In this document: piece by piece, positions 1 to 64,000 of the stretch
Numbering within the stretch: position 1 is the first letter of the stretch
Layout: every line of letters starts with the position of its first letter
DNA from: Novosphingobium sp.
GTDB taxonomy: Bacteria; Pseudomonadota; Alphaproteobacteria; Sphingomonadales; Sphingomonadaceae
Direction of reading: 5' to 3'
Length of the DNA: 64,000 bases
Assembly (NCBI RefSeq): GCF_027486195.1
Contig: NZ_JAIXPP010000042.1
Span: forward strand, 4,554 to 68,553
Program-made: the position numbers and the translations under genes
Notes under the pieces: generated by a model
The model's input: the letters and a program-made list of their open reading frames with translations, nothing else
Told to the model about the DNA's origin: nothing
The model's database searches: none

Positions 1-174
1 ATCGCTATCGATGGCGATACGGCGACCGGCCGCGTCTACACCAACGAGACGCTCGAAGACCTCGAAGGCAACCTGCGCCGCAGCATCGGCCGCTACGAGG
101 ACACTTACGTCAAGCGCGGCGGAACCTGGCTCTATCAGAGCCGCAGTTTTTCAGTTCTGAAGGGGTATTCGTGA
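1..174 (+). CDS. SnoaL-like/NTF2-superfamily protein, C-terminal fragment (5' end outside window)
   Basis: Frame 1 is open from base 1 to TGA at 172-174. The translation ...GRVYTNETLEDLEGNLRRSIGRYEDTYVKRGGTWLYQSRSFSVL looks like the C-terminal strands of SnoaL_4-type proteins. The stop overlaps the GTG of the next ORF. Confidence 0.45.
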   Translation: MAIDGDTATGRVYTNETLEDLEGNLRRSIGRYEDTYVKRGGTWLYQSRSFSVLKGYS

Positions 175-524
175 TGATCGTGGTTGTCGCAGGTGAGATC
201 GATTTTGCGCCGGAAGTCCGTGACGAGGTTCTGAAGAACGCCCAGCCGCTGATCGACATGGCTCTCGCGGAGAAGGGCTGCCGCCATTACGCGTGGAGCC
301 TCGATCCGCACCATCCGGGCCGCATCCACGTGTTCGAGGAGTGGGAGACCGCCGAGGATCTCGCCGTGCACCTGCTCGCCGAATCCTACTTCAAGATGGG
401 CGCGCATCTCGCCGGGTTCACCATCCTGGGTGCCAATACGCGCAAGTATCGCTGCGACATTTCGGAACCGGTCTATGGCCCGGACGGGGTCGCGACGGCG
501 AACTTCCTCACCGCAAAGGACTGA
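171..524 (+). CDS. ABM-domain (antibiotic biosynthesis monooxygenase-like) protein
   Basis: 117-aa ORF. The pattern ...GCRHYAWSLDPHHPGRIHVFEEWETAEDLAVHLLAESYF... is typical of ABM/quinol-monooxygenase-like ferredoxin-fold proteins. High GC3. Confidence 0.6.
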   Translation: MMIVVVAGEIDFAPEVRDEVLKNAQPLIDMALAEKGCRHYAWSLDPHHPGRIHVFEEWETAEDLAVHLLAESYFKMGAHLAGFTILGANTRKYRCDISEPVYGPDGVATANFLTAKD

Positions 525-529
525 CTGCG

Positions 530-1333
530 ATGACCAATCTCTCGGGCAAGGTGGCTGTCGTGATCGGCGCGGCGGGTGCGGGCAACATGGGCCAGCACAT
601 CGCCCAAACGCTTGCCGATGCGGGGGCCAAAGTCGTCGTCGCGGGGCGCAAGGCGGAGGAGCTCAAGAAGTTTGCCGGCGTGATCGCGGGCGATTGGGCG
701 CTGTGCGACTTGTCGAAGAAAGCCGATGTCGAGGCACTGGCGACCACGGTGCTGGACCGCCACGGCAAGGTGGACATCGCGATCAACGCGACCGGCTGGG
801 GCCTGCTCAAAGGCCTCCACGAGATCACCGAGGAAGAGCTCGACCAGATCATCGCGCTGCAGCTGAAGGGCGTGCACTATTTCCTGAGCGCGTTCGTCAG
901 GGCAATGCCGCACGGCGGTTCGCTGATCCAGATCTCCTCGGCCACCACGCAGTGCGTGATCGACGATCATGCCGCCTATATCGCGACCAAGGCAGGGTCT
1001 GAGGCGCTGATCCGCTGCGTTGCCAACCAGTATGGCCCGCAGGGCATCCGCGCCAATGTGCTTTCGCCCGGCTTCACCGAAAGCCCGATGACCGAGCAGT
1101 CCTTCGCGGTGCCCGGTCTCGTCGATGCCTTCACCAAGGAATATCCGCTGGGCCGCGTCGGCACTTCGGAGGATATCGCCAAGGCTGCGCTCTGGGTGGT
1201 GAGCGACGATTGCTTCATGTCGGGCCAGAACCTGCAGATCAACGGCGGCCTGACCCTGCGGCGCAACCCGCGCCCGGGCGAAATCAGCGCTGCGATCGGT
1301 GCTGCAATGGCGGCGCTGCAGGCGCAGAGCTGA
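530..1333 (+). CDS. short-chain dehydrogenase/reductase (SDR)
   Basis: The ATG at 530 gives MTNLSGKVAVVIGAAGAGNMG (Rossmann glycine motif) and YIATK (YxxxK). The ORF-track extension back to 293 overlaps the upstream gene and was discarded. Confidence 0.85.
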   Translation: MTNLSGKVAVVIGAAGAGNMGQHIAQTLADAGAKVVVAGRKAEELKKFAGVIAGDWALCDLSKKADVEALATTVLDRHGKVDIAINATGWGLLKGLHEITEEELDQIIALQLKGVHYFLSAFVRAMPHGGSLIQISSATTQCVIDDHAAYIATKAGSEALIRCVANQYGPQGIRANVLSPGFTESPMTEQSFAVPGLVDAFTKEYPLGRVGTSEDIAKAALWVVSDDCFMSGQNLQINGGLTLRRNPRPGEISAAIGAAMAALQAQS

Positions 1334-1362
1334 TCCGAACGCCTACGGTTTCGAGTTCGCAA

Positions 1363-1392
1363 GCCCTCTCTCCGCAAGGAGGGAGGGCTTTT
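1363..1392 (+). terminator. rho-independent-like terminator after the SDR gene
   Basis: Hairpin GCCCTCTCTCC-gcaa-GGAGGGAGGGC (one G-U pair) followed by TTTT. Confidence 0.5.
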
Positions 1393-1404
1393 CCATATTC
1401 TCCT

Positions 1405-1490
1405 CGTCATTGCGAGGAGCGAAGCGACGAAGCAATCCAGAGCGGTTAGGCATGGCCGCTCTGGATTGCTTCGCTGCGCTCGCAATGACG
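1405..1490. repeat. REP/MITE-like palindromic element, copy 1
   Basis: Inverted repeat CGTCATTGCGAGGAGCGAAGCGACGAAGCAATCCAGAGCGG ... CCGCTCTGGATTGCTTCGCTGCGCTCGCAATGACG. A near-identical element lies at 13854-13932. Confidence 0.7.
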
Positions 1491-1528
1491 AACTGTGGGG
1501 TACGATGGTGAAGAAAGGCGGCTAGCGC

Positions 1529-3142
1529 CTACCCTGCCTTCTCAGCCTCCATCTGCGCCTTGATCATCGTGCGCAGTTGGTCCTTGCGGATCTTGCCCGA
1601 GGCAGTGCGGGGGAATGTGTCCACCCATTCGATGCGTTCGGGGCACTTCTGCTTGGCGAGGCCGGCCTCGCTGACGAAGGCTGAAAGGGCGGCCATGTCC
1701 GGCCGATCTTCGCCCATCGGGATGAGATAGGCGCAGATGCCTTCACCAAGGCGCGGGTGCGGCATCGAGACGACGGCGGCTTCCTTGATCGCGGGGTTCA
1801 AGTGGAGCACATCCTCGATTTCCTTGGCGCTGATGTTCTCGCCGCCCCGGATGATGAGGTCCTTCTTGCGCCCGGTGATGACGAGCGCGCCCGAAGGGGT
1901 AATCCTGCCGATGTCGCCGGTGCGGAAGAAGCCGTCATCCGTCAGCGATTCGCGGGTCTGCTCCGGATCGGCATAGCCGAGGAACATGGCGGGGCCGCGC
2001 ACGAGGATTTCGCCATCGGTGCCATGGGGCACTTCGTTGCCGTCGTCATCGACGAGGCGCAGCTGGTAATCGAGCGCGGCGCCATCGGTTTCGGCGGCTT
2101 CCACGAGGCTGTTTTCCGGCAGGATGCCGGGGGTCGCCAGCGGCACTTCGGAGCTGCCGTAGACGCGGTAGGCGCAGGGGTGCGCGAGGCGCTTGTTGGC
2201 GGTGTAGACCAGTTCCGAGGGGATGGCTGCGCCGCCGCAGGCGAAGCGGCGGAAGGTGGGCAACTTGGAGCCGACTGCCTCCGCCGCATCGCACAGTTCC
2301 TGCAGGAAGGGCGTGGCAGCGACGGTGGAGGTGATCCCGTAGCGGTCGATCAGATCCACCGCGTCCTTGGCCTTCCATACTTCCATGAGGACGACCTGGC
2401 TGCCCGAGGCGAAAGGCTTCTCCAGTCCGCCCGAAAACCCGCTGATATGCGTGACGGGCGACGGCATCAGCGTCACGTCGTTGGGAATGCCGCTGTACTG
2501 GCGGCCGAACTGCGCGACGCGGTCCAGCGTGTTGTGCGAATGGAGCACGCCCTTGGGCCGCCCGGTGGTGCCCGAGGTGTAGAGGATGAGCTTCAGCGCG
2601 TTGGGATCGACCTTGTCGAGCGGTGTATTGAGGCCTCGCCCATGCTCGACCAGCGTGGCAAAATCGGGGCTGCGCTCGGTAGGCCGCACATAGATGACAT
2701 GCTTCAGCTCCGGCAGGTGCGGACGCACGCGGTCCACCATCCCGGCGAAGTCGTAGTTCCGGAAGCTCTCAGCCACGAAGAACGCGCGGGCTTTACTGTC
2801 GCCCAGCATCTGGATCACTTCGGCATCGCGGTAGATCGGCACGATCGGAGCGATCACGAAGCCGCCGAGATTGGCCGCCAGGTTGATCACCGAGGCCTCC
2901 ACCCAGTTGGGCACCTGGAAGCCGATCACGTCGCCCGTGCGCAGACCCAGATCGTGAAGCGCGCGGGCGAGCGCCTCGCCGTCCGCCAGCAGGCTGGCGT
3001 AAGTCGGCGCGGTGGGATCATTGAGGTATACGACCTTGTCCGGATCGGTCTCGGCCCAGCGGCGCGCGTAATCGCCGATGGTCATGTTGGTCCAGCTGCC
3101 GTCGGCGGCAAACTGGGCCAGATGTGCAGGGATAGTGGCCAT
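1529..3142 (-). CDS. AMP-dependent acyl-CoA synthetase/ligase
   Basis: 537-aa ORF with the AMP-binding signature YTSGTTGRPKGV, then GDIGR and a C-terminal SGKIRK. Confidence 0.9.
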   Translation of the reverse strand: MATIPAHLAQFAADGSWTNMTIGDYARRWAETDPDKVVYLNDPTAPTYASLLADGEALARALHDLGLRTGDVIGFQVPNWVEASVINLAANLGGFVIAPIVPIYRDAEVIQMLGDSKARAFFVAESFRNYDFAGMVDRVRPHLPELKHVIYVRPTERSPDFATLVEHGRGLNTPLDKVDPNALKLILYTSGTTGRPKGVLHSHNTLDRVAQFGRQYSGIPNDVTLMPSPVTHISGFSGGLEKPFASGSQVVLMEVWKAKDAVDLIDRYGITSTVAATPFLQELCDAAEAVGSKLPTFRRFACGGAAIPSELVYTANKRLAHPCAYRVYGSSEVPLATPGILPENSLVEAAETDGAALDYQLRLVDDDGNEVPHGTDGEILVRGPAMFLGYADPEQTRESLTDDGFFRTGDIGRITPSGALVITGRKKDLIIRGGENISAKEIEDVLHLNPAIKEAAVVSMPHPRLGEGICAYLIPMGEDRPDMAALSAFVSEAGLAKQKCPERIEWVDTFPRTASGKIRKDQLRTMIKAQMEAEKAG

Positions 3143-3162
3143 GATGGGCTTTCGTTATCGGA

Positions 3163-4611
3163 TCAGTTCGTGACAGCCTGCTGGTAGAGCGGATTGTCCT
3201 CGGCGTAGAAGTTGCAGTGGAAGCCGCTCGGCACGCGGAAGGGAATGAGCACGCGGGCGATCGGGCCGGCAGCAATGTCCTTGGCGGCAAAGATGGCAAG
3301 TTCGCTGGTGCCGCTGTTCGCAGGGTGGACCAGGGTCATGGCATAGCCGTCTGCCTCGTCCGTGCTGCCAAGGCGCGGCGCGAAGACCAGTTCGCCCGCA
3401 GCGGCGCCCGCGCCGAAGTGCCAGATGTCTTCCTCGCCGGTCTCGGTGTTGTAGCGCAGCACGGCATCCATGCCCTCGACCCGGCCATCGCGGGATTTCA
3501 GGTTGATGTTGGCAAAGCTGTGGCGGCTCTTGCGCGTCATCAGGCGGTCGTCGGGCCGGGGGAACTGGATGTCGCGCCCGTTGAGCACTTCTTCCTTGAT
3601 CCAGCCGGTATTGCCGGTGGGATCGATAGTCCAGCGGCGCAGGCTCTGCTGGGTATCGAGATGGGTGCGGCGCGCCCCGGTTTCATCCGGGAACAAGGCC
3701 GTGCCATTGGCAGCGGCGACATCGGCGATGATCTTGCCGTCCTCTTCCCACACGTTGAGCTCGTGGAACATATGCCGCGGCTCGAACTCGAACCACTTGA
3801 TCTGGTCCGCCGTGCCTTCGCGCGGCATGACCGCGAACTTGGTCGGGCGGTCGTTGACCCAAGCCGTCATCGGCCCGCCTGCGGCAAAGCGCTTTAGGTC
3901 GGTGTCGATCGGGATGAACGGGAAGATTGCCCAGTTTTCCGTCAGCAGGAAGGTGTGCATCAGGCTGAAGTGCGGCATCGGGATGATCTCGGTCTTGCGG
4001 ATCGTCCCGTCCGCCGCAACCACGTCATAGCGCATTTCCGCCGGGCCCATCATGCCGTTGATGGCTGCGCCGGTGTTGATCATTTCGCGCGTCTTGTAGT
4101 CGATCTTGGGATGGGCCGAGAAGCTGGAGGTGACAAGGCCGCCGTAGGTCTCCTCGTGCAGCGTATCCAGCTTGCGCGGATCGAGCGCCACCGGAGGCGC
4201 GCCTTCCATCAGCGCAAGAAGTTGGCCGCCGTGAAGGATGATGTTGGTGTTGCCGGTGTTGTAGCGCTTGCCCTGCACGCTGGGGTCCGAGGTCATCGGA
4301 TTGCCGAAAATGCCGAACAGACGGCGCCCGGCGGCTTTCTCGAGTTCGAACTTCTCGGTCTTGACCCAGCGGTTGCGCAGCGAGACGCGGCCGTCCGCGA
4401 ACTCGAACGCGAAGACCATGCCGTCGCCATCGAACCAGTGATAGTCGCCCTCGCGCGGGGCATAGAGCGGATCGGGGCCGTTGCGATAGAACATGCCGGC
4501 GAGATCGTCAGGCAGCTTGCCCACAACGATCAGATCGGGCGCATCGGCCTCGAACCGGATCGGCGCATGGTGGCCGGAAAGGTAGGGGTGATCGAAGAAC
4601 GGTTCTGCCAT
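3163..4611 (-). CDS. carotenoid-cleavage/lignostilbene-type dioxygenase (CCO/RPE65 family)
   Basis: The start at 4611 (MAEPFFDHPYLSGHHAPIRFE...) fits family N-termini. It contains FYRNGPDP and HWFDGDGMV plus conserved His-containing blades. The upstream 29 codons of the ORF track were not used. Confidence 0.85.
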   Translation of the reverse strand: MAEPFFDHPYLSGHHAPIRFEADAPDLIVVGKLPDDLAGMFYRNGPDPLYAPREGDYHWFDGDGMVFAFEFADGRVSLRNRWVKTEKFELEKAAGRRLFGIFGNPMTSDPSVQGKRYNTGNTNIILHGGQLLALMEGAPPVALDPRKLDTLHEETYGGLVTSSFSAHPKIDYKTREMINTGAAINGMMGPAEMRYDVVAADGTIRKTEIIPMPHFSLMHTFLLTENWAIFPFIPIDTDLKRFAAGGPMTAWVNDRPTKFAVMPREGTADQIKWFEFEPRHMFHELNVWEEDGKIIADVAAANGTALFPDETGARRTHLDTQQSLRRWTIDPTGNTGWIKEEVLNGRDIQFPRPDDRLMTRKSRHSFANINLKSRDGRVEGMDAVLRYNTETGEEDIWHFGAGAAAGELVFAPRLGSTDEADGYAMTLVHPANSGTSELAIFAAKDIAAGPIARVLIPFRVPSGFHCNFYAEDNPLYQQAVTN

Positions 4612-4811
4612 GGTCCCCAGAATCCTTGTGAAGTTCCCGCATCGCCGCGCTGGCTGGCGGACTGCCTTCACTGTGGGTGGGATGGGGGGCACGTTCACCT
4701 GACAAAATGGGGAGTGAGCCTCGCTCCAATGGGCAAAAATGAGAGTCGTCTTGGCTGTGGTGGGGTCTAGGCTCTAGCGTTTCGGGGAGTCCCCCGTTCA
4801 GGAGCTTGTCC

Positions 4812-5843
4812 GTGCCAGAATTGCTCGATGTGAATCGCCGTTTCCTGCTGGTCCGCCGCCCCAATGGCGCGCCGGTGGCCGAAGACTTCAGCCTTGTTTC
4901 CGAGCCGCTGCCCGAGCTTGCAGACGGCCAGTTCCTGATCCGCAATCACTACGCCTCGCTCGATCCCGCCATGCGCGGCTGGATGGACGATGCGCCGAGC
5001 TATATGCCGCCGATCCCGCTGGGGACGTCGGTGCGCGCCTCGACCGTGGGCGAAGTGGTGGCGAGCAAGACCGCCGATTTCCCGGTGGGGCAGTGGGTAT
5101 CGGGGCTCAACGCGATCGAGGAATACTCGGTCTCGCAGGCTGGCGGCTTCAGCGCGCCGATCGATCCGACCATCGTGCCTTCGCCGACGAACTTCCTCTC
5201 GGTGCTCGGCGCGGTGGGGATGACGGCCTATTTCGGCTACCTGGAAGTGTGCAAGCCGCAGCCGGGCGATGTCGTGATGGTGACGGGTGCAGCGGGCGCG
5301 GTTGGCTCGCTTGTCGGTCAGATCGCCAAGCTCAAGGGGGCCAGCAAGGTCATCGGCATCGCGGGCGGGCCGGAGAAGTGCAAGCGGCTGGTGGAACGCT
5401 ACGGCTTCGATGTCGCCATCGATTATCGCGGCAAGAGCGTGGACCAGCTTTCGGCCGAGATCGCAGCGGCTGCGCCGCAGGGTGTCAACGTGATCTTCGA
5501 GAATGTCGGCGGCGATATCCTCGATGCGGGGCTGAACAACCTCGCGATGTATGCCCGCATCGGCCTCTGCGGCCTGATCAGCGAGTACAACAACGCGGGC
5601 GAAAAGACCGGCGCACGCAATGTGTGGCAGCTGATCGTCAAGCGCGCCTCGCTGACGGGCCTGCTCGTGGCCGATTATGTGCCGCGCTTCGGCGAAGGCA
5701 TCGCCGCGATGGCGGGCTGGATGACCGAGGGCAAGCTGGTGTTCGACGAGCATGTCGATGAAGGCATCGACAATGCCTTGCCTGCGTTCCTGCGGCTGTT
5801 CAGCGGCTCGAACGACGGCAAGATGATCCTGAAGCTGAGCTGA
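4812..5843 (+). CDS. NADP-dependent alkenal/enone oxidoreductase (MDR, YncB/CurA-like)
   Basis: ...FLLVRRPNGAPVAEDFSLVSEPLPELADGQFLIRNHYASLDPAMRGWM... and GAAGAVGSLVGQIAK are seen. AGGAG at 4800-4804 favours GTG 4812 over TTG 4806. Confidence 0.85.
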   Translation: MPELLDVNRRFLLVRRPNGAPVAEDFSLVSEPLPELADGQFLIRNHYASLDPAMRGWMDDAPSYMPPIPLGTSVRASTVGEVVASKTADFPVGQWVSGLNAIEEYSVSQAGGFSAPIDPTIVPSPTNFLSVLGAVGMTAYFGYLEVCKPQPGDVVMVTGAAGAVGSLVGQIAKLKGASKVIGIAGGPEKCKRLVERYGFDVAIDYRGKSVDQLSAEIAAAAPQGVNVIFENVGGDILDAGLNNLAMYARIGLCGLISEYNNAGEKTGARNVWQLIVKRASLTGLLVADYVPRFGEGIAAMAGWMTEGKLVFDEHVDEGIDNALPAFLRLFSGSNDGKMILKLS

Positions 5844-5846
5844 GGC

Positions 5847-6632
5847 ATGACCAAGACGCTCCTCGTCCTTTCCGGTGGCCATCCTTACGAGGCAGGTCCG
5901 TTCGCGGCGTTTCTGGAAAGTCTCGGCGATTGGGAGGTGACCCACTACGTCCATCCCGAAGCCGAGGAGCGGGTGGCTGCCGGGGCCGCAGATAACGCGG
6001 ACGCCATGCTGTTCTACGATATGCCGGGCTATACCTTTGCCGACGGCACGGTGAAGACGGCGGCGCCGTCGCCAGGCTTCAAGGCGGCGCTGGAGCGGCG
6101 GTTCGCCAGCGGGCGCGGCGCAGTCATGCTGCACCATGCGATTGCGGGCTGGGCCGAGTGGCCGCAGTGGAGCGAGTGGCTGGGCGGACGGTTCCTCTAT
6201 CAGCCCGGCCCGGTGCGCGGGGACATGAAGCTCGATTCGGGCTATCGTCATGACGTGGACTACAGGGCCGAGCTGGTGGCGGAACATCCGGTGCTGGTCG
6301 GCGTCCCGGCGACATTCCCGGTGAATGACGAGCTCTATCTCGGCGAAGTGTTCGAGGATGACGTGACGCCGCTGATCCGCGCGCAGCATGACTACGTGGC
6401 GGCAAACTTCTATTCTGCGGCGCATGCCGTGGCTGGGCGGATGTTCGACAACAGCGATTGGCCGCACCCGCCGGGGAGCAATCTGGTGGCGTGGGCGAAG
6501 CCGATCGGCGCGGCGCAGATGGTCTACTGCCAGTTCGGCGATGGGCCGCACACCTATGCGAACCCCGTCGTCCGCCGCGTGGTTGCCAATGCGCTGGAAT
6601 GGACAGCGCAGAGCTATGGGAGAAGCGCATGA
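5847..6632 (+). CDS. ThuA-like domain protein (paralog 1)
   Basis: 261 aa, with LVLSGGHPYE... and MLHHAIAGWAEWPQWSEWLGGRF...NDELY, which are typical of the ThuA-like (class I glutamine-amidotransferase-like fold) family. Confidence 0.65.
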   Translation: MTKTLLVLSGGHPYEAGPFAAFLESLGDWEVTHYVHPEAEERVAAGAADNADAMLFYDMPGYTFADGTVKTAAPSPGFKAALERRFASGRGAVMLHHAIAGWAEWPQWSEWLGGRFLYQPGPVRGDMKLDSGYRHDVDYRAELVAEHPVLVGVPATFPVNDELYLGEVFEDDVTPLIRAQHDYVAANFYSAAHAVAGRMFDNSDWPHPPGSNLVAWAKPIGAAQMVYCQFGDGPHTYANPVVRRVVANALEWTAQSYGRSA

Positions 6633-6994
6633 GCCCGCAGGAAATCGTCGAGGCCTTCATCGCCGCATGGAACCGGGGCGATGCCCCCGCAGCCTTCGCC
6701 ATGATGGCGGAGGATATCATCTGGCATAACATCCCGATGGAGCCGGCCGTCGGCCTCGCCGGGGTTCAGGCACTGATGGGGCAGTTTCCGCCCATCGAAG
6801 GCACCGAGTGGATCACGCACCATATCGCTGCGAACGGCAATGTGGTGCTGACCGAGCGGACCGACAAATTCCTCGTCGCCGGGCGCTGGCGCGCGATCCG
6901 CGTTTCGGGGACGTTCGAGATCAACGCCGAAGGCAAGGTCAGCCGGTGGCGTGATTACTTCGACATGGCCGAGTTCCAGCGGGAGTTTGCCTGA
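6629..6994 (+). CDS. limonene-1,2-epoxide hydrolase-like (SnoaL/NTF2 fold) protein
   Basis: ATGA overlap with the upstream stop. It starts MSPQEIVEAFIAAWNRGD and ends ...GTFEINAEGKVSRWRDYFD, the characteristic LEH-family C-terminal motif. Confidence 0.7.
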   Translation: MSPQEIVEAFIAAWNRGDAPAAFAMMAEDIIWHNIPMEPAVGLAGVQALMGQFPPIEGTEWITHHIAANGNVVLTERTDKFLVAGRWRAIRVSGTFEINAEGKVSRWRDYFDMAEFQREFA

Positions 6995-6995
6995 C

Positions 6996-7736
6996 ATGAC
7001 GATTGCGCGTGGGCGTGACCTCACCGGCCGGCGCGCGGTCGTCACCGGCGCGGCATCGGGCATGGGCGCAGCGGCGGCGGCGCGGCTGCTGGCCGAGGGC
7101 GCGCAGGTGCTCGGCGTTGACCGGGTGGGCGAGGGGATCGTCGGCACGCACACGCTGGTGGCAGACCTTGGCGATCCCTACTCCATCGCTAGCATAGCCG
7201 GGGCGGCGGAAAGCCTGCTCGGCGGCTGCGATATCCTCATCAACAACGCCGGCGTCTGCCCCAACGGCCCGTTCACCGAGATGACCGAGGAAGCGTGGAA
7301 CGCCGCGCTATCGATCAACGTGACTGCGGTGATGAAACTGACCCGCGCGCTGATGCCGATGCTGGCCGCCTCCGGCCATGGGCGGGTGGTCAACGTCGGC
7401 TCGATCATGTCGCGCTATGGCGATGCGGGGCTGGTGGCTTACACCACCTCGAAGCATGCGGTGCTGGGGCTGACCCGCGCGCTGGCAATGGAATTGGGGC
7501 CAAACGGGATCACGGTGAACTGCGTGCAGCCAGGCGCCATCGCGACGGGCATGACGCGCGATCTGTTCGAAGGCACGCCGGGCGCGAAGGACTATTACGC
7601 GGGCCGTTCTGCGCTCGGCCGGATCGGTCAGCCGGAAGATGTGGCGGATGTCATGGTGTTCCTCGCCACCGACGATGCGCGCTTCATCACCGGACAAGGC
7701 ATCATGGTCGACGGCGGCGTTATGGTACACTCTTGA
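6996..7736 (+). CDS. short-chain dehydrogenase/reductase (SDR)
   Basis: The ATG at 6996 lies 2 nt after the upstream stop. It has VVTGAASGMG and YTTSK (YxxxK). Confidence 0.85.
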   Translation: MTIARGRDLTGRRAVVTGAASGMGAAAAARLLAEGAQVLGVDRVGEGIVGTHTLVADLGDPYSIASIAGAAESLLGGCDILINNAGVCPNGPFTEMTEEAWNAALSINVTAVMKLTRALMPMLAASGHGRVVNVGSIMSRYGDAGLVAYTTSKHAVLGLTRALAMELGPNGITVNCVQPGAIATGMTRDLFEGTPGAKDYYAGRSALGRIGQPEDVADVMVFLATDDARFITGQGIMVDGGVMVHS

Positions 7737-7832
7737 AAACCTGCCCGGCAGGGCAAGCGAACCTAGCATTTTCGCGCGTGGCACGGGGTATTTGACGGTG
7801 CCACATCCAAGCTGAACCAAGTGGGAACTGCC

Positions 7833-9074
7833 ATGAATGAAATGACCAGCGCGAAATCACTGCTCGATCCCGAGGTGATGCAGAACCCGTTCCCGCTCTA
7901 CCAGTGGGCCCACGCCAATGCGCCGGTGATCGAGCTGCCCGAAACCGGCATGAAGATCATCATGAGCTACGAGATGTGTTCGGAAGCGGCCGGGCGTCCG
8001 GATGATTTTTCGAACGACTTCAGCGGCGTGCTTTCGGGTGCGCTGGCCGAGGATCCGGAAGTGAGCGGCATTCTGGCCGAAGGCTGGCCGCAGATGAACA
8101 CGCTGCTGACCGCCGATCCGCCGGTCCACACGCGTTTCCGCAAGCTCGTCAACCTCGCCTTCTCGATGCCGCGCGTGAACGCGCTCGAAGCCGGCATCCG
8201 CGACAAGGTCAACAAGCTGATCGATGGTTTCATCGAGGATGGCGAGTGCGATTTCGTGTCCGCGTTCAGCGTCGGCCTGCCGGTGCAGGTGATCTGCGAG
8301 CAGCTGGGCTTTTCGGAAGCCGAGCGCGCAGACGTCAAGCGTTGGTCGGATGCATTTGCCGATCGGCTCGGCCACATGATCCCGCGTGAGCGCGAGATCG
8401 AGTGCGCGCACGAGATCGTCGACTTCCAGCGCAAGCTCAAGGTCAAGATCGACGCCCGCCGCGAGACGCCGACCGATGATCTGCTTTCGGACGTGGTCAA
8501 CGCCCGGCTCGATGGCGAAACGCCGCTCAACGACGCCGAAATCCTCTCTATCGCGCAGCAGTTGATGGTCGCGGGTAACGAGACCACCACCCATTCGCTG
8601 GCGGGCGGCATCGTCCACCTCGCGCAGAATCCGGACCAGCAGGACAAGGTCCGCGCCAATCCCGCGCTGATCGGCAACATGATCGAGGAAGTGCTGCGGC
8701 TCGATACGCCGACGGCGGGCATGTGGCGGCTGGTGAAGAAGGACACCGAGCTGGGCGGGCACAGCTACAAGGCGGGCGAGATGGTCATGCTGCGCTATGC
8801 GGCGGCGAACCGCGATCCGGCCAAGTATCACGATCCTGACAAGTTCGATGTCGAGCGCACCAATGCGCGCACGCACCTCGCCTTCGGCAAGGGCATCCAC
8901 ATGTGCGTGGGCAACATGCTGAGCCGCAAGGAAATGACTGTCGCCTTCACCGAGTTGCTACGCCGGCTCGATGATATCCGTATCAAGGACGGCGCGGAGC
9001 TGCGCGTTTCCCCGAACCTGCTGCTGCGCGGGTTCGTTTCGGTGCCAATTACCTTCAAGAAGGCAGCTGCATGA
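7833..9074 (+). CDS. cytochrome P450
   Basis: Heme-thiolate loop FGKGIHMCVGNML, ExxR (EEVLRL) and I-helix AGNETT. The start could be GTG 7821, ATG 7833 or ATG 7842. Confidence 0.9.
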   Translation: MNEMTSAKSLLDPEVMQNPFPLYQWAHANAPVIELPETGMKIIMSYEMCSEAAGRPDDFSNDFSGVLSGALAEDPEVSGILAEGWPQMNTLLTADPPVHTRFRKLVNLAFSMPRVNALEAGIRDKVNKLIDGFIEDGECDFVSAFSVGLPVQVICEQLGFSEAERADVKRWSDAFADRLGHMIPREREIECAHEIVDFQRKLKVKIDARRETPTDDLLSDVVNARLDGETPLNDAEILSIAQQLMVAGNETTTHSLAGGIVHLAQNPDQQDKVRANPALIGNMIEEVLRLDTPTAGMWRLVKKDTELGGHSYKAGEMVMLRYAAANRDPAKYHDPDKFDVERTNARTHLAFGKGIHMCVGNMLSRKEMTVAFTELLRRLDDIRIKDGAELRVSPNLLLRGFVSVPITFKKAAA

Positions 9075-10102
9075 ACTTCGATCTCGACGAGAACCAGGAG
9101 CTGTTCAAGGCGGCGGTCGAGCGCTTTTGCCAGGGGCAGGACGTGGCGGCACGGCGCGCGGCTCGGGCGCTGCCCGGCGGGATCGACCGGGCGCGATGGA
9201 AGGAGCTGGCGGAGCTGGGGCTGATCGGCCTTGCTGCCGGTGAAGCCGATGGCGGCATGGACGGCTCGCACGGCGATCTCGCCGTGGTGGCGCAGGCGCT
9301 GGGCCATGCGCAGGCGGTCGAGCCGTGGCTGGAATGCGGTTTCCTCCCCGCGCGGCTGCTAGCAGGCTCGGCGCATCTGGAGGGCGTCATTTCAGGCGAC
9401 ACGATCGCGGCGTTCGCCTTTGCCGAACCGGGTCGGCGCTTTGTGCTCGAAGCCAGCGGCGTCAAGGCCAAGGCCGGCAAGCTCTCGGGCACCAAGCAGT
9501 TCGTGCTCGGCGGCGGCGCGGCGGATGTGTTCGTGGTGACCGCCGAGGAAGACGGCAAGACCGGGCTTTACGTGGTTGATGCCAAGGCGGCGGAAGTCGA
9601 AGTGCGGCCCTATCCAGTCGCGGATGGCGGCGTCGCGGCGATCGTGACGTTCCACGATGCGGCGGCGGAAGGCCCACTCACGGCGGACCTCGCCGCGGTG
9701 ATCGACGAGGCGCGGCTGATGGCGGCGGCGGAGATGACCGGCATTGCCCAGCGCCTGTTTGCCGACACGTTGGAATATCTCAAGACGCGTGAGCAGTTTG
9801 GCCAGCCCTTGGGGCGGTTCCAGGTGCTTCAGCACCGCATGGTGGATGCTTATGCGCGGGTCGAGAGCATACAGTCCGCGATTCTTCGCGCGCTGCTGCA
9901 GCCTGCGGCACCGATGGCGGCGATCAAGGCCCATGTGGCCGAGAACGCGATCTGGGTCGGTCATCAGGCGGTGCAGTTGCACGGCGGCATGGGCATGAGC
10001 GACGAACTAGGGATCGGCCACGGGCTCAAGCGGATCGTGCTTTTGTCCAAGCTGTTCGGCGATCCGGCGAGCGATATTCTGGATTACGCCCGCGCGGCGT
10101 GA
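9071..10102 (+). CDS. acyl-CoA dehydrogenase-fold protein, short (343 aa), probable non-catalytic/beta-type subunit
   Basis: ATGA overlap with the P450 stop. ACAD-like N-terminus (MNFDLDENQELFKAAVERF) and C-terminal domain (HGGMGMSDE...). Its C-terminal motif reads LFGDPASDI, against IFGGSDEVQ in the 402-aa partner. Confidence 0.75.
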   Translation: MNFDLDENQELFKAAVERFCQGQDVAARRAARALPGGIDRARWKELAELGLIGLAAGEADGGMDGSHGDLAVVAQALGHAQAVEPWLECGFLPARLLAGSAHLEGVISGDTIAAFAFAEPGRRFVLEASGVKAKAGKLSGTKQFVLGGGAADVFVVTAEEDGKTGLYVVDAKAAEVEVRPYPVADGGVAAIVTFHDAAAEGPLTADLAAVIDEARLMAAAEMTGIAQRLFADTLEYLKTREQFGQPLGRFQVLQHRMVDAYARVESIQSAILRALLQPAAPMAAIKAHVAENAIWVGHQAVQLHGGMGMSDELGIGHGLKRIVLLSKLFGDPASDILDYARAA

Positions 10103-10129
10103 CCGCGGCGGGTAATTGGAGTGTTAGGA

Positions 10130-10870
10130 ATGACCAAGCGGATCGATGCCCACTTCGTGGCCGCCGGCAAATACCACGATATCGACTTCGCCCGGCTCGA
10201 AGTGCTCAAGCTGCTCGGCGAGCATCCGGAAATCCGCACCACCGTGGCGATGGACTTTTCGAACACCGAGCGGCTGGAGCAGTGCCAGTTCCTCGTGACC
10301 TACACCTGCACCGTGCTGCCGACGCCGGAAGAGACGGTGAAGATCAAGGAATTCCTTGATCGCGGCGGGCGCTGGCTGGCGCTCCATGGCACCAATTCGA
10401 TCCTGAAGTTTGTCGAAGGCGGGGTCGATTGCCCAGAAGAGCGCGACGACGTGATGGAAGTGCTCGGCACCCAGTTCAAGGCGCATCCGCCCATCGGGCC
10501 GTTCCGTGTCGAGGTGGTCGACAAGACCCATGCGCTCACGCAGGGTCTCGAAGATTTCGACGTGATCGACGAGCTTTACATCATGAAGGAAAAGGCGCCG
10601 ATCAAAATCCTGATGCAGACGCGCTTCGATGGTGAGGCGACCGGCTTCATCGAGGCGAACTATTCGAACGTCGTCGTGCCGATTCTCTACTTGCGCGATC
10701 ACGGCAAGGGCGGGGTGCTCTACAATACGCTCGGACACTGCCGCAGCCATTTCGATGTCATTGAATTGCTGCCCTTTTGGACACATCCCGAACGCTGCAG
10801 TTGGAACTATCCCGTGTATTACGAGACGCTGCGCCGCGGCATTCGCTGGGCCATGAGTGAGATAGCCTGA
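10130..10870 (+). CDS. ThuA-like domain protein (paralog 2)
   Basis: MTKRIDAHFVAAGKYHDIDFARLEVLK...RWLALHGTN...DELYIM. The domain logic matches 5847-6632. GTG 10121 is an alternative start. Confidence 0.6.
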   Translation: MTKRIDAHFVAAGKYHDIDFARLEVLKLLGEHPEIRTTVAMDFSNTERLEQCQFLVTYTCTVLPTPEETVKIKEFLDRGGRWLALHGTNSILKFVEGGVDCPEERDDVMEVLGTQFKAHPPIGPFRVEVVDKTHALTQGLEDFDVIDELYIMKEKAPIKILMQTRFDGEATGFIEANYSNVVVPILYLRDHGKGGVLYNTLGHCRSHFDVIELLPFWTHPERCSWNYPVYYETLRRGIRWAMSEIA

Positions 10871-12078
10871 TGGATATGGATTTTGCCCCCGAGGATCTTG
10901 CCTTCCAGAAGGAAGTGCGCGCATTCCTCGACGACAAGCTCGACGCCCGCCTGCGCGAGGGCGCGGCCAGCACACCGAGCGTGTTCACCGAGCCCGACAT
11001 CACCCGCGAATGGCAGGCCATTCTCGCCGAGAAGGGCTGGCTCGCCACCTCGTGGCCGGTCGAGGATGGCGGTCCGGGCTGGACGCCGACGCAGAAGTAC
11101 ATTTTCGAGAAGGAATGCGCGATTGCCGGCGCGCCTTCGCTGCCGATCCTTGGCCTGCGCCTCGTTGGACCGGTGATCTGCCACTTCGGCACGCCTGAGC
11201 AGAAGGCCCGCTTCCTCCCCCGTATCATTTCGGGCGAGGATTACTGGTGCCAGGGCTATTCCGAACCGGGCGCCGGGTCAGACCTTGCTGCGGTGAAGAC
11301 GCGCGCAGAACGGGTCGGTGACAAGTACGTGGTCAACGGCTCCAAGATCTGGACCACCCACGCGCACCACGCCAACTGGATCTTCGCGCTCGTCCGCACC
11401 GATCCCTCCGTGCAGAAGCAGCGCGGCATCAGCTTCCTGCTCATCCCGATGGAGCAGCCGGGTGTCAGCGTTTCGCCGATCATCACGATGGCGAACGACC
11501 ACGAGGTCAACGCGACCTTCTTCGACAATGCCGAAACCCCGGCGGACAACCTGATCGGCGAGGAAGGGCAGGGCTGGACGATCGCCAAGTTCCTGCTCGA
11601 GAACGAGCGCGGCGGTTCGTGCGCGGCGCCGGCGCTGCTGGCCAAGCTCGACCGGATCGAACGCTGGGCGCGCGAGGAAGCCTCGGGCACCAACGGCAGC
11701 ATGATCCACGATCCGAATATCTCGCAGCGGTTGGCCCGTCTCCGGCTTGAAGCGCAAGCCTTCGAAGTGACCGAACTGCGCATCCTGGCCGAGCTCGCCA
11801 AGGGCCGCCCGGCTGGGCCGCAGACCTCGCTGGTCAAGCTCACGAGCTCGAACCTGCGGCAGGCGATCGACGAGCTGGCCGTGGACCTGTTCGGCTACGA
11901 TGGGTTGCAGCTGCCCGTCACGCGCCCGCTCTATGGCAACGAGGCGCCCGAATATGTCGGCAGCCGCGCTGCGCAGCTTTCGATGCCCGCCTATCTCAAC
12001 GGCCGCGCCTACACGATCTTCGGCGGCTCGGACGAAGTGCAGAAAACTATCATCGCCAAGCAGGTCCTGGGCCTCTGA
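10870..12078 (+). CDS. acyl-CoA dehydrogenase (402 aa)
   Basis: The start overlaps the upstream TGA. Full ACAD architecture is present: YWCQGYSEPGAGSD, WTTHAHHANW and a C-terminal IFGGSDEVQKTIIAKQVLGL. Confidence 0.9.
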   Translation: MDMDFAPEDLAFQKEVRAFLDDKLDARLREGAASTPSVFTEPDITREWQAILAEKGWLATSWPVEDGGPGWTPTQKYIFEKECAIAGAPSLPILGLRLVGPVICHFGTPEQKARFLPRIISGEDYWCQGYSEPGAGSDLAAVKTRAERVGDKYVVNGSKIWTTHAHHANWIFALVRTDPSVQKQRGISFLLIPMEQPGVSVSPIITMANDHEVNATFFDNAETPADNLIGEEGQGWTIAKFLLENERGGSCAAPALLAKLDRIERWAREEASGTNGSMIHDPNISQRLARLRLEAQAFEVTELRILAELAKGRPAGPQTSLVKLTSSNLRQAIDELAVDLFGYDGLQLPVTRPLYGNEAPEYVGSRAAQLSMPAYLNGRAYTIFGGSDEVQKTIIAKQVLGL

Positions 12079-12088
12079 CCTGTTACCC

Positions 12089-12126
12089 GGAAGCCCCATG
12101 TCCGAACCGTTTCGGATGGGGCTTCC
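12089..12126 (+). terminator. long hairpin after the ACAD gene
   Basis: GGAAGCCCCA-tg-TCCGAA-ccgt-TTCGGA-TGGGGCTTCC lies 11 nt after the stop. There is no clear T-tract. Confidence 0.45.
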
Positions 12127-12201
12127 GCTACGGCACGCACTAGGTTAGCATGCGAATCGACCCGGATGCCGGAATAACCGGCACCGACGAGAGGATGCAC
12201 C

Positions 12202-12972
12202 ATGGACTGGGCGAACACCACCTTCGAGCAGGTGACGATTCGGGCCGTTGAAGACGTGCGGCCCGCCGCAATTGCCATTCGCGACGTTGCCTTGAAGCTT
12301 GACCTGCGCATCGCGGTCTGCCCCGACATTTCGTCGAAGGAGCAGATGCTTGATGCCGATGGCAAGATCATCAACGCAGACATCTTCGGCTGGACCGCCG
12401 ATGGCGAGCGCTGGTGGGAGAACGGCACGCTGGCGCTCTCCTCGCCCTTCCCGCGCGCCAGCCGGTATGAAAGCGAGCCCTTCTGGTGCAACGCCCACGG
12501 CGCTTTCACCGTCAGCCGCAACAACTACCTCGAGGACCTGAACTTTTCGGAGTTCCACAAGTTCAGCAAGGCGCGGGCGATGATCGTCATCCCCTCGCAC
12601 CTCTCGTTCGGTCAGATCGCCGCGGCGAGCTTCGTGCCGGTGGACAAGACGCTCGACGACCTTTCGAACGTGTTTGCCGAGCATGGCGATTTCCTCGGTG
12701 CGCTGACCCGCCGCTTCGTGGCGAGCTACGTCAGCACGATGCGCACGCAGCAATGGATTCCGAGCGACTGCCGGCTTTCCAAGCGCGAGGTCGAATGCCT
12801 GCGCTGGGCCGCCATCGGCAAGACCGACAAGGAAATCAGCCTGATCCTCGCGCTCAGCCACGCAACCGTGCGCTATCACATCCAGCGCGCGGGCGAGAAG
12901 CTCAACGCGGTGAACCGCAGCCAGGCCGTCTTCAAGGCGGGGCAGCTGGGCTATTTAGGGGCGGCTGCCTGA
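12202..12972 (+). CDS. LuxR-family transcriptional regulator (solo, no luxI seen)
   Basis: C-terminal GerE/LuxR HTH (SKREVECLRWAAIGKTDKEISLILALSHATVRYHIQRAGEKL). The N-terminal domain of about 180 aa has the size of an autoinducer-binding domain. Confidence 0.8.
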   Translation: MDWANTTFEQVTIRAVEDVRPAAIAIRDVALKLDLRIAVCPDISSKEQMLDADGKIINADIFGWTADGERWWENGTLALSSPFPRASRYESEPFWCNAHGAFTVSRNNYLEDLNFSEFHKFSKARAMIVIPSHLSFGQIAAASFVPVDKTLDDLSNVFAEHGDFLGALTRRFVASYVSTMRTQQWIPSDCRLSKREVECLRWAAIGKTDKEISLILALSHATVRYHIQRAGEKLNAVNRSQAVFKAGQLGYLGAAA

Positions 12973-13773
12973 GGGCCGCCCAAACCCCAACCACCATTTC
13001 GTCATCCCCGCCGTGCTCGCCCCGTCGATCCCGTATTCCGAGCCGGAGATGAAACCCGCTTCGTCCGAGGCGAGGAACGCCACCAGTGCGGCAATTTCCT
13101 CGACCCGGCCCATGCGGCCGATGGCAGACATCGCGTTGAATTGCGCACGCGCGGCGGCGCTGTCGGGCGAGCGGTCAATCACGCCCCGGATCAATTCGGT
13201 CTCGACCACGCCGGGGTGGATCGAATTGACGCGGATCTTCGTCTTCAGAGTGGCGCAGTGAAGCGCTGAGGATTTCATCAGCGCAATCAGCGCGCCCTTG
13301 CTCGCTGAATAGGCGACGTAGTTGGCGAGCGGGCGATAGGCGCTCATCGACGAGTTCACCACGATGGAGCCGGTGGGCCCATCTGGGTTCGCGCGCATCG
13401 CCCGGATCGCGTGTTGGATGGTCAGCATCACGCCGGTGAGGTTCACGCCCATCACGCGCTCCCACGCATCCATGGTGATGTCCTCAACGCTGCTGTCACC
13501 GGTTTCGATGCCGGCGTTGGCGAAGGCGACGTCGAGCCGGCCATGCTCGGCCTTGATCTGGGCCATCAGCACGTCCCACGCGGCGGCATCCTCCACGCGG
13601 TGCGCGACGAACTGCGCACCGGTTTCGGCGCATAGCGCGGCAGCGGCTTCGGCCTTGGAGCCAGTGAACACGACCTTCGCGCCCTCGCTCGCGAGCCGCC
13701 GCACGGTGCCCGCCCCGATGCCCGAAGTGCCCCCGGTGATCAGCGCCACTTTGCCTGCGAACCGTCCGCTCAT
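12955..13773 (-). CDS. short-chain dehydrogenase/reductase (SDR)
   Basis: The start at 13773 is preceded by AAGGAGG. It has MSGRFAGKVALITGGTSGIGAG and YSASK. The 35 upstream ORF-track codons run into the REP element and were discarded. Confidence 0.85.
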   Translation of the reverse strand: MSGRFAGKVALITGGTSGIGAGTVRRLASEGAKVVFTGSKAEAAAALCAETGAQFVAHRVEDAAAWDVLMAQIKAEHGRLDVAFANAGIETGDSSVEDITMDAWERVMGVNLTGVMLTIQHAIRAMRANPDGPTGSIVVNSSMSAYRPLANYVAYSASKGALIALMKSSALHCATLKTKIRVNSIHPGVVETELIRGVIDRSPDSAAARAQFNAMSAIGRMGRVEEIAALVAFLASDEAGFISGSEYGIDGASTAGMTKWWLGFGRPSGSRP

Positions 13774-13853
13774 GCATTTCCTCCTTGGTTTGGAGCGATG
13801 ATAGGGCGGCGATGCGGACCGGCTACTGGCAAATTTGATCTCGACCATAACTT

Positions 13854-13932
13854 CGTCATTGCGAGCGCAGCGAAGCAATCCAGAGCGTCACGCGCTACCG
13901 CTCTGGATTGCTTCGCTGTGCTCGCAATGACG
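13854..13932. repeat. REP/MITE-like palindromic element, copy 2
   Basis: CGTCATTGCGAGCGCAGCGAAGCAATCCAGAGCG ... CGCTCTGGATTGCTTCGCTGTGCTCGCAATGACG. Same family as 1405-1490. Confidence 0.7.
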
Positions 13933-13976
13933 AGGGAAGGGTGTGACGGAGGTGGTTGGGCCAGGTTTGGGGGACC

Positions 13977-15506
13977 TTACCGCCCCCAAACCCGCCGCTC
14001 GCCCTCCACGGCAATCGCACCGCTGGTGCCGACCGGCTCCACCGTCCCATCCATGAAGAAGCCGAGCGTCGCGGGATCGGCCACATCGATGTGGCAGAGC
14101 GTGCGCTTACCCTCTGGCGTACGGGCTACGACGACACCACTAGAAGGCGCGCCTTCACGGTTGTGGAAGACGGTGTAGCTTTCGATCTTTGCGGGGCCGA
14201 CGTAGTCTTTCTCGAGTTCGGGCACAGGCCCGCGCGCCGTGTCAGCTTCGGCCTGATAGTCGAAGTCCTGCGGGAACTGCGCGGCGGCGATGGGCTGGCG
14301 CGAGACGACGATGCAGTGGTTGTCGGTGGCATAGCCACCGTTGGCAAACAGGAAGCCGGTCTGGCCATCCCCCGAGCGGAGGCGGTCCACCATCGAGACG
14401 ACCGCATGGCTCATGTAATTGGCGATGGGGCCACCGCCGAATGTCAGCCCGCCAAACACCGTGGCGGGCTTATCCAGCGGCCAGCCGAGCACGCGGCGCG
14501 CCATCTTGGGGACGCAAGGGAAGCAGCTGTAGAGCTCGACATGGTCGAAGTCTGCGCCGGTCATCTGGTTGAGCTCCAGCGTGCGGCGTATCGCGGTGTC
14601 CATGCTGGAGGAGCGATCATAGCGGTCGCGGCGCAGGATGCTGGGATCTTCCTTCGCAGCGGCGCCCATGCCGACGTAGATCAGCCGCTCCTCCGGAATG
14701 CCGCGCCGCCGCGCTTCGGCGAGGCTGGCGACAAGGAAGCCCGCACCTTGGTTCACAGAGGAGTTGGCGACGGTCAGCTTGGTGTAGGGGAAAGCGAGCG
14801 GACGGTTGGACGGACCCGGCGTGAGGATATCCTCGGCGCTCACGGCTTTCCTGATCCACGCGCCTTCATTGGCGGCGGCAACCTGGCTCATGCCCGCCCA
14901 GATTGCGCCGCTTTCGGCCTGCGCCTCGGCCAAGGTCTGACCATAAGCGGCGCGGCCGGCATTTTCGTAGATCGGGTAGACATCGACCGGCGCGGTCAGG
15001 CCATGCGCCTGCGCGTAAGTGGGATCGCGGCGGGTCGAGACATTGCGGACCGCGTTGTAGCTCTTGTCCTCGCCTTTTGCCGCCAGAGCGGCAAGGCCGG
15101 CGGCGGTGCGCAGGGCTTCCGCGCCGACCACGGCGGCAAGCTTCACCTCGCCCGCACCGATGCGGTTGGCGGCTTCGTTGAGCAGGCGGATCGGGGTGTC
15201 GCCATGCGGCGCTTCGGACTGGTAGTTCACCGCCGGGTTCGCACCGATGGCTGCGGCCACGCGGTCGCACAGATTGCCGAGGTGGCGGAAGCTGATCTGG
15301 TCGACGATGGCGAGGCTGTCGAGGTCGCCGAGCAGATTTCCGCCCGCATCGGTTTCCGCGATGCGCAGCGCTGCGGCCATCAGGCCCGGCGGATCGAGCC
15401 CGAGATCGGGGCTCGCGGGCCGGTCGTTCAATTGGCCGACGCCGATGATGACGGGGATGCGTTCGGGATCAGTCCCCCATGAAGAATCGGGCAAAGGCGC
15501 ATTCAT
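13977..15506 (-). CDS. thiolase-fold protein with C-terminal OB/DUF35-like extension
   Basis: 509 aa. Thiolase-like blocks are present (LTVANSSVNQGAGFLVAS; VELYSCFPCVPKMA; GGLTFGGGP), followed by about 110 extra C-terminal residues (PAKIESYTVFHNREG...VVVARTPEGKR...). Confidence 0.75.
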   Translation of the reverse strand: MNAPLPDSSWGTDPERIPVIIGVGQLNDRPASPDLGLDPPGLMAAALRIAETDAGGNLLGDLDSLAIVDQISFRHLGNLCDRVAAAIGANPAVNYQSEAPHGDTPIRLLNEAANRIGAGEVKLAAVVGAEALRTAAGLAALAAKGEDKSYNAVRNVSTRRDPTYAQAHGLTAPVDVYPIYENAGRAAYGQTLAEAQAESGAIWAGMSQVAAANEGAWIRKAVSAEDILTPGPSNRPLAFPYTKLTVANSSVNQGAGFLVASLAEARRRGIPEERLIYVGMGAAAKEDPSILRRDRYDRSSSMDTAIRRTLELNQMTGADFDHVELYSCFPCVPKMARRVLGWPLDKPATVFGGLTFGGGPIANYMSHAVVSMVDRLRSGDGQTGFLFANGGYATDNHCIVVSRQPIAAAQFPQDFDYQAEADTARGPVPELEKDYVGPAKIESYTVFHNREGAPSSGVVVARTPEGKRTLCHIDVADPATLGFFMDGTVEPVGTSGAIAVEGERRVWGR

Positions 15507-17779
15507 CGGGCAGTCTCCAGATAGGACTTGGTGGCGACCATCTCGCGGATTCTTTGAGGTACGGTTTCGAGCACACCCGCCGCTTCAAGGGAAATGCATT
15601 CGGCTTCGTCCATACCCAGCCAGTCGTGCATCACGGCGTAAGTGTCCTGGCACATCAGCGGGGCAGGGCGGGCGTCCGCATCCGGGATCGATTGCCAAAC
15701 CGCAGGGCGGCGCTCGGCGGTCATCGGCTCGGGGAGCAGATCGTGCGGATCGCTGCGGAAGAGGCCGCGCGCCGTATAGTAGGGATGATCGGCGAGGTCC
15801 GCCGCGCGGAGCATCGGGGCCGCGGGGACGCCGGCGGCCTGCAAAGCTTGCGCGGCTTCTGCAGCCCCCCTGTCCGCCAGCCATGCGGCGAGGTCCTGGC
15901 TGCCGATCACGGCGGAGAGCCGCTGACGGTCGGCCTCATCGCGCGGGGTGACAACGCACCATTCATCCTCGCCCTTGGCGGGGAACACGCCCGATAGCGC
16001 GTCCTCGCTGTCTGCGAGGCCGAGCGCGGTGCCGGCGACTTCGGTGGCGAGTTGGGCGAGCATGACTTCGGCCTGCGCCACATCGACATGCCCGCCGCGC
16101 CCGGTGCGCTGGCGGCGGGCAAGGAGCGCCATGACCGCGCTCGCGCCGATGCGGCCGCAGACGTGATCGGGGTAGATCGTGACCGAGTCCGAGAAGCTCT
16201 CCGGATCATCGGGGTAGCGCCACATTGCGGTGAGCCCAGCGGCGGCGCGAACCAGCGGGCCGTAGCCCATGCGCTTCGACCACGGGCCGGTCGCGCCGAA
16301 CGCGCTCGATTCCACCGCGATCAGGCGCGGGTTGATCCGGCTGAGTTCGGCATAGCCGAGGCCCAGGGATTCGAGTGTGCCGGGCTTGAAGTTGGAGAGC
16401 ATCACGTCGGCATCGGCGATCATGCGGCGCAGCAGGGCCTTGCCCTCATCGGACTTGAGGTTGAGGCCAAGGCTACGCTTGTTGCGGTGACCCGCGCCAA
16501 AGCTGCTGGAAAGACCGATCTTGAGCCAGGTCTGCCGCGAGCCATCGGGGAAGGCAGCGGATTCGATCTTCACCACATCCGCGCCGAGATCGGCGAGCAG
16601 GCGGCCGGTTTCTGCGCCGACAACGATCACGCCGAGATCGAGCACCTTGCGGCCTTCCAGCGGCCGGCCGGGTTTGGCATCTGCGGGTACCGGGCGCGGG
16701 GCGGGGGCGCTGGTGTAAATCGGACCCATGCGCTGCCCGTCGATCACCATCAGGCCATCGGGGGCGGGCACGCGGCGGCCACCGGGCAAGTCCACCTCGG
16801 CAAAGGTGGCGCGCGCGCGGATGTGATCGGCGGCAAGGCAATCGCCGAGGGTGTTGAGCCCAGCGAGGGGGACGCCGTGCTGCTGGCCGAGCTCCTCGAT
16901 TTCGGCGCGGGTCTTGTCGGCAAGGAAGGCCTGCATCGCCGCGAGCAGTTCCTTGCTTTTGAAGCGGACCATGATGTCGCGGAATTCCGGCCCGGCGAAT
17001 TCGGCGGGCGAGCCCATCATCGCGTGCATCCCCTGCCACTGGCGCGGGGCGAGCACGCAGAGGCGGACGTAGCCATCGGCGACCGGGATGATCGGATATT
17101 GTACGCCCCTGGGCGGGCGGCCGGGGGGCAGCGATGCGGCGGGGCGGCCATTGGTGGCGCTGCCGGAAATGCCGAACGCGGGATCGAGCGCCTGCATCGC
17201 GCCATCGAGCGCAGCGAAATCGACATGGGTGCCAGTGCCGCTGACGAGCGCCTGCGTGAGCGCGGCCATCGCGACGAAAGCACCTTGCGCCACCGCGCAC
17301 TGCAGCGCGATCTCGCCCGGCGGGAGCAGCGGTGCGCGGCCCCTGATGCCCGAGCGCGAGAGTTCGCTGGTGAGGGCGTGGAGCACGCCGTCGGACCACT
17401 GCCAGTGTGAGAAGGCGTTGCCGAGGCCGAAGCCGGTGGCGGTCATGTGGACGAGCGCGGGGTTGGCGGCGCGGATCGCGGCCCAATCGATGCTGTCCGA
17501 TTCTGCGGAGAGATCTTCGATGATCAGGTCAGCGTGGGCAAGGCGTGCGAGGAGGTCTGCTTCCTCGATCGCCTCGATTCGCTTGCCGAGATTGGCCGTC
17601 CAGTATGCGAGTTCGGCGCGGGGCTCATCCTGCGGGCAGCCGCCGCGTCCGCCCACTTCAAGGCGGATCACCTCGGCGCCGAGTTCGCGCAAGGTTCGGG
17701 CAATTCCCGCGAGCGGGCTGGCGACGAGATCGACCACCACGAGGCCGGAAAGCGGGCGGTCGATGGCCTCTGGCTGCAT
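15503..17779 (-). CDS. tandem-fused family III (CaiB/BaiF) CoA-transferase
   Basis: 758 aa with two CoA-transferase III modules. They open PLSGLVVVDLVASPLAGIARTLRELGAEVIRLE and LEGRKVLDLGVIVVGAETGRLLADLGADVVKIES. ATGA overlap with the downstream thiolase-fold gene. Confidence 0.85.
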   Translation of the reverse strand: MQPEAIDRPLSGLVVVDLVASPLAGIARTLRELGAEVIRLEVGGRGGCPQDEPRAELAYWTANLGKRIEAIEEADLLARLAHADLIIEDLSAESDSIDWAAIRAANPALVHMTATGFGLGNAFSHWQWSDGVLHALTSELSRSGIRGRAPLLPPGEIALQCAVAQGAFVAMAALTQALVSGTGTHVDFAALDGAMQALDPAFGISGSATNGRPAASLPPGRPPRGVQYPIIPVADGYVRLCVLAPRQWQGMHAMMGSPAEFAGPEFRDIMVRFKSKELLAAMQAFLADKTRAEIEELGQQHGVPLAGLNTLGDCLAADHIRARATFAEVDLPGGRRVPAPDGLMVIDGQRMGPIYTSAPAPRPVPADAKPGRPLEGRKVLDLGVIVVGAETGRLLADLGADVVKIESAAFPDGSRQTWLKIGLSSSFGAGHRNKRSLGLNLKSDEGKALLRRMIADADVMLSNFKPGTLESLGLGYAELSRINPRLIAVESSAFGATGPWSKRMGYGPLVRAAAGLTAMWRYPDDPESFSDSVTIYPDHVCGRIGASAVMALLARRQRTGRGGHVDVAQAEVMLAQLATEVAGTALGLADSEDALSGVFPAKGEDEWCVVTPRDEADRQRLSAVIGSQDLAAWLADRGAAEAAQALQAAGVPAAPMLRAADLADHPYYTARGLFRSDPHDLLPEPMTAERRPAVWQSIPDADARPAPLMCQDTYAVMHDWLGMDEAECISLEAAGVLETVPQRIREMVATKSYLETAR

Positions 17780-17802
17780 TCCGGGTCCCTCTCGATTATT
17801 AT

Positions 17803-17819
17803 TGGACGAATACCGTCCA
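17803..17819. promoter_or_regulatory. putative TetR operator palindrome
   Basis: TGGACG-aatac-CGTCCA lies in the 59-bp divergent intergenic region between the CoA-transferase and TetR genes. Confidence 0.45.
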
Positions 17820-17838
17820 TAAAAGATACAAGAAACCC

Positions 17839-18462
17839 ATGCAACGCTCTTCGCCTGATTCTGCGCCTGCTGCGGAGCCGCGACCGAGGGGGCGTCCGCG
17901 CAATCCGGATTTCGAGGCGCGCATTCTGGCGGCGGCGGCGCAAGTCTATGGCGCGGGGGGCTGGGCGGGCTTCAGCCTTGATGCGGTGGCGCGGGCGGCG
18001 GGGATCGGCAAGTCGACGCTCTACGCGCGCTGGACGAGCGGGGAGGACCTGCTCTGCGCGATGATCGAGCAGCGCTGGCAGGCGCTGGCGGCGATCGATA
18101 CTGGAAGCCTACACGGCGATCTCACCGCGTTCGGCGCGCTGGTGCTGGCGCGCTATCTGGAGACGGGTGGCGGTGTGGCGCGGCACTTGCGGCGCGATCT
18201 GGCGGGGCATCCTGAGCTGGCAGCCCGGATCGGGCCAGTGCTGGGCGCAGTGACGGCGCAGGCCATAGCGATCCTGCGGCGGGGCCGGGCGCGTGGCCAA
18301 CTGCGCGATGGCGTGAGCGCGGCGCTCGCGTCCGACATGCTGCTTTCGGCCATGGAATCGCATGCCGGGCGGCTCGGGCCGGGGGAGACGATGAGCGAGG
18401 CGGCGATCACGGCCTATGCGGCGCGGGTGGCGGACCTGCTGATCGGCGGGATCGGCGCATGA
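17839..18462 (+). CDS. TetR-family transcriptional regulator
   Basis: N-terminal HTH: RILAAAAQVYGAGGWAGFSLDAVARAAGIGKSTLYARW. Confidence 0.85.
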   Translation: MQRSSPDSAPAAEPRPRGRPRNPDFEARILAAAAQVYGAGGWAGFSLDAVARAAGIGKSTLYARWTSGEDLLCAMIEQRWQALAAIDTGSLHGDLTAFGALVLARYLETGGGVARHLRRDLAGHPELAARIGPVLGAVTAQAIAILRRGRARGQLRDGVSAALASDMLLSAMESHAGRLGPGETMSEAAITAYAARVADLLIGGIGA

Positions 18463-18559
18463 CCGGACTGGCTGTCAATATGGGCAGGTTTGCCGCGCGG
18501 CGCGGCATGACAGAAACGGCAGCTACGCCCGCAGAGGCGCAAAGGGGGAGCGAGGTGGC

Positions 18560-19357
18560 ATGACCTATCGCACGATCACGGTGGAGAAGCGCGGCGCGGC
18601 GGACTGGCTGACGCTGAACCGCCCCGATCAGCTCAATTCCATTTCGCTGGAGATGGTGGACGAGCTTTCCCACTATTTCGGCGCCCTGTTCAACGACCGC
18701 GAAACGCGCGTGGTGGTGATGCGCGGGGCAGGTCGGGCCTTCTGCGCCGGGCTCGATATCAAGGACCGACAAGCGGCGAATGGCCCCGATCCGTTTGGCG
18801 GGGGCTTCGGCTTTCAGGGCCATCTGGCAGACGTCTATGTGAAGATGCGGCGCTGCCCGCAGCCGATTCTGGCGCTGGTGCACGGCGCAGCTTGCGGCGG
18901 AGGCTTTGCGTTCGTGCTGGCGGCAGATATCCGCATTGCGGGCGAGAGCGCCAGGATGAATGCCGCTTTCATCAAGCTGGGGCTTTCCTCCTGCGACATG
19001 GGCGTCAGCTACTTCCTGCCGCGCCTGGTCGGCACTTCGGTTGCCTCGGAGCTTATGCTGACCGGGCGTTTCATCCATGCGCCGCGCGCGCTGGCGACGG
19101 GGCTGGTGAGCGAGGTAGTGCCCGACGACCAGCTCGAAACCGTGGCCGAGGGTTATGTCGCAGATATGCTCGCGGCCTCGCCGCGCGGGCTGCGCATGAC
19201 CAAGGAGGGGCTGAGCCTCGCGGTGGATGCGCCGAGCCTTGAAGCAGCGATGGCGATCGAGAACCGCAACCAGCTGATGACCGCCGTCAGCCCCAATTTC
19301 GCCGAAGGGATGCGCGCCTTCCTCGAGAAGCGCCGCCCGAACTACATTCCAGACTGA
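18560..19357 (+). CDS. enoyl-CoA hydratase/isomerase (crotonase)
   Basis: 265 aa, with RAFCAGLDI and the oxyanion-hole region HGAACGGGFAFVLAAD. Confidence 0.9.
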   Translation: MTYRTITVEKRGAADWLTLNRPDQLNSISLEMVDELSHYFGALFNDRETRVVVMRGAGRAFCAGLDIKDRQAANGPDPFGGGFGFQGHLADVYVKMRRCPQPILALVHGAACGGGFAFVLAADIRIAGESARMNAAFIKLGLSSCDMGVSYFLPRLVGTSVASELMLTGRFIHAPRALATGLVSEVVPDDQLETVAEGYVADMLAASPRGLRMTKEGLSLAVDAPSLEAAMAIENRNQLMTAVSPNFAEGMRAFLEKRRPNYIPD

Positions 19358-19371
19358 ACGGACAACGGACC

Positions 19372-21402
19372 ATGTCGCACGCCAAATATCCGCTGATGTT
19401 CTCAGCCCTGACGATCCGGGGCAACCGGCTCAAGAACCGCATCATCATGGGCTCGATGCATTCCGGCCTCGAAGATCTGCCCAATGCGGCGGAGCGCCTT
19501 TCGGCCTACTTCGTCGAGCGCGTGAAGGGCGGGGTGGGCATGATCATCACCGGCGGCATCACCCCGCACCCCAGCGGCGGGCGCGGCGCAAAGCTGAGCG
19601 AGCCTTCGGAAGTGCCGATGCACCGCGCAGTGACGGAAGCGGTCCATGCCGCCGATCCGGAGGTCAAGATCTGCATGCAGATACTGCACTCAGGACCAAT
19701 GGCCAACGTTCGCGAAGCGGTCGGTCCCTCGCCGGTTCGTTCGCGCCTCGCCAAGCATGCGCCGCTCGAACTCGATGAAGCGGGAATCGAGGAACAGATC
19801 GCCGCCTTTGCCAACTGCGCGGCGCTGGCCGTCGAGGCAGGCTACGACGGGGTCGAGATCATCGGCTCGGCAGGCTATCTGATTTCCACGTTCCTCGTCG
19901 AGAAGACCAACCAGCGCAATGACCGCTGGGGCGGCTCGTGGGAAAACCGGATGCGCTTTCCTATCGAGATCGTGCGCCGCACCCGTGCCGCACTCGGCGA
20001 TGACAAGATGCTGATCTTCCGCATTTCAGCGATGGACATGCTTGAAGGCGGGCTCGCGTGGGAGGAAGTGACGAGCCTGGCGAAAGCACTGGAAGCGAAC
20101 GGTGCGGATGTGATCAGCACGCACTTCTGCTGGCACGAAAGCCAGGTGCCGACGATTGCGACGATGGTGCCGCGCGCGGCCTTTGCGCAGGTGACCGGCA
20201 AGCTGCGCGAGGCGGTCTCTATCCCGCTCATCACCAGCAACCGTATCAACATGCCGCATGTGGCCGAAGAGGTGCTGGCGCGCGGGGATGCCGACCTCAT
20301 CTCGATGGCGCGGCCGATGCTGGCCGACGCGGAGATCGTGAAGAAGGCGTGGGAAGGCCGCGAGGACGAGATCAACACCTGCATCGCGTGCAACCAGGCC
20401 TGCCTTGATCATACGTTCACCGGCCAGCTGACCAGTTGCCTCGTCAACGCGCGGGCCTGCCGCGAGACGGAGATTACGGTGGCGCCGGCCACGACGGCGC
20501 GGCGGATCGCGGTGGTCGGCGCGGGGCCGGCGGGGCTTGCCTATGCGACGATCGCTTCGGGGCGCGGGCACAAGGTGACGCTGTTCGATGCGGCGGACGA
20601 GATCGGCGGGCAGTTCAATCTGGCGCGCAAGATTCCGGGCAAGGAAGAGTTCGACGAGACGATCCGCTATTTCGGGCGGATGATCGAGGTGAACGGCATC
20701 GAGCTGAAGCTCGCCACGCGCGTCAATGCGGACATGCTGGCGGCGGGCGGGTTCGACGAGATCGTGATTGCCACCGGCATCACGCCGCGCAAGCCCGAAA
20801 TCGAGGGCATCGATCACCCCAAGGCGGTGCGCTATGTCGATGTGATCACCGGCAAGGCTGCGGTCGGCCAGAAAGTGGCGATCATGGGCGCGGGCGGGAT
20901 CGGGTTCGATGTGGCCGAACTGATCACCCATGCGGGGACGCCGGGTTCGCTCGATGTCGATGTCTTCGCCAAGGAATGGGGCATCGATTTCAAGAACCAC
21001 CCGCGGGGCGGGGTGACCGGGGTGGTGCCCGAAGTGGCCTCGAGCGGGCGCGAAGTCTGGCTGCTTCAGCGCAAGGCGAGCGCGGTGGGCAAGGGGCTGG
21101 GCCGCACCACCGGCTGGACGCACCGCATCACCTTGCAGCGGCGCGGCGTGCAGATGCTGGGCGGGGTGGAGTATGACCGGATCGACGATGCCGGCCTCCA
21201 CATCCGCGTGGAGGGAGAGCCTCGGCTGCTGGAAGTCGATACCGTGATCGTTTGCGCCGGGCAGGAACCGGCGCGCGGGCTTTATGATGACCTCGTCGCG
21301 CGGGGCCTTTCGCCGCAGCTGATCGGCGGCGCCTACGAGGCGGCGGAACTCGATGCCAAGCGGGCGATTCTGCAGGCGACCGAACTGGCGGTGGCCGTCT
21401 AG
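19372..21402 (+). CDS. fadH: NADPH-dependent 2,4-dienoyl-CoA reductase (OYE + FeS + FAD/NAD domains)
   Basis: 676 aa. N-terminal OYE TIM barrel (IIMGSMHSG...), a CIACNQACLD 4Fe-4S motif and a C-terminal VVGAGPAGLA Rossmann fold. Confidence 0.9.
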   Translation: MSHAKYPLMFSALTIRGNRLKNRIIMGSMHSGLEDLPNAAERLSAYFVERVKGGVGMIITGGITPHPSGGRGAKLSEPSEVPMHRAVTEAVHAADPEVKICMQILHSGPMANVREAVGPSPVRSRLAKHAPLELDEAGIEEQIAAFANCAALAVEAGYDGVEIIGSAGYLISTFLVEKTNQRNDRWGGSWENRMRFPIEIVRRTRAALGDDKMLIFRISAMDMLEGGLAWEEVTSLAKALEANGADVISTHFCWHESQVPTIATMVPRAAFAQVTGKLREAVSIPLITSNRINMPHVAEEVLARGDADLISMARPMLADAEIVKKAWEGREDEINTCIACNQACLDHTFTGQLTSCLVNARACRETEITVAPATTARRIAVVGAGPAGLAYATIASGRGHKVTLFDAADEIGGQFNLARKIPGKEEFDETIRYFGRMIEVNGIELKLATRVNADMLAAGGFDEIVIATGITPRKPEIEGIDHPKAVRYVDVITGKAAVGQKVAIMGAGGIGFDVAELITHAGTPGSLDVDVFAKEWGIDFKNHPRGGVTGVVPEVASSGREVWLLQRKASAVGKGLGRTTGWTHRITLQRRGVQMLGGVEYDRIDDAGLHIRVEGEPRLLEVDTVIVCAGQEPARGLYDDLVARGLSPQLIGGAYEAAELDAKRAILQATELAVAV

Positions 21403-21415
21403 GACTTGCCGGAGG

Positions 21416-21444
21416 CGCCACCCCGGATCGCATCCGGGGTGGCG
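21416..21444 (+). terminator. hairpin after fadH
   Basis: CGCCACCCCGGAT-cgc-ATCCGGGGTGGCG lies 14 nt after the stop. There is no T-tract. Confidence 0.4.
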
Positions 21445-21611
21445 TGGCAGTGGGGTGCCGGAGAATGCACGCTGAACGGATGGCGGGTGCTGCCTATCGC
21501 CGCCATCTCTCCTTATATGATTTGAAATATAACTAAAGGTATGTGTCAGTGCTGGTTTCCATAGCAGGAATCCGCTAGTCCCGCTTGGTCGGACCGTCGG
21601 GAACTTGTTGT

Positions 21612-22292
21612 ATGGTATGGCATACCTTGCCAATCCGGGCGCATTCAGCGCCGGAGCGGGATGCAAACTATCGTTTGGTAGAGGCTTGCGACTCGGCGGG
21701 AGCCCGGCCGGCGCAAGCGTTTGGCGCGCTGGTAGAGCCTTATGCCGATTTCTTTGCCTATGGCACCGGTGCAGGCGGCAACGCCGCGGCGCTGATCGAG
21801 GGCCTGCTGCGGCTGGAGGCCATGGCTGCGGCAATCGAGGCCAGGATCGCGCCCTTGTGGCAGGATCTGGCGCGGAGCGCGCTGACAGTGGCTGAGGACA
21901 AGAACAAGCAGCGGGTCGATCGCCTGTTCGGACTCGATGGCAGGGCCGGGTTGCTGGGCGAAGTCAGGCGCTTGCAGCGCCTTGCCGCGCAGGAATTGCC
22001 CCACATGTCCGCAGCGGACAAGACCGCATTCCTGGGCGCGCTGATCGATTGTGCCGGCGCATTCCTGCCCGGTGATAGCGGCGCGGTGGAGCATTCCGGG
22101 GTACTTGCGCTGCCGGTCTATCTGCAGGCGCTGGCTCTTGTCGTGCTGGTGCGGGATTGGATTGCCGCACCTCCGGGCTTGGCAGAGCAGGCCGCCATCA
22201 GCCGCCACCGGGCGTTTCTGCTCGGTGGCGGAAGCCCGGCAGGACCGGCGGACACCGCGCTCGCTGCTGCAGCGCAGGCGCTGGCCCGCTAA
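21612..22292 (+). CDS. hypothetical protein (unrecognised, Ala/Leu-rich)
   Basis: High GC3 through most of the ORF argues for real coding. I recognise no motif. The start is uncertain (TTG 21585, ATG 21612). An unusually AT-rich intergenic patch precedes it. Confidence 0.5.
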   Translation: MVWHTLPIRAHSAPERDANYRLVEACDSAGARPAQAFGALVEPYADFFAYGTGAGGNAAALIEGLLRLEAMAAAIEARIAPLWQDLARSALTVAEDKNKQRVDRLFGLDGRAGLLGEVRRLQRLAAQELPHMSAADKTAFLGALIDCAGAFLPGDSGAVEHSGVLALPVYLQALALVVLVRDWIAAPPGLAEQAAISRHRAFLLGGGSPAGPADTALAAAAQALAR

Positions 22293-22301
22293 CGCTGCAG
22301 C

Positions 22302-23081
22302 CTACTGGCTGCGGCCGCGCGCTTGCACCGCGAGGCGGCGGGCTTCGACTTCTTCCGGCTTGACCGCCGAGTTTGCAGCGGAGGAGCGGCTGGCCTCCAG
22401 CGCCATGCCTTCGCCAAAGGGCAGGGCATAGCCATCGTCGATCAGCGCCTTGTAATTGCGCAGGAAAGTGGGGTCGATCGAAGCTATATCGCGCGCGATC
22501 TGCTGCGCGGCGGATAGCAAGGCCTCAGGCTCGACCACGCGGTTGACGAGGCCCCAGCGCTCGGCGGTTGCGGCATCGAGGAAGTTGCCGGTGAAAGAGA
22601 GCTCCTTGGCACGGCTGATCCCGATCAGGCGCGGGAGCTTCTGCGAGAGGCCCCAGCCGGGATAGACGCCGACGCGCGCGTGCGTATCGGCAAAGCGCGC
22701 GTTGGTGGAGGCGATCAGAACATCGCAGGCGAGCGCGACTTCGAAGCCGCCGGTGATGGCGACACCGTTGATCGCGCCGACAACGGGCTTGCGGCAGATT
22801 TCGATCGCCTTGACCGGATTTTCGGAAGCGCCTTCGGCATTCGCCGCGCCCAGCGCGCCGGCCTGGGAACCGAGTTCCTTGAGATCGAGCCCGGCGGTGA
22901 AGGCGCGCGTGCCGGCGCCGGTGAGCACGACGGCGCGCACGGCATCATCGGCATCGAGCGCGGTCATCACTTCGGCAAGGCGCGCGCGCAGGGCCTTCGA
23001 CAGCGCATTCATCGCCTCGGGCCGGTTGAGCGTGACGGTGGCGACACCGTCTGCGATATCGACGAGGATGAGATCGGTCAT
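22302..23081 (-). CDS. enoyl-CoA hydratase/isomerase (crotonase)
   Basis: 259 aa, with AFTAGLDLKE and GAINGVAITGGFEVALACD. Confidence 0.9.
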   Translation of the reverse strand: MTDLILVDIADGVATVTLNRPEAMNALSKALRARLAEVMTALDADDAVRAVVLTGAGTRAFTAGLDLKELGSQAGALGAANAEGASENPVKAIEICRKPVVGAINGVAITGGFEVALACDVLIASTNARFADTHARVGVYPGWGLSQKLPRLIGISRAKELSFTGNFLDAATAERWGLVNRVVEPEALLSAAQQIARDIASIDPTFLRNYKALIDDGYALPFGEGMALEASRSSAANSAVKPEEVEARRLAVQARGRSQ

Positions 23082-23143
23082 GGCGTGATCCTTAAGTAGG
23101 CAGGGCCGCTTTGACCACGGCGCGCGGGGCCATGCACCTCTGC

Positions 23144-23410
23144 TTATTGCGGAGGCTGCGACATCCCGCCGTAGAGATCCATGAAGTTGCGCGCCGCATC
23201 GCGTTCGGCGGGATCCTTGAAGGCAATGTCGAGATCGGGCGCGCTGCCCAGGATGTGCATCAGCGCCCAGAGCGCAAAGCGGCGTGCCGGATCGGTTTCC
23301 AGCCCGAAATCGACGGAGAGGCGCTCGGCCCCGGCAGCAAGCTCGGCAGCGCTGAGGCCGCCAAGGTCCGCCGTGCCGAAGTAGCGGCGCATGAGATCAT
23401 CGAAGCCCAT
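23144..23410 (-). CDS. small hypothetical protein (88 aa)
   Basis: GGAGGA RBS 7 nt upstream and good GC3. No recognisable domain. Confidence 0.5.
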   Translation of the reverse strand: MGFDDLMRRYFGTADLGGLSAAELAAGAERLSVDFGLETDPARRFALWALMHILGSAPDLDIAFKDPAERDAARNFMDLYGGMSQPPQ

Positions 23411-23426
23411 CAGCCTTGTTCCTCCC

Positions 23427-23472
23427 CCAAAACGCGAACGGCACGCGAGAGAAGGTCCCCCGCGTGCCGTTC
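23427..23472 (-). terminator. rho-independent terminator of hup
   Basis: GAACGGCACGCG ... CGCGTGCCGTTC stem. On the minus strand it is followed by GCGTTTTGGGGG. Confidence 0.6.
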
Positions 23473-23508
23473 TGGCATCATCAGCGCACCTTGCGGGCGC
23501 ATGACGGA

Positions 23509-23784
23509 TCAGCCGTTAAGCTTGTCCTTGACCGACTTCGCCGCAGCGAAGGTCAGCTTGCGCGAAGCGGCGATCTGGATGGGGGCGCCGGTCGAGGGAT
23601 TGCGGCCTTCGCGGGCCGGGCTTTCCTTGACCTTGAACTTCCCGAACGCGCTCAGCGAGACTTCCTCGCCCTTGGCAGCCGCATCGGCAATCGCCGCGAA
23701 CACGGTGTCGACCAGCTTCTTGGCATCGGCCTTGGTGAGGCCCGCGCTGGCAGCAACGGCTTCGGCGAGTTCAGCAGTATTCAT
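23509..23784 (-). CDS. hup: HU-family DNA-binding protein
   Basis: 91 aa: MNTAELAEAVAASAGLTKADAKKLVDTVF...FGKFKVKESPAREGRNPSTGAPIQIAASRKLTF. GGAGA RBS. Confidence 0.9.
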   Translation of the reverse strand: MNTAELAEAVAASAGLTKADAKKLVDTVFAAIADAAAKGEEVSLSAFGKFKVKESPAREGRNPSTGAPIQIAASRKLTFAAAKSVKDKLNG

Positions 23785-24043
23785 GATCCCAATTCTCCAA
23801 CGGTTGGACGCGCCGGTTAGCTTGGCCTGCGCCCTGCGTCCAGCCTCGAACACGCAGAATACGCTGGAATCTGGGGGAATCCGGATGAACCTGCCCATCC
23901 CTGTCGCCGGAACGATGTTCAAGTAGCGGCGATTTTGACGACAGAACATTGCTTGACGATATCGGCAGGGCGACTGCGCATCCGATCAGCGCTGAATCTG
24001 GTCAATCCCATTGCTGGCGTTCCGGCCACCAACTGGCTCGGCG

Positions 24044-24409
24044 CTATCGCAGCAGCGTGGCAGTTGATGCTGCGTCACCGTGGCCCGGCTGAAACCGCGG
24101 GGCGGCGAAGCTGAACGGCACGTCGGCGCTTCCACTATAGAGCTCGTGATGCGGAGCAGCTTCGGCGAACGCGGCGGCGAGGTTGAAGAGGTTGGTCTGC
24201 GCCTCGTCCATCCCGTCCAGTGTGCAGTTGGCCAGTTCCTCCAGGATATCCGGCAGCCGAGGCATGACCGCCGCATAAAGGCTGGCAAAGTCTGCCGCGC
24301 TCGCACCCCAGCGGATCCGGCTGCGATCATTCTCCGTGGCCTGCCCCCACTGCTCCGCGAAGGGGGTGAGGTCTGAAAACGCGGCGGGCAGCGCAAGTGT
24401 CGTGGTCAT
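24044..24409 (-). CDS. uncharacterised ~120-aa Rieske-oxygenase-associated protein (paralog 1)
   Basis: The start at 24409 has a GGAGAA RBS and lies 11 nt after the oxygenase stop. It is paralogous to 31139-31501 and 39102-39476 (shared P..F..L.PF..W and LFNL...AE.A.H.E.Y blocks). Confidence 0.6.
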   Translation of the reverse strand: MTTTLALPAAFSDLTPFAEQWGQATENDRSRIRWGASAADFASLYAAVMPRLPDILEELANCTLDGMDEAQTNLFNLAAAFAEAAPHHELYSGSADVPFSFAAPRFQPGHGDAASTATLLR

Positions 24410-24420
24410 CGGCGTTCTCC

Positions 24421-25674
24421 TCAGCGCGCAAGATACTGGTCGAGCGTGCGCGCGGCGTGACGGATCATGAACTCCTGATCCATGAGCTGCATGGTATCGA
24501 TCGCGCCCGAGCGAATGCCGAGGAAGGTGTCCTCCATGGTGCCGGTGTCCTCCAGCCAGGCATTGCGGTGGAGCGCGTTGACGTGCAGCTGCGCGATCCG
24601 CTCGGCTGCATTCCGGGCGGGCCTGAAGTAGTTGATCCCCTCCCACAAAGTGCGGCCATGATCGAGCGGCCAGAACTGGTGCGTGAAGAAGGCCATGCCG
24701 GGATAGCCGCAACCCGCCGCCAGGTGGATCAGGAAGTTCGGAAAGATGTTCGGCAGTTCGAACTGGAAGTCGCCGCGCCCCGTGGGATTGATCCCGGGCG
24801 GCACGAGTTCGGGCCGGGGACCATGCTCGCGGTCGGCATGCAGAACCCCGGCGAACTGCGCCGTCGAGGCTGCCGCGTCCATCCCGCCCCCGTAGATCGT
24901 CGAGGAGGCATGCGGCCCTACCAGCTTGAAATCGGCGTGCTCGATGCCGGTGAAGCCCGGCAGCGATCCGGCGTGGATGGTGGGGACGTGGTACCCTTCC
25001 GAAAACGCGTAGAGGGCCACTTTCCAGTTGCATTCCAGCACGGTCGAATAGCGGAATGCCGTGGTTGCCTCGTGGTAGGGGAAACCGCTGAACAAGGCGC
25101 CGAAGTCTCCCAGATAGTCGGCGAGGCTCTGTTCAGGCTGATCCGCGAAGTTGATGAAGATGAACCCCTCCCACGTATCGCAGGCAATCTCTCGCAGGCC
25201 GAGGCAGGCCTTGTCGAGCTGCCCGAAGCCGCTTTCCAGCGGCACTGAGCGCAGTGGGCCGTCGGTGTTGAACACCCAGCCATGGAACCGGCACGAAAGG
25301 ACATTGGCCCGCGCCTTGCCGAAGCTCTCGAAGCCGCTCGTCGGCACGACCTTGTTGCCGCGGTGGGTGCAGACATTGTGGAACGCACGGACCTTGCCGT
25401 CCTTGCCGCGCACGATCAGCACGGAAGTATCGGCGACCGGCATTTCCTTGACCTTGTAGTCGCCCCGCTCGGGAATCTCCCAATCCGTCGCGACTTTGAG
25501 CCAGGCGCGGCCGAAGACCTTCTTCCGCTCGAGCGCATAGATTTCGGGATCGCGAATGGCATCGATCGCGACCGGGCCAACGCCCAGCTCCGTTCTGATC
25601 TGATCGATCGAACGGCCGAGATGGGCGAATTTCTCCGCGCCCGGACGCAGCGTTGCACCGGAAAGATCATTCAT
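24421..25674 (-). CDS. Rieske non-heme iron oxygenase, alpha subunit (set 1)
   Basis: 417 aa with the Rieske motif CTHRG...CRFHGW and a catalytic C-terminal domain. Confidence 0.9.
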   Translation of the reverse strand: MNDLSGATLRPGAEKFAHLGRSIDQIRTELGVGPVAIDAIRDPEIYALERKKVFGRAWLKVATDWEIPERGDYKVKEMPVADTSVLIVRGKDGKVRAFHNVCTHRGNKVVPTSGFESFGKARANVLSCRFHGWVFNTDGPLRSVPLESGFGQLDKACLGLREIACDTWEGFIFINFADQPEQSLADYLGDFGALFSGFPYHEATTAFRYSTVLECNWKVALYAFSEGYHVPTIHAGSLPGFTGIEHADFKLVGPHASSTIYGGGMDAAASTAQFAGVLHADREHGPRPELVPPGINPTGRGDFQFELPNIFPNFLIHLAAGCGYPGMAFFTHQFWPLDHGRTLWEGINYFRPARNAAERIAQLHVNALHRNAWLEDTGTMEDTFLGIRSGAIDTMQLMDQEFMIRHAARTLDQYLAR

Positions 25675-25707
25675 GTGCAGTCTCCTAGGTCAGGAATGGG
25701 GACGAGC

Positions 25708-26190
25708 TCAGGCGTCCGACAATTGTGCCGGTTTCGGCTGCCAGCCGTCCGGGTAGTGCGAGATCAGGTCCGCCTCGAGCTCGAGGTAGGCGAAGCGCCA
25801 CCGGCCCTCGTCGAGCCTGACTTGCGCCTTGTAGCGGCCGCCGATCCAGTAGGCCTTGCCGCTGGCTGCCGTGGCCGCCTCCCACAGATAGAAGTCGACC
25901 GTTCCCGCCGTTTGATCCTCGGCCAGGGCAACCTTGGGCGAGACAAGAAAATGCAGAGTCCACCTGAAGCCGGCATCGGCATTGCCGGCGACCCCGGCGG
26001 CGATCGCTTCGCTTCCCTCGAAGCTGCCGTACTGATCGATCACGAACCGGCTGTCGGCGGTGAACAGCGGGCGAAGCGCTGCTGCCGATGGGCCGGCGTC
26101 AAAGGCGCGCCCGAGGTCTGCAATCAGGTCGTCAATGGCTCGCAACGCTTCGAGCTGGCGCAGGCGCTGTTCGAGATTGCCTGTGTCCAT
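25708..26190 (-). CDS. SnoaL_4/NTF2-like protein (set 1)
   Basis: The start at 26190 has a GGGAGAAAG RBS. 160 aa: NLEQRLRQLEALRAIDDLIADLGRAFD...RWRFAYLELE. The ORF-track N-terminal extension was discarded. Confidence 0.7.
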   Translation of the reverse strand: MDTGNLEQRLRQLEALRAIDDLIADLGRAFDAGPSAAALRPLFTADSRFVIDQYGSFEGSEAIAAGVAGNADAGFRWTLHFLVSPKVALAEDQTAGTVDFYLWEAATAASGKAYWIGGRYKAQVRLDEGRWRFAYLELEADLISHYPDGWQPKPAQLSDA

Positions 26191-26254
26191 TGTCTTTCTC
26201 CCTGTCGCTGCCGGGGTGGCACGGGGCCACAGCCTTGGGCCACCCCGGCATTCG

Positions 26255-28681
26255 TCAGAACGAGAACCGTGCCGAGAGATACCACTCGCGCGGGCGGCCA
26301 TAGACGCCCTCGGTGACTCCGCCGAAGGAATCGGCGTAACCCGAGCCGAGATAGAGTGCCTTGGTCAGGTTCTTGACGCCGAGGGTTGCACCCCACTTCT
26401 CTGTCGGGTCGGTGTAGGCAATCGCCGCGTTGACGAGGTGGTAGCCGTCCTGGATCAGCAGCGGCGTGTTGATCGCATCGTTGTAGACGCGGGTGCGGTA
26501 CGACCAGTCGATGCGCGGCTGGAAGCTGCCGATGTTGCCAGCCTGGATGTTGTAGGAAACCGCCGCGCTCATCGTCCAGCGCGGGGCATTCTGGAGCTTG
26601 GTTGCGGTCGTGACACCGGCATTGAGCGCGCGGATGTCGACATTGCGGTACTTGGCATCGAGATAGCCGAGGCCGCCCTCGATCCGCAGTCCATCCACGG
26701 GCCGCGCCTGGAACTCCAGTTCGAAGCCCTGGATGCGCGCTTCGGCAGCGTTCTGGATGATCGGCGCAAAGCCAAGGGTGGGATCATTTACCGTGATCTG
26801 CAGGTTCTTGTAATTATTGAGGAACACTGCACCATTCAGGCGAAGCTTGCGGTCAAACAGATCGCTCTTGAAGCCGAATTCGTAGGTCTCGCTGGTTTCG
26901 GGCCGGAACGAGGGAATGAACGCGAAGGGCGGGAACACACGCTGGGTGAAGCCACCGCCCTTGAAGCCCTTTGAGTAGGACACGTAGGTCAGTATCTCAG
27001 GGCTGAAGCGGTAGGACAGGCTTGTCATCGGCGTCCACGCCTTGTCCTTGATCGAGGACGTCCGCCCCAGCGGCCCCATCAGCGGATCGCCGTTCTTGAG
27101 CCCGGACCCATCAGGATTGAGCGGCGCACCGGTCAGGAAGCCTGCCTCGACCACGAACTGGTTCTCGTTGCTGAAGGACTTCTTGTCCTGCGTCCAGCGG
27201 ATGCCTGCGGTCAGGTTGAGATTGGGCACCACTTCGTAGGTCGCCTGGCCGAAAAATGCCAAGCTTTGGCCCTTCAGCGCCGCGCCGCTAAGGAAGACGG
27301 CGTCAACGATCTCAACCAGATCGCGATGGTTGCCGCTCTCGTCGGAGTAGTAGCCGCCGATCACCCAGTTGAGCTTCTTGTCGAGCAGATCGCCCAGAAG
27401 TTGCACTTCCTGCGAGAACTGGTGCTGCTTCCAGTCGCTGTTGGTCTGGATGATCGAGGCAGGGCTGTGGTCGGAATCGCGCGTCCAGAAGCCAGTCACC
27501 TTGCGGTAGGCCGTGATCGACTTGATCGAGAAATTGGGAGCAACCTTCCACTCGGCCGTGCCGGAAGCGCCCCAGATGTTCACATTCGAGGCTGACTGAT
27601 AGGGCTTGGGATTGAACCGGTTGAACACGTTCGAGACGGTCGTGAAAGTGCCGCCATGCCGGTAGGGTCCAACAACCCATTGGCTGTTGTAGCAGGAGGT
27701 ATTGGTCAGCCGCGCCGGGTTGGTCGTGTCGAGGCAGACGCCCGGTGCGCCGGAATAGGCGGCATTCCAGTAGGCGGCAGCCGGTGCGTTCTCGTTGATG
27801 GCGATGGCCACGTTGGGCGCTGAATTCTCGCGGGTGCGCGAACCGTCCACCGCAAGGTCGATGGTGAAATCGCTGCTCGGCTCCAGCCGCAGCGCGAACC
27901 GGCCCGCAAGATTGTCGGTATCGCCGAGATCCGGCGCGCCTGCGATCACGCCCTTCACGTAGCCGTTGCGCTTGTGCACGAAGCCCGCGAAGCTGGAGTA
28001 GACGCCCTCGGCAAGCGGGACATCGATGTTGCCCTTGATCTGGACCCGGCCAAAGCTGCCTGTCGTGGCTTCCAGCGCACCGCCAAGATCGCGGCCCGGC
28101 TTCTTGGTCACCACGCTCACGGCGCCGCCGATGGTGTTGCGGCCAAACAGCGTGCCCTGCGGCCCGCGCAGGACCTCGATCCGCTCGACGTTGAGAACAT
28201 CCAGCACGTTGCCCACACCGCGCGAGATGTAGACGCCATCCAGGTACAGTCCGACACCGGGATCGGCGGAGAGCTGGTAGTCGTTCTGGCCGATGCCGCG
28301 GATGAAGATCGCGGCGGTGGCGTTGCTGGCGGAAACCGGGACCGAGCTGTTGAATTTCACGTTCGGGGTGAAGTCGCCGATCTGGGTGACGTTGTCGATC
28401 CCGCGCTCCTGCAGGCCAGCGCCGGTAACTGCGGAGATGGCAATGGGGGTGTCCTGCAGTGACTCAGCGCGCCGGCGTGCGGTGACGGTGATCTCTTCGA
28501 CCCCGGTGTTGTCGGCTGCTTGTGCCTGCTGGGGCGCAGCCGCGGCTTGTGCGTGCGCGGTACCGGTGCCAACCAGCACTGCAAACAGCGATGCGCCCAT
28601 CAGCAATCCGCAGCGCTTGATCGCTTCCGCACTGATCTGCATGACCGGCATCCCCCCGGACATCACCGACAATCTTTGCAT
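26255..28681 (-). CDS. TonB-dependent receptor
   Basis: 808 aa with a signal peptide, a plug region (EEITVTARRRAESLQDTPIAISAV) and a terminal ...YLSARFSF. The start may be a few codons downstream. Confidence 0.9.
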   Translation of the reverse strand: MQRLSVMSGGMPVMQISAEAIKRCGLLMGASLFAVLVGTGTAHAQAAAAPQQAQAADNTGVEEITVTARRRAESLQDTPIAISAVTGAGLQERGIDNVTQIGDFTPNVKFNSSVPVSASNATAAIFIRGIGQNDYQLSADPGVGLYLDGVYISRGVGNVLDVLNVERIEVLRGPQGTLFGRNTIGGAVSVVTKKPGRDLGGALEATTGSFGRVQIKGNIDVPLAEGVYSSFAGFVHKRNGYVKGVIAGAPDLGDTDNLAGRFALRLEPSSDFTIDLAVDGSRTRENSAPNVAIAINENAPAAAYWNAAYSGAPGVCLDTTNPARLTNTSCYNSQWVVGPYRHGGTFTTVSNVFNRFNPKPYQSASNVNIWGASGTAEWKVAPNFSIKSITAYRKVTGFWTRDSDHSPASIIQTNSDWKQHQFSQEVQLLGDLLDKKLNWVIGGYYSDESGNHRDLVEIVDAVFLSGAALKGQSLAFFGQATYEVVPNLNLTAGIRWTQDKKSFSNENQFVVEAGFLTGAPLNPDGSGLKNGDPLMGPLGRTSSIKDKAWTPMTSLSYRFSPEILTYVSYSKGFKGGGFTQRVFPPFAFIPSFRPETSETYEFGFKSDLFDRKLRLNGAVFLNNYKNLQITVNDPTLGFAPIIQNAAEARIQGFELEFQARPVDGLRIEGGLGYLDAKYRNVDIRALNAGVTTATKLQNAPRWTMSAAVSYNIQAGNIGSFQPRIDWSYRTRVYNDAINTPLLIQDGYHLVNAAIAYTDPTEKWGATLGVKNLTKALYLGSGYADSFGGVTEGVYGRPREWYLSARFSF

Positions 28682-28931
28682 GATAAACTCCCCGTCATTA
28701 CCTGATTGTGTGCGACCGGAGCAAAACGGGCCAGTGGCGATGGTTTGCCAGCCAGCCCGGACCCCAAGCCCGATTATGCAAGTGTGATGCCTTGACTGCC
28801 CGCAAAGCGGCTAGCCTCTGAACGCCGGCTAGGACATGTCAGCGCCGCGAACATGGCCATGGATGGCATACTGCTTGGGGAGAACCGTCCGCGCGTACAC
28901 TGAAGGCAGCCATGCGGGACGGCGCCACGAA

Positions 28932-28961
28932 CAAGGGGGCAGCCTTGCGACTGCCCCCTTG
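28932..28961 (-). terminator. hairpin downstream of the AraC gene
   Basis: CAAGGGGGCAG-ccttgcga-CTGCCCCCTTG lies between the AraC stop and the TBDR promoter region. Confidence 0.45.
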
Positions 28962-29025
28962 TTGCTCAAACGGTACGAATATCCTCGCCTGCTGACCTGT
29001 CCGGGTCTGGTCGGCCCGACTGGGC

Positions 29026-30051
29026 TCAGTGGAAGCCGATGCGCTTCAGCGTCTCCGAAGGGCGCTGCCCGAAACGCTCGGTATAGTCGCGCGCGAACTT
29101 TGACAGGTGGGTAAACCCGCAGGAGAGGGCCACCTCGGTCACCGTGAGGCCGGTTTCGGCGGCCTCCTGCAACTGGCGATGCGCGAGCGAAAGGCGGCAG
29201 TTCTTGAGGTATACCATGGGTGTCGTCCCGCGGAACCGGCGGAAGCCCGTGTGCAGCGAGCGCGCCGATACGCCTGATACCGCGATCATTTCGTCAAGCG
29301 TGATCGGATCGGCGGCATGGTGCCGGATGAACTCCTCGGCCCGGCGCACATAATAAGGAGCCGGCGCTGCGGCCGGGGTATCGAAGAGCTCGGAATGATT
29401 GTGCGGCACAGCGGCAAGCAGCAACCGCTGCAGCGCCTGTTCGACCGAGCCAACCACGCGGGTATGGCTGAAGGCGGAAGATCCCCGGTCGAGATCGTCG
29501 CAGATCGTGCGCACCAGTTGCGCGAAGCTGACGGCAGCGCCCGAAAGCGAGACCGGTGTGTTGCAGAACCGCAGGTCAGCCGCCTTGAACCCGAGTTCCT
29601 GAGAAAGCGCAGCCTCGAGACCGCCCTTCGACAGCTTCACCGTGAAATGCTTGTAGCCTTCGCCAAAGACCTGCTGGACCCGCTCTCCGGGATTGAGCAC
29701 GCACATGTGCCCCGGCTCCATCTCGAAAGTCCGTTTGCCCTGCGTGATCCTCACCGCGCCGAACAGCGAGAACTGGACGAGATAGAGATTATCCATCGGG
29801 GGAATGTCGACGATGACCCGCCCGTAGGGATTGCCATAGTCCGTGGCGTTGAAGGAAACTGATCGCAGCGACGCATGGTGGTGGCGGAAGGCGATGGGCG
29901 GTCTGCCGCCTTCAAGGCGCAAATCGTGCGGGCAGAACATCTCGCTCATGTGGTGATGCACCTGGTCGATGTCGTGCGACAGCAGACGCGGAAAACTCGC
30001 CAGCGGCATGCCGCTGCCGTCCCAGCGGCTTGATGCGAGTGCAGGTACCAT
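29026..30051 (-). CDS. AraC-family transcriptional regulator
   Basis: C-terminal double HTH (ITLDEMIAVSGVSARSLHTGFRRF...VALSCGFTHLSKFARDYTERFGQRP). The start at 30051 was chosen for its GGGGGAG RBS and because it does not overlap the upstream gene. Confidence 0.85.
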   Translation of the reverse strand: MVPALASSRWDGSGMPLASFPRLLSHDIDQVHHHMSEMFCPHDLRLEGGRPPIAFRHHHASLRSVSFNATDYGNPYGRVIVDIPPMDNLYLVQFSLFGAVRITQGKRTFEMEPGHMCVLNPGERVQQVFGEGYKHFTVKLSKGGLEAALSQELGFKAADLRFCNTPVSLSGAAVSFAQLVRTICDDLDRGSSAFSHTRVVGSVEQALQRLLLAAVPHNHSELFDTPAAAPAPYYVRRAEEFIRHHAADPITLDEMIAVSGVSARSLHTGFRRFRGTTPMVYLKNCRLSLAHRQLQEAAETGLTVTEVALSCGFTHLSKFARDYTERFGQRPSETLKRIGFH

Positions 30052-30086
30052 AAGCGCGGCTCCCCCCTTTGTTATCCAATAGCCGG

Positions 30087-30809
30087 TCAGGCTCCCAGAA
30101 CCACTCCATCCATGATCAGATCGGGCTTCGGATAGGCCCGTTTGCTGTGGCTGAGTCCCTGATTCAGCAGCATATCGCAAGTCATCAGACCTACCAGCCC
30201 GGGATTCAAAACAGGCACGGGCAAATGCTCGGCCAGATAGCGGTGCGACTGGTGCATTGTCGTCGAGCCGAGGATCAGAACATCGGCGCCGTCCTCTTCG
30301 ATGGCGCGCTGCGCGGCCTCCAGCAAAAGCGGAAACACGCTGTCCTCCTTGCCGGCGAGCAGTTCGCTGGTATCGGGACGCACGCCGATCGAGCGGACCG
30401 ACGCAAGTCGTCCAGCGAGGCCGTTCTCGGCGAGGACCTTGTCATAAAGCCAGCGCCACCGGTCCCACATGCTGAGGATCGAGAAGCGGCGCCCCAACTG
30501 TGCGGCGAGGGCATATGTCGGCTGCGCTGCGCCGACGACGGGAATGGACAGCCGCGAGCGGAGTGCGGCGACCCCGGAGTCGCTCATCGAATTGACGCAG
30601 ACCGCAGCGCACCCGTCGGCTTCGGCCGTCGCACCGGCTTCGAGGCAGAAGGCATCCGCGATCGAACCTTCATAGATCGAGCCGAGTGCGCCGCCGCCCC
30701 TGGCTGCGCAGGTCATCTCGACCGTCACCCCCCGAGCCGCCAGCTCCGGAGGAACCTGCGCAGAAAAGGCGCGCAGGCCTTCTTCCGGCACAGGTACGGG
30801 GATGATCAT
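30087..30809 (-). CDS. Asp/Glu/hydantoin racemase-family protein
   Basis: MIIPVPVPEEG..., AVCVNSMSDSG and ADVLILGSTTMH resemble the two Cys/Ser-containing half-sites of the family. Start uncertain (30842 or 30809). Confidence 0.65.
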   Translation of the reverse strand: MIIPVPVPEEGLRAFSAQVPPELAARGVTVEMTCAARGGGALGSIYEGSIADAFCLEAGATAEADGCAAVCVNSMSDSGVAALRSRLSIPVVGAAQPTYALAAQLGRRFSILSMWDRWRWLYDKVLAENGLAGRLASVRSIGVRPDTSELLAGKEDSVFPLLLEAAQRAIEEDGADVLILGSTTMHQSHRYLAEHLPVPVLNPGLVGLMTCDMLLNQGLSHSKRAYPKPDLIMDGVVLGA

Positions 30810-31138
30810 CCTGATTCTTCGATCGCTCACGCCATACCTCACTGGATAGCTGGCTCAGCCGGTAACGGCCTCTGCGGCGATGCAAGGCAGCGTGCCGCAG
30901 CCCGATCACTCGGTGACAACAAGGTGACCCGCACGTGACATCAGGTCCAATACTGAATGCGGCATCATATCAGACCTAAAAGGTATGATCCGAAGCCCCC
31001 CGATCATCGCCCGGCAGGACGGCTTTCTGCCACCGTGGCCCATTTCCGCAGTCAGCGGCCAGCCCTTGCGCCTTCGGGATAGCCCGACTTGATCCCAGGG
31101 CGCAGCCTTGGGCGAATACGCAGAGTCATGGAGAGGGT

Positions 31139-31501
31139 ATGACGAGCACAAGTCAGTTGCCGGATCATTTCGCCGATCTCGCTCCGTTTCTTGAATGGGC
31201 ACAGCCAACCGAAGTCGGGCGCAACGCCAAGCGGTGGCGTTCCTCGCTGGAAGAGAGCCAGCGCTTCTACGACGCCATGCTCGAGCGCGGACCGGCGGCG
31301 TTGGAGTATCTCGGCGGGTTCGCGCTGGATGCCATCAGCGGACCAGATCGCACCCTGCTGAACCTGTGCCTCGCGCTCGCAGAGTGTTCGGCGACCATCG
31401 AGATGTACGAGAATCCGCAGCCCAAATACGTCTTTCCCATCGAACGGTTCGTGCCGGTGCACGACACCTGGGATGCTGCAAACCGGGGAGCAACGCTATG
31501 A
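31139..31501 (+). CDS. uncharacterised ~120-aa Rieske-oxygenase-associated protein (paralog 2)
   Basis: GGAGAGGG RBS. The stop overlaps the oxygenase ATG (ATGA). Paralog of 24044-24409 and 39102-39476. Confidence 0.6.
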   Translation: MTSTSQLPDHFADLAPFLEWAQPTEVGRNAKRWRSSLEESQRFYDAMLERGPAALEYLGGFALDAISGPDRTLLNLCLALAECSATIEMYENPQPKYVFPIERFVPVHDTWDAANRGATL

Positions 31502-32688
31502 CCACCGCGCCGTGCCGCTTCATGGACCGCTACCCCGAGGAAGGCCGCGATCCCGTCCCAGTGGAGCGCTATACCTCCACGGAATACTTCGATCTTGAGC
31601 GCGAACGCGTATTCCGCCGCAAATGGCTGAACGTCGGCAATGTGCTCCAGGCACCCAAGCCCGGGGACTACTTTGTCGCCGACCTCAAGATCCTCGATAC
31701 TTCGCTGCTGGTCATTCATGGCAAGGACGGCAAGTTCAGAGCCTTCCACAACCAGTGCTCGCACCGCGGCGCGCCGGTGGCGTGGGATGCGCAGGGCTCG
31801 TGCAAGGGCTATCTGGCCTGCCGGTTCCATGGCTGGGTCTACGATACCACCGGCAAGCTGGTGCATATCTCGGATGCCGAGAACTTCCCCGGCGTGAAGC
31901 CAGAGGACAACGGCCTGACCCCCGTCCATTGCGAGGTCTGGCAGAGCTTCGTCTTCGTCAATCTGGCCGCCGAGCCGGAAGAGACGCTGGCCGAGTTCCT
32001 CGCCCCGGTGGCGGGCGAGATCGGGCGATACGACTTCAGCGGCTTCACCCCGGCATTCTCCTACCGGATCGATGAGGCGGTGAACTGGAAAACGCTGCAG
32101 GAAGCGCAGCTGGAAGGCTGGCACCTGCCCTTCCTGCATGAAAAGACCCTCGCCCGCGCCGTGAAGACCGATGGCAATCAGTATCGGCACGCCAGCATCG
32201 AGCTTTACGGACTGCACGGCGTGCTCGGCTCGCCGCCGCCAGACAGCTTCACGCCCTCGCCCGTGGCGCAACTGGCCAGCCGCTTTGGCACCGGTACCGT
32301 CCAGGCCTTCGGCGCGAAGGTCGAGAATGAGGGTGAAGGCTACAAGTTTCGGGGCTCGTTCGATTTCTGGCATATCTTCCCCAACTACTTCGTGGGGCTG
32401 CTGAACGGTCTCTACTTCACGTTCAACATCTGGCCCGTCGCGGTCGACCGCAGCGTGTGGGAGATCAAGGGCTACTATCCCCCGGTCACGACCGCCGGGG
32501 AGCTGTTCGCGCGTGAATACTCCAAGGTTGGCTTGCGCGATCCGATGATGGAAGATTGCTTCACCCATGAGCTGATCTGCGCGCAGCTCAAATCCGGCGC
32601 GAAGCAGCATATCCATTTCCAGGATGAGGAAACGCTGGTCCGGCACCTCGGCAATGGGGTTGAGCGCTGCGTCCGCGGCCTTGCCTGA
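31498..32688 (+). CDS. Rieske non-heme iron oxygenase, alpha subunit (set 2)
   Basis: 396 aa with CSHRG...CRFHGW. The start at 31498 is preceded by GGGGAG. Confidence 0.9.
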   Translation: MTTAPCRFMDRYPEEGRDPVPVERYTSTEYFDLERERVFRRKWLNVGNVLQAPKPGDYFVADLKILDTSLLVIHGKDGKFRAFHNQCSHRGAPVAWDAQGSCKGYLACRFHGWVYDTTGKLVHISDAENFPGVKPEDNGLTPVHCEVWQSFVFVNLAAEPEETLAEFLAPVAGEIGRYDFSGFTPAFSYRIDEAVNWKTLQEAQLEGWHLPFLHEKTLARAVKTDGNQYRHASIELYGLHGVLGSPPPDSFTPSPVAQLASRFGTGTVQAFGAKVENEGEGYKFRGSFDFWHIFPNYFVGLLNGLYFTFNIWPVAVDRSVWEIKGYYPPVTTAGELFAREYSKVGLRDPMMEDCFTHELICAQLKSGAKQHIHFQDEETLVRHLGNGVERCVRGLA

Positions 32689-32718
32689 GCTGACGCGCCA
32701 AGAGATCCGGGAGTGACC

Positions 32719-33945
32719 ATGCGGAAGACTATGACAACGGGCGTGCTCGTCGTCGGCGCAGGGCACGCCGGCGCGGCCGTTGCCGCGCAGTTGCGTCAGG
32801 CAGGCTATGCCGCCCCGATCATGCTGGTCAATGACGAGGCGCGCCTGCCCTACGAGCGCCCGCCGCTCTCGAAGTTCTGCTTGCTCGATGCAGCGCAAGC
32901 GGAAGCGCCCTTGCTGCGTCCCCGCCACTTCTGGGCTGATGCCGAGATCGACCTTGTGAGCGGCGTGGAAGTTGTCGCGCTGAATCCGCTGGAGCGAAAG
33001 GCGGCACTGTCCGATGGCCGGACCGTTGCGTTCGACTGGTGCGTCCTTGCCACGGGCGGAAGGGCGCGGGCGCTTACCTGTCCTGGCGCTGATCTGCCGG
33101 GCAGCCATGTCTTGCGAGGTCACGCCGATATGGAGCGCCTCCGCGAGCACCTTGCCACCGCGCAGAACATCGCGGTGATCGGGGGCGGCTATGTCGGGCT
33201 TGAAGTGGCGGCATCCGCGCAGGCTCTGGGCAAGTCCGTCACGGTGATCGAAGCGCAGCAGCGGGTCCTCTCGCGGGTGACCTCCGCGCCCGTATCCCGC
33301 TTCTTCGAAAACGTGCACCGGCGCCATGGCGTGGATTTCCACCTCGGGCGAGCCGTATCGGCGCTCGCAGGCCATGAACGCGTCGAAGCGGTGTTGCTGG
33401 ATGATGGCACCGAGGTGGCGGCGGATGCGGTCATCGTCGGGATCGGGATCGATGCCGAGACCGCTCTTGCCGAGGCTGCCGGCATTGCCTGTCATGGCGG
33501 CGTTGTGGTGGACGCCCACTTTCGCAGTTCAGCCCCCCGCATCCTCGCGATCGGCGATTGCGCGCGCCATCCCAACGACTTCGCGGGCGGCATGTGGCGC
33601 CTCGAATCCGTGCAGCATGCCCAGGATTCCGCCGCAGTGGCCGCCATGACGATCATGGGCGAAACGCGGGTCTATCAGGACGTGCCGACATTCTGGTCCG
33701 AACAGTACGAACTGCGGCTGCAATCGGCCGGGATCGCGCGCGATGCAGACGACTTTGTGGTGCGCGGCGATCTGGACCACGGCCCGTTCTCGATCGTTTA
33801 TCTGCGCGAGGGCCGGATGATCGCGGTCGATTGCATCAACAATGCCCGCGAGTTCATGGCTGCTCGCAAGCTGATCGGAACCCGGGCAAGCCTTGACCGG
33901 GAGCTTGTCAGCGACACCTCCGTCTCCCTCCGGGCCTTCGCCTAG
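32719..33945 (+). CDS. FAD-dependent ferredoxin--NAD(P)+ reductase
   Basis: VVGAGHAGAAVA and VIGGGYVGLEVA dinucleotide folds. ...RLPYERPPLSK is typical of putidaredoxin-reductase-like enzymes. Confidence 0.85.
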   Translation: MRKTMTTGVLVVGAGHAGAAVAAQLRQAGYAAPIMLVNDEARLPYERPPLSKFCLLDAAQAEAPLLRPRHFWADAEIDLVSGVEVVALNPLERKAALSDGRTVAFDWCVLATGGRARALTCPGADLPGSHVLRGHADMERLREHLATAQNIAVIGGGYVGLEVAASAQALGKSVTVIEAQQRVLSRVTSAPVSRFFENVHRRHGVDFHLGRAVSALAGHERVEAVLLDDGTEVAADAVIVGIGIDAETALAEAAGIACHGGVVVDAHFRSSAPRILAIGDCARHPNDFAGGMWRLESVQHAQDSAAVAAMTIMGETRVYQDVPTFWSEQYELRLQSAGIARDADDFVVRGDLDHGPFSIVYLREGRMIAVDCINNAREFMAARKLIGTRASLDRELVSDTSVSLRAFA

Positions 33946-34847
33946 CCGTGGCCGTGCGCAGCGCTCGCGTGGATCTCGCAGCTGATCCGGATCAGCGTCG
34001 CCAGTTCTGGCGTTACGTCGCCCGAGCGATGGACCATCATGATCGGCGAGCGGGCGCCGCGGTCCGCAAGCGGCAGATAGCGGACATCATCCCGGCGCAG
34101 ACGCTGCACCGACTCCGGGACAACGGCAAAACCGGCATAGGCGGCGACCAGGCCGATCGCGGTCTGGAGTTCGCGCACTTCCATGATCTTGGCGGGCGTC
34201 AGGCCAAGGTCATGGATCACGCCCAGCACCTGATCCGCGTAGCTCGGGCGTGCCGGCCTCGGATAGACGATCAGCGGCTCGACCAGCAATTCGGACAAGT
34301 GCACGGCGCGGCCAACCGATACGAGATGGTGATCCGCCGGAACCGCTGCGACCAGTGGTTCGTCCGCCAGCACGATGCGGCGAACCGCCGGATCTTCCAC
34401 GCGCAAGCGGCCGAAACCCACATCGATCCGGCCCTCTTTCAGCGCCGTGATCTGTTCGACCGAAGAACACTCCAGCAGCGAAACGTCCGCGCTGATCGAC
34501 TCTTCGCGAAAGCGGCGGATCACCTGCGGCAGCAAGCCGTAGAGCGTCGAGCCGACGAACCCGATCACGAACCGGCGCCCGCCCTGATCGGACAGGCGGC
34601 CGACCATCGACTGGATCTGCTCCATCCCGGCCAGCACCTGGACCGCCTGCTCATGCAGAAGACGGCCCGCTTCGGTGAGCTTCAAGGGGCGGCTCGACCG
34701 GTCGACCAGCTCGGCCCCGACTTCTTCCTCGAGCAGGCGGATTTGCCGGCTGAGTGGCGGCTGGGCCATGTTGAGGAGCTGCGCCGCGCGGGTGAAGTTC
34801 CGCTCCCGGGCGACGGCGACGAAGTACCTGAGGCGCCTGAGATCCAT
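33942..34847 (-). CDS. catR: LysR-family regulator, CatR-like
   Basis: MDLRRLRYFVAVARERNFTRAAQLLNMAQPPLSRQIRLLEEE.... Divergent from catB. Confidence 0.85.
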   Translation of the reverse strand: MDLRRLRYFVAVARERNFTRAAQLLNMAQPPLSRQIRLLEEEVGAELVDRSSRPLKLTEAGRLLHEQAVQVLAGMEQIQSMVGRLSDQGGRRFVIGFVGSTLYGLLPQVIRRFREESISADVSLLECSSVEQITALKEGRIDVGFGRLRVEDPAVRRIVLADEPLVAAVPADHHLVSVGRAVHLSELLVEPLIVYPRPARPSYADQVLGVIHDLGLTPAKIMEVRELQTAIGLVAAYAGFAVVPESVQRLRRDDVRYLPLADRGARSPIMMVHRSGDVTPELATLIRISCEIHASAAHGHG

Positions 34848-34850
34848 ATC

Positions 34851-34865
34851 ATACCCTCAAGGTCT
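34851..34865. promoter_or_regulatory. putative CatR recognition site
   Basis: ATACC-ctcaa-GGTCT interrupted dyad in the catR-catB intergenic region. It is the reverse complement of the AGACC-N5-GGTAT form I recall for Pseudomonas CatR (4 of 5 positions match in one half). Confidence 0.45.
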
Positions 34866-34948
34866 TGCCGTTTGCGGAGGTCATTCACGGTCAGTTGGCA
34901 AAAATTGACCTGTTTTCAGTCTCTCTCAGCTTCAAAGACCATCCTGTC

Positions 34949-36112
34949 ATGACAGTCAAGATCACGCACATCGATACCTGGATTGTCGATGTACCGACAA
35001 TTCGACCCCATGTTCTGGCCATGACCTCGATCAGCCGACAGAGCATGACGCTGGTCCGCGTTCACACTTCCGATGGCGTCATCGGGCTCGGCGAAGGCAC
35101 GACGATCGGGGGGCTGGCCTATGGCGAAGAGAGCCCGGAATCGATCAAGCTGACGATCGACCAGTACATGGCGCCCTTGCTGATAGGTCAGATGCTGATC
35201 GATCCGGCCGCGCAGCTGGCGCCGATCCGCAGCACCATTGTCGGCAACCACTTCGCCAGGAACGCGGTGGAGACCGCGCTGCTGGATATTCAGGGGCAGC
35301 GGCTCGGGGTACCCCTCACCACGCTTCTGGGCGGGCGCCAGCGCGAACGGATCCCGGTACTCTGGACCCTTGCCAGTGGTGACACCGCCAAGGATATTGC
35401 GGAGGCGGAGGCCCTGATCGCCGGCCGGCGGCACAACATTTTCAAGCTGAAGATCGGCAAGCGTGCTTTGCGTCAGGATGTCGCGCATGTCGCTGCGATC
35501 AAGCGGGCGCTGGGCGACGAGGCCTCCGTGCGGGTCGACGTCAATCAGGCATGGGATGCGGTCACGGCGCTGCGCGGCGCCGCCATGCTGGCCGACGCCG
35601 GCGTCGATCTGATCGAGCAGCCACTGCCCCGCGCCGATCGCCTGGGGATGGCTCACCTGACCAGGCATTCGCCCCTCCCTATAATGGCGGACGAAGCCTT
35701 GCGCGGCCCGGTCGATGCGATGGACTACGTCGTCGCCGGTGCCTGCCATGCGTTTTCGATCAAACCGGCGCAGGCTGGCGGATTGTTCGCGGCGCGCGAC
35801 GTTGCGGCGATCGGAGAGGCCGGGCAGATCGGCATCTACGGCGGCACGATGCTGGAAGGCAGCATCGGCACCGCAGCATCGGCGCACCTGTTCGCGACGC
35901 TTCCCTCGCTCGGCTGGGGCACGGAGCTATTCGGGCCGCTCCTCCAGACCGAAGACATTCTGACCGAGCCGCTCGAATATCGCGACTTTGCCCTGACGGT
36001 ACCCGCTGCGCCGGGGCTCGGACTCAGTCTCGATCTCGACAAGATCAACCGCTTTCGCCGCGATGCGCCGTCAAGAACGGTCAGCACACCCGGACGACAG
36101 GAGAACAACTGA
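34949..36112 (+). CDS. catB: muconate cycloisomerase
   Basis: MR/MLE family: MTVKITHIDTWIVDVPTIRPH..., FKLKIG, VRVDVNQAWD, IEQP. Lies in cat gene context. Confidence 0.9.
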   Translation: MTVKITHIDTWIVDVPTIRPHVLAMTSISRQSMTLVRVHTSDGVIGLGEGTTIGGLAYGEESPESIKLTIDQYMAPLLIGQMLIDPAAQLAPIRSTIVGNHFARNAVETALLDIQGQRLGVPLTTLLGGRQRERIPVLWTLASGDTAKDIAEAEALIAGRRHNIFKLKIGKRALRQDVAHVAAIKRALGDEASVRVDVNQAWDAVTALRGAAMLADAGVDLIEQPLPRADRLGMAHLTRHSPLPIMADEALRGPVDAMDYVVAGACHAFSIKPAQAGGLFAARDVAAIGEAGQIGIYGGTMLEGSIGTAASAHLFATLPSLGWGTELFGPLLQTEDILTEPLEYRDFALTVPAAPGLGLSLDLDKINRFRRDAPSRTVSTPGRQENN

Positions 36113-36396
36113 TGCTTTTCATGGTAAGAATGGATGTGCACGTGCCCCACGAGCTCGATCCTGCGAAGTTTGACGCACTCAAGGCCACCGAGAAAGCGCG
36201 GGCGGAGGACCTGCAGCGCAGCGGCAAGTGGCGGCACCTCTGGCGCATCGCCGGACAATACGCGAACATCAGCATCTTCGATGTCGCCGATGCGGGCGAG
36301 CTCCACGAACTGATGATCAGCCTCCCGCTGTTCCCCTACATGACCACCGAGGTGACGGCCCTCTGCCGCCACCCTTCCGCCATTTCCGCCGACTGA
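36112..36396 (+). CDS. catC: muconolactone delta-isomerase
   Basis: 94 aa: MLFMVRMDVHVPHELDPAKFDALKATEKARAEDLQRSGKWRHLWRIAG.... ATGA-type overlap with catB. Confidence 0.9.
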   Translation: MLFMVRMDVHVPHELDPAKFDALKATEKARAEDLQRSGKWRHLWRIAGQYANISIFDVADAGELHELMISLPLFPYMTTEVTALCRHPSAISAD

Positions 36397-36416
36397 CCCG
36401 CAACGAGGAGGATGCC

Positions 36417-37322
36417 ATGACCGACATCGTGAAATCACCGGCCGTGCAGGCCCTGTTCGACCGCGCCGCCGGGCTGGACCAGACCGGCGGCAACGCGCGG
36501 CTGAAGGCGATCCTGCGCGATCTGCTTGAGGCGCTCGCCGTCACCATCGAGAAGCACGACATTTCCGAGAGCGAGTTCTGGGCCGGGCTGTCCTTCCTCC
36601 AGAACGGCGCGCAGGAGTTCGGGCTGATCGCACCAGGGATCGGGATCGAGCACTTCCTTGATCTGCATATGGACGCCAAGGACGCGGAAGCGGGCGTGAC
36701 CGGCGGCACGCCGCGCACGATCGAAGGGCCGCTCTACGTGGCCGGTGCGCCGCTCGTCGATGGTGACCTGACCCGGACCAATGACGTGAACCTGACCGAC
36801 GATCCCGATGATACGGAAACCCTGACGATGTCGGGCACTGTGACCGGGCCGGACGGCGAACCGGTGGGGGATGCGGTGCTGCATGTCTGGCACGCGAACT
36901 CCAAGGGTTTCTACTCGCACTTCGACCCGACCGGCGCGCAATCGCCGTTCAACAACCGCCGCCGGATCAAGCTCGGTTCCGATGGCCGCTACGCATTCCG
37001 CTCCAAGATGCCGCGCGGCTATGCTTGCCCCCCCGGCGGCGCGACCGAGCAGCTCATGCACGCGCTCGGCCGGCATGGAAACCGCCCGGCCCACGTCCAT
37101 TTCTTCCTTGAAGCGCCGGGGTATCGCACGCTGACCACCCAGATCAATTTCGGCGATGATCCTCACGCCCGCGACGACTTTGCGTTCGGCACGCGCGAAG
37201 GGCTGCTGCCTGTGCCCGAGCGGACCGGCGACGGAGCGCATATCGCCTTCGATTTCCGCATGCAAAAGGCCCGCTCGGCTGATGAGCAAGGCTTCTCGCA
37301 GCGCCCCCGGGCAGCCGCGTGA
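36417..37322 (+). CDS. catA: catechol 1,2-dioxygenase
   Basis: Intradiol dioxygenase blocks LHVWHANSKGFYSHFD and GNRPAHVHFF. GAGGAGG RBS. Confidence 0.9.
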   Translation: MTDIVKSPAVQALFDRAAGLDQTGGNARLKAILRDLLEALAVTIEKHDISESEFWAGLSFLQNGAQEFGLIAPGIGIEHFLDLHMDAKDAEAGVTGGTPRTIEGPLYVAGAPLVDGDLTRTNDVNLTDDPDDTETLTMSGTVTGPDGEPVGDAVLHVWHANSKGFYSHFDPTGAQSPFNNRRRIKLGSDGRYAFRSKMPRGYACPPGGATEQLMHALGRHGNRPAHVHFFLEAPGYRTLTTQINFGDDPHARDDFAFGTREGLLPVPERTGDGAHIAFDFRMQKARSADEQGFSQRPRAAA

Positions 37323-37462
37323 GCAAGGTCTTTCCCTCTCCGGCGGCAGCGCTGGAAGGGCTGTTGTTCGATGGAATGACCATCATGTCGGGCGGGTCCG
37401 GGCTCGAACAGAACCCGCAGGGCACTCTGGCCGAGCGGATCAGGGCCGGCGTGGCCGGCTGA
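37319..37462 (+). pseudogene. 47-codon stub of 3-oxoadipate/3-oxoacid CoA-transferase subunit A (pcaI/scoA-like)
   Basis: The GTG overlaps the catA stop. VSKVFPSPAAALEGLLFDGMTIMSGGSGLEQNPQ... matches the N-terminus of subunit A (..A..GL..DGMTIM.GGFGLCGIPE), then degenerates and stops. Confidence 0.55.
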
Positions 37463-37485
37463 ACCAACTTTCGACAGGTGGGACG

Positions 37486-38271
37486 ATGACACAAAGCAGC
37501 GGCCGGGCGACGATGAACGATGGCGCGGCCATCGCCTGGACCCTCGAAGGACCGGAGGATGGTCCGGTCCTGTTGCTGTCCAATTCGCTCGGGACCAGCC
37601 GCGCCATGTGGCAGCCACAGCTGCCGGCGTTCGCCGCCCGCTACCGCGTCCTGCGCTATGATACGCGAGGGCATGGCCAGTCAGCCGTTACCCTGGGTGA
37701 CTACAGCCTCGATCGTCTGGGGCGCGACGTGGTGAATCTGCTCGATGCCCTTGGCCTTGATCAGGTCGATTTCTGCGGCCTCTCGTTGGGGGGCATGACC
37801 GGGCAATGGCTGGGCGTTTTCGCGCCCGAACGCGTCCGGCGCTTGGTGCTTGCCAACACATCGGCCTTCATGGGGCCGCCCACCGGCTGGCAGGATCGGA
37901 TGAACCGCGTGCGCTGCGAAGGCATGGCCGCGATTGCCGATGCGGTGATCGCACGCTGGTTCACCCCCGCGTTTGCCGGCACCCCCGCAACTGCCAAAGT
38001 TCTCGAAACCCTGCTGAACACCGACCCTGCGGGATACGCCGGGTGCTGCGCCGCGATCCGCGACATGGACCTGCGCCGCATCATCCCGCTCATCGACCGG
38101 CCCACGCTTGTGATCAGTGGCCTGCAGGATCCGGCAACCCCACCCGAGCATGCGGCCTTGATCCATCAGGCGATTGAGGGCTCCACGCTCGTTTCGCTCG
38201 ATGCCAGCCACTTGTCCAACATCGAACAGCCAGAGGCTTTTGCCGAGGCTGTCTTGGCGTTTCTGGCTTGA
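37486..38271 (+). CDS. pcaD: 3-oxoadipate enol-lactonase (alpha/beta hydrolase)
   Basis: GPVLLLSNSLGTSRAMWQPQ, RYDTRGHGQS and the nucleophile elbow GLSLGG. Lies in cat/pca context. Confidence 0.85.
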   Translation: MTQSSGRATMNDGAAIAWTLEGPEDGPVLLLSNSLGTSRAMWQPQLPAFAARYRVLRYDTRGHGQSAVTLGDYSLDRLGRDVVNLLDALGLDQVDFCGLSLGGMTGQWLGVFAPERVRRLVLANTSAFMGPPTGWQDRMNRVRCEGMAAIADAVIARWFTPAFAGTPATAKVLETLLNTDPAGYAGCCAAIRDMDLRRIIPLIDRPTLVISGLQDPATPPEHAALIHQAIEGSTLVSLDASHLSNIEQPEAFAEAVLAFLA

Positions 38272-38275
38272 TGAC

Positions 38276-38578
38276 CTAGCGCTCGATGCGCAGTTCGCCG
38301 TCCTGTTCGGTCACGTCGTAGGCTCGGATCGGCACCGAGCAGGGCGCCGCGCGCGGCTCGCCTGTGCTGATGCAGAACGATCCCATGTGGAACGGGCAGA
38401 AAATCTGGCCATTCTCCACATAGCCTTCCGACAGCGAGGCTTCGCCATGGCTGCACAGGTCGTCGGTGCAGTAGAAGCCGTCCTTCCAGCGATAGACAGC
38501 CAGCGCGTGGCCATCATCCAGCTCCACCCGCAAGGGCTCGTCGGCAGGCACGTCGGCGGCCCGGCACAGTGTCAACAC
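38276..38578 (-). CDS. Rieske-type [2Fe-2S] ferredoxin
   Basis: 100 aa with CSHG...CPFH. GTG start with an AAGGAG RBS. Confidence 0.85.
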   Translation of the reverse strand: MLTLCRAADVPADEPLRVELDDGHALAVYRWKDGFYCTDDLCSHGEASLSEGYVENGQIFCPFHMGSFCISTGEPRAAPCSVPIRAYDVTEQDGELRIER

Positions 38579-38616
38579 AGAGGTCTCCTTAAAATCGGAT
38601 GGTCAGCCACGAACGC

Positions 38617-39099
38617 TCAGGCCATGGGCACTTTGCCGGCCCACGGCGCTGCTGCCGGACTGGAAAGGCGCGGATCGAGCTGCACGCGGTCGAACCGCCA
38701 CTCACCGCCGTGCTCGCTGAGTTCGCTGTCATACCAGCCGCCGTACCAGGTATCGCACGCGCTGCCGTCGTCCTGCCTCATGGTCGCCAGCTCCCACAGG
38801 TACCACCGGCAGGTCGCGGTGGTCGCATCCGGCCCGAGTTCGATCAGCGGCGAGACCATGTAGTGCAGCGACCAGGTGACGAAGCCCTGCGCCAGTTCGG
38901 ACAAGCCGGCAGCAATCGCGTCGCGCCCATGCAGGTGCGCAACGCCGTCCAGCTGCCATTCGGCATCCGGATGGAACAGCGGCGCGAGGATGGCGGGTTC
39001 GTTCTTGCGGTCGGCGCCCACGGCATAAGTCGCGATCAGTTTCCGGATCGCCTCGCAGGCCTCGATGCGCCGCAGCCGCAGTTCGAGTTCGGCGGGCAC
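38617..39099 (-). CDS. SnoaL_4/NTF2-like protein (set 3)
   Basis: 160 aa: ELRLRRIEACEAIRKLIATYAVGADRKN...EWRFDRVQL. Paralogous in architecture to 25708-26190. Confidence 0.7.
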   Translation of the reverse strand: MPAELELRLRRIEACEAIRKLIATYAVGADRKNEPAILAPLFHPDAEWQLDGVAHLHGRDAIAAGLSELAQGFVTWSLHYMVSPLIELGPDATTATCRWYLWELATMRQDDGSACDTWYGGWYDSELSEHGGEWRFDRVQLDPRLSSPAAAPWAGKVPMA

Positions 39100-39101
39100 G
39101 A

Positions 39102-39476
39102 TCAGCGCGGTCCGTTGGGCGGGAGCGCCTGCCAGGTCTGGTCGCGGCCGTGGACTGCGACGAAGCGCTGTTCCTCGAAGGCGTAAGGCACGCCCACCTG
39201 GCCCCGGTAGAACTCGATGTGCGGCGCGACTTCGGCCATCGACAGCGCAATGTTGAAAATGCCCTGATGCGATTCCGGGAGTTCGCCGAGCGGAAAGGCG
39301 TCGCAGGCATCGAGGATGGCCTCGATATGCGGCAGCACGCCGCCATAAAGGGCGTGAAGGTCCGCTTCGCTGGCTTCGCGGCGCGCGCTGGTGCGCTCGT
39401 CCGCAGTGCCAAGGTTCCAGCGGGCGAAGGGGATCAGCGCCTCGAACCCGGCGGGGACGGTCATTGGCTGGTTCAT
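39102..39476 (-). CDS. uncharacterised ~120-aa Rieske-oxygenase-associated protein (paralog 3)
   Basis: The start at 39476 (MNQPMTVPAGFEALIPFARW...) lies 22 nt after the oxygenase stop. The protein ends 2 nt before the NTF2-like gene. Confidence 0.6.
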   Translation of the reverse strand: MNQPMTVPAGFEALIPFARWNLGTADERTSARREASEADLHALYGGVLPHIEAILDACDAFPLGELPESHQGIFNIALSMAEVAPHIEFYRGQVGVPYAFEEQRFVAVHGRDQTWQALPPNGPR

Positions 39477-39498
39477 GCTCAGGGTCCTTCCAGCGGGA

Positions 39499-40719
39499 TC
39501 AGGCGTTGACGTAGTCGTCCACAACCTTGCAGTTGTGGCGGATGAGGATTTCTTCGTCCTGAAGGTGCTGGACCTTCTTCGCGCCCGAAAGCATGGCGCG
39601 GTAGGTGTCTTCCATCGTCGCGGTATCCTCAAGCCAGGCGTTGCGCTGGAGAACCATCGACCGTTCGAAGCCCCAGAGCTCACTGTAGGTGCGCGGCTTC
39701 TTCAGGTAATATTTGCCTTCCCACAGCGTCTTGTCGTGCGCGATCGGCCAGAACTGGTGGGTGAACCAGATACCCTCGGAGACGTGCAGGAGCACGCTGG
39801 GGAACAGCACGCTCAGCTCGAACGCCCAGTCCGGCTCGCGGTTGGGGTTGAGTGTTGGCGGCAGGCTCGAGGCACCGCCCTGCGCGGCCAGCGATCCGCG
39901 TGAACGCTCGTTGGCCAGATCGCCGATCGGGGTGCGCGGCAGGTTTTCGACCTGAAGCCGGACCGAGCAAGTCCGGTGCGGCCCGAACAGCTCCACATCC
40001 TCGATCGGCCCCTTGAACACGTTGGGGAAGGACCCGGCATGGATGGTGTCGACATGGTAAGCCTCGGCAAAGGCATCCGATGCGACCTTCCAGTTGCAGT
40101 TGAGGGTCGTGTAATAGGTGAAGCCGTGGTCGCAGGCGGCGAAATCGAACCCGCCGAAATGATCGGCATAGCCGCCAAGGAAGTCCTTGAGGGATTGGAC
40201 CGGGCCGGGATCGACGTTGACGAAGACAAACCCGGCCCAGGTATCGCAATGGACTTCGGTCAGGCCGTTCTCAGCCTTGTCGAAGCAGCTGTAGAAGCGC
40301 TCTTCCTGCGGCACGTTCACCAGTTCGCCCTGCGCGTTGTAGACCCAGCCGTGAAACCGGCAGGTGACCACCCCGGCGCGATTGCGCCCGTAGGTTTCCT
40401 GGCCGGTCTCGGTCACCACGGTGTTGCCGCGGTGCGAGCAGGCGTTGTGGAACGCGCGGATGACCTTGTCCTTCCCGCGCATGATGATCACCGAGGTATC
40501 GGCGAGGTCCAGCCGGCGGACCTTGTACGAGCCCACCTCCGGAACTTCCCGTTCAAGCGCGACGTAGAGCCACTGCTTCTTGAAGATCTTCTCTTTTTCT
40601 TTCTCGTAGTACGCAGGGTCGATGTAGGGCGCGACCGGAAGCGGCTCCTGGCCGAGATCGGGGTACTTGCGCGCCCAGCGGCCGGGTTCCTTGTCGATCT
40701 GAAGTGCCTCAGTTGCCAT
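39499..40719 (-). CDS. Rieske non-heme iron oxygenase, alpha subunit (set 3)
   Basis: 406 aa with CSHRG...CRFHGW. AGGAGAG RBS before ATG 40719. Confidence 0.9.
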   Translation of the reverse strand: MATEALQIDKEPGRWARKYPDLGQEPLPVAPYIDPAYYEKEKEKIFKKQWLYVALEREVPEVGSYKVRRLDLADTSVIIMRGKDKVIRAFHNACSHRGNTVVTETGQETYGRNRAGVVTCRFHGWVYNAQGELVNVPQEERFYSCFDKAENGLTEVHCDTWAGFVFVNVDPGPVQSLKDFLGGYADHFGGFDFAACDHGFTYYTTLNCNWKVASDAFAEAYHVDTIHAGSFPNVFKGPIEDVELFGPHRTCSVRLQVENLPRTPIGDLANERSRGSLAAQGGASSLPPTLNPNREPDWAFELSVLFPSVLLHVSEGIWFTHQFWPIAHDKTLWEGKYYLKKPRTYSELWGFERSMVLQRNAWLEDTATMEDTYRAMLSGAKKVQHLQDEEILIRHNCKVVDDYVNA

Positions 40720-40897
40720 GCTCGCTCTCCTGCGCCTGTCACCCTCGGATCGGACCGGGCGCGCTGATGGGTTGGACCTGTGCTGCGCGGGGACTTGCCT
40801 CCCCCTCAGCAATCCTGCGCCGATGAGCTAGCCTTGCGGTCTGCTGCATCGCTATCCCGCGACTGCACCGCCCTGCACGCGGGGCGCACAAATGCGC

Positions 40898-42202
40898 TCA
40901 GCCGTACTGTTCCTCGACGAGATGAAGGATGCCGAGCCGGGCGAGGATCGTCTTGGGGCACATGAAGGTGACCCGCACCACACCGGGAAGCCGGCTGATC
41001 TCGATGGACCCCGCGATGGTCGCGCGGTTCATCACTTCGTCATAGGGAATGCCCGTGATCCGCGCCGCGCGATCGAGGCCGTTCTTGGTCGCATCGTTGA
41101 GGGTTGCCCCCGATCCGATGAAGGTGATCGGTGCGTTGTCCTCGATCTCGTTCTGGCCATACCTGGCGCCGAGTGCGATCACCGCGTCCCGTTCGGCGGC
41201 ATCGAGCGGACGGGCGAGGAACGGGACATCGTCGAGATTTTGCAGCAGGATCGGGCCATCGAGCGCGAGGCCCTTGATCACTTCGACCTGCAGTTCAACC
41301 TCGCCAGCGACATCGGTGGCATGGCCGGCGATCTCACCGTTGCCCTGCTGGGCGTGCATGTCGCCCATGTAGATCCCGCCCCCCGGAATCTTGACCGGGC
41401 AGATCAGGATCGCGCCCTCGCGGACGCTGTTCGTGTCCATGTGTCCGTCCGTCTTGTGCCGGTCGAGCTCCTCCTGCGTGAAGCTGTAGCCATGAGGCGC
41501 TTCGAGCAGGAAGGTGCCGAAGTCCCCGGCATTGTGCGAATCCGGCAGATCGCGTGAGGGCGATGTGCCGATGTTGCCGAGGAAAGGCCGCATGCGGGCG
41601 GCGAGGCCGGCGATGTCTGCGCGGGCCAGCGAGAGGATCGAGTGCTGGGCCGAAGCCTCAGGCAGCGCGGAATTGACTTTCGCGTCCTGCGCCAGCGCCT
41701 CGGCCACCTGCTTGTTCACGGTCAGCGAGACCTGGTTCTCGCGATCGAGGACGATCACATAGCCATTGCTGAAGCGGAATGCGCTCACCTCTGCGCCGCA
41801 GCTGTCGCAGTGCACGGCATCGTCGCCAATGCCCTCGACATGGCTGGAGGGCGCGGTTGTGCCGCAGGCCGGGCACAGCTTGGCCACGAACGGATCGCCG
41901 ACATAGCGGCCATCGACGAACTCCATCACGCCCGACGAGGTCGCCAGCGAAGTGACCCGAACCTTGCGCAGACGGATGGCGATCGCATCGCCGATCTCTG
42001 CGCCTTCGACGAGCACGGGCCGGGTTACTTCGTGCCCGCCCTGAAACTTCGGCGTGATCATCGGACCCCAGCATCCGGGCGGCGTGCCCGTGCGGATGAC
42101 GCCGCCATCGCGCACGATTGCAGCCGGTGCGATGCCGGGCCCGACGATGCCGCCGCTATATTCGTAAACTCCAACCTCGTCGCGAACGCTCGCCATGATC
42201 AT
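40898..42202 (-). CDS. acetamidase/formamidase-family amidohydrolase
   Basis: 434 aa. GGIYMGDMHAQQGNGEIAGHATDV is typical of the FmdA/AmdA family. Confidence 0.8.
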   Translation of the reverse strand: MIMASVRDEVGVYEYSGGIVGPGIAPAAIVRDGGVIRTGTPPGCWGPMITPKFQGGHEVTRPVLVEGAEIGDAIAIRLRKVRVTSLATSSGVMEFVDGRYVGDPFVAKLCPACGTTAPSSHVEGIGDDAVHCDSCGAEVSAFRFSNGYVIVLDRENQVSLTVNKQVAEALAQDAKVNSALPEASAQHSILSLARADIAGLAARMRPFLGNIGTSPSRDLPDSHNAGDFGTFLLEAPHGYSFTQEELDRHKTDGHMDTNSVREGAILICPVKIPGGGIYMGDMHAQQGNGEIAGHATDVAGEVELQVEVIKGLALDGPILLQNLDDVPFLARPLDAAERDAVIALGARYGQNEIEDNAPITFIGSGATLNDATKNGLDRAARITGIPYDEVMNRATIAGSIEISRLPGVVRVTFMCPKTILARLGILHLVEEQYG

Positions 42203-42379
42203 GCTCCCTGAGGCCGGTGACTACCTCTGTGCCAAGCGGACTCAGCGCTCGGTATCGGCAGTCATACGAGGGGGATTAAGGCGGCCAAAAGGCTGCCAGC
42301 GCAGGAATTAGCCGCTCAGCGAAGCAAAGCGCCGATGGCAGCCCTCCGATCAGGGGTTGGCCGGGTCAGCCGGTGCCCA

Positions 42380-43765
42380 TCACCTTTCCAAGGCGGGCGC
42401 TGTCCTTGTCCAGCCGCCGCCCAGCGCCTGATAAAGCTGCACGCGCGCCGTCAGCGCATCGGTTTCAAGGCTGACAAGCGCCAGATCGGCGCTCAGCAAT
42501 CCGCGCTGCGCGTCGAGTTGTTCGAGATAGCCCGAATAGCCTGCGCGGTAGCGATTGGTGGCGAGCCGCAGCCCCTCGGCCACGGTATCGCGCTGGTGCC
42601 GGGCGAGCGCGATCTGCTCGTCGATGCCCTTGATGAAGGCCAGCGCGTCTTCGACCTCGCGAAAACTTTGCAGCACGGCGCGGCGATAGGCAAAGGCAGC
42701 CTGATCGCGCTGCCCCGCTGCGGCTTCGGCCCCTGCGCGCAGGCGTCCGCCTGCAAAGATCGGCGCAAGCGCGCTGCCGCCGAGCTGCCAGAGCGTGATG
42801 GGATCGGCGAGCAGGCTCGAAATCGCCAGCCCCCCGCTCAGCCCGAGGCGCAGCTGCGGCAAGAAGCGCTTGCGTGCGGCGGAAAGCGCCGCGTCGGTGG
42901 CGGCGAGCTGGTCGGCCGCCTGGGCAATGTCCGGGCGGCGCTCGAGCAGGGCCGAAGGCAGCCCGGCGGGTACCGCAGGCACGGCAAGGCTGGCGAGTGG
43001 TTTGCCGCGTTCGATCGCGCCGGGGGTTTCCCCGGAAAGCTGGCTCAGGCTGTCTTCGCCGCGCCGGATCGCGGCCTCGATCTGCGGAATGATCTGCGCG
43101 GTCGCGTCATATTCGGCGCGGGCCTGCTGCAGCTCCAGCCTGGGCGAATAGCCCGCCCGGTCGCGCGATTGGGCAATGCGCAGGGACTCGGCGCGGGCGG
43201 CCAGCGTCTCTCTTGCGACGTGCAGCCGCGCATCGAGGCCGAGCAGAGCGATGTACTGGCTGGACACAGCCCCTGCCACAGACAGCCGCACACTGTCATG
43301 CGCGGCCTCGCTCGCGAGAAAGGTGGCGCGCGACGCCGTCACGGAATCCGCGAGCCGGCCGAACAGGTCCACTTCGTAGCTTGCGGAAAGCTGCGGCTGG
43401 GCGAAGTCCTGATTGAGCGGGGTGCCGAAGGCGCTGACCGTGCGCGAATGGCCGCCCGCCAGTCCTGCATCGAGCGTGGGCAGAAGCTGCGCGCGCGCCA
43501 GCGCCACATTGGCCCGCGCTTCGCGCACTCGCCCGGCGGCGATGGCGACATCCGGGTTGTTGGCGACGGCGTGCTCGACCAGCCGCGCGAGCGCCGGATC
43601 GTCGAAGGATTGCCACCACTGCGCATCGATGGCGCCGCCACCCTGATCGGCCGCGCCGCGCCACGCAGGCGGCGGCGTTATCGGCGGCGCGTTCTGCGGC
43701 TGCCCGCCGGAAACGCAGGCGCCCAAAAGCAGGACAGGCATGAGAAGGGCGGCGCGCATCATCAT
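42380..43765 (-). CDS. efflux outer-membrane lipoprotein (NodT/OMF family)
   Basis: Lipobox LLLGAC and two OEP repeats. The start overlaps the HlyD stop. Confidence 0.9.
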   Translation of the reverse strand: MMMRAALLMPVLLLGACVSGGQPQNAPPITPPPAWRGAADQGGGAIDAQWWQSFDDPALARLVEHAVANNPDVAIAAGRVREARANVALARAQLLPTLDAGLAGGHSRTVSAFGTPLNQDFAQPQLSASYEVDLFGRLADSVTASRATFLASEAAHDSVRLSVAGAVSSQYIALLGLDARLHVARETLAARAESLRIAQSRDRAGYSPRLELQQARAEYDATAQIIPQIEAAIRRGEDSLSQLSGETPGAIERGKPLASLAVPAVPAGLPSALLERRPDIAQAADQLAATDAALSAARKRFLPQLRLGLSGGLAISSLLADPITLWQLGGSALAPIFAGGRLRAGAEAAAGQRDQAAFAYRRAVLQSFREVEDALAFIKGIDEQIALARHQRDTVAEGLRLATNRYRAGYSGYLEQLDAQRGLLSADLALVSLETDALTARVQLYQALGGGWTRTAPALER

Positions 43766-44892
43766 TGCCCCATCGCGCGTGTGTCCACCGACACTTCGAC
43801 CGACATGCCCGGCCGCAGCCGTCGCGCCGCCGCCTGTCCGGGGTCTACCCCAATGCGCACCGCGATCCGCTGCGCGACCTTGACGAAATTGCCGGTCGCA
43901 TTGTCAGCCTTGATTACCGCAAATTCGGATCCGGCAGCGGGGGAGATGTTCTGTACGTGGCCGGTCAGCACCTTCCCGCCCAGCGCATCGACGCGGAACG
44001 TGGCAGGCTGGCCGACCGCCATGGCACGCGTCTGGCTCTCCTTGAAGTTGGCGACGATCCAGGCATCGTGGGGAACAAGGAAGACGAGCTGGGTCCCCGG
44101 AGTGACATAGGCGCCATTGCGCACGCCGATCTCGGAAAGCTGGCCATCGGCCGGCGCGCGGATCACGGTGTTTTCGAGATCGATCTGCGCCAGCCGCAGC
44201 TGCGCTTTTGCCGCCTCGACCGCCGCACGCAGGCCGTCGCGTCCGACGACCACGGTTCGCACATCCTGCGTGCCGATGGCGCGTCCTGCCTCGGCCTGGC
44301 GCACCCCGGCTTCCGCAGCCATCAGCGCGGCGTGGGTCTGGTCGCGTTCGCGCTCCGAGATCGATCCGTCGGCCACGAGGGCATCTGCGCGCTTCATGTC
44401 TGCGCGGGCACGATCAAGCTGCGCGTGGGCATTGGCGATTGCGGCATCCTGGCTGAGCGTCGCCGTCTCGCGCGAGCGCTGGGCCTGCGCGGAATTGGCC
44501 AGTGCGGCTTCCTGTGCCGCGACGTTGGCCTCGGCCTGCGCCACCCGCGCGCGGTAGATGCGGTCGTCGATCGTCGCGATGATCTGGCCGGCCTTCACCT
44601 CGGTGAAATCCTGCACCGGCACTGATGTCACATAACCGCTGACCTGCGGCGCGATGATTGTGACCCGTCCGCGCACATAAGCGTTGTCGGTCGCTTCGGT
44701 GATCCCGGCAAAAGGCGGGAGGCGCCACGCATAGAGCAGGGCCATGATCGCCAGCAGAGCCACCACGATGATGATCGCCACCGTTGTCCGGCTCTTGGTG
44801 GGCGGGCTCCAGCCTGCGGGCGGTGTGGCCGCGACTTGCGGATCTGCGGCGGTGCCGGGCGGCGAAGCGGTGATGGTGGCGGTCTCGGTCAT
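43762..44892 (-). CDS. HlyD/EmrA-family membrane fusion protein
   Basis: N-terminal TM segment (VAIIIVVALLAIMALLYAW), coiled-coil Ala/Gln-rich middle, and barrel-sandwich ends. Confidence 0.9.
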   Translation of the reverse strand: MTETATITASPPGTAADPQVAATPPAGWSPPTKSRTTVAIIIVVALLAIMALLYAWRLPPFAGITEATDNAYVRGRVTIIAPQVSGYVTSVPVQDFTEVKAGQIIATIDDRIYRARVAQAEANVAAQEAALANSAQAQRSRETATLSQDAAIANAHAQLDRARADMKRADALVADGSISERERDQTHAALMAAEAGVRQAEAGRAIGTQDVRTVVVGRDGLRAAVEAAKAQLRLAQIDLENTVIRAPADGQLSEIGVRNGAYVTPGTQLVFLVPHDAWIVANFKESQTRAMAVGQPATFRVDALGGKVLTGHVQNISPAAGSEFAVIKADNATGNFVKVAQRIAVRIGVDPGQAAARRLRPGMSVEVSVDTRAMGQ

Positions 44893-44902
44893 GGCTATGG
44901 CC

Positions 44903-46582
44903 TCATGGCTTTGGCTGCGCGGCTGCCTGTGCAGCCTGCGCCATTTTCTGCTGCAACAGGATGACGGGTGATGGCTCGCGCCGCCGCCAGATCGACCAGC
45001 GAATGGCAAGGCCCCACAGCTCGGTCAGCACCGCAAGCGCGCCGACCAGCAGGAACACGTCGTTGAAGGCGAGAATGTTGGCTTCGCGCGCAACCTGCTG
45101 CGCAACAAGCGCACCACCAGCCGCGCCGCGCAGCGCGGCGTCACCCTGGGTCGGCGCCAGCACGCCCGCGCTGCCGCGCATCCGCGCCGCGACGACCGGA
45201 TCGGTCATCACGATCGACTGCACCAGTTCGTGCGAGTGGTACTTCTCGCGCTCGATCTGGTAGGTGCCCAGCAGCGCCGTCCCGACTAGCCCGCCGACAC
45301 TCTGGCTCATGGCGAAGAGGACGACAAAGCTGATGAAATGCTTTGGCCCCGCCAGTAGCGTGCGCGAGATGCCGATGACCATCGCCTGCGCCAGGAACAG
45401 CAGCGATGCAAACCCGATTAGCGCCTGGCTGAAATAGAGGTTTTCCGGCCGCGTCAGATTGGTGGCCGAGGCGTCGATGAACGCCCCGATCGCGATCAGC
45501 AGCACGGCAAAGTTGATCGGCGCGGTGAGGTTGCTGGGCCGGAACGTAAGAACTGCCGTCGCGAGGCCAGCGAGCGAGGCGGCAACGACGATCAGGTTCA
45601 GCGTCACCATCTGGTCGTTGCTCATGCCAAGGACAGTGAGCAGGCCGATCGAGCCGAATGCCTGTTCGGAGAGGAGGATGCGGATCGAGGCGGCAACGAG
45701 GATCAGCCGCACGAGGTGGCGCGTGCCGAGCCAGCGTGTCTGGATCAGCGGATTTTCCCGTAGATGCTCCAGGATGAGCGAGGCGCCGATCAGCACGACG
45801 CTCAGCACCAGCGCGATCCCCATCCACGGGCGCTCGGTCCACCATTCGATGCGGCCTTCGGAGAGCACCGCGACGAGGAGGCCAATGCCCGGCGCAAACA
45901 GCGCGAAGGTGAGGAAATCGAGCGGCTCGAACACCTTTTCGCGCTCGCTAGGCGGCAACGGGAGCGCCATGACCGCCGCGAGCGTAGCAAGCGCGAGGCC
46001 GAGCTCGAACCAGTAGAGCATGTGCCAGTCTCCCCAGTCGAGCAGCCGGGGCGAGAGCGCACGGGCAAGCGGTGTCGCCAGCATGGGCACGCAGATGCCG
46101 ATCATCGCGCCCGCCAGCCGGCGCGGCGCGGTCATGCTCTGCATGAAGTAGAGGATCGTCAGCGTCGAAAGGCCGCTCGCAGCGATGCCGCTGATCGCCC
46201 GGACGGCGACTGCTGACCAGAAATCGTGAACGAAAAGGTGCAGCAGCGTGGACACCGCATAGGCCGCGAGCATCCAGCGGATGAACGGCTGCAATCCGAA
46301 CTGCTGGCGATACTTCACCAGCAAGAGGTTGGACGGCACATTTGTCATGAAATACGCCGCCGTCAGCCAGGTCGCCTCGTCGCTGTAGAGTCCGAGCGAG
46401 CCTTGCGCGAAGCCCAGATTGACAAGGGTCAGCGCATTGCCCAGCCCGCCGGTGATGCCGACCAGCGCGCCAATCGCGAAATAGCCGCGCCGCCGCGATG
46501 CGGGATGATCGGGATTCGCGGGCGAACCAGGCAGCGTTGGCCGTTCGTGCAGCTTGAAGACATAGGGCGCCTCCTCGGTCAT
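44903..46582 (-). CDS. MFS transporter, DHA2/EmrB-like (14 TMS class)
   Basis: 559 aa, highly hydrophobic. GAAGGAG RBS. Confidence 0.9.
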   Translation of the reverse strand: MTEEAPYVFKLHERPTLPGSPANPDHPASRRRGYFAIGALVGITGGLGNALTLVNLGFAQGSLGLYSDEATWLTAAYFMTNVPSNLLLVKYRQQFGLQPFIRWMLAAYAVSTLLHLFVHDFWSAVAVRAISGIAASGLSTLTILYFMQSMTAPRRLAGAMIGICVPMLATPLARALSPRLLDWGDWHMLYWFELGLALATLAAVMALPLPPSEREKVFEPLDFLTFALFAPGIGLLVAVLSEGRIEWWTERPWMGIALVLSVVLIGASLILEHLRENPLIQTRWLGTRHLVRLILVAASIRILLSEQAFGSIGLLTVLGMSNDQMVTLNLIVVAASLAGLATAVLTFRPSNLTAPINFAVLLIAIGAFIDASATNLTRPENLYFSQALIGFASLLFLAQAMVIGISRTLLAGPKHFISFVVLFAMSQSVGGLVGTALLGTYQIEREKYHSHELVQSIVMTDPVVAARMRGSAGVLAPTQGDAALRGAAGGALVAQQVAREANILAFNDVFLLVGALAVLTELWGLAIRWSIWRRREPSPVILLQQKMAQAAQAAAQPKP

Positions 46583-46622
46583 CGTGGCGCTCCTTCAATG
46601 CCCGCCCGCATTGCTGCTGCGC

Positions 46623-46748
46623 TCAACGCCAATAGGCATTGGCGGCGGCGATCGTCTGGAAGTTCACCGCCATGCGCGACAGCTTCATCGCGAGGGCAAA
46701 GCCGGCTTCGGCCGTGTCGGTCACAAGTGTTTCAAGACAGGTGGTCAT
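46623..46748 (-). CDS. 41-codon mini-ORF leading the efflux operon
   Basis: AAGGAG sits 7 nt before the ATG. Translation: MTTCLETLVTDTAEAGFALAMKLSRMAVNFQTIAAANAYWR. It ends 40 nt before the MFS start. No homology recognised. Confidence 0.35.
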   Translation of the reverse strand: MTTCLETLVTDTAEAGFALAMKLSRMAVNFQTIAAANAYWR

Positions 46749-46779
46749 GATCTCGCTCCTTCAGTGCAAGGCAAAAGCA

Positions 46780-46814
46780 AAGTGTTATCGATGCCGCCCG
46801 GAATCGCCCGTTCC
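46780..46814 (-). promoter_or_regulatory. bipartite motif GGAAC-N19-CGATAACACTT (copy A)
   Basis: Read on the minus strand it lies 31 nt upstream of the mini-ORF ATG. The same 11-mer and spacing recur at 47081-47115. Confidence 0.35.
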
Positions 46815-47080
46815 AGCAACATTTTTTATCGTGTTTTTCGGTACTTGGCTTGCCGAAAGTAAAGCGCAAGGGCCGCTCTCGGCCGCGGTGACCGCGATCG
46901 TTGCCCGAAGCGCCCAGCCCCTCGCAGATTGTGGGCCAAAGCGCAGGATGTCCGCCATCGCGGTCGGCATGGGCTGCCTCTGCGGTGTGGGCAAGATCGC
47001 TGGGCAGGTCGCTCATTGCAGTGTCTCCGGCATCGGCGAAGCCTCGTTTTGCTGTTGCGGAGTTAAGCCCGTTTCCCTCC

Positions 47081-47115
47081 AAGTGTTATCGGCCAGCGCG
47101 GCATTTGATTGTTGC
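47081..47115 (-). promoter_or_regulatory. bipartite motif GCAAC-N19-CGATAACACTT (copy B)
   Basis: Identical CGATAACACTT 11-mer with a 19-nt spacer to GCAAC. It lies 65 nt upstream of ATG 47016, which opens an ORF whose start resembles the mini-ORF. Confidence 0.3.
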
Positions 47116-47216
47116 CCGAAACGCCCCAATATGCCCGGTATCGGGAAAGCGGTCAGGCATGGCCGGGTCTGGCGCGCAGCTATCCGATTGCTCATCGTCG
47201 CACCCCAGGCACAGAG

Positions 47217-47423
47217 CTAGAGGTCCCAGCAGGGAGGGTTGCGGAAGGTCTCTCTCAGCCAGTTGGTGAGCAACGTCATTTTCGCGCTCGCGCTGCGGGC
47301 GAGCGAGTAGCAGACGAACAGCTCCGCGCCCTCGGTCAACGCGTGCTTCCGCGCGGTGCGCTGGATCAGGCAGTCCGAGGTCGCGCGTTCCGGTTCGGAC
47401 AGCCGCTCGCTGACGGTGGACAT
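47217..47423 (-). pseudogene. C-terminal fragment of a LysR-type regulator (tentative)
   Basis: ...AELFVCYSLARSASAKMTLLTNWLRETF... resembles LysR C-termini. No HTH or N-terminal part exists upstream. Confidence 0.35.
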
Positions 47424-47583
47424 GGCAGGCTTCGCCTTCGCGGCGGAAAACCGCACCCCGGTGAAGCATTTCGTGCTGATGGACGCGCCGATCCCCGGGG
47501 TCGGGCCCTGGGAGGAAATGCTGAAAAGCCCGCTGCTCTGGCACTTCCGGTTCGGCGGGCCGGACAAGGCCGAATTGCATTAA
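47422..47583 (+). pseudogene. internal fragment of an alpha/beta hydrolase (epoxide hydrolase/dehalogenase-like)
   Basis: MAGFAFAAENRTPVKHFVLMDAPIPGVGPWEEMLKSPLLWHFRFGGPD matches the region after the nucleophile of epoxide-hydrolase-type enzymes. The N- and C-terminal parts are absent. Confidence 0.45.
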
Positions 47584-47710
47584 ACTCTATGCAAAAAGGT
47601 CAATGCTCGCAGCGAGCCTGCCTGCAAGACAACTTTGAACCACAGTTTGCCAAATGAGAAGGGGCATTCTAGTTATGTGAAAAATGCGCTAGCGCGAAGA
47701 GGATCCTGTC

Positions 47711-49390
47711 TTGCAAAAACGCCTGCTCGGAATGGCCGTGGCCTTGGCGGCGCTGCCGGTGTCGGTTGCCATGGCCGCCGAACCGCTCCCCGCCCTGCTC
47801 GATCGCCAGCTGCTGGTGGACGGCAAGCCCTATCTGGCGCTGGGCGGCGAGCTCCACAATTCCAGCGCTTCCAGCCCGGAATACATGGGTCCGGTGTGGG
47901 ACAAGCTTCAGGCCATGCATGTACGCACGGTGGTCTCGACCGTGTCGTGGGAGGACTCGGAGCCAAAGGAAGGCCGGTTCGATTTCAGCCTTGTCGACGC
48001 GCAGATCGCCGAGGCTCGGGGGCGCAACATGCGGATCGTGCTCATCTGGTTCGGGGCCTTCAAGAATGCTTCGTCCACCTATGCGCCAACATGGGTCCGC
48101 GCAGACACTTCGCGCTTCCCCCGTGCGGTCGCCAAGGGCGCACTGAAGGAGGCGTTCACCTACCCCGGCGCCATGCCCAAGCCGGTACTTTCGGTGTTCT
48201 CGCCCGAATTGCTCAAGGCGGATCGCAAGGCCTTCGCGGCGCTGATGAAGCATCTGGCCACGGTCGACGCGGACCACCGCGTGATCATGGTGCAGGTGAA
48301 CAACGAATCCGGACTGCTACGCGACAGCCGCGATCGCTCGGCTCTGGCAGAAGCGGCGTGGAGGGCACCGGTGCCGACGGAACTCTTGAGGTTCCTTGGC
48401 GCAAACCGTTCCGCCCTGAAACCAGAGCTCGATGCGTTGTGGGCCCGTCAGGGTCGCCGCTCCTCCGGCACGTGGGCCGAGGTATTCGGAACCGACTGGC
48501 AGGCCGACGAGGTGTTCATGGCCTGGCACTTTGCCCGCTACATGGAAGCTCTGGCTGCGGCGGGCAAAGCGGAACTCAAGCTGCCGATGTATACCAATGG
48601 CTGGCTGGGTCCGCAGGACGGCCAGCCCACGGCAGGGCAGTATCCCAGCGGGGGTCCCGCGCGGCGCGTGCTCGATGTCTGGCGCGCAGCGGCGCCTTCG
48701 CTCGATATGCTCTCACCCGACATCTACACGCCCAACGCCAAGCAGGTGCTGGCCGACTACGATCATGCGGGAAACCCCCTATTCGTGCCCGAGGCTGAAT
48801 TTCGCACAGGCAACCTGTTCTGGGCGCTCGGGCAGCATCGCGCGATCGGTTACTCGGTTTTCGGGATCGAGGATGGGCGAGTCGATAGCCAACTCGCGCA
48901 GGCCTTGTCCCAGCTTTCTGGCTTGGACGCGGTGATTGCGCGCGCGCAGGCGGAAGGACGCATCGCGGGAGTTCTGCTCGACGATGGCAAGCCCGCCGTG
49001 ATCACGTTGGGCGGCTACAGCATTACGGTTCAGGAGACGATGGGACTGCTGCGGCAAATGCTGCTCGACGTCGGACTTCAGGCACCCCCGCCGCCACCGC
49101 CACTACCCAGCGAGACGGAAGGGCCGCTGGCCCGGCCTGCGCCGGGGGATGGGCGGGCATTCGGCATCATCATTGCCGAGGGGAAAGACACATTCCTGAT
49201 CATCGGCAAGGGCTTTACCGCCGACTTCTCCAAGGGTTCGGTGCTCGCCGAACTCGACCGGGTCGAAGAAGGGCGCATGACTGCCGAAGGCTGGAAGCCC
49301 GGCCGAAACCTGAATGGTGACGAACGGCTGAGCATCGTGCCGACTGACCGCGTCGGCACGATCCGGATCAGGCTGATGCCTCCGGGCTGA
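47711..49390 (+). CDS. secreted glycoside hydrolase (GH35/GH42-like TIM barrel with C-terminal beta domain)
   Basis: Signal peptide MQKRLLGMAVALAALPVSVAMA, then GGELHNSSAS...VSWEDSEPKEGRFDF...IVLIWFGAFKNASSTYAP...VNNESG. TTG start with a GAGGA RBS. Confidence 0.7.
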   Translation: MQKRLLGMAVALAALPVSVAMAAEPLPALLDRQLLVDGKPYLALGGELHNSSASSPEYMGPVWDKLQAMHVRTVVSTVSWEDSEPKEGRFDFSLVDAQIAEARGRNMRIVLIWFGAFKNASSTYAPTWVRADTSRFPRAVAKGALKEAFTYPGAMPKPVLSVFSPELLKADRKAFAALMKHLATVDADHRVIMVQVNNESGLLRDSRDRSALAEAAWRAPVPTELLRFLGANRSALKPELDALWARQGRRSSGTWAEVFGTDWQADEVFMAWHFARYMEALAAAGKAELKLPMYTNGWLGPQDGQPTAGQYPSGGPARRVLDVWRAAAPSLDMLSPDIYTPNAKQVLADYDHAGNPLFVPEAEFRTGNLFWALGQHRAIGYSVFGIEDGRVDSQLAQALSQLSGLDAVIARAQAEGRIAGVLLDDGKPAVITLGGYSITVQETMGLLRQMLLDVGLQAPPPPPPLPSETEGPLARPAPGDGRAFGIIIAEGKDTFLIIGKGFTADFSKGSVLAELDRVEEGRMTAEGWKPGRNLNGDERLSIVPTDRVGTIRIRLMPPG

Positions 49391-49400
49391 GCGCAGCGAC

Positions 49401-50225
49401 CTAGAAACCTGCTCCCAAGCGCAGGCCCAATTTGACATCGGGCACGCCCCGGCTCAGCCCGGCTTCGCTTTGCAGCCCCAGTTGCAGCTTGCGCCCGATG
49501 CCAACGCCCACTCCGAAGCCGATGCTCTGGCGGTCAGTGAGCGCGCGCGCTGCGGATTGCTCGTAGGAATAGGAAATCGCCGCCGATGCCCGCGACGAGA
49601 GCGCAATGCGCGTTCCGGCCGAGGCCGCGAGCGTGTTACGCACGGCAAACCCCTCTGGCTTGCCGACGAGAGTGTATCCCACAGCTGCAAACGGCGTAAT
49701 GCCGCCGCGCAAGGGACGGGCGATTTCGGCGTTCACCGCGTAATCGACCTTGCCGGTGCCCAGGCCCTTGCTGCGCGAGGCAGTCGGCAGCTTCATCCCG
49801 GCGCCGAGCGAGGCGATGAAGCCTGCTGCTGGCACGTCGTAGGCGGCCTCGATTGCCGCATCGCCGATCCCTTCGCGCCGCGTCCGCACCGTTTGGCTGG
49901 TGTTGCTGCCCAGCAGCGGGGTTCCAAACAGACCGCCCTGACTGACGACCACGTCGATCGGCGCCGTTGTCCGCACATAGGGTACGGCCGCTGCCAGCCT
50001 CACCCGCCCCTTGCGCATGCTCACTGCGATCTTCGCCGATGCGGTTTCGACCTTCGCACCGGTGCCGTATTTGCCTTGCTCATAGTCCAAACCGCCAAAG
50101 ACCTCGGCAGTAGTTCGGCTTTTTGGGGTTTCAGGCGGACCAGATGCGGAAAGCTCTTGCGCCGAAGCCGGCAGGGGCAGCGCGAGAACTGCGGTCAGAA
50201 CGCCGGAAATCATGAACTTGCGCAT
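49401..50225 (-). CDS. outer-membrane beta-barrel protein (MetA-pathway/phenol-degradation-like transporter family)
   Basis: Signal peptide MRKFMISGVLTAVLALPLPASA, alternating beta pattern, GIGDAAIE motif and terminal ...LGAGF. Confidence 0.55.
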   Translation of the reverse strand: MRKFMISGVLTAVLALPLPASAQELSASGPPETPKSRTTAEVFGGLDYEQGKYGTGAKVETASAKIAVSMRKGRVRLAAAVPYVRTTAPIDVVVSQGGLFGTPLLGSNTSQTVRTRREGIGDAAIEAAYDVPAAGFIASLGAGMKLPTASRSKGLGTGKVDYAVNAEIARPLRGGITPFAAVGYTLVGKPEGFAVRNTLAASAGTRIALSSRASAAISYSYEQSAARALTDRQSIGFGVGVGIGRKLQLGLQSEAGLSRGVPDVKLGLRLGAGF

Positions 50226-50313
50226 GGTCGTCTCCACGATATGGCGGCTCACAGGGCCGTACCTTCGTGGCGAAAACGAACGCCGCGCGCCGCTTAATCC
50301 ATCGTGCCGGCAA

Positions 50314-51069
50314 TCAGTGTGGCGTCTTGCGCCAACCGCGGGCCTTCGCGTCCTGTTCCTGCGCAGCGTCGAGTGCGCCGTCCGGCGCCATGTCCTGCGC
50401 CATGGCCATCAGCGCGGCATCGGTGCTGCCCGCTTGGCGATAATCGCCCGACTGGCCCGCCGTAGCGCCAAACACCTTGCGCAGCTGCCAGCCTTGTTCA
50501 TCGCGGCAAGCGATTCCGGCCTGCGCCTTGCCCGCGAAGGCGCGGCAATAAGTTCCGGTCCTGTCGCGGAAGCTGAGCAGGATGCGCGTCGGTGCCGTAC
50601 CGGATGTTTCGCCGGATAGTTGCTTGCCGAGTGCGTCGGCAAGTGGCCCTGAAGCATAGTCCGGACCATTCGCCATCGGAGTTTCCCGATCGGCAAGCCG
50701 GGGCAGCAGGACGGCCAGAACCAGCGTGGCAGCCAGCGCAGGTCCGGCAATCCACGCCCAGCGCCGCAAGTACCCTTGCCGCCAGTCCGTAGCGGGAGCC
50801 GGCCGGCGGCCCGCCCGTTCCTTCCGCGCTGCGGCGAAATCGATCACCTGGCCTTGCGGCTCCTTCAATGCCGCCGTCAGTCGCTCCGGGATGGGCGCAT
50901 CCATGAACGGGGCGAAATGGGCGGAAAGCTGGTCCCGCAGTGCGCGATGCTGCACCACCTGGCGGACAAGATCGGGATCGAGCGCGACCACAGCGGCAAT
51001 GGCCCGCGCCTCCGCTTCCGGGAGCTGACCATCGGCAAAGGCCGCAAGCTGTTCCGGGGTGATTGTCAT
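50314..51069 (-). CDS. anti-sigma factor
   Basis: Its ATG overlaps the sigma stop. N-terminal anti-sigma helix (MTITPEQLAAFADGQLPEAEARAIAAVV...) and a central TM segment (WAWIAGPALAATLVLAVLL). Confidence 0.7.
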   Translation of the reverse strand: MTITPEQLAAFADGQLPEAEARAIAAVVALDPDLVRQVVQHRALRDQLSAHFAPFMDAPIPERLTAALKEPQGQVIDFAAARKERAGRRPAPATDWRQGYLRRWAWIAGPALAATLVLAVLLPRLADRETPMANGPDYASGPLADALGKQLSGETSGTAPTRILLSFRDRTGTYCRAFAGKAQAGIACRDEQGWQLRKVFGATAGQSGDYRQAGSTDAALMAMAQDMAPDGALDAAQEQDAKARGWRKTPH

Positions 51070-51566
51070 GGCGTAGTCCCAAGCAAAGTGAGCAATGCAT
51101 CGCGGCCGCGTACCAGCCGCGAATTCAGCGTACCGACCGGGCAGCCGACGATCTCGGCGGCTTCCTTGTAAGAATAGCCCTCGACCATCACGAGCAGCAC
51201 CGCCTCGCGCTGCTCGGTAGGCAGGCGCGCGAGGGCGCGATCGATGTTGCCAAGCTCGACAACAGCCTCCTGATCGCCGTTGGCTCCTTCGGCTGTGCCG
51301 TGTTCCTCATCGACGAAGGTTTGCCACCGGCGTGAGCGGGAACGCGTTTCGTCAATCCAGATGTTGCGCATGATCCTGAACATCCAGCTGTCGAGCCGTG
51401 TCCCTTCCTGCCACTGATCCCGGCGGGCAAGCGCACGTTCGATGGTCATCTGGCACAGATCGTCGCCGTCGGCCTGATCGCGCGCCAGCCCGACCGCAAA
51501 CCGCCGCAGGCGCGGCAGGTGCGTCAGGATCTGCGATTCGAAGCGTTCGGCCAGCTTTCTTTCCTT
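51066..51566 (-). CDS. ECF sigma factor with 5' anomaly (no canonical start in frame)
   Basis: Region 2 (LPRLRRFAVGLARDQADGDDLCQMTIERAL...DSWMFRIMRNIWIDE) and region 4 (EAVLLVMVEGYSYKEAAEIVGCPVGTLNSRL). The conserved region 2.1 lies upstream of the first in-frame ATG (51449). ATG 51570 is one nucleotide out of frame. Confidence 0.75.
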   Translation of the reverse strand, partial: KERKLAERFESQILTHLPRLRRFAVGLARDQADGDDLCQMTIERALARRDQWQEGTRLDSWMFRIMRNIWIDETRSRSRRWQTFVDEEHGTAEGANGDQEAVVELGNIDRALARLPTEQREAVLLVMVEGYSYKEAAEIVGCPVGTLNSRLVRGRDALLTLLGTTP

Positions 51567-51636
51567 TCATGGATGAAACGCCCGGCTCCGCTCGTTTAAT
51601 CCGCAGTTCAGCAAAAAGAATCAAGGCTTCAACGTC

Positions 51637-52860
51637 ATGCACTTGCGCCGGCTCCTATCACTCACGCTGGTCGTGGCTGCCGCTCCGGCTGCTGCACAGC
51701 TCGGCCTGCCCGGCATCGACCAGACGCTGGGCCGGGTGAGGGGCAGCATAGACGGTCTTGTCGATCAGGCGGTGGGCACCCGCCTCGAGACGGTGGAACG
51801 CCTCGCCTCGGTCCGGACCCTGCGGCTGGACCGACTGGTGCGCGATCACCGCGAAGCCATCGAGTTCGACGGGGATGGCCAGCCTGCGCGGCGCGGCGAG
51901 CTTCTGCTCGAGGGTGCGGACGATGCATCGCTCGCGCGTGCGCTGCAGGCTGGTTTCACCCTCATCGCCCGCGAGGACGTGCCCGAGCTTGGCATCTCGG
52001 TCCTCCGCCTTGCGGTGCCAGCCGGCCAGTCGCTCGCCCGAGCGCAGCGGGAGCTGCACGGGCTGCTGCCTGGCGCGACGATCGCTGCGGATCAGCTCTA
52101 CCTCGCATCTGGCAAGGCAGCAGCAGGCTCGCCCGGCAAGGCGGTGCCGCCGCTCGAAGCCGTGTCCACGCGGATCGGGGTGATCGACGGAGCGCCTGCG
52201 GCTTCCGCGCCGGTCGCTGCCTTGCGCGGCTTTGCGCGCGGTGCGCCACTTGCCTGCGATCATGGCAGCGCGGTCGTCTCGCTGCTGCTGCATGCGGGCG
52301 CTTCCCAGATCGTGGCGGCTGATGTCTATGGCACCGATCCCGCCGGCGGGAATGCCATGGCCATCGCGCAGGCGCTGGGCTGGATGGTCGCGCAGCAGGC
52401 GCGGGTCGTCTCGATCAGTCTGGTCGGCCCGCGCAATCCGGTGCTGGAGCGCGCGATCAAGGCGGTCCAGGCGCGCGGCGCGGTCGTGGTGGCGGCGGTC
52501 GGCAACGATGGTCCTGCCGCGCCGCCGTCGTTTCCCGCCTCCTATCCCGGCGTACTCGCCGTGACAGCGGTCGATGGCCGCAACCGCGCCCTGATCGAGG
52601 CCGGCCGCGCGCTCCATCTCGATTATGCCGCTCCGGGCGCCGATATGCTGGCGGCCAACGCTGCCGGGGTGTGGAAGCCGGTGCGCGGCACATCCTTTGC
52701 CGCGCCTCTGGTCGCGGTGCGCACCGCGCATGCCTTGTCAGGCGCAGGCGCGCGCTGGCAGGCCGAGCTTGACGGCGAAGCGCACGATCTTGGCCGCCGC
52801 GGGCCTGATCCCGTCTTCGGGCGCGGCCTCATCTGCGGCCTTTGCCGCCGCACGCGATGA
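51637..52860 (+). CDS. S8-family (subtilisin-like) serine peptidase, secreted
   Basis: Signal peptide. Triad contexts are IGVIDG (Asp), DHGSAV (His) and GTSFAAPLV (Ser). Confidence 0.85.
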   Translation: MHLRRLLSLTLVVAAAPAAAQLGLPGIDQTLGRVRGSIDGLVDQAVGTRLETVERLASVRTLRLDRLVRDHREAIEFDGDGQPARRGELLLEGADDASLARALQAGFTLIAREDVPELGISVLRLAVPAGQSLARAQRELHGLLPGATIAADQLYLASGKAAAGSPGKAVPPLEAVSTRIGVIDGAPAASAPVAALRGFARGAPLACDHGSAVVSLLLHAGASQIVAADVYGTDPAGGNAMAIAQALGWMVAQQARVVSISLVGPRNPVLERAIKAVQARGAVVVAAVGNDGPAAPPSFPASYPGVLAVTAVDGRNRALIEAGRALHLDYAAPGADMLAANAAGVWKPVRGTSFAAPLVAVRTAHALSGAGARWQAELDGEAHDLGRRGPDPVFGRGLICGLCRRTR

Positions 52861-52958
52861 AATTTTCGCCTGTGATGGATTAAGCCGCAACGCCCATCCG
52901 TTTCCCTTGCATGCGGCACGAAAAGATCGTGCCCGCACCGGAACGAAAGGGAATTGCC

Positions 52959-53888
52959 ATGAAGATCCTTCTCGCATCGACCACCGCGCTGCTCCTCACC
53001 ATCGTGCCCGCGCACGCCCAGCTCATCGGCGGCGGCGGCGCGCTTGGCGGCACACTGGGTGGCACCTTGGGTGGAACGCTGGGCGGTACCTTGAACGGAC
53101 CGGGCAGCATTGGCTCGACGATGGACACCGTCCGTTCGCCGGTCGACACTGTCGGGACCGCCCCGCTCGCGAACTCGAAGTCCAGCGCCCGCACCGCCGG
53201 TAGTCAGAACGTCAACGCGAAGAGCGGCACGGTTCATGCCGATCGCAGCGCCAATGCCGGGCTGACCGGGATGGCGGCGCAGGCTGTCTCCACGCCTGCA
53301 CAGGCGATGGCGGGTAGCGCCTCGGGTAGCGCTTCGGGCAGCGCCGCAGGTAGCGCCGATGCGCAGCTCTTCGGCACAGATGCGCTGACCCAGACCGCCA
53401 CAGGGACGCTTAGCACGGCCCGCACGGCTGCATCCGATGCCGCAATGACCGCGCGCAGCAGCGCGGGGATGATTGGCTCCGCAGCGCGGCAGACTGCCGG
53501 TTCGGCGAGCGGCGTTGCGACAGGAACGGCGAACGGCAGCGCCAACGGCCTGCTGTCTGGCGCATCGGGCAATCTGGCCGCTGCGGGCAGTCTGGCGGCG
53601 GCTGGCGACGGAGCCTTCTCCGTCAGCCGCGGCATGAGCGTCCTTGGCCCTGACGGGAACCGCCTGGGCAAGGTCCGCAGTGTGATCGCGGATACGCATG
53701 GTGAAGTGCAGGCGGTCCTCGTCAAGGTCGATGGCGCAACCGCCATGCTGCCGGCTGCGAATTTCTCAGGCAAGGGCAATGCGCTAGTTTCGGCGATGGG
53801 CGAGAGCCAGATCAAGCAGCAACAGGCCGCTGCGAAGAGCGCGGCGCCCAAGCAGGGGGCGCCAGCGCGATCCACGGCCCGGAAGTGA
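52959..53888 (+). CDS. secreted Gly/Ala/Ser-rich protein with C-terminal PRC-barrel domain
   Basis: Signal peptide MKILLASTTALLLTIVPAHA, a low-complexity region with (GGTL)x4 and GSA repeats, and a C-terminal GMSVLGPDGNRLGKVRSVIADTHGEVQAVLVKVDG. Confidence 0.65.
   Translation: MKILLASTTALLLTIVPAHAQLIGGGGALGGTLGGTLGGTLGGTLNGPGSIGSTMDTVRSPVDTVGTAPLANSKSSARTAGSQNVNAKSGTVHADRSANAGLTGMAAQAVSTPAQAMAGSASGSASGSAAGSADAQLFGTDALTQTATGTLSTARTAASDAAMTARSSAGMIGSAARQTAGSASGVATGTANGSANGLLSGASGNLAAAGSLAAAGDGAFSVSRGMSVLGPDGNRLGKVRSVIADTHGEVQAVLVKVDGATAMLPAANFSGKGNALVSAMGESQIKQQQAAAKSAAPKQGAPARSTARK
53046..53093 (+). repeat. 4 x 12-nt in-frame tandem repeat (GGTL)4
   Basis: ggcggcacactg ggtggcaccttg ggtggaacgctg ggcggtaccttg. 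A second 12-nt GSA-type run lies near 53305-53350. Confidence 0.8.
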
Positions 53889-54008
53889 CCTCGTGCAGTG
53901 ACCTCGCTGCTGCGGGATGACCGCGGCAGCGAGGTCGGGCACTATCGCCTGCAAAGAGGCGGGTGGGACGGGCCAGGTCGTGCCGGGCGCAAAGCCCACC
54001 CCCGCACC

Positions 54009-54119
54009 TTACCCTGACAGGGCATCACCAGTCGGCGTTTCCATGAAATGATGGCCGCCGGCGTAGATGACGACATACTGCTTGCCGCCCACAATTGCAG
54101 GGTCGCTCAGGGTGGCAGT
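54009..54119 (-). pseudogene. 36-codon C-terminal stub of a PQQ-dependent (glucose/quinate-type) dehydrogenase
   Basis: TATLSDPAIVGGKQYVVIYAGGHHFMETPTGDALSG* resembles the last propeller blade and C-terminus of membrane PQQ dehydrogenases. An in-frame stop lies immediately upstream and nothing matches beyond it. Confidence 0.45.
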
Positions 54120-54379
54120 TCATGTGCCGATCCGGGTATGCGTCGCAGAAGTCGCAAGCGCGAATTGCGATGGGTTCGACCCACTTGGCAAAAATCCAGT
54201 CCGCGCCAGAAACGAGCGCCACCGACCATCGTCGTTTTCAAACCTGCTGTCGGCGCCATCCTTCTTGGCGCACCTGTCGCTGCCGGAGTGGCCGCGCGAA
54301 AGCCATGAAGCGATGCGCAGAGATTACCGCGCGATCAGCATCGGTTTGTGCGGGAACAGCCGCCCGGCGAAACGATTGA

Positions 54380-55048
54380 ATGGTGACAGACCCTCACGCG
54401 GATGAATTGTCGATGGCTGCAATTGCAATCGAACCGGCCGGAGTCAGGCACATACGCCGCCATGCACACTTGGTGCGGCGCAATGAGACGACCGACCGCC
54501 TGTTCCGGGTCGTCGACGGCTGGGCGTGCCAGTACCGGCTCCTGCCCGATGGCCGCCGCCAGATCATTTCATTGTTCCTGCCTGGCGACTACTGCGAAGC
54601 GCAGTGGCTCCTTACCGGCCGGGCCAATTGGCCGATCGTGGCTCTGACCGATGTTTCGTTCGTCGAACTCCCGCTGGCCCGGATCCGGGCAGACCTCGCG
54701 CACGGGGCACCGGGCATCCTGGAAGTGCTGAACGCGATCGCACGCACGCTGAAAAACCATGAGACGTGGATCGTGAACCTTGGGCGGATGAGCGCGACCG
54801 AGCGCATCTGCGCGCTGCTCGTCGATCTTTTCGAACGCATGGAACTGACGGGCAAGGTCGTGGCCAACCGCTGCCCAATGCCGCTCACACAGCATGACAT
54901 TGCCGATGTCGTGGGGATTTCTGCGGTCCATGCCAACCGCGTGCTGCAGATCCTTCGCGGTGAAAGGGTGATCGCCCTCACCGCAGGCCGGCTAGAATTG
55001 CTCGACCCGGCAGAACTGCGGCGCATGTGCGGCCCTGCGTGCCAGTAG
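54380..55048 (+). CDS. Crp/Fnr-family transcriptional regulator
   Basis: cNMP-like barrel (LFRVVDGWACQYRLLPDGRRQIISLFLPGD) and C-terminal HTH (TQHDIADVVGISAVHANRVLQILR). Confidence 0.85.
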   Translation: MVTDPHADELSMAAIAIEPAGVRHIRRHAHLVRRNETTDRLFRVVDGWACQYRLLPDGRRQIISLFLPGDYCEAQWLLTGRANWPIVALTDVSFVELPLARIRADLAHGAPGILEVLNAIARTLKNHETWIVNLGRMSATERICALLVDLFERMELTGKVVANRCPMPLTQHDIADVVGISAVHANRVLQILRGERVIALTAGRLELLDPAELRRMCGPACQ

Positions 55049-55166
55049 GATACGCCAGTCCGCCAGAAAAGGGCCGGCCACGACACCGAGGGGCGTCGTG
55101 GCCGGTATGATCCCGCGCGGGAGATCACGCTTCGAGGGTTGAAGCGATGTTCCCGGCGCGGACTGC

Positions 55167-55751
55167 CTAGTGGGCGGGGGACGAGCCAGGCAGTTTGTCC
55201 AGCATATCGAGATGCGACTGGACTACGGGAGCGATCGTTGCCGCGACTGCCTTGAGGTTCGGCGTATCGCCATCAGAAGCGTAGTGCTGGTGCAGGTCCA
55301 GCGCATCCTTGTGCGCGGTGCGCTGCATGTCGAGGTAGAGCTTGTCAGCGTCGGCCCCATTTGCGGCGGCGAGTTGGCCAAGCTGCTCCTGCTGATCATC
55401 GGTCAGAGCCGGCAAGCCCGGCGCGAGTTTGATCTTGTCTGCTGCGCTGAGCAATTCGTTGGTGGACTTCTCATGCGCGGCGATCATCGTTTTGGCGAAC
55501 GAGCGTATGTCGGCGTTCCCCGTGGTCTTCAGGATCGCCTGCGAGGACTGGATTTCAAAGCTGTCCCCGGCTGCTGCCTTGTCGAGATAGCCGCGCGCGT
55601 GAGTCGTCTGGGTGACTGCAGCGGGCAACTTTATGTCTGGCGCTTCAAGCGTCACTTTGTCACCCGACGGACTCTCGCCATCCACCTTCTTGTCGCACCC
55701 GGCTAATGCCAAAGCGAGGGCCGGAGCCACGATCCAGAACGCACGTTCCAT
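55167..55751 (-). CDS. DUF4142-like lipoprotein
   Basis: Lipobox ALALAGC, two helical repeats (F...MI..H...) and a GAGGAG RBS. The ORF-track upstream extension was discarded. Confidence 0.7.
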   Translation of the reverse strand: MERAFWIVAPALALALAGCDKKVDGESPSGDKVTLEAPDIKLPAAVTQTTHARGYLDKAAAGDSFEIQSSQAILKTTGNADIRSFAKTMIAAHEKSTNELLSAADKIKLAPGLPALTDDQQEQLGQLAAANGADADKLYLDMQRTAHKDALDLHQHYASDGDTPNLKAVAATIAPVVQSHLDMLDKLPGSSPAH

Positions 55752-55827
55752 AAGCCATCTCCTCTGAAAAATGGCATGGTGATGCCATCGCAGACCCATC
55801 CAGAGAGGAGGGCCCAGTGCCGCAGAT

Positions 55828-55852
55828 AACGTTCGCCGAGCCGGAGAGGTCC
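55828..55852 (-). promoter_or_regulatory. EcfG-type promoter candidate (GGACC-N16-CGTT)
   Basis: One mismatch to GGAAC-N16-CGTT. It lies 77 nt upstream of the DUF4142 ATG. Confidence 0.4.
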
Positions 55853-55901
55853 ATCAGCAGATACTGATTTGGGTTAGAAAGTCGGAAGGGGAGGGGGAGC
55901 C

Positions 55902-55926
55902 GGAACAACGCCAGTCGCTCCACGTT
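55902..55926 (+). promoter_or_regulatory. EcfG-type general stress promoter (GGAAC-N16-CGTT, exact)
   Basis: GGAAC at 55902-55906, a 16-nt spacer, CGTT at 55923-55926. It lies 53 nt upstream of the PRC-barrel gene ATG. Confidence 0.6.
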
Positions 55927-55978
55927 GTCGCAATGTCCTCAGGCACCCCGAGGCCATTTCAACAGCAGGAGCCATGAC

Positions 55979-56344
55979 ATGTCCGACACGTCTGATACTT
56001 ATGAGACGCATGATCTCATCTCTTCCGACAGGGTTGAAGGCACAGCAGTCTACAATCCGCAAGGCGAGCGCCTTGGCACCATCCAGCGCTTCATGGTCGA
56101 CAAGCGCTCGGGCAAGGCACGCTATGCCGTGCTTCAGTTCGGTGGGTTCTTTGGCATCGGCAGCGATTACTACCCCATCCCGTGGGAAATGCTGGCCTAT
56201 GATCCGAACAAGAGCGGCTATGTTGTCGAGCTCAATCAGGAGCAACTCGGTGATGCGCCGCACTATGGCGATTCCGCAGCACCGGAATTCGACCGTCAGT
56301 ATGGCAAGGAGATCTACTCCCACTACGGCCTGACCTACTACTGA
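55979..56344 (+). CDS. PRC-barrel domain protein
   Basis: 121 aa: LISSDRVEGTAVYNPQGERLGTIQRFMVDKRSGKARYAVLQFGGFFGIGSDYYPIPW. AGGAG sits 8 nt upstream. Confidence 0.8.
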   Translation: MSDTSDTYETHDLISSDRVEGTAVYNPQGERLGTIQRFMVDKRSGKARYAVLQFGGFFGIGSDYYPIPWEMLAYDPNKSGYVVELNQEQLGDAPHYGDSAAPEFDRQYGKEIYSHYGLTYY

Positions 56345-56482
56345 CTGCGTGAGGCGTTGGACGTAAGCGCGCCTCTCGGCACTCTCACCGGAGCGCGCTT
56401 TGCCCACGCCGGACGGTCAGCTGAACGACATCGCGCCGAGCCCACGGGGGGACCGTAGTCGGTGCGTAATTCGAGTCATGGT

Positions 56483-57139
56483 TCAGCTTTGCGGGGTTAC
56501 CATGTGCTGTGGGCGGACAAGTCGATCGAAGACGTCTGCATCGACAATCCCGCTTTCAAGCGCTGCTTCGCGCAAGGTCAGGCCGCGAGCATGGGCATCG
56601 TGCGCAATTCGCGCGGCCTTGTCGTAGCCGATATGCGGCGCGAGCGCGGTCACGAGCATGAGCGAGCGTTCGACGAGATCGGCGATACGAGCCTCGTCAG
56701 CGCGAAGTCCCTGGAGGGCGTGGCGAGTGAAACCCACTATCGCTGCAAGGCGCCAAGCGTGACCGCATGTCAGGATCTCGTTTGCCCGGCCGGCAATGAC
56801 CTCGTTGACGTTCATGTTGGTGTGCGTACCCGAGCCGGTTTGCCACACAGTGAGGGGAAAATGGTCGTCGAGATCGCCGCGCATGACTTCCTGCGCCGCA
56901 GTTTCGATTCCGTCGGCAAGATCGGCTGGTAGGCCATGCGCGCGATTGATACGTGAAGCCGCTACTTTGATCGTGGCCAGTGCATGCACGATCGCAACCG
57001 GCATTCTTTCTGGTTCCGGAAAATCGAAATGAACCAGACTGCGCTGTGTCTGGGCACCCCAATATGCTGCAGCAGGAACCTTGATCGGACCGAAGCTGTC
57101 ATGTTCGGAGCGGGTCCGACCATCGGATCGCAGCGCCAT
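56483..57139 (-). pseudogene. fumC: class II fumarate hydratase with large in-frame internal deletion
   Basis: The N-terminal ~125 aa (SFGPIKVPAAAYWGAQTQRS...WQTGSGTHTNMNVNEVIAGRANEIL) are joined directly to the C-terminal ~80 aa (SLMLVTALAPHIGYDKAARIAHDAH...VRPQHM). The total is 218 aa against ~460 expected, and the GSSxMPxKxN loop region is absent. Confidence 0.75.
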
Positions 57140-57147
57140 GTCGCAAC

Positions 57148-57354
57148 CTACTCGGAAATGTCGCTGGCGATCTGCGCCAGCAAGTCGAGAAACTCCTGCG
57201 GCACAGGCTCTTCAACCACGGCGTCGTAATAGGCGCGGATGTCCTTGTTCCAGTCGGCTTCGGGAAGCTCGCCATCCTGTAGATCGACCGGCGCCGCCTG
57301 CTTTCGTTCAAAGCCGGGAGCAGGTTTCGCTTTCGAGAACGGGTCCTTGTTCAT
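57148..57354 (-). CDS. nepR: NepR-type anti-sigma factor
   Basis: 68 aa ending ...IRAYYDAVVEEPVPQEFLDLLAQI, the NepR signature (Y-D-x-V-V-x-E-P-V-P-x-x-F-x-x-L-L). Confidence 0.7.
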   Translation of the reverse strand: MNKDPFSKAKPAPGFERKQAAPVDLQDGELPEADWNKDIRAYYDAVVEEPVPQEFLDLLAQIASDISE

Positions 57355-57507
57355 GTATCGCTTCTCATGCCCGATACCGCACATGCTGGCCTGCACAAAC
57401 AGAGCCCGCGTATGGCCATTGAAATCTCGGAAATGCATACTCCGTCCCCGCATTCCATTGTCGTCTTGTACCATTCCCGGCAGTGCAACGCACTTACCGG
57501 GAATACC

Positions 57508-58335
57508 TCACTGTCGGCCTTGTGAGCCGAAGAAGAGCGCTTGGCTGATCGCCGTGCGCACCGTTTCATCGCGAAATGGCTTGCCGATCAGGAATGCCGG
57601 CTCCGGCCGTTCGCCCGTAAGCAGCAATTCCGGAAAGGCCGTAATGAAGATCACCGGTACGTCGCTCTGCGCCGCGATGGCATCGACCGCCTCGACACCT
57701 GAGCTACCGTCTGCGAGCTGCACATCGCTGAGCACGAGGTTCGGCTTTTCCAGATCGAACAGGGCGCGCGCGTCCTGGGCAGTGGTCGCATTGGCGACAA
57801 CACGGTGACCGGTTTCGGCAACGATGCTCTCAAGGTGGCATGCGATCAGCGCCTCATCCTCGATGACGAGCACGCGCACCGGGTTTTCGAGCCCGAGATC
57901 TGTCTTCGCCTGCTGGACGAGTTCCTCCGCATATCTTTCTGAAACACTCAGGATCGCAGCGGTTTGGGGGATCGAAAAGCCTTCGCGCTGATGGAGCAGA
58001 AGGGCCTGGCGCGGCAAGCTCGGGATCCGCGCAATCTGCGAGCCATGCGGGGAGACCGATCCGGGAGGCGTCGGGACTTCGGTCGACTTCCACAGCTGCG
58101 TGAACGCACGGAACAGCGCGACAGGTCCGTTGCAGATTTCGGCGCGGATCGCACCGTCGCGGAGCGAGGACTCGAGTAGCGCCCGGACTATGGCGTCTCC
58201 CGCGGTTTGCCGACCGGTTAGCGAGCGCGCGTAGCGTCGGAGGTAGGGCAGGGTTCGTCCCAGTTCCGCGCCGGCCGGATCGCCGCTCGTTATGCGGCGG
58301 CCGGAAAGGTTTGAAGGATCCGAAGAGTTGCCCAT
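57508..58335 (-). CDS. phyR: PhyR anti-anti-sigma response regulator
   Basis: N-terminal ECF-sigma-like domain (LPYLRRYARSLTGRQ...) plus C-terminal receiver (VLVIEDEALIA...LVLSDVQLADGSSG...KPF). Start 58335, 58347 or 58365. Confidence 0.85.
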   Translation of the reverse strand: MGNSSDPSNLSGRRITSGDPAGAELGRTLPYLRRYARSLTGRQTAGDAIVRALLESSLRDGAIRAEICNGPVALFRAFTQLWKSTEVPTPPGSVSPHGSQIARIPSLPRQALLLHQREGFSIPQTAAILSVSERYAEELVQQAKTDLGLENPVRVLVIEDEALIACHLESIVAETGHRVVANATTAQDARALFDLEKPNLVLSDVQLADGSSGVEAVDAIAAQSDVPVIFITAFPELLLTGERPEPAFLIGKPFRDETVRTAISQALFFGSQGRQ

Positions 58336-58400
58336 GAGTGGCCCCATATTGCGCGGCCCCTTCACTCTGCGGCGCGCGAGCGTGGCGGGGTTTCGACATA

Positions 58401-58424
58401 AACGGTTGCCGTGCCGGTAGTTCC
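58401..58424 (-). promoter_or_regulatory. EcfG-type promoter candidate upstream of phyR (GGAAC-N15-CGTT)
   Basis: Exact -35 and -10 words with a 15-nt spacer (the consensus I recall is N16-17). Confidence 0.45.
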
Positions 58425-58619
58425 CGCCCGCGTGACAAAAAAACTTCCTGCTGCGGCCTGTGGGGCAATTGCCACGCCTCGCCGCAAAGCATGCACACTA
58501 ACTAAAGTTTCAAGCTAAACAATGATTCGGCGGTATTTTTCGCGACTGCGGTATAATATCCGCACTCCGTCGCTTAACTTGGAGAATAGTTGCCCTAAAC
58601 CCTTTGTCAGGAAAATCCT

Positions 58620-59258
58620 ATGACCAACCAGACCGGACGCAAAGTCGGCGCGGTGGAGAGCCATGCCTTGTCGGACGCGGATTTTCACAGAGAGCTTGTC
58701 GCCTCGATCCCGCACTTGCGTGCTTTCGCGCGCAGTCTGTGCGGCCACCGGGATATCGCCGATGATCTCGCGCAGGAGACCATGCTCAAGGCATGGGCTG
58801 CCCGGGATCGCTTCCGGGCGGGGACGAGTTTCCGGGCTTGGACATTCACGATCCTCAGGCACCACTATTTCGGCCAATTGCGGCGCGAGCGCTTTACGGG
58901 CGCTTATGACGAAGCCACTGCGGAGCGCATCCTCAATTGCAAGGGCGATCAGGAAGCGCGGCTGGAGGCCATCGACGTATTGCGCGCGATGGAATGCCTG
59001 TCGGCGACGCAGCGCGAAGTCCTGATTTTGATGGCCATCGGCACGATGAGCTACGAGGAAATCGCGCTGGTGTGCGGCGTGGCGGTCGGCACGATCAAGA
59101 GCCGCATAGCCCGCGCTCGCTCGGCGCTTTCTGCCATTCTCGAAGGAGGCATCGTGCCGGAAGCGCGCAAGAATTTCGTGCTGGAGGGAGAAGTTTTCGA
59201 TGCCTTTCTGGCGAGATTGCACGCCATCGCCCCGGAATACGCAAACCGCGCGGCCTGA
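58620..59258 (+). CDS. ecfG: ECF sigma factor, EcfG-like, with C-terminal extension
   Basis: IPHLRAFARSLCGHRDIADDLAQETMLKAWAARDRF...FRAWTFTILRHHYF and region 4 (LILMAIGTMSYEEIALVCGVAVGTIKSRIARAR). About 35 residues follow region 4.2. Divergent from phyR. Confidence 0.8.
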   Translation: MTNQTGRKVGAVESHALSDADFHRELVASIPHLRAFARSLCGHRDIADDLAQETMLKAWAARDRFRAGTSFRAWTFTILRHHYFGQLRRERFTGAYDEATAERILNCKGDQEARLEAIDVLRAMECLSATQREVLILMAIGTMSYEEIALVCGVAVGTIKSRIARARSALSAILEGGIVPEARKNFVLEGEVFDAFLARLHAIAPEYANRAA

Positions 59259-59786
59259 GCATGCGAAAGGTGCGGCGTAAGCAATCTGTGGCCGACCTCG
59301 CTCGCCCTCTCCCCCTGAGTGGTAACGGCTACGCGCGATCGCCTGGACCCTGCTTTGCACATCCTGAAGCATGGTCTTGGCCTCAGCCCCTTGCGCGCGC
59401 CTTTCCTTCCGCCCGTGTAGCGGTGAGCGGATGCGTGGAACCGCTGATGCGATAGATCGCATCGCGCTGGACGAGCTGTCCCAACACCGCGCGATGGCCC
59501 TTGCGGCGTCTGCACGGCTCCCCGGGGCCTTGGCCTCGATCGGGGAAATCCCATCGACATGGGCGTGCTGGCTAACCTGCGCCTTCAACGCAGAGAAAAT
59601 CGAGGCCAACCTCGCAGAATTGCGCGGCTTCGGGCGCAATGGTCATATGGGATTTCGTGGTCATTGCAGCTCCTTCGGGGCAAGTGCCCTCGAAACCGGG
59701 CCGCAACGACGAAGTTCCCAAACGACAACATGGGTTGGGATGATCCTGGTCTGTGCTTGAATGCAGTCATGCGCGACACGCAGGCG

Positions 59787-59812
59787 GGAACCTTGACCTT
59801 GCCGGCGGCTTT
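59787..59812 (+). promoter_or_regulatory. weak EcfG-type promoter candidate upstream of katE (GGAAC-N17-CTTT)
   Basis: Exact -35 word, one mismatch in the -10 word. It lies 58 nt upstream of the katE ATG. Confidence 0.3.
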
Positions 59813-59869
59813 ACTGGCTATGCTTCTGGCGCGCACCGCGCGGGTTGTTCATGATCTGAAAGGCACGGC

Positions 59870-61966
59870 ATGTCGCAGGATTCCCCCAGCTTCGAGACTA
59901 CGCCCGGCCCGTCGGGCGAGACGCACCAGCATGTTCCGAACGGCGGCCCGCACGATGCCGGGCTTGCTCATCTCACAACCAATCAAGGCCTGCGCATCAG
60001 CGACAACCAGAACAGCCTGAAGGCAGGTCGAAGTGGGCCAGTGCTGCTGGAGGATTTCGTCCTCCGCGAGAAGATCTTCCACTTCGACCATGAACGCATT
60101 CCGGAACGCGTGGTCCATGCGCGCGGACACGGAGCGCACGGCGTGTTCGAATGCACGCGCGCAATTCCCGAGCTGACCAAGGCCGGCCTTTTCGCCGAGA
60201 CCGGCAAGAAGACGCCGGTCTTCGCACGCTTTTCGACCGTCGCGGGCGGCGCCGGCAGCATCGACACGCCCCGTGACGTGCGCGGTTTTGCCGTCAAATT
60301 CTACACGGATGAGGGCAACTGGGACATCGTCGGCAATAATATCCCGGTGTTTTTCATCCAGGACGCGATCAAGTTCCCCGACCTCGTCCACGCGGTGAAG
60401 ATGGAGGCAGACAAAGGCTATCCGCAGGCCGCCAGCGCGCACGATACGTTCTGGGATTTCATCAGCCTAATGCCAGAAGCGATGCACATGGTGCTCTGGC
60501 AGATGAGCGACCGCACGCTGCCGCGCTCGCCACGCTTTATGGAAGGCTTCGGCATTCACACCTTCCGGCTGGTAAACGGGGCGGGCGAGGGGCATCTGGT
60601 GAAGTTTCACTGGAAGCCAGTGCTCGGCATACAGTCTACGACGTGGGACGAGGCAACCAAGATCGCGGGTGCAGACCCCGATTACCATCGCCGCGACCTG
60701 TTTGAGACGATCGAGCGCGGCGCGTTTCCGCAGTGGGAACTGGGCATCCAGGTGTTCGATGATGGCTGGGCCATGGAACAGCCCTACGACGTTCTGGATG
60801 CGACCAAGCTTATCCCGGAAGAGGTGGTGCCAGTCACGATCATCGGACGGATGACGCTGGACCGCAATCCCGACAACTTTTTTGCAGAGACCGAGCAATC
60901 GGCGTTCTGCCCCGCCAACGTGGTGCCGGGAATCGACTTTACTGCCGATCCGCTGCTGCAGGGACGGTTGTTCTCCTATCTCGATACGCAGAAATCACGG
61001 CTCGGCACGACCAACTTCCACCAGTTGCCAATCAATGCCCCGCGCTGCCCGTTTCAGAATTTTCAGCGCGACGGCATGATGCAGATGGGCGTCCCCCACG
61101 GCCGCGCCAATTACGAGCCCAACAGCCTGTTCGAACAGGGCGAACCAACCGGCCCGCGGGAATGCGCCGAGACCGGCTTCGTCACATTCCCGGACGCAGC
61201 CCAGCGCGATGATAGCTGCGCGCGTCTGCGCATGCGGCCCGAACTGTTTGACGACCACTACTCGCAGGCCCGGCTGTTCTACCGTTCACAAACTCCGGTC
61301 GAACAGTCTCACCTTGCCAGCGCCTTTGTGTTCGAGCTGTCGAAAGTGGATCTTGAGCATGTTCAGCAGCGCATGCTGACCCGGCTCGCAGCAGTCGACA
61401 TGGACCTGGCGCACCGCGTTGCGAAAGGCCTTTCACTGCCGCTGCCGGCGCCTGCGAAAAGCGCAGCGCCAGTATTCGACATGGACCCTTCGCCCGCGCT
61501 TTCGATCCTGTCCGCAGGCCAGCCGCGCATGAACGGGCGGACGATCGGGCTGCTCTTTGCTGAAGGCTCCAGCCGTGACAGCATCGAGCGGATGCGCGAT
61601 GCGATCGAAGCGCAGCAGGGCCGGGTGGTACTGGTTTCGCAGAAGGTCGGCCTACAGGAAGTCCGCGACGGCACCTTGAAAGCAGACGCCAAGTTGGAGG
61701 GAAGCCCATCGGCGCTGTTTGATGCAGTGGTCTCGATCATACCGCCGGAAGCGCTCAGCGCTTTGCGCAGTGATCACACCGCGCGCGAGTGGTTCGCCGA
61801 TGCCTATGCCCATTGCAAGACGATCGGCGCCTGCCCGGCAACGCTGCGGCTGCTCGGAGAATGGGGAATCGCCGCGGACGATGGCGTAACCAACCTCCAG
61901 GACTTCCCTCATGTCGCACCGGCCCGGCATTGGGCGCGCGAACCGCGTGTTCGCCTGCTTGCCTGA
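59870..61966 (+). CDS. katE: large-subunit (HPII-type) monofunctional catalase
   Basis: 698 aa with [26 protein letters not shown], the catalase core, and a C-terminal DJ-1/PfpI-like domain. Confidence 0.95.
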
Positions 61967-62040
61967 GGTGAGGCGGACGTGTCCTCCGTCATTGCGGAGG
62001 GGACCCTAAGCCTCCAACGCGCGGTTGATAGGTCCTGACC

Positions 62041-62847
62041 CTAGGAGCGAGAGGAAAGCTGCCCTTCGAAGAAGCGCAGGCTGTCAGCGAGGTGCTGGTT
62101 CCAGTAGGGCCAATCATGGCCGCCTGGAAACTCCTCGTAGATGTGGGCGATGTTGGCCGCCGTCAGCGCCTCATGCAAACGGCGGTTTTCGGGCAGTAGC
62201 GCGTCATCCACTCCGCAATCGAACCGCAGCGGGGGCAGGGCGGCACGCGCATGCAGCAGGCAAGTCACGACTGAGCGGTCCTCGGCCTGCTCTCCCCATC
62301 CGATGCGCCGCTCTTCGATCATGGGGTCCATCTGTTCCAGATCCGTGATCGCGGAATGTGCGGAAACGGCTGCCAGACGCTCGGGATAGCGCCCGGCCAG
62401 ACGCAGTGCGCCGAAGCCGCCCATGCTGAGGCCGGCCATGAACAGGGGCGCAGGCGCATCGCCGGTACGCCGCACCTCGCGCACGACTGCGGGAACCTCG
62501 TCGATGATCCATCGCTCGAAGTCGGCCGCGCCATGGGGCACATAGCCCGATCCATCGCCCCACAATCCGTCAGAAGGCATGGCCAGCACCATCGGCCGCA
62601 CCTCTCCTGCAGCAATCAGCGCACCGAGAACCGGAGCTGCGCCGCCGCGAAAGGCCCATGCCCAATGCGAGCCATAGACGCCGTGCAGCAGGACCACGAT
62701 CGGCGAGTCCGCCGCCGTGCCCGGGGGCGCGTAGATCGCAACATCGCCCCGCTGGCCCAAGGCCGCGCTCTTGACCGTTGCGAACGTGAAACCGGGAGGC
62801 GTCAGCGCCGGGTCTGAAAGCTCAAGCGTGCGAAACATGGTCATCAC
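62041..62847 (-). CDS. esterase-family alpha/beta hydrolase (esterase D-like)
   Basis: VVLLHGVYGSHWAW and the nucleophile elbow GLSMGGFGA. The start overlaps the end of the upstream ADH gene by 17-26 nt. Confidence 0.75.
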   Translation of the reverse strand: MMTMFRTLELSDPALTPPGFTFATVKSAALGQRGDVAIYAPPGTAADSPIVVLLHGVYGSHWAWAFRGGAAPVLGALIAAGEVRPMVLAMPSDGLWGDGSGYVPHGAADFERWIIDEVPAVVREVRRTGDAPAPLFMAGLSMGGFGALRLAGRYPERLAAVSAHSAITDLEQMDPMIEERRIGWGEQAEDRSVVTCLLHARAALPPLRFDCGVDDALLPENRRLHEALTAANIAHIYEEFPGGHDWPYWNQHLADSLRFFEGQLSSRS

Positions 62848-63970
62848 CAGTCAGCCAGATCACGCCCTTGCCGCTCACGCCCGAGAGCATGTCCGAAATG
62901 GCCTGACCGGCGCTCTCGAGGCCGTAGTGGTGGGTTATCTGATCCGAGACATGGAGCTTGTTTTCAGCCATCATCGTGAACAGGCGCGGGAAATCCCGGG
63001 TGGGACAGCAGCCGCCATAGAGCGCTGTCGAATAGCTCTTGTCCCACATGAAATCGGGCATGTGCGCGGTGACGGCGCCGTGGCTGCCGCTGACCTGAAT
63101 GGCGCGCCCGCCGTTGCGGACGAGGTGCAGGGGCAGGAAACTGAGGCGGGCTGAACCGGTCGCCTCGAAGGCGACATCCACGCCGTAATCGTCCGTCAGC
63201 GCACGTACTTTGCCGATCTGATCGGCAAACGCGGGGTCATCGCTCTGGACGAGGATGCCGTCGGTCGCGCCGAAGTGCCTGGCCCGTTCGAGTGGCTCGC
63301 TCCTCAGGTCCATCGCGATGATCCGGCTGGCCCCGGCGATGCGGGCGCCCTGAATGACATTGAGGCCAACGCCGCCGCAGCCCACGACCGCAACGGTCTC
63401 CCCCGGGCGGACCTGCGCCACATTGAGTGCGGAGCCGACCCCGGTCATTACCGCGCAGCCCAGCAGGGCCGCTTCGCCCAATCCCATGCCCGCAGGCAGC
63501 GGACTGACCGCTTCCTTCCTGACAATCGTGAAATCGGAAAACACGCCGAGATGGAAGGATCGATCGATGGCCTGATCGCCCCACAGGGTGCTGCCGGCAT
63601 GGGCCGCGCTCGTGCCGAACCGTTCCGGCCAGCGACCGTGTGTGCGGTCGCAGATGTGCTCGTTGCCGCGCGCGCACTGCGGGCACGCGCCGCAGGGAAT
63701 GGCCCAGTTCAGGCAAACCGGCTGGCCGATGGCAAGGCCCGTCACGCCCGGCCCGACGGCATCGATGATCCCTGCGCCCTCATGCCCGAGAACCATGGTC
63801 CGGCCCCATGACAGGCTGGCGTGGTCCGTATGGCAGACCCCTGCCGCTACCACGCGAATTCGCACTTCATCGGGCCCCGGCGGCGCTACGCGGACCTGCT
63901 GGAGCAGCAAGTCGCCCGCACCGGTGGTAATGGCGGCCCGGGATTCGACGAACTGGCTTGCGCGGGGCAT
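62822..63970 (-). CDS. zinc-dependent alcohol dehydrogenase (class III-like MDR)
   Basis: GVCHTDH, GHEGAGIIDAVG, structural-zinc CGACPQCARGNEHIC and GCGGVGLNVIQGA. Confidence 0.9.
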   Translation of the reverse strand: MPRASQFVESRAAITTGAGDLLLQQVRVAPPGPDEVRIRVVAAGVCHTDHASLSWGRTMVLGHEGAGIIDAVGPGVTGLAIGQPVCLNWAIPCGACPQCARGNEHICDRTHGRWPERFGTSAAHAGSTLWGDQAIDRSFHLGVFSDFTIVRKEAVSPLPAGMGLGEAALLGCAVMTGVGSALNVAQVRPGETVAVVGCGGVGLNVIQGARIAGASRIIAMDLRSEPLERARHFGATDGILVQSDDPAFADQIGKVRALTDDYGVDVAFEATGSARLSFLPLHLVRNGGRAIQVSGSHGAVTAHMPDFMWDKSYSTALYGGCCPTRDFPRLFTMMAENKLHVSDQITHHYGLESAGQAISDMLSGVSGKGVIWLTGDDHVSHA

Positions 63971-64000
63971 TGTCTCTCCAATCGGCCACCATGATGCGGC

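What the first reader, a model, noticed from the sequence alone, without database searches (positions are those of the whole stretch)
24044..40719. Triplicated uncharacterised ~120-aa protein, always welded to a Rieske oxygenase alpha subunit
Three paralogous small proteins (24044-24409, 31139-31501, 39102-39476; 120-124 aa) each lie directly next to one of three paralogous Rieske alpha subunits. They are separated by an ATGA overlap, an 11-nt gap or a 22-nt gap. The partner can sit upstream (set 2) or downstream (sets 1 and 3) of the oxygenase but is never separated from it. Conserved blocks visible by eye are an N-terminal P-x-x-F-x-x-L-x-P-F-x-x-W, an R-rich stretch, and NLFNLAAAFAEAAPHHELY / TLLNLCLALAECSATIEMY / GIFNIALSMAEVAPHIEFY. 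I do not recognise them as a beta subunit, ferredoxin, chaperone or any named family. Adjacency retained across three diverged copies argues for a physical or functional partnership with the oxygenase (extra subunit, assembly factor or substrate-delivery protein).
Basis: partly seen in the sequence, partly recalled or inferred. Interest (0 to 1): 0.8.

Follow-up and report, generated by a model that had tools for sequence, protein, structure and literature searches.

The report
Unnamed small partner of Rieske oxygenases
Three copies of an unnamed 13-kDa helical protein each sit beside their own Rieske oxygenase catalytic subunit, and the same pairing recurs in hundreds of bacteria, so this looks like an overlooked, dedicated partner protein of a large oxygenase clade whose role has never been tested.

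Summary
Three paralogous ORFs (S1-S3, 120-124 aa, 29-38% identical) each abut one of three paralogous Rieske alpha subunits (R1-R3), with an 11-nt gap, an ATGA overlap and a 22-nt gap.

S belongs to a large unannotated family: at least 1059 clusters at 50% identity, almost all stand-alone proteins of 105-135 aa. It has no Pfam, NCBIfam or PDB sequence match. A confident AlphaFold model (pLDDT 92; four helices plus an ordered tail) has no Foldseek match in the PDB.

The linkage holds in both directions:
- Starting from S, 86 of 90 genomic copies lie beside and co-oriented with an R1/R2/R3-type alpha.
- Starting from alpha (30-82% identity), 68 of 80 metagenome loci carry S next door. Ten of the other 12 are cut by a contig end.

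Each alpha keeps its own S, while the ferredoxin and reductase are shared, and alpha and S co-diversify (r = 0.85). The alpha fold is closest to beta-less CntA. The neighbouring SnoaL_4 protein resembles NTF2-type enzymes, not a beta subunit.

The best reading is a dedicated, non-catalytic, alpha-specific partner, either a surrogate small subunit or an assembly factor. Physical binding is inferred, not shown. The genomic context points to catabolism of aromatic amines or indole/skatole to catechol.

The parts
24044..24409 (-). S1, small partner protein (121 aa, pI 4.4)
   Evidence: Translation. Family HMM E = 1.4e-47. AlphaFold model pLDDT 92.2. Lies 11 nt downstream of R1, with an SD in the gap.
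24421..25674 (-). R1, Rieske oxygenase alpha subunit (417 aa)
   Evidence: PF00355 + PF00848. Iron and Rieske ligands are invariant. Model pLDDT 86.5, closest fold CntA.
25708..26190 (-). SnoaL_4 / NTF2-like protein 1 (about 160 aa). Probably an enzyme, not a beta subunit.
   Evidence: PF13577. Invariant D30/H79/Y123. Profile against the PDB hits LinA, BaiE, scytalone dehydratase and SnoaL-like proteins, with no Rieske beta.
26255..28681 (-). TonB-dependent receptor heading the SnoaL-R1-S1 operon
   Evidence: Plug + TonB_dep_Rec. Conserved upstream of SnoaL-R1-S1 in sphingomonad loci.
29026..30180 (-). AraC-family regulator
   Evidence: AraC_binding_2 + HTH_18. Conserved next to the module in many loci.
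30087..30842 (-). Asp/Glu/hydantoin racemase-family protein, divergent from S2-R2
   Evidence: PF01177. Also found next to S2-R2 in L001 and L073.
31139..31501 (+). S2, small partner protein (120 aa), here upstream of its alpha
   Evidence: Translation. HMM E = 1.6e-44. ATGA overlap with R2.
31498..32688 (+). R2, Rieske oxygenase alpha subunit (396 aa)
   Evidence: PF00355 + PF00848.
32713..33945 (+). Ferredoxin reductase (Pyr_redox_2 + Reductase_C). The only one in the region, so presumably shared by the three oxygenases.
33942..38271 (.). LysR regulator (33942-34847, -), catB-like cycloisomerase (34865-36112, +), catA catechol 1,2-dioxygenase (36228-37322, +) and an alpha/beta hydrolase (ORF 37156-38271, +). 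Together they form the catechol ortho-cleavage branch.
   Evidence: cat genes recur beside the modules in many loci.
38276..38578 (-). Rieske-type ferredoxin (100 aa). The only one in the region, so presumably shared.
   Evidence: PF00355. Conserved at the end of the Fmd-R3-S3-SnoaL module.
38617..39099 (-). SnoaL_4 / NTF2-like protein 3 (160 aa). Its GTG start lies 2 nt after the S3 stop.
   Evidence: PF13577. Junction. Alignment and PDB profile.
39102..39476 (-). S3, small partner protein (124 aa)
   Evidence: Translation. HMM E = 1.4e-62. Lies 22 nt downstream of R3.
39499..40719 (-). R3, Rieske oxygenase alpha subunit (406 aa from the ATG at 40719)
   Evidence: PF00355 + PF00848. Orthologues at 50-88% identity in Alpha-, Beta- and Gammaproteobacteria are always followed by S.
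40898..42202 (-). Acetamidase/formamidase-family amidase, first gene of the Fmd-R3-S3-SnoaL-Fdx module
   Evidence: PF03069. Conserved directly upstream of R3-type alphas in about 35 loci and in L166.

Best explanation
S is a dedicated, non-catalytic partner protein of one particular clade of Rieske oxygenase alpha subunits. This clade is about 400 aa long, has a CntA-like fold and has no canonical NTF2-type beta subunit.

Each alpha is co-translated with its own cognate S from the same mRNA. S, an acidic 13-kDa helical protein, binds that alpha specifically. The conserved LPxxFxxL...W N-terminal helix, the R29/R33/E83/E89/R105 charge cluster and the ordered C-terminal tail are the probable contact surfaces. 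Binding is needed to obtain a stable, active oxygenase component.

The most likely form is a permanent small subunit (alpha3S3) that plays the structural role beta plays in alpha3beta3 enzymes.

Shown here:
- the family exists;
- it lacks any known fold or family;
- it is near-obligately and reciprocally linked to this alpha clade;
- the pairing is one S per alpha;
- the two proteins co-diversify;
- the junctions have the anatomy expected of translational coupling.

Inferred only: physical binding, stoichiometry, and the effect on assembly or activity.
For: (a) Forward linkage. 86 of 90 S copies in 79 loci from genomes of three proteobacterial classes lie within 90 nt of, and co-oriented with, an R1/R2/R3-type alpha. 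Two of the four exceptions sit at contig edges. Distant family members (E about 1e-20) are again next to a 400-aa Rieske alpha.

(b) Reverse linkage. Of 80 metagenome loci retrieved with the alpha alone (30-82% identity), 68 have S adjacent on the same strand. Ten of the other 12 are truncated on a side where S could lie, one has S one gene away, and only L102 truly lacks it.

(c) Specificity. The window has three alphas and three S genes but only one ferredoxin and one reductase. R1-type alphas pair with S1-type, R3 with S3 and R2 with S2. Alpha-alpha and S-S distances over 153 pairs correlate at Pearson 0.85 and Spearman 0.72, with 0 of 200 permutations reaching this.

(d) Gene order can flip (139 S downstream, 15 upstream) without loss of contact. 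The junctions are an SD-bearing gap of 11 nt, one of 22 nt, and an ATGA overlap.

(e) S does not look like an enzyme or a cofactor carrier. There is no conserved Cys or metal motif. The family-wide invariants are hydrophobic residues plus an Arg/Glu set, and H87 and H110 are not conserved across the family.

(f) No canonical beta is present. The SnoaL_4 neighbour matches NTF2-type enzymes and has an invariant Asp-His-Tyr set. It is also absent from S2-R2, L080, L081 and L162. S is therefore the only constant companion.

(g) S evolves about twice as fast as alpha, as structural small subunits typically do.
Against: No natural alpha-S fusion was found among the best-scoring 120 of 1347 hits to a fused profile, nor among the top 150 S-family representatives.

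The closest solved relative of alpha, CntA, works as an alpha3 trimer with no partner, so a partner is not structurally required by the fold.

A few alphas of the clade lack their own S (L102; the second alpha of L164, which has a small cupin in that position). One S is an orphan (L051).

Operon-mates co-diversify whatever their function, so the correlation in (c) is not specific proof of contact.
Confidence: 0.5

Rival explanations
1. S is a transient assembly or maturation factor. It binds the nascent alpha to help insert the mononuclear Fe(II) or the Rieske cluster, or to help trimerisation, and then leaves. This would resemble DmpK/MmoD in diiron monooxygenases or the small activator proteins of nitrile hydratase.
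For: The linkage, cognate pairing and coupling evidence is the same as for the best explanation. The absence of any alpha-S fusion fits a partner that must dissociate. Invariant E83/E89, together with H87/H110 in the window's subgroup, could ligate iron. CntA-like alphas can be stable without a partner.
Against: H87 and H110 are not conserved across the family and there is no Cys, so a conserved metal site is doubtful. A generic chaperone function could be shared among paralogous alphas, yet each alpha keeps its own S. No similarity to any known maturation factor was found.
Confidence: 0.22
2. S is an effector or coupling protein. It binds the oxygenase reversibly and gates substrate access, O2 activation or electron transfer from the ferredoxin, by analogy with MmoB, DmpM and T4moD of diiron monooxygenases.
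For: S is small, acidic, cofactor-less and alpha-specific. Its conserved Arg/Glu surface residues and ordered tail could plug a channel or shape the ferredoxin docking site. No fusion exists.
Against: No effector has ever been described for a Rieske oxygenase (own knowledge; literature searches found none). There is no fold or sequence similarity to the MmoB family. Nothing in the data speaks specifically for regulation.
Confidence: 0.1
3. S is a separate small enzyme or a substrate/product-handling protein of the pathway. It might be an isomerase or tautomerase acting on the oxygenase product, or a carrier delivering a hydrophobic substrate. It would be linked to alpha only by metabolic coupling.
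For: Conserved polar residues exist (R29, R33, E83, E89, Y45, R105). The adjacent SnoaL_4 shows that product-processing enzymes are embedded in these operons.
Against: The pair is retained across very different pathway contexts: formamidase/cat clusters, luciferase-like monooxygenase clusters and amidase/malate-synthase clusters. These are unlikely to share one small-molecule intermediate. Linkage is to the alpha gene itself rather than to the pathway. Three substrate-diverged alphas each have their own diverged S.
Confidence: 0.08
4. S is a divergent or fragmented piece of a known oxygenase component, such as a split-off part of alpha or a degenerate beta subunit.
For: Its position is where beta genes normally sit, directly downstream of alpha.
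Against: hhalign of the S profile gives probability 0.14% against the alpha profile and 0.24% against the SnoaL_4 profile. The alphas match PF00848 end to end and model as complete CntA-like subunits. S is all-helical rather than an NTF2 cone. Foldseek finds no resemblance to any PDB chain, including all solved Rieske oxygenases.
Confidence: 0.02

Closest known systems
Beta (small) subunits of alpha3beta3 Rieske oxygenases (PF00866, NTF2 fold; e.g. NahAd, BphA2, HcaF)
   Same: S is small and non-catalytic, and is encoded directly beside the alpha gene (usually downstream). There is one copy per alpha paralogue. It co-diversifies with alpha and evolves faster than alpha.
   Different: There is no sequence or profile similarity. 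S has a predicted four-helix-plus-tail fold instead of an NTF2 cone and no Foldseek hit to any solved beta. S is about 120 aa against about 170-190 aa. The associated alpha is closest to a beta-less enzyme.
CntA / Stc2-type alpha3 Rieske monooxygenases (carnitine monooxygenase, stachydrine demethylase)
   Same: These are the best structural matches of the R1 model (CntA: TM 0.85 on the target, rmsd 2.8 A). The size is similar at about 370-410 aa, and neither has an NTF2 beta subunit.
   Different: Sequence identity is only about 20%, and sequence searches align only the N-terminal half. CntA and Stc2 are active as plain alpha3 with no extra polypeptide (own knowledge of the published structures). 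The clade studied here almost always carries S.
NdmE, the GST-like structural subunit of the NdmCDE caffeine N7-demethylase
   Same: It is a precedent for an additional non-catalytic polypeptide, other than beta, that is needed to assemble a Rieske oxygenase complex (own knowledge).
   Different: It has a GST fold, is restricted to one system, and is unrelated to S. No Pfam GST hit was found.
Effector and assembly proteins of soluble diiron monooxygenases (MmoB/DmpM/T4moD; DmpK/MmoD) and nitrile hydratase activator proteins
   Same: These are small, cofactor-less, operon-embedded proteins specific for one oxygenase or metalloenzyme, acting by protein-protein contact (own knowledge).
   Different: They belong to a different enzyme class and have different folds. 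S gives no Pfam, NCBIfam or PDB match to them. No such protein is known for Rieske oxygenases.
Accessory proteins of aniline-type dioxygenases (GS-like and glutamine-amidotransferase-like proteins; cf. SkaE/SkaH in the Rhodococcus ska skatole cluster)
   Same: Extra proteins are encoded with a Rieske alpha in aromatic-amine and skatole catabolic clusters (PMC13101512, Table S6). The pathway position, next to a StyA-like indole/skatole monooxygenase, is comparable.
   Different: Those accessories are enzymes of known families and accompany a canonical alpha+beta pair. S is none of these.

Membership tests
Rieske non-haem iron oxygenase alpha subunit (R1, R2, R3) | N-terminal Rieske [2Fe-2S] domain with CxH...CxxH ligands | tested here: met
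   PF00355 at E about 1e-16 in all three. C102, H104, C128 and H131 are invariant in 54 sequences.
Rieske non-haem iron oxygenase alpha subunit (R1, R2, R3) | C-terminal catalytic domain with 2-His-1-carboxylate mononuclear iron site | tested here: met
   PF00848 matched end to end. H229, H234 and D376 (with E226 bridging) are invariant. The model aligns to solved alphas with probability 1.00.
Rieske oxygenase beta subunit (PF00866 / NTF2 fold), considered for S | NTF2-like alpha+beta cone fold and a match to the Ring_hydroxyl_B profile | tested here: not met
   No Pfam hit at E <= 1. The model is four helices plus a coil tail. No Foldseek hit to any beta chain. hhalign against the NTF2-like neighbour gives probability 0.24%.
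Rieske oxygenase beta subunit, considered for the SnoaL_4 neighbours | Closest relatives are oxygenase beta subunits, with no catalytic residues | tested here: not met
   The profile against the PDB hits 2RFR, SnoaL-like proteins, LinA, BaiE and scytalone dehydratase, with no beta subunit at E <= 1. D30, H79 and Y123 are invariant.
Ferredoxin (Rieske-type or plant-type), considered for S | Four conserved Cys/His cluster ligands | tested here: not met
   Median of 1 Cys per S protein, none conserved. No Pfam hit.
Diiron monooxygenase effector (MmoB/DmpM family) or assembly protein (DmpK/MmoD), considered for S | Profile or fold match to those families | tested here: not met
   No Pfam or NCBIfam hit. 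No PDB sequence or fold match. Functional analogy could not be tested with these tools.
New 'S' family (proposed here) | Stand-alone protein of 105-135 aa with the signature L-P-x2-F-x2-L ... W ... R-x3-R ... Y ... L ... E-x5-E ... R | tested here: met
   Conservation of 90% or more at these positions in 227 sequences non-redundant at 70%. All three window proteins carry every one of them.
New 'S' family (proposed here) | Gene directly adjacent to and co-oriented with a roughly 400-aa Rieske alpha of the R1/R2/R3 clade | tested here: met
   Forward 86 of 90. Reverse 68 of 80, with nearly all misses truncated by a contig end. Distant members confirmed.
New 'S' family (proposed here) | Physical complex with the cognate alpha | not testable with these tools

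The most novel reading that the evidence does not exclude
S is the first effector-type protein of a Rieske oxygenase. It would be a cofactor-less helical protein with a new fold that docks reversibly on its cognate alpha. There it would gate substrate entry, O2 activation or ferredoxin electron delivery, as MmoB-type proteins do for diiron monooxygenases. This would define a third functional architecture for the enzyme class, beside alpha3 and alpha3beta3.
Probability: 0.1. Interest if true: 0.9.

Novelty: new variant of a known kind. Interest (0 to 1): 0.72.

Why it matters
Rieske oxygenases are textbook enzymes of aromatic and amine catabolism and are popular biocatalysts. Their oxygenase component is described as alpha3 or alpha3beta3.

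The data show a very large clade whose alpha gene is almost never found without a 13-kDa protein of unknown fold. The clade has more than 1000 sequence clusters and spans Proteobacteria, Acidobacteria, Methylomirabilota and Binatia. [quoted passage not shown] No database or paper that I could search mentions the small protein.

If S is required, three things follow:
- Heterologous expression and activity screens of these alphas without S will have failed or misled.
- The classification of Rieske oxygenase architectures needs a new class.
- A new protein fold and interface becomes available for study.

There is also a concrete test system. The alpha of this clade is induced by indole and skatole in Acinetobacter piscicola p38 (gene1684). 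The unmentioned next gene should be S.

Tried and rejected
1. Pfam, NCBIfam and PDB-sequence searches of S found nothing.

2. Foldseek of the pLDDT-92 S model against the PDB gave a best E of 1.5 and TM of 0.33 or below. No AlphaFold DB library was on hand, so 'new fold' holds only relative to solved structures.

3. A complex model was attempted by fusing alpha, a (G4S)6 linker and S, with a 32-row paired alignment.

4. A search for a natural alpha-S fusion (Rosetta stone) found none.
   - A search with the fused profile returned only alpha-sized proteins of 392-442 aa.
   - The two long S hits, P0127 and P0263, look like a frameshift and a wrong start.

5. The SnoaL_4 neighbour as the beta subunit, with S as a third subunit, was rejected. 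SnoaL_4 resembles NTF2-type enzymes and is absent from many alpha-S pairs.

6. S as a fragment of alpha or of an NTF2 protein was rejected by hhalign.

7. A conserved His/Glu metal site in S was rejected as a family feature. H87 and H110 are conserved only in the window's subgroup.

8. Literature searches for a third subunit or accessory protein of Rieske oxygenases returned nothing relevant.

9. Naming the substrate from database names of alpha homologues failed, because the names are only generic.

10. Direct-coupling analysis of the 153 pairs was considered and not run, because about 90 effective sequences are too few for a meaningful result.

Full report
**Observation**

- S1: 24044-24409 (-), 121 aa.
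- S2: 31139-31501 (+), 120 aa.
- S3: 39102-39476 (-), 124 aa.

All three translate without interruption. They align over their whole length at 37-38% identity to S1.

Their neighbours are R1 (24421-25674, -), R2 (31498-32688, +) and R3 (39499-40719, -). Each carries a Rieske domain (PF00355) and a Ring_hydroxyl_A catalytic domain (PF00848). The cluster and iron ligands are intact.

The junctions are exactly as described:
- R1 stop, then 11 nt (GGAGAACGCCG, a Shine-Dalgarno), then the S1 start.
- S2 stop overlapping the R2 start as ATGA.
- R3 stop, then 22 nt containing GGAAGGA, then the S3 start.

A family HMM finds exactly three S genes and three alphas of this clade in the 64-kb window.

**What S is not**

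- No Pfam or NCBIfam model matches any S protein, even at E <= 1.
- A profile search of all PDB sequences gives nothing better than E = 0.39.
- An AlphaFold2 model of S1, built from a 65-sequence alignment, is confident (mean pLDDT 92.2, pTM 0.87). It shows four helices (residues 9-21, 26-35, 38-60, 69-89) followed by an ordered, mostly non-regular tail.
- Foldseek of that model against 350,542 PDB chains gives no match (best E 1.5, every TM-score 0.33 or below). That set includes every solved Rieske oxygenase and its beta subunit.
- Profile-profile comparison shows S is unrelated to the alpha subunit and to the neighbouring NTF2-like protein (probabilities 0.14% and 0.24%).

S proteins are acidic (median pI 4.9), soluble and about 13 kDa, with no conserved cysteine.

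**Size of the family**

A word-indexed search found 313 clusters (90% identity), all called 'hypothetical protein' and none with a Pfam domain. An exhaustive HMMER scan of 1.84 billion representatives found 1059 clusters at 50% identity with E <= 1e-3, of which 621 had E <= 1e-10. Nearly all are stand-alone proteins of 105-135 aa. The two long hits look like a frameshift and a mis-called start.

Across 227 sequences non-redundant at 70%, the positions conserved at 90% or more are L7, P8, F11, L14, W21, R29, R33, Y45, L74, E83, E89 and R105. The histidines H87 and H110, conserved in the window's subgroup, are not family-wide. This pattern of a hydrophobic stripe plus an Arg/Glu set is not that of a cofactor site or an obvious active site.

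**Co-occurrence, forward**

A scan of one genome per species returned 78 loci. These came from Novosphingobium, Sphingobium, Sphingomonas, Hyphococcus, Zoogloea, Marinobacter, Pandoraea, Paraburkholderia, Polynucleobacter, Immundisolibacter and others. Together with a Novosphingobium plasmid they hold 90 S copies.

Of these, 86 lie within 90 nt of, and on the same strand as, an alpha orthologous to R1, R2 or R3. Two of the four exceptions are at contig ends. One is an orphan next to an alanine symporter (L051). One sits beside a SnoaL gene without an alpha (L036).

More distant family members, looked up individually, are again next to a 400-aa Rieske alpha, in either gene order. This also holds in Methylomirabilota, Acidobacteria and Acinetobacter.

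**Co-occurrence, reverse**

I started from the alpha alone, using an alignment of eight alphas, and scanned metagenome contigs. This gave 80 loci whose alpha is 30-82% identical to R1.
- S is adjacent on the same strand in 68 of them.
- In 10 of the remaining 12, the contig ends on a side where S could lie.
- One has S one gene away (L110).
- Only L102 has full flanks and no S.

In a Pyrinomonadaceae locus, one alpha has S and a second alpha has a small cupin in that position. The alpha clade and the S family are thus almost co-extensive.

**Specificity**

The window has one Rieske ferredoxin and one ferredoxin reductase for three oxygenases, but each alpha has its own S.

S types track alpha types: R1 pairs with S1, R3 with S3 and R2 with S2. 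Over 153 pairs, the alpha-alpha and S-S distance matrices correlate at Pearson 0.85 and Spearman 0.72. None of 200 label permutations exceeded 0.11.

S diverges about twice as fast as alpha at short range. Gene order is S-downstream in 139 pairs and S-upstream in 15, so what is conserved is contact, not position.

**The rest of the module**

Two conserved arrangements recur:
- formamidase/acetamidase (PF03069), R3, S3, SnoaL_4, then a Rieske ferredoxin, sometimes after intervening genes;
- [TonB receptor], SnoaL_4, R1, S1, or alternatively R1, S1, SnoaL_4.

I tested whether the SnoaL_4 protein is a divergent beta subunit, and it does not look like one. Its profile matches uncharacterised NTF2 proteins, SnoaL-like proteins, LinA, BaiE and scytalone dehydratase, and no oxygenase beta at E <= 1. 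It has invariant Asp30, His79 and Tyr123, which resembles the catalytic sets of those NTF2-type enzymes (own knowledge). It is also absent from S2-R2 and from several distant alpha-S pairs.

The alpha model (pLDDT 86.5, pTM 0.89) is structurally closest to CntA, a beta-less alpha3 enzyme (TM 0.85 on the target, rmsd 2.8 A). Alphas of alpha3beta3 enzymes score TM 0.6-0.7. This clade therefore has no canonical small subunit, and S is its only constant companion.

**Mechanism**

The best-supported reading is that S is a dedicated, non-catalytic, alpha-specific partner made with alpha from one mRNA. It is most likely a permanent small subunit that takes the structural role of beta (confidence about 0.5).

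The closest rival is a transient assembly or maturation factor (about 0.22). It is favoured by the complete lack of alpha-S fusions and by the fact that CntA-type alphas can stand alone.

An effector or gating role (about 0.1) and a separate small enzyme or carrier (about 0.08) are not excluded. The latter is weakened because the pair persists across unrelated pathway contexts.

Physical binding is inferred.

**Pathway context (inference)**

In the window, the three modules flank a LysR regulator, catB, catA and an alpha/beta hydrolase, which together form a catechol ortho-cleavage set. cat genes or a catechol meta-cleavage set recur next to the modules elsewhere.

In Zoogloea and Acinetobacter, the Fmd-alpha-S-SnoaL block is fused to an iif/ska-type set. 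That set comprises a StyA-like flavin monooxygenase, a flavin reductase, an SDR, an outer-membrane channel, a Rieske ferredoxin and a reductase.

In Acinetobacter piscicola p38, the following is reported (PMC11434297):
- gene1687 and gene1688 (StyA-like enzyme plus flavin reductase) oxidise them.
- gene1690 is a Rieske ferredoxin.

The numbering fits the L166 gene order alpha-S-SnoaL-StyA-reductase-SDR-ferredoxin exactly. S would then be the unmentioned gene1685. This is inferred from the numbering and was not checked by sequence.

Rhodococcus uses a canonical aniline-dioxygenase set at the equivalent place (PMC13101512, Table S6).

A reasonable guess is that the amidase releases an aromatic amine from an N-acyl or N-formyl ring-opened intermediate, and that the alpha-S oxygenase converts it towards catechol. 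None of this was tested here.

**Novelty**

- No curated library names S (NCBIfam release of June 2026, Pfam 2025).
- Alpha homologues carry only generic names.
- Full-text searches for accessory or third subunits of Rieske oxygenases found nothing relevant.

I rate this a new variant of a known kind: a Rieske oxygenase system with an unrecognised, near-obligate extra component whose fold has no solved counterpart.

Noticed in passing
window 25708-26190 (-) and 38617-39099 (-); alignment A5: The SnoaL_4/NTF2-like proteins in the R1 and R3 operons have invariant Asp30, His79, Tyr123, Trp76 and Trp134. By profile they resemble LinA, BaiE and scytalone dehydratase rather than oxygenase beta subunits. 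They may dehydrate or otherwise process the oxygenase product.
   Followed up: partly
L166 3627-11983; L046 3437-11180; window 40898-42202: The Fmd-alpha-S-SnoaL block is embedded in iif/ska-type indole/skatole clusters in Acinetobacter and Zoogloea. These clusters hold a StyA-like monooxygenase, a flavin reductase, an SDR and a MetA/TodX channel. The gene numbering of the skatole-induced cluster of A. piscicola p38 (gene1684-1690, PMC11434297) fits this order, so S would be the unmentioned gene1685.
   Followed up: partly
L164 4001-5621: In a Pyrinomonadaceae contig, one alpha of the clade is followed by S. A second alpha (P0443) is followed instead by a 119-aa cupin (AraC_binding/Cupin_2) in the same position. 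This may be a replacement partner or a coincidence.
   Followed up: no
L051 6001-6402; L102 2014-3213: These are rare uncoupled cases. One is an orphan S next to a Na+/alanine symporter in a gammaproteobacterial MAG. The other is an alpha with full flanks and no S, lying among unrelated genes.
   Followed up: partly
window 30087-30842 (-): An Asp/Glu/hydantoin racemase-family gene lies divergently upstream of S2-R2 and overlaps the AraC ORF by about 90 nt as called. The same gene accompanies S2-R2 in L001 and L073. Its role (racemase, arylmalonate-decarboxylase-like or maleate-isomerase-like) is unknown.
   Followed up: no
window 23509-23949 (-): An HU-type DNA-binding protein gene with an N-terminal extension of about 55 aa as called sits directly downstream of S1. 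It is conserved there in the closest relative, L002.
   Followed up: no
window 7821-23081: Upstream of the oxygenase island lies a separate CoA-dependent catabolic cluster. It holds a P450, two acyl-CoA dehydrogenases, a ThuA-like protein, a LuxR regulator, an SDR, a thiolase-like protein, a double CoA-transferase III, two enoyl-CoA hydratases and an OYE/2,4-dienoyl-CoA-reductase-like flavoprotein. This is reminiscent of steroid or alicyclic side-chain degradation.
   Followed up: no
alignments A3/A6, R1 residues about 23-34 and 397-406: Alphas of the S-associated clade share a strongly conserved N-terminal W...YPELGTxPxP motif and a C-terminal LQDxExxxRH motif. G31, E401 and R405 are invariant, and W23, P28, L30 and D399 are at 90% or more. 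These are candidate S-contact sites. I could not compare them with S-less Rieske oxygenases.
   Followed up: no
PMC13101512 Table S6 (Rhodococcus ska cluster): The Rhodococcus skatole cluster has a gene of unknown function, SkaZ (QIX49837.1), directly after the alpha and beta genes.
   Followed up: no
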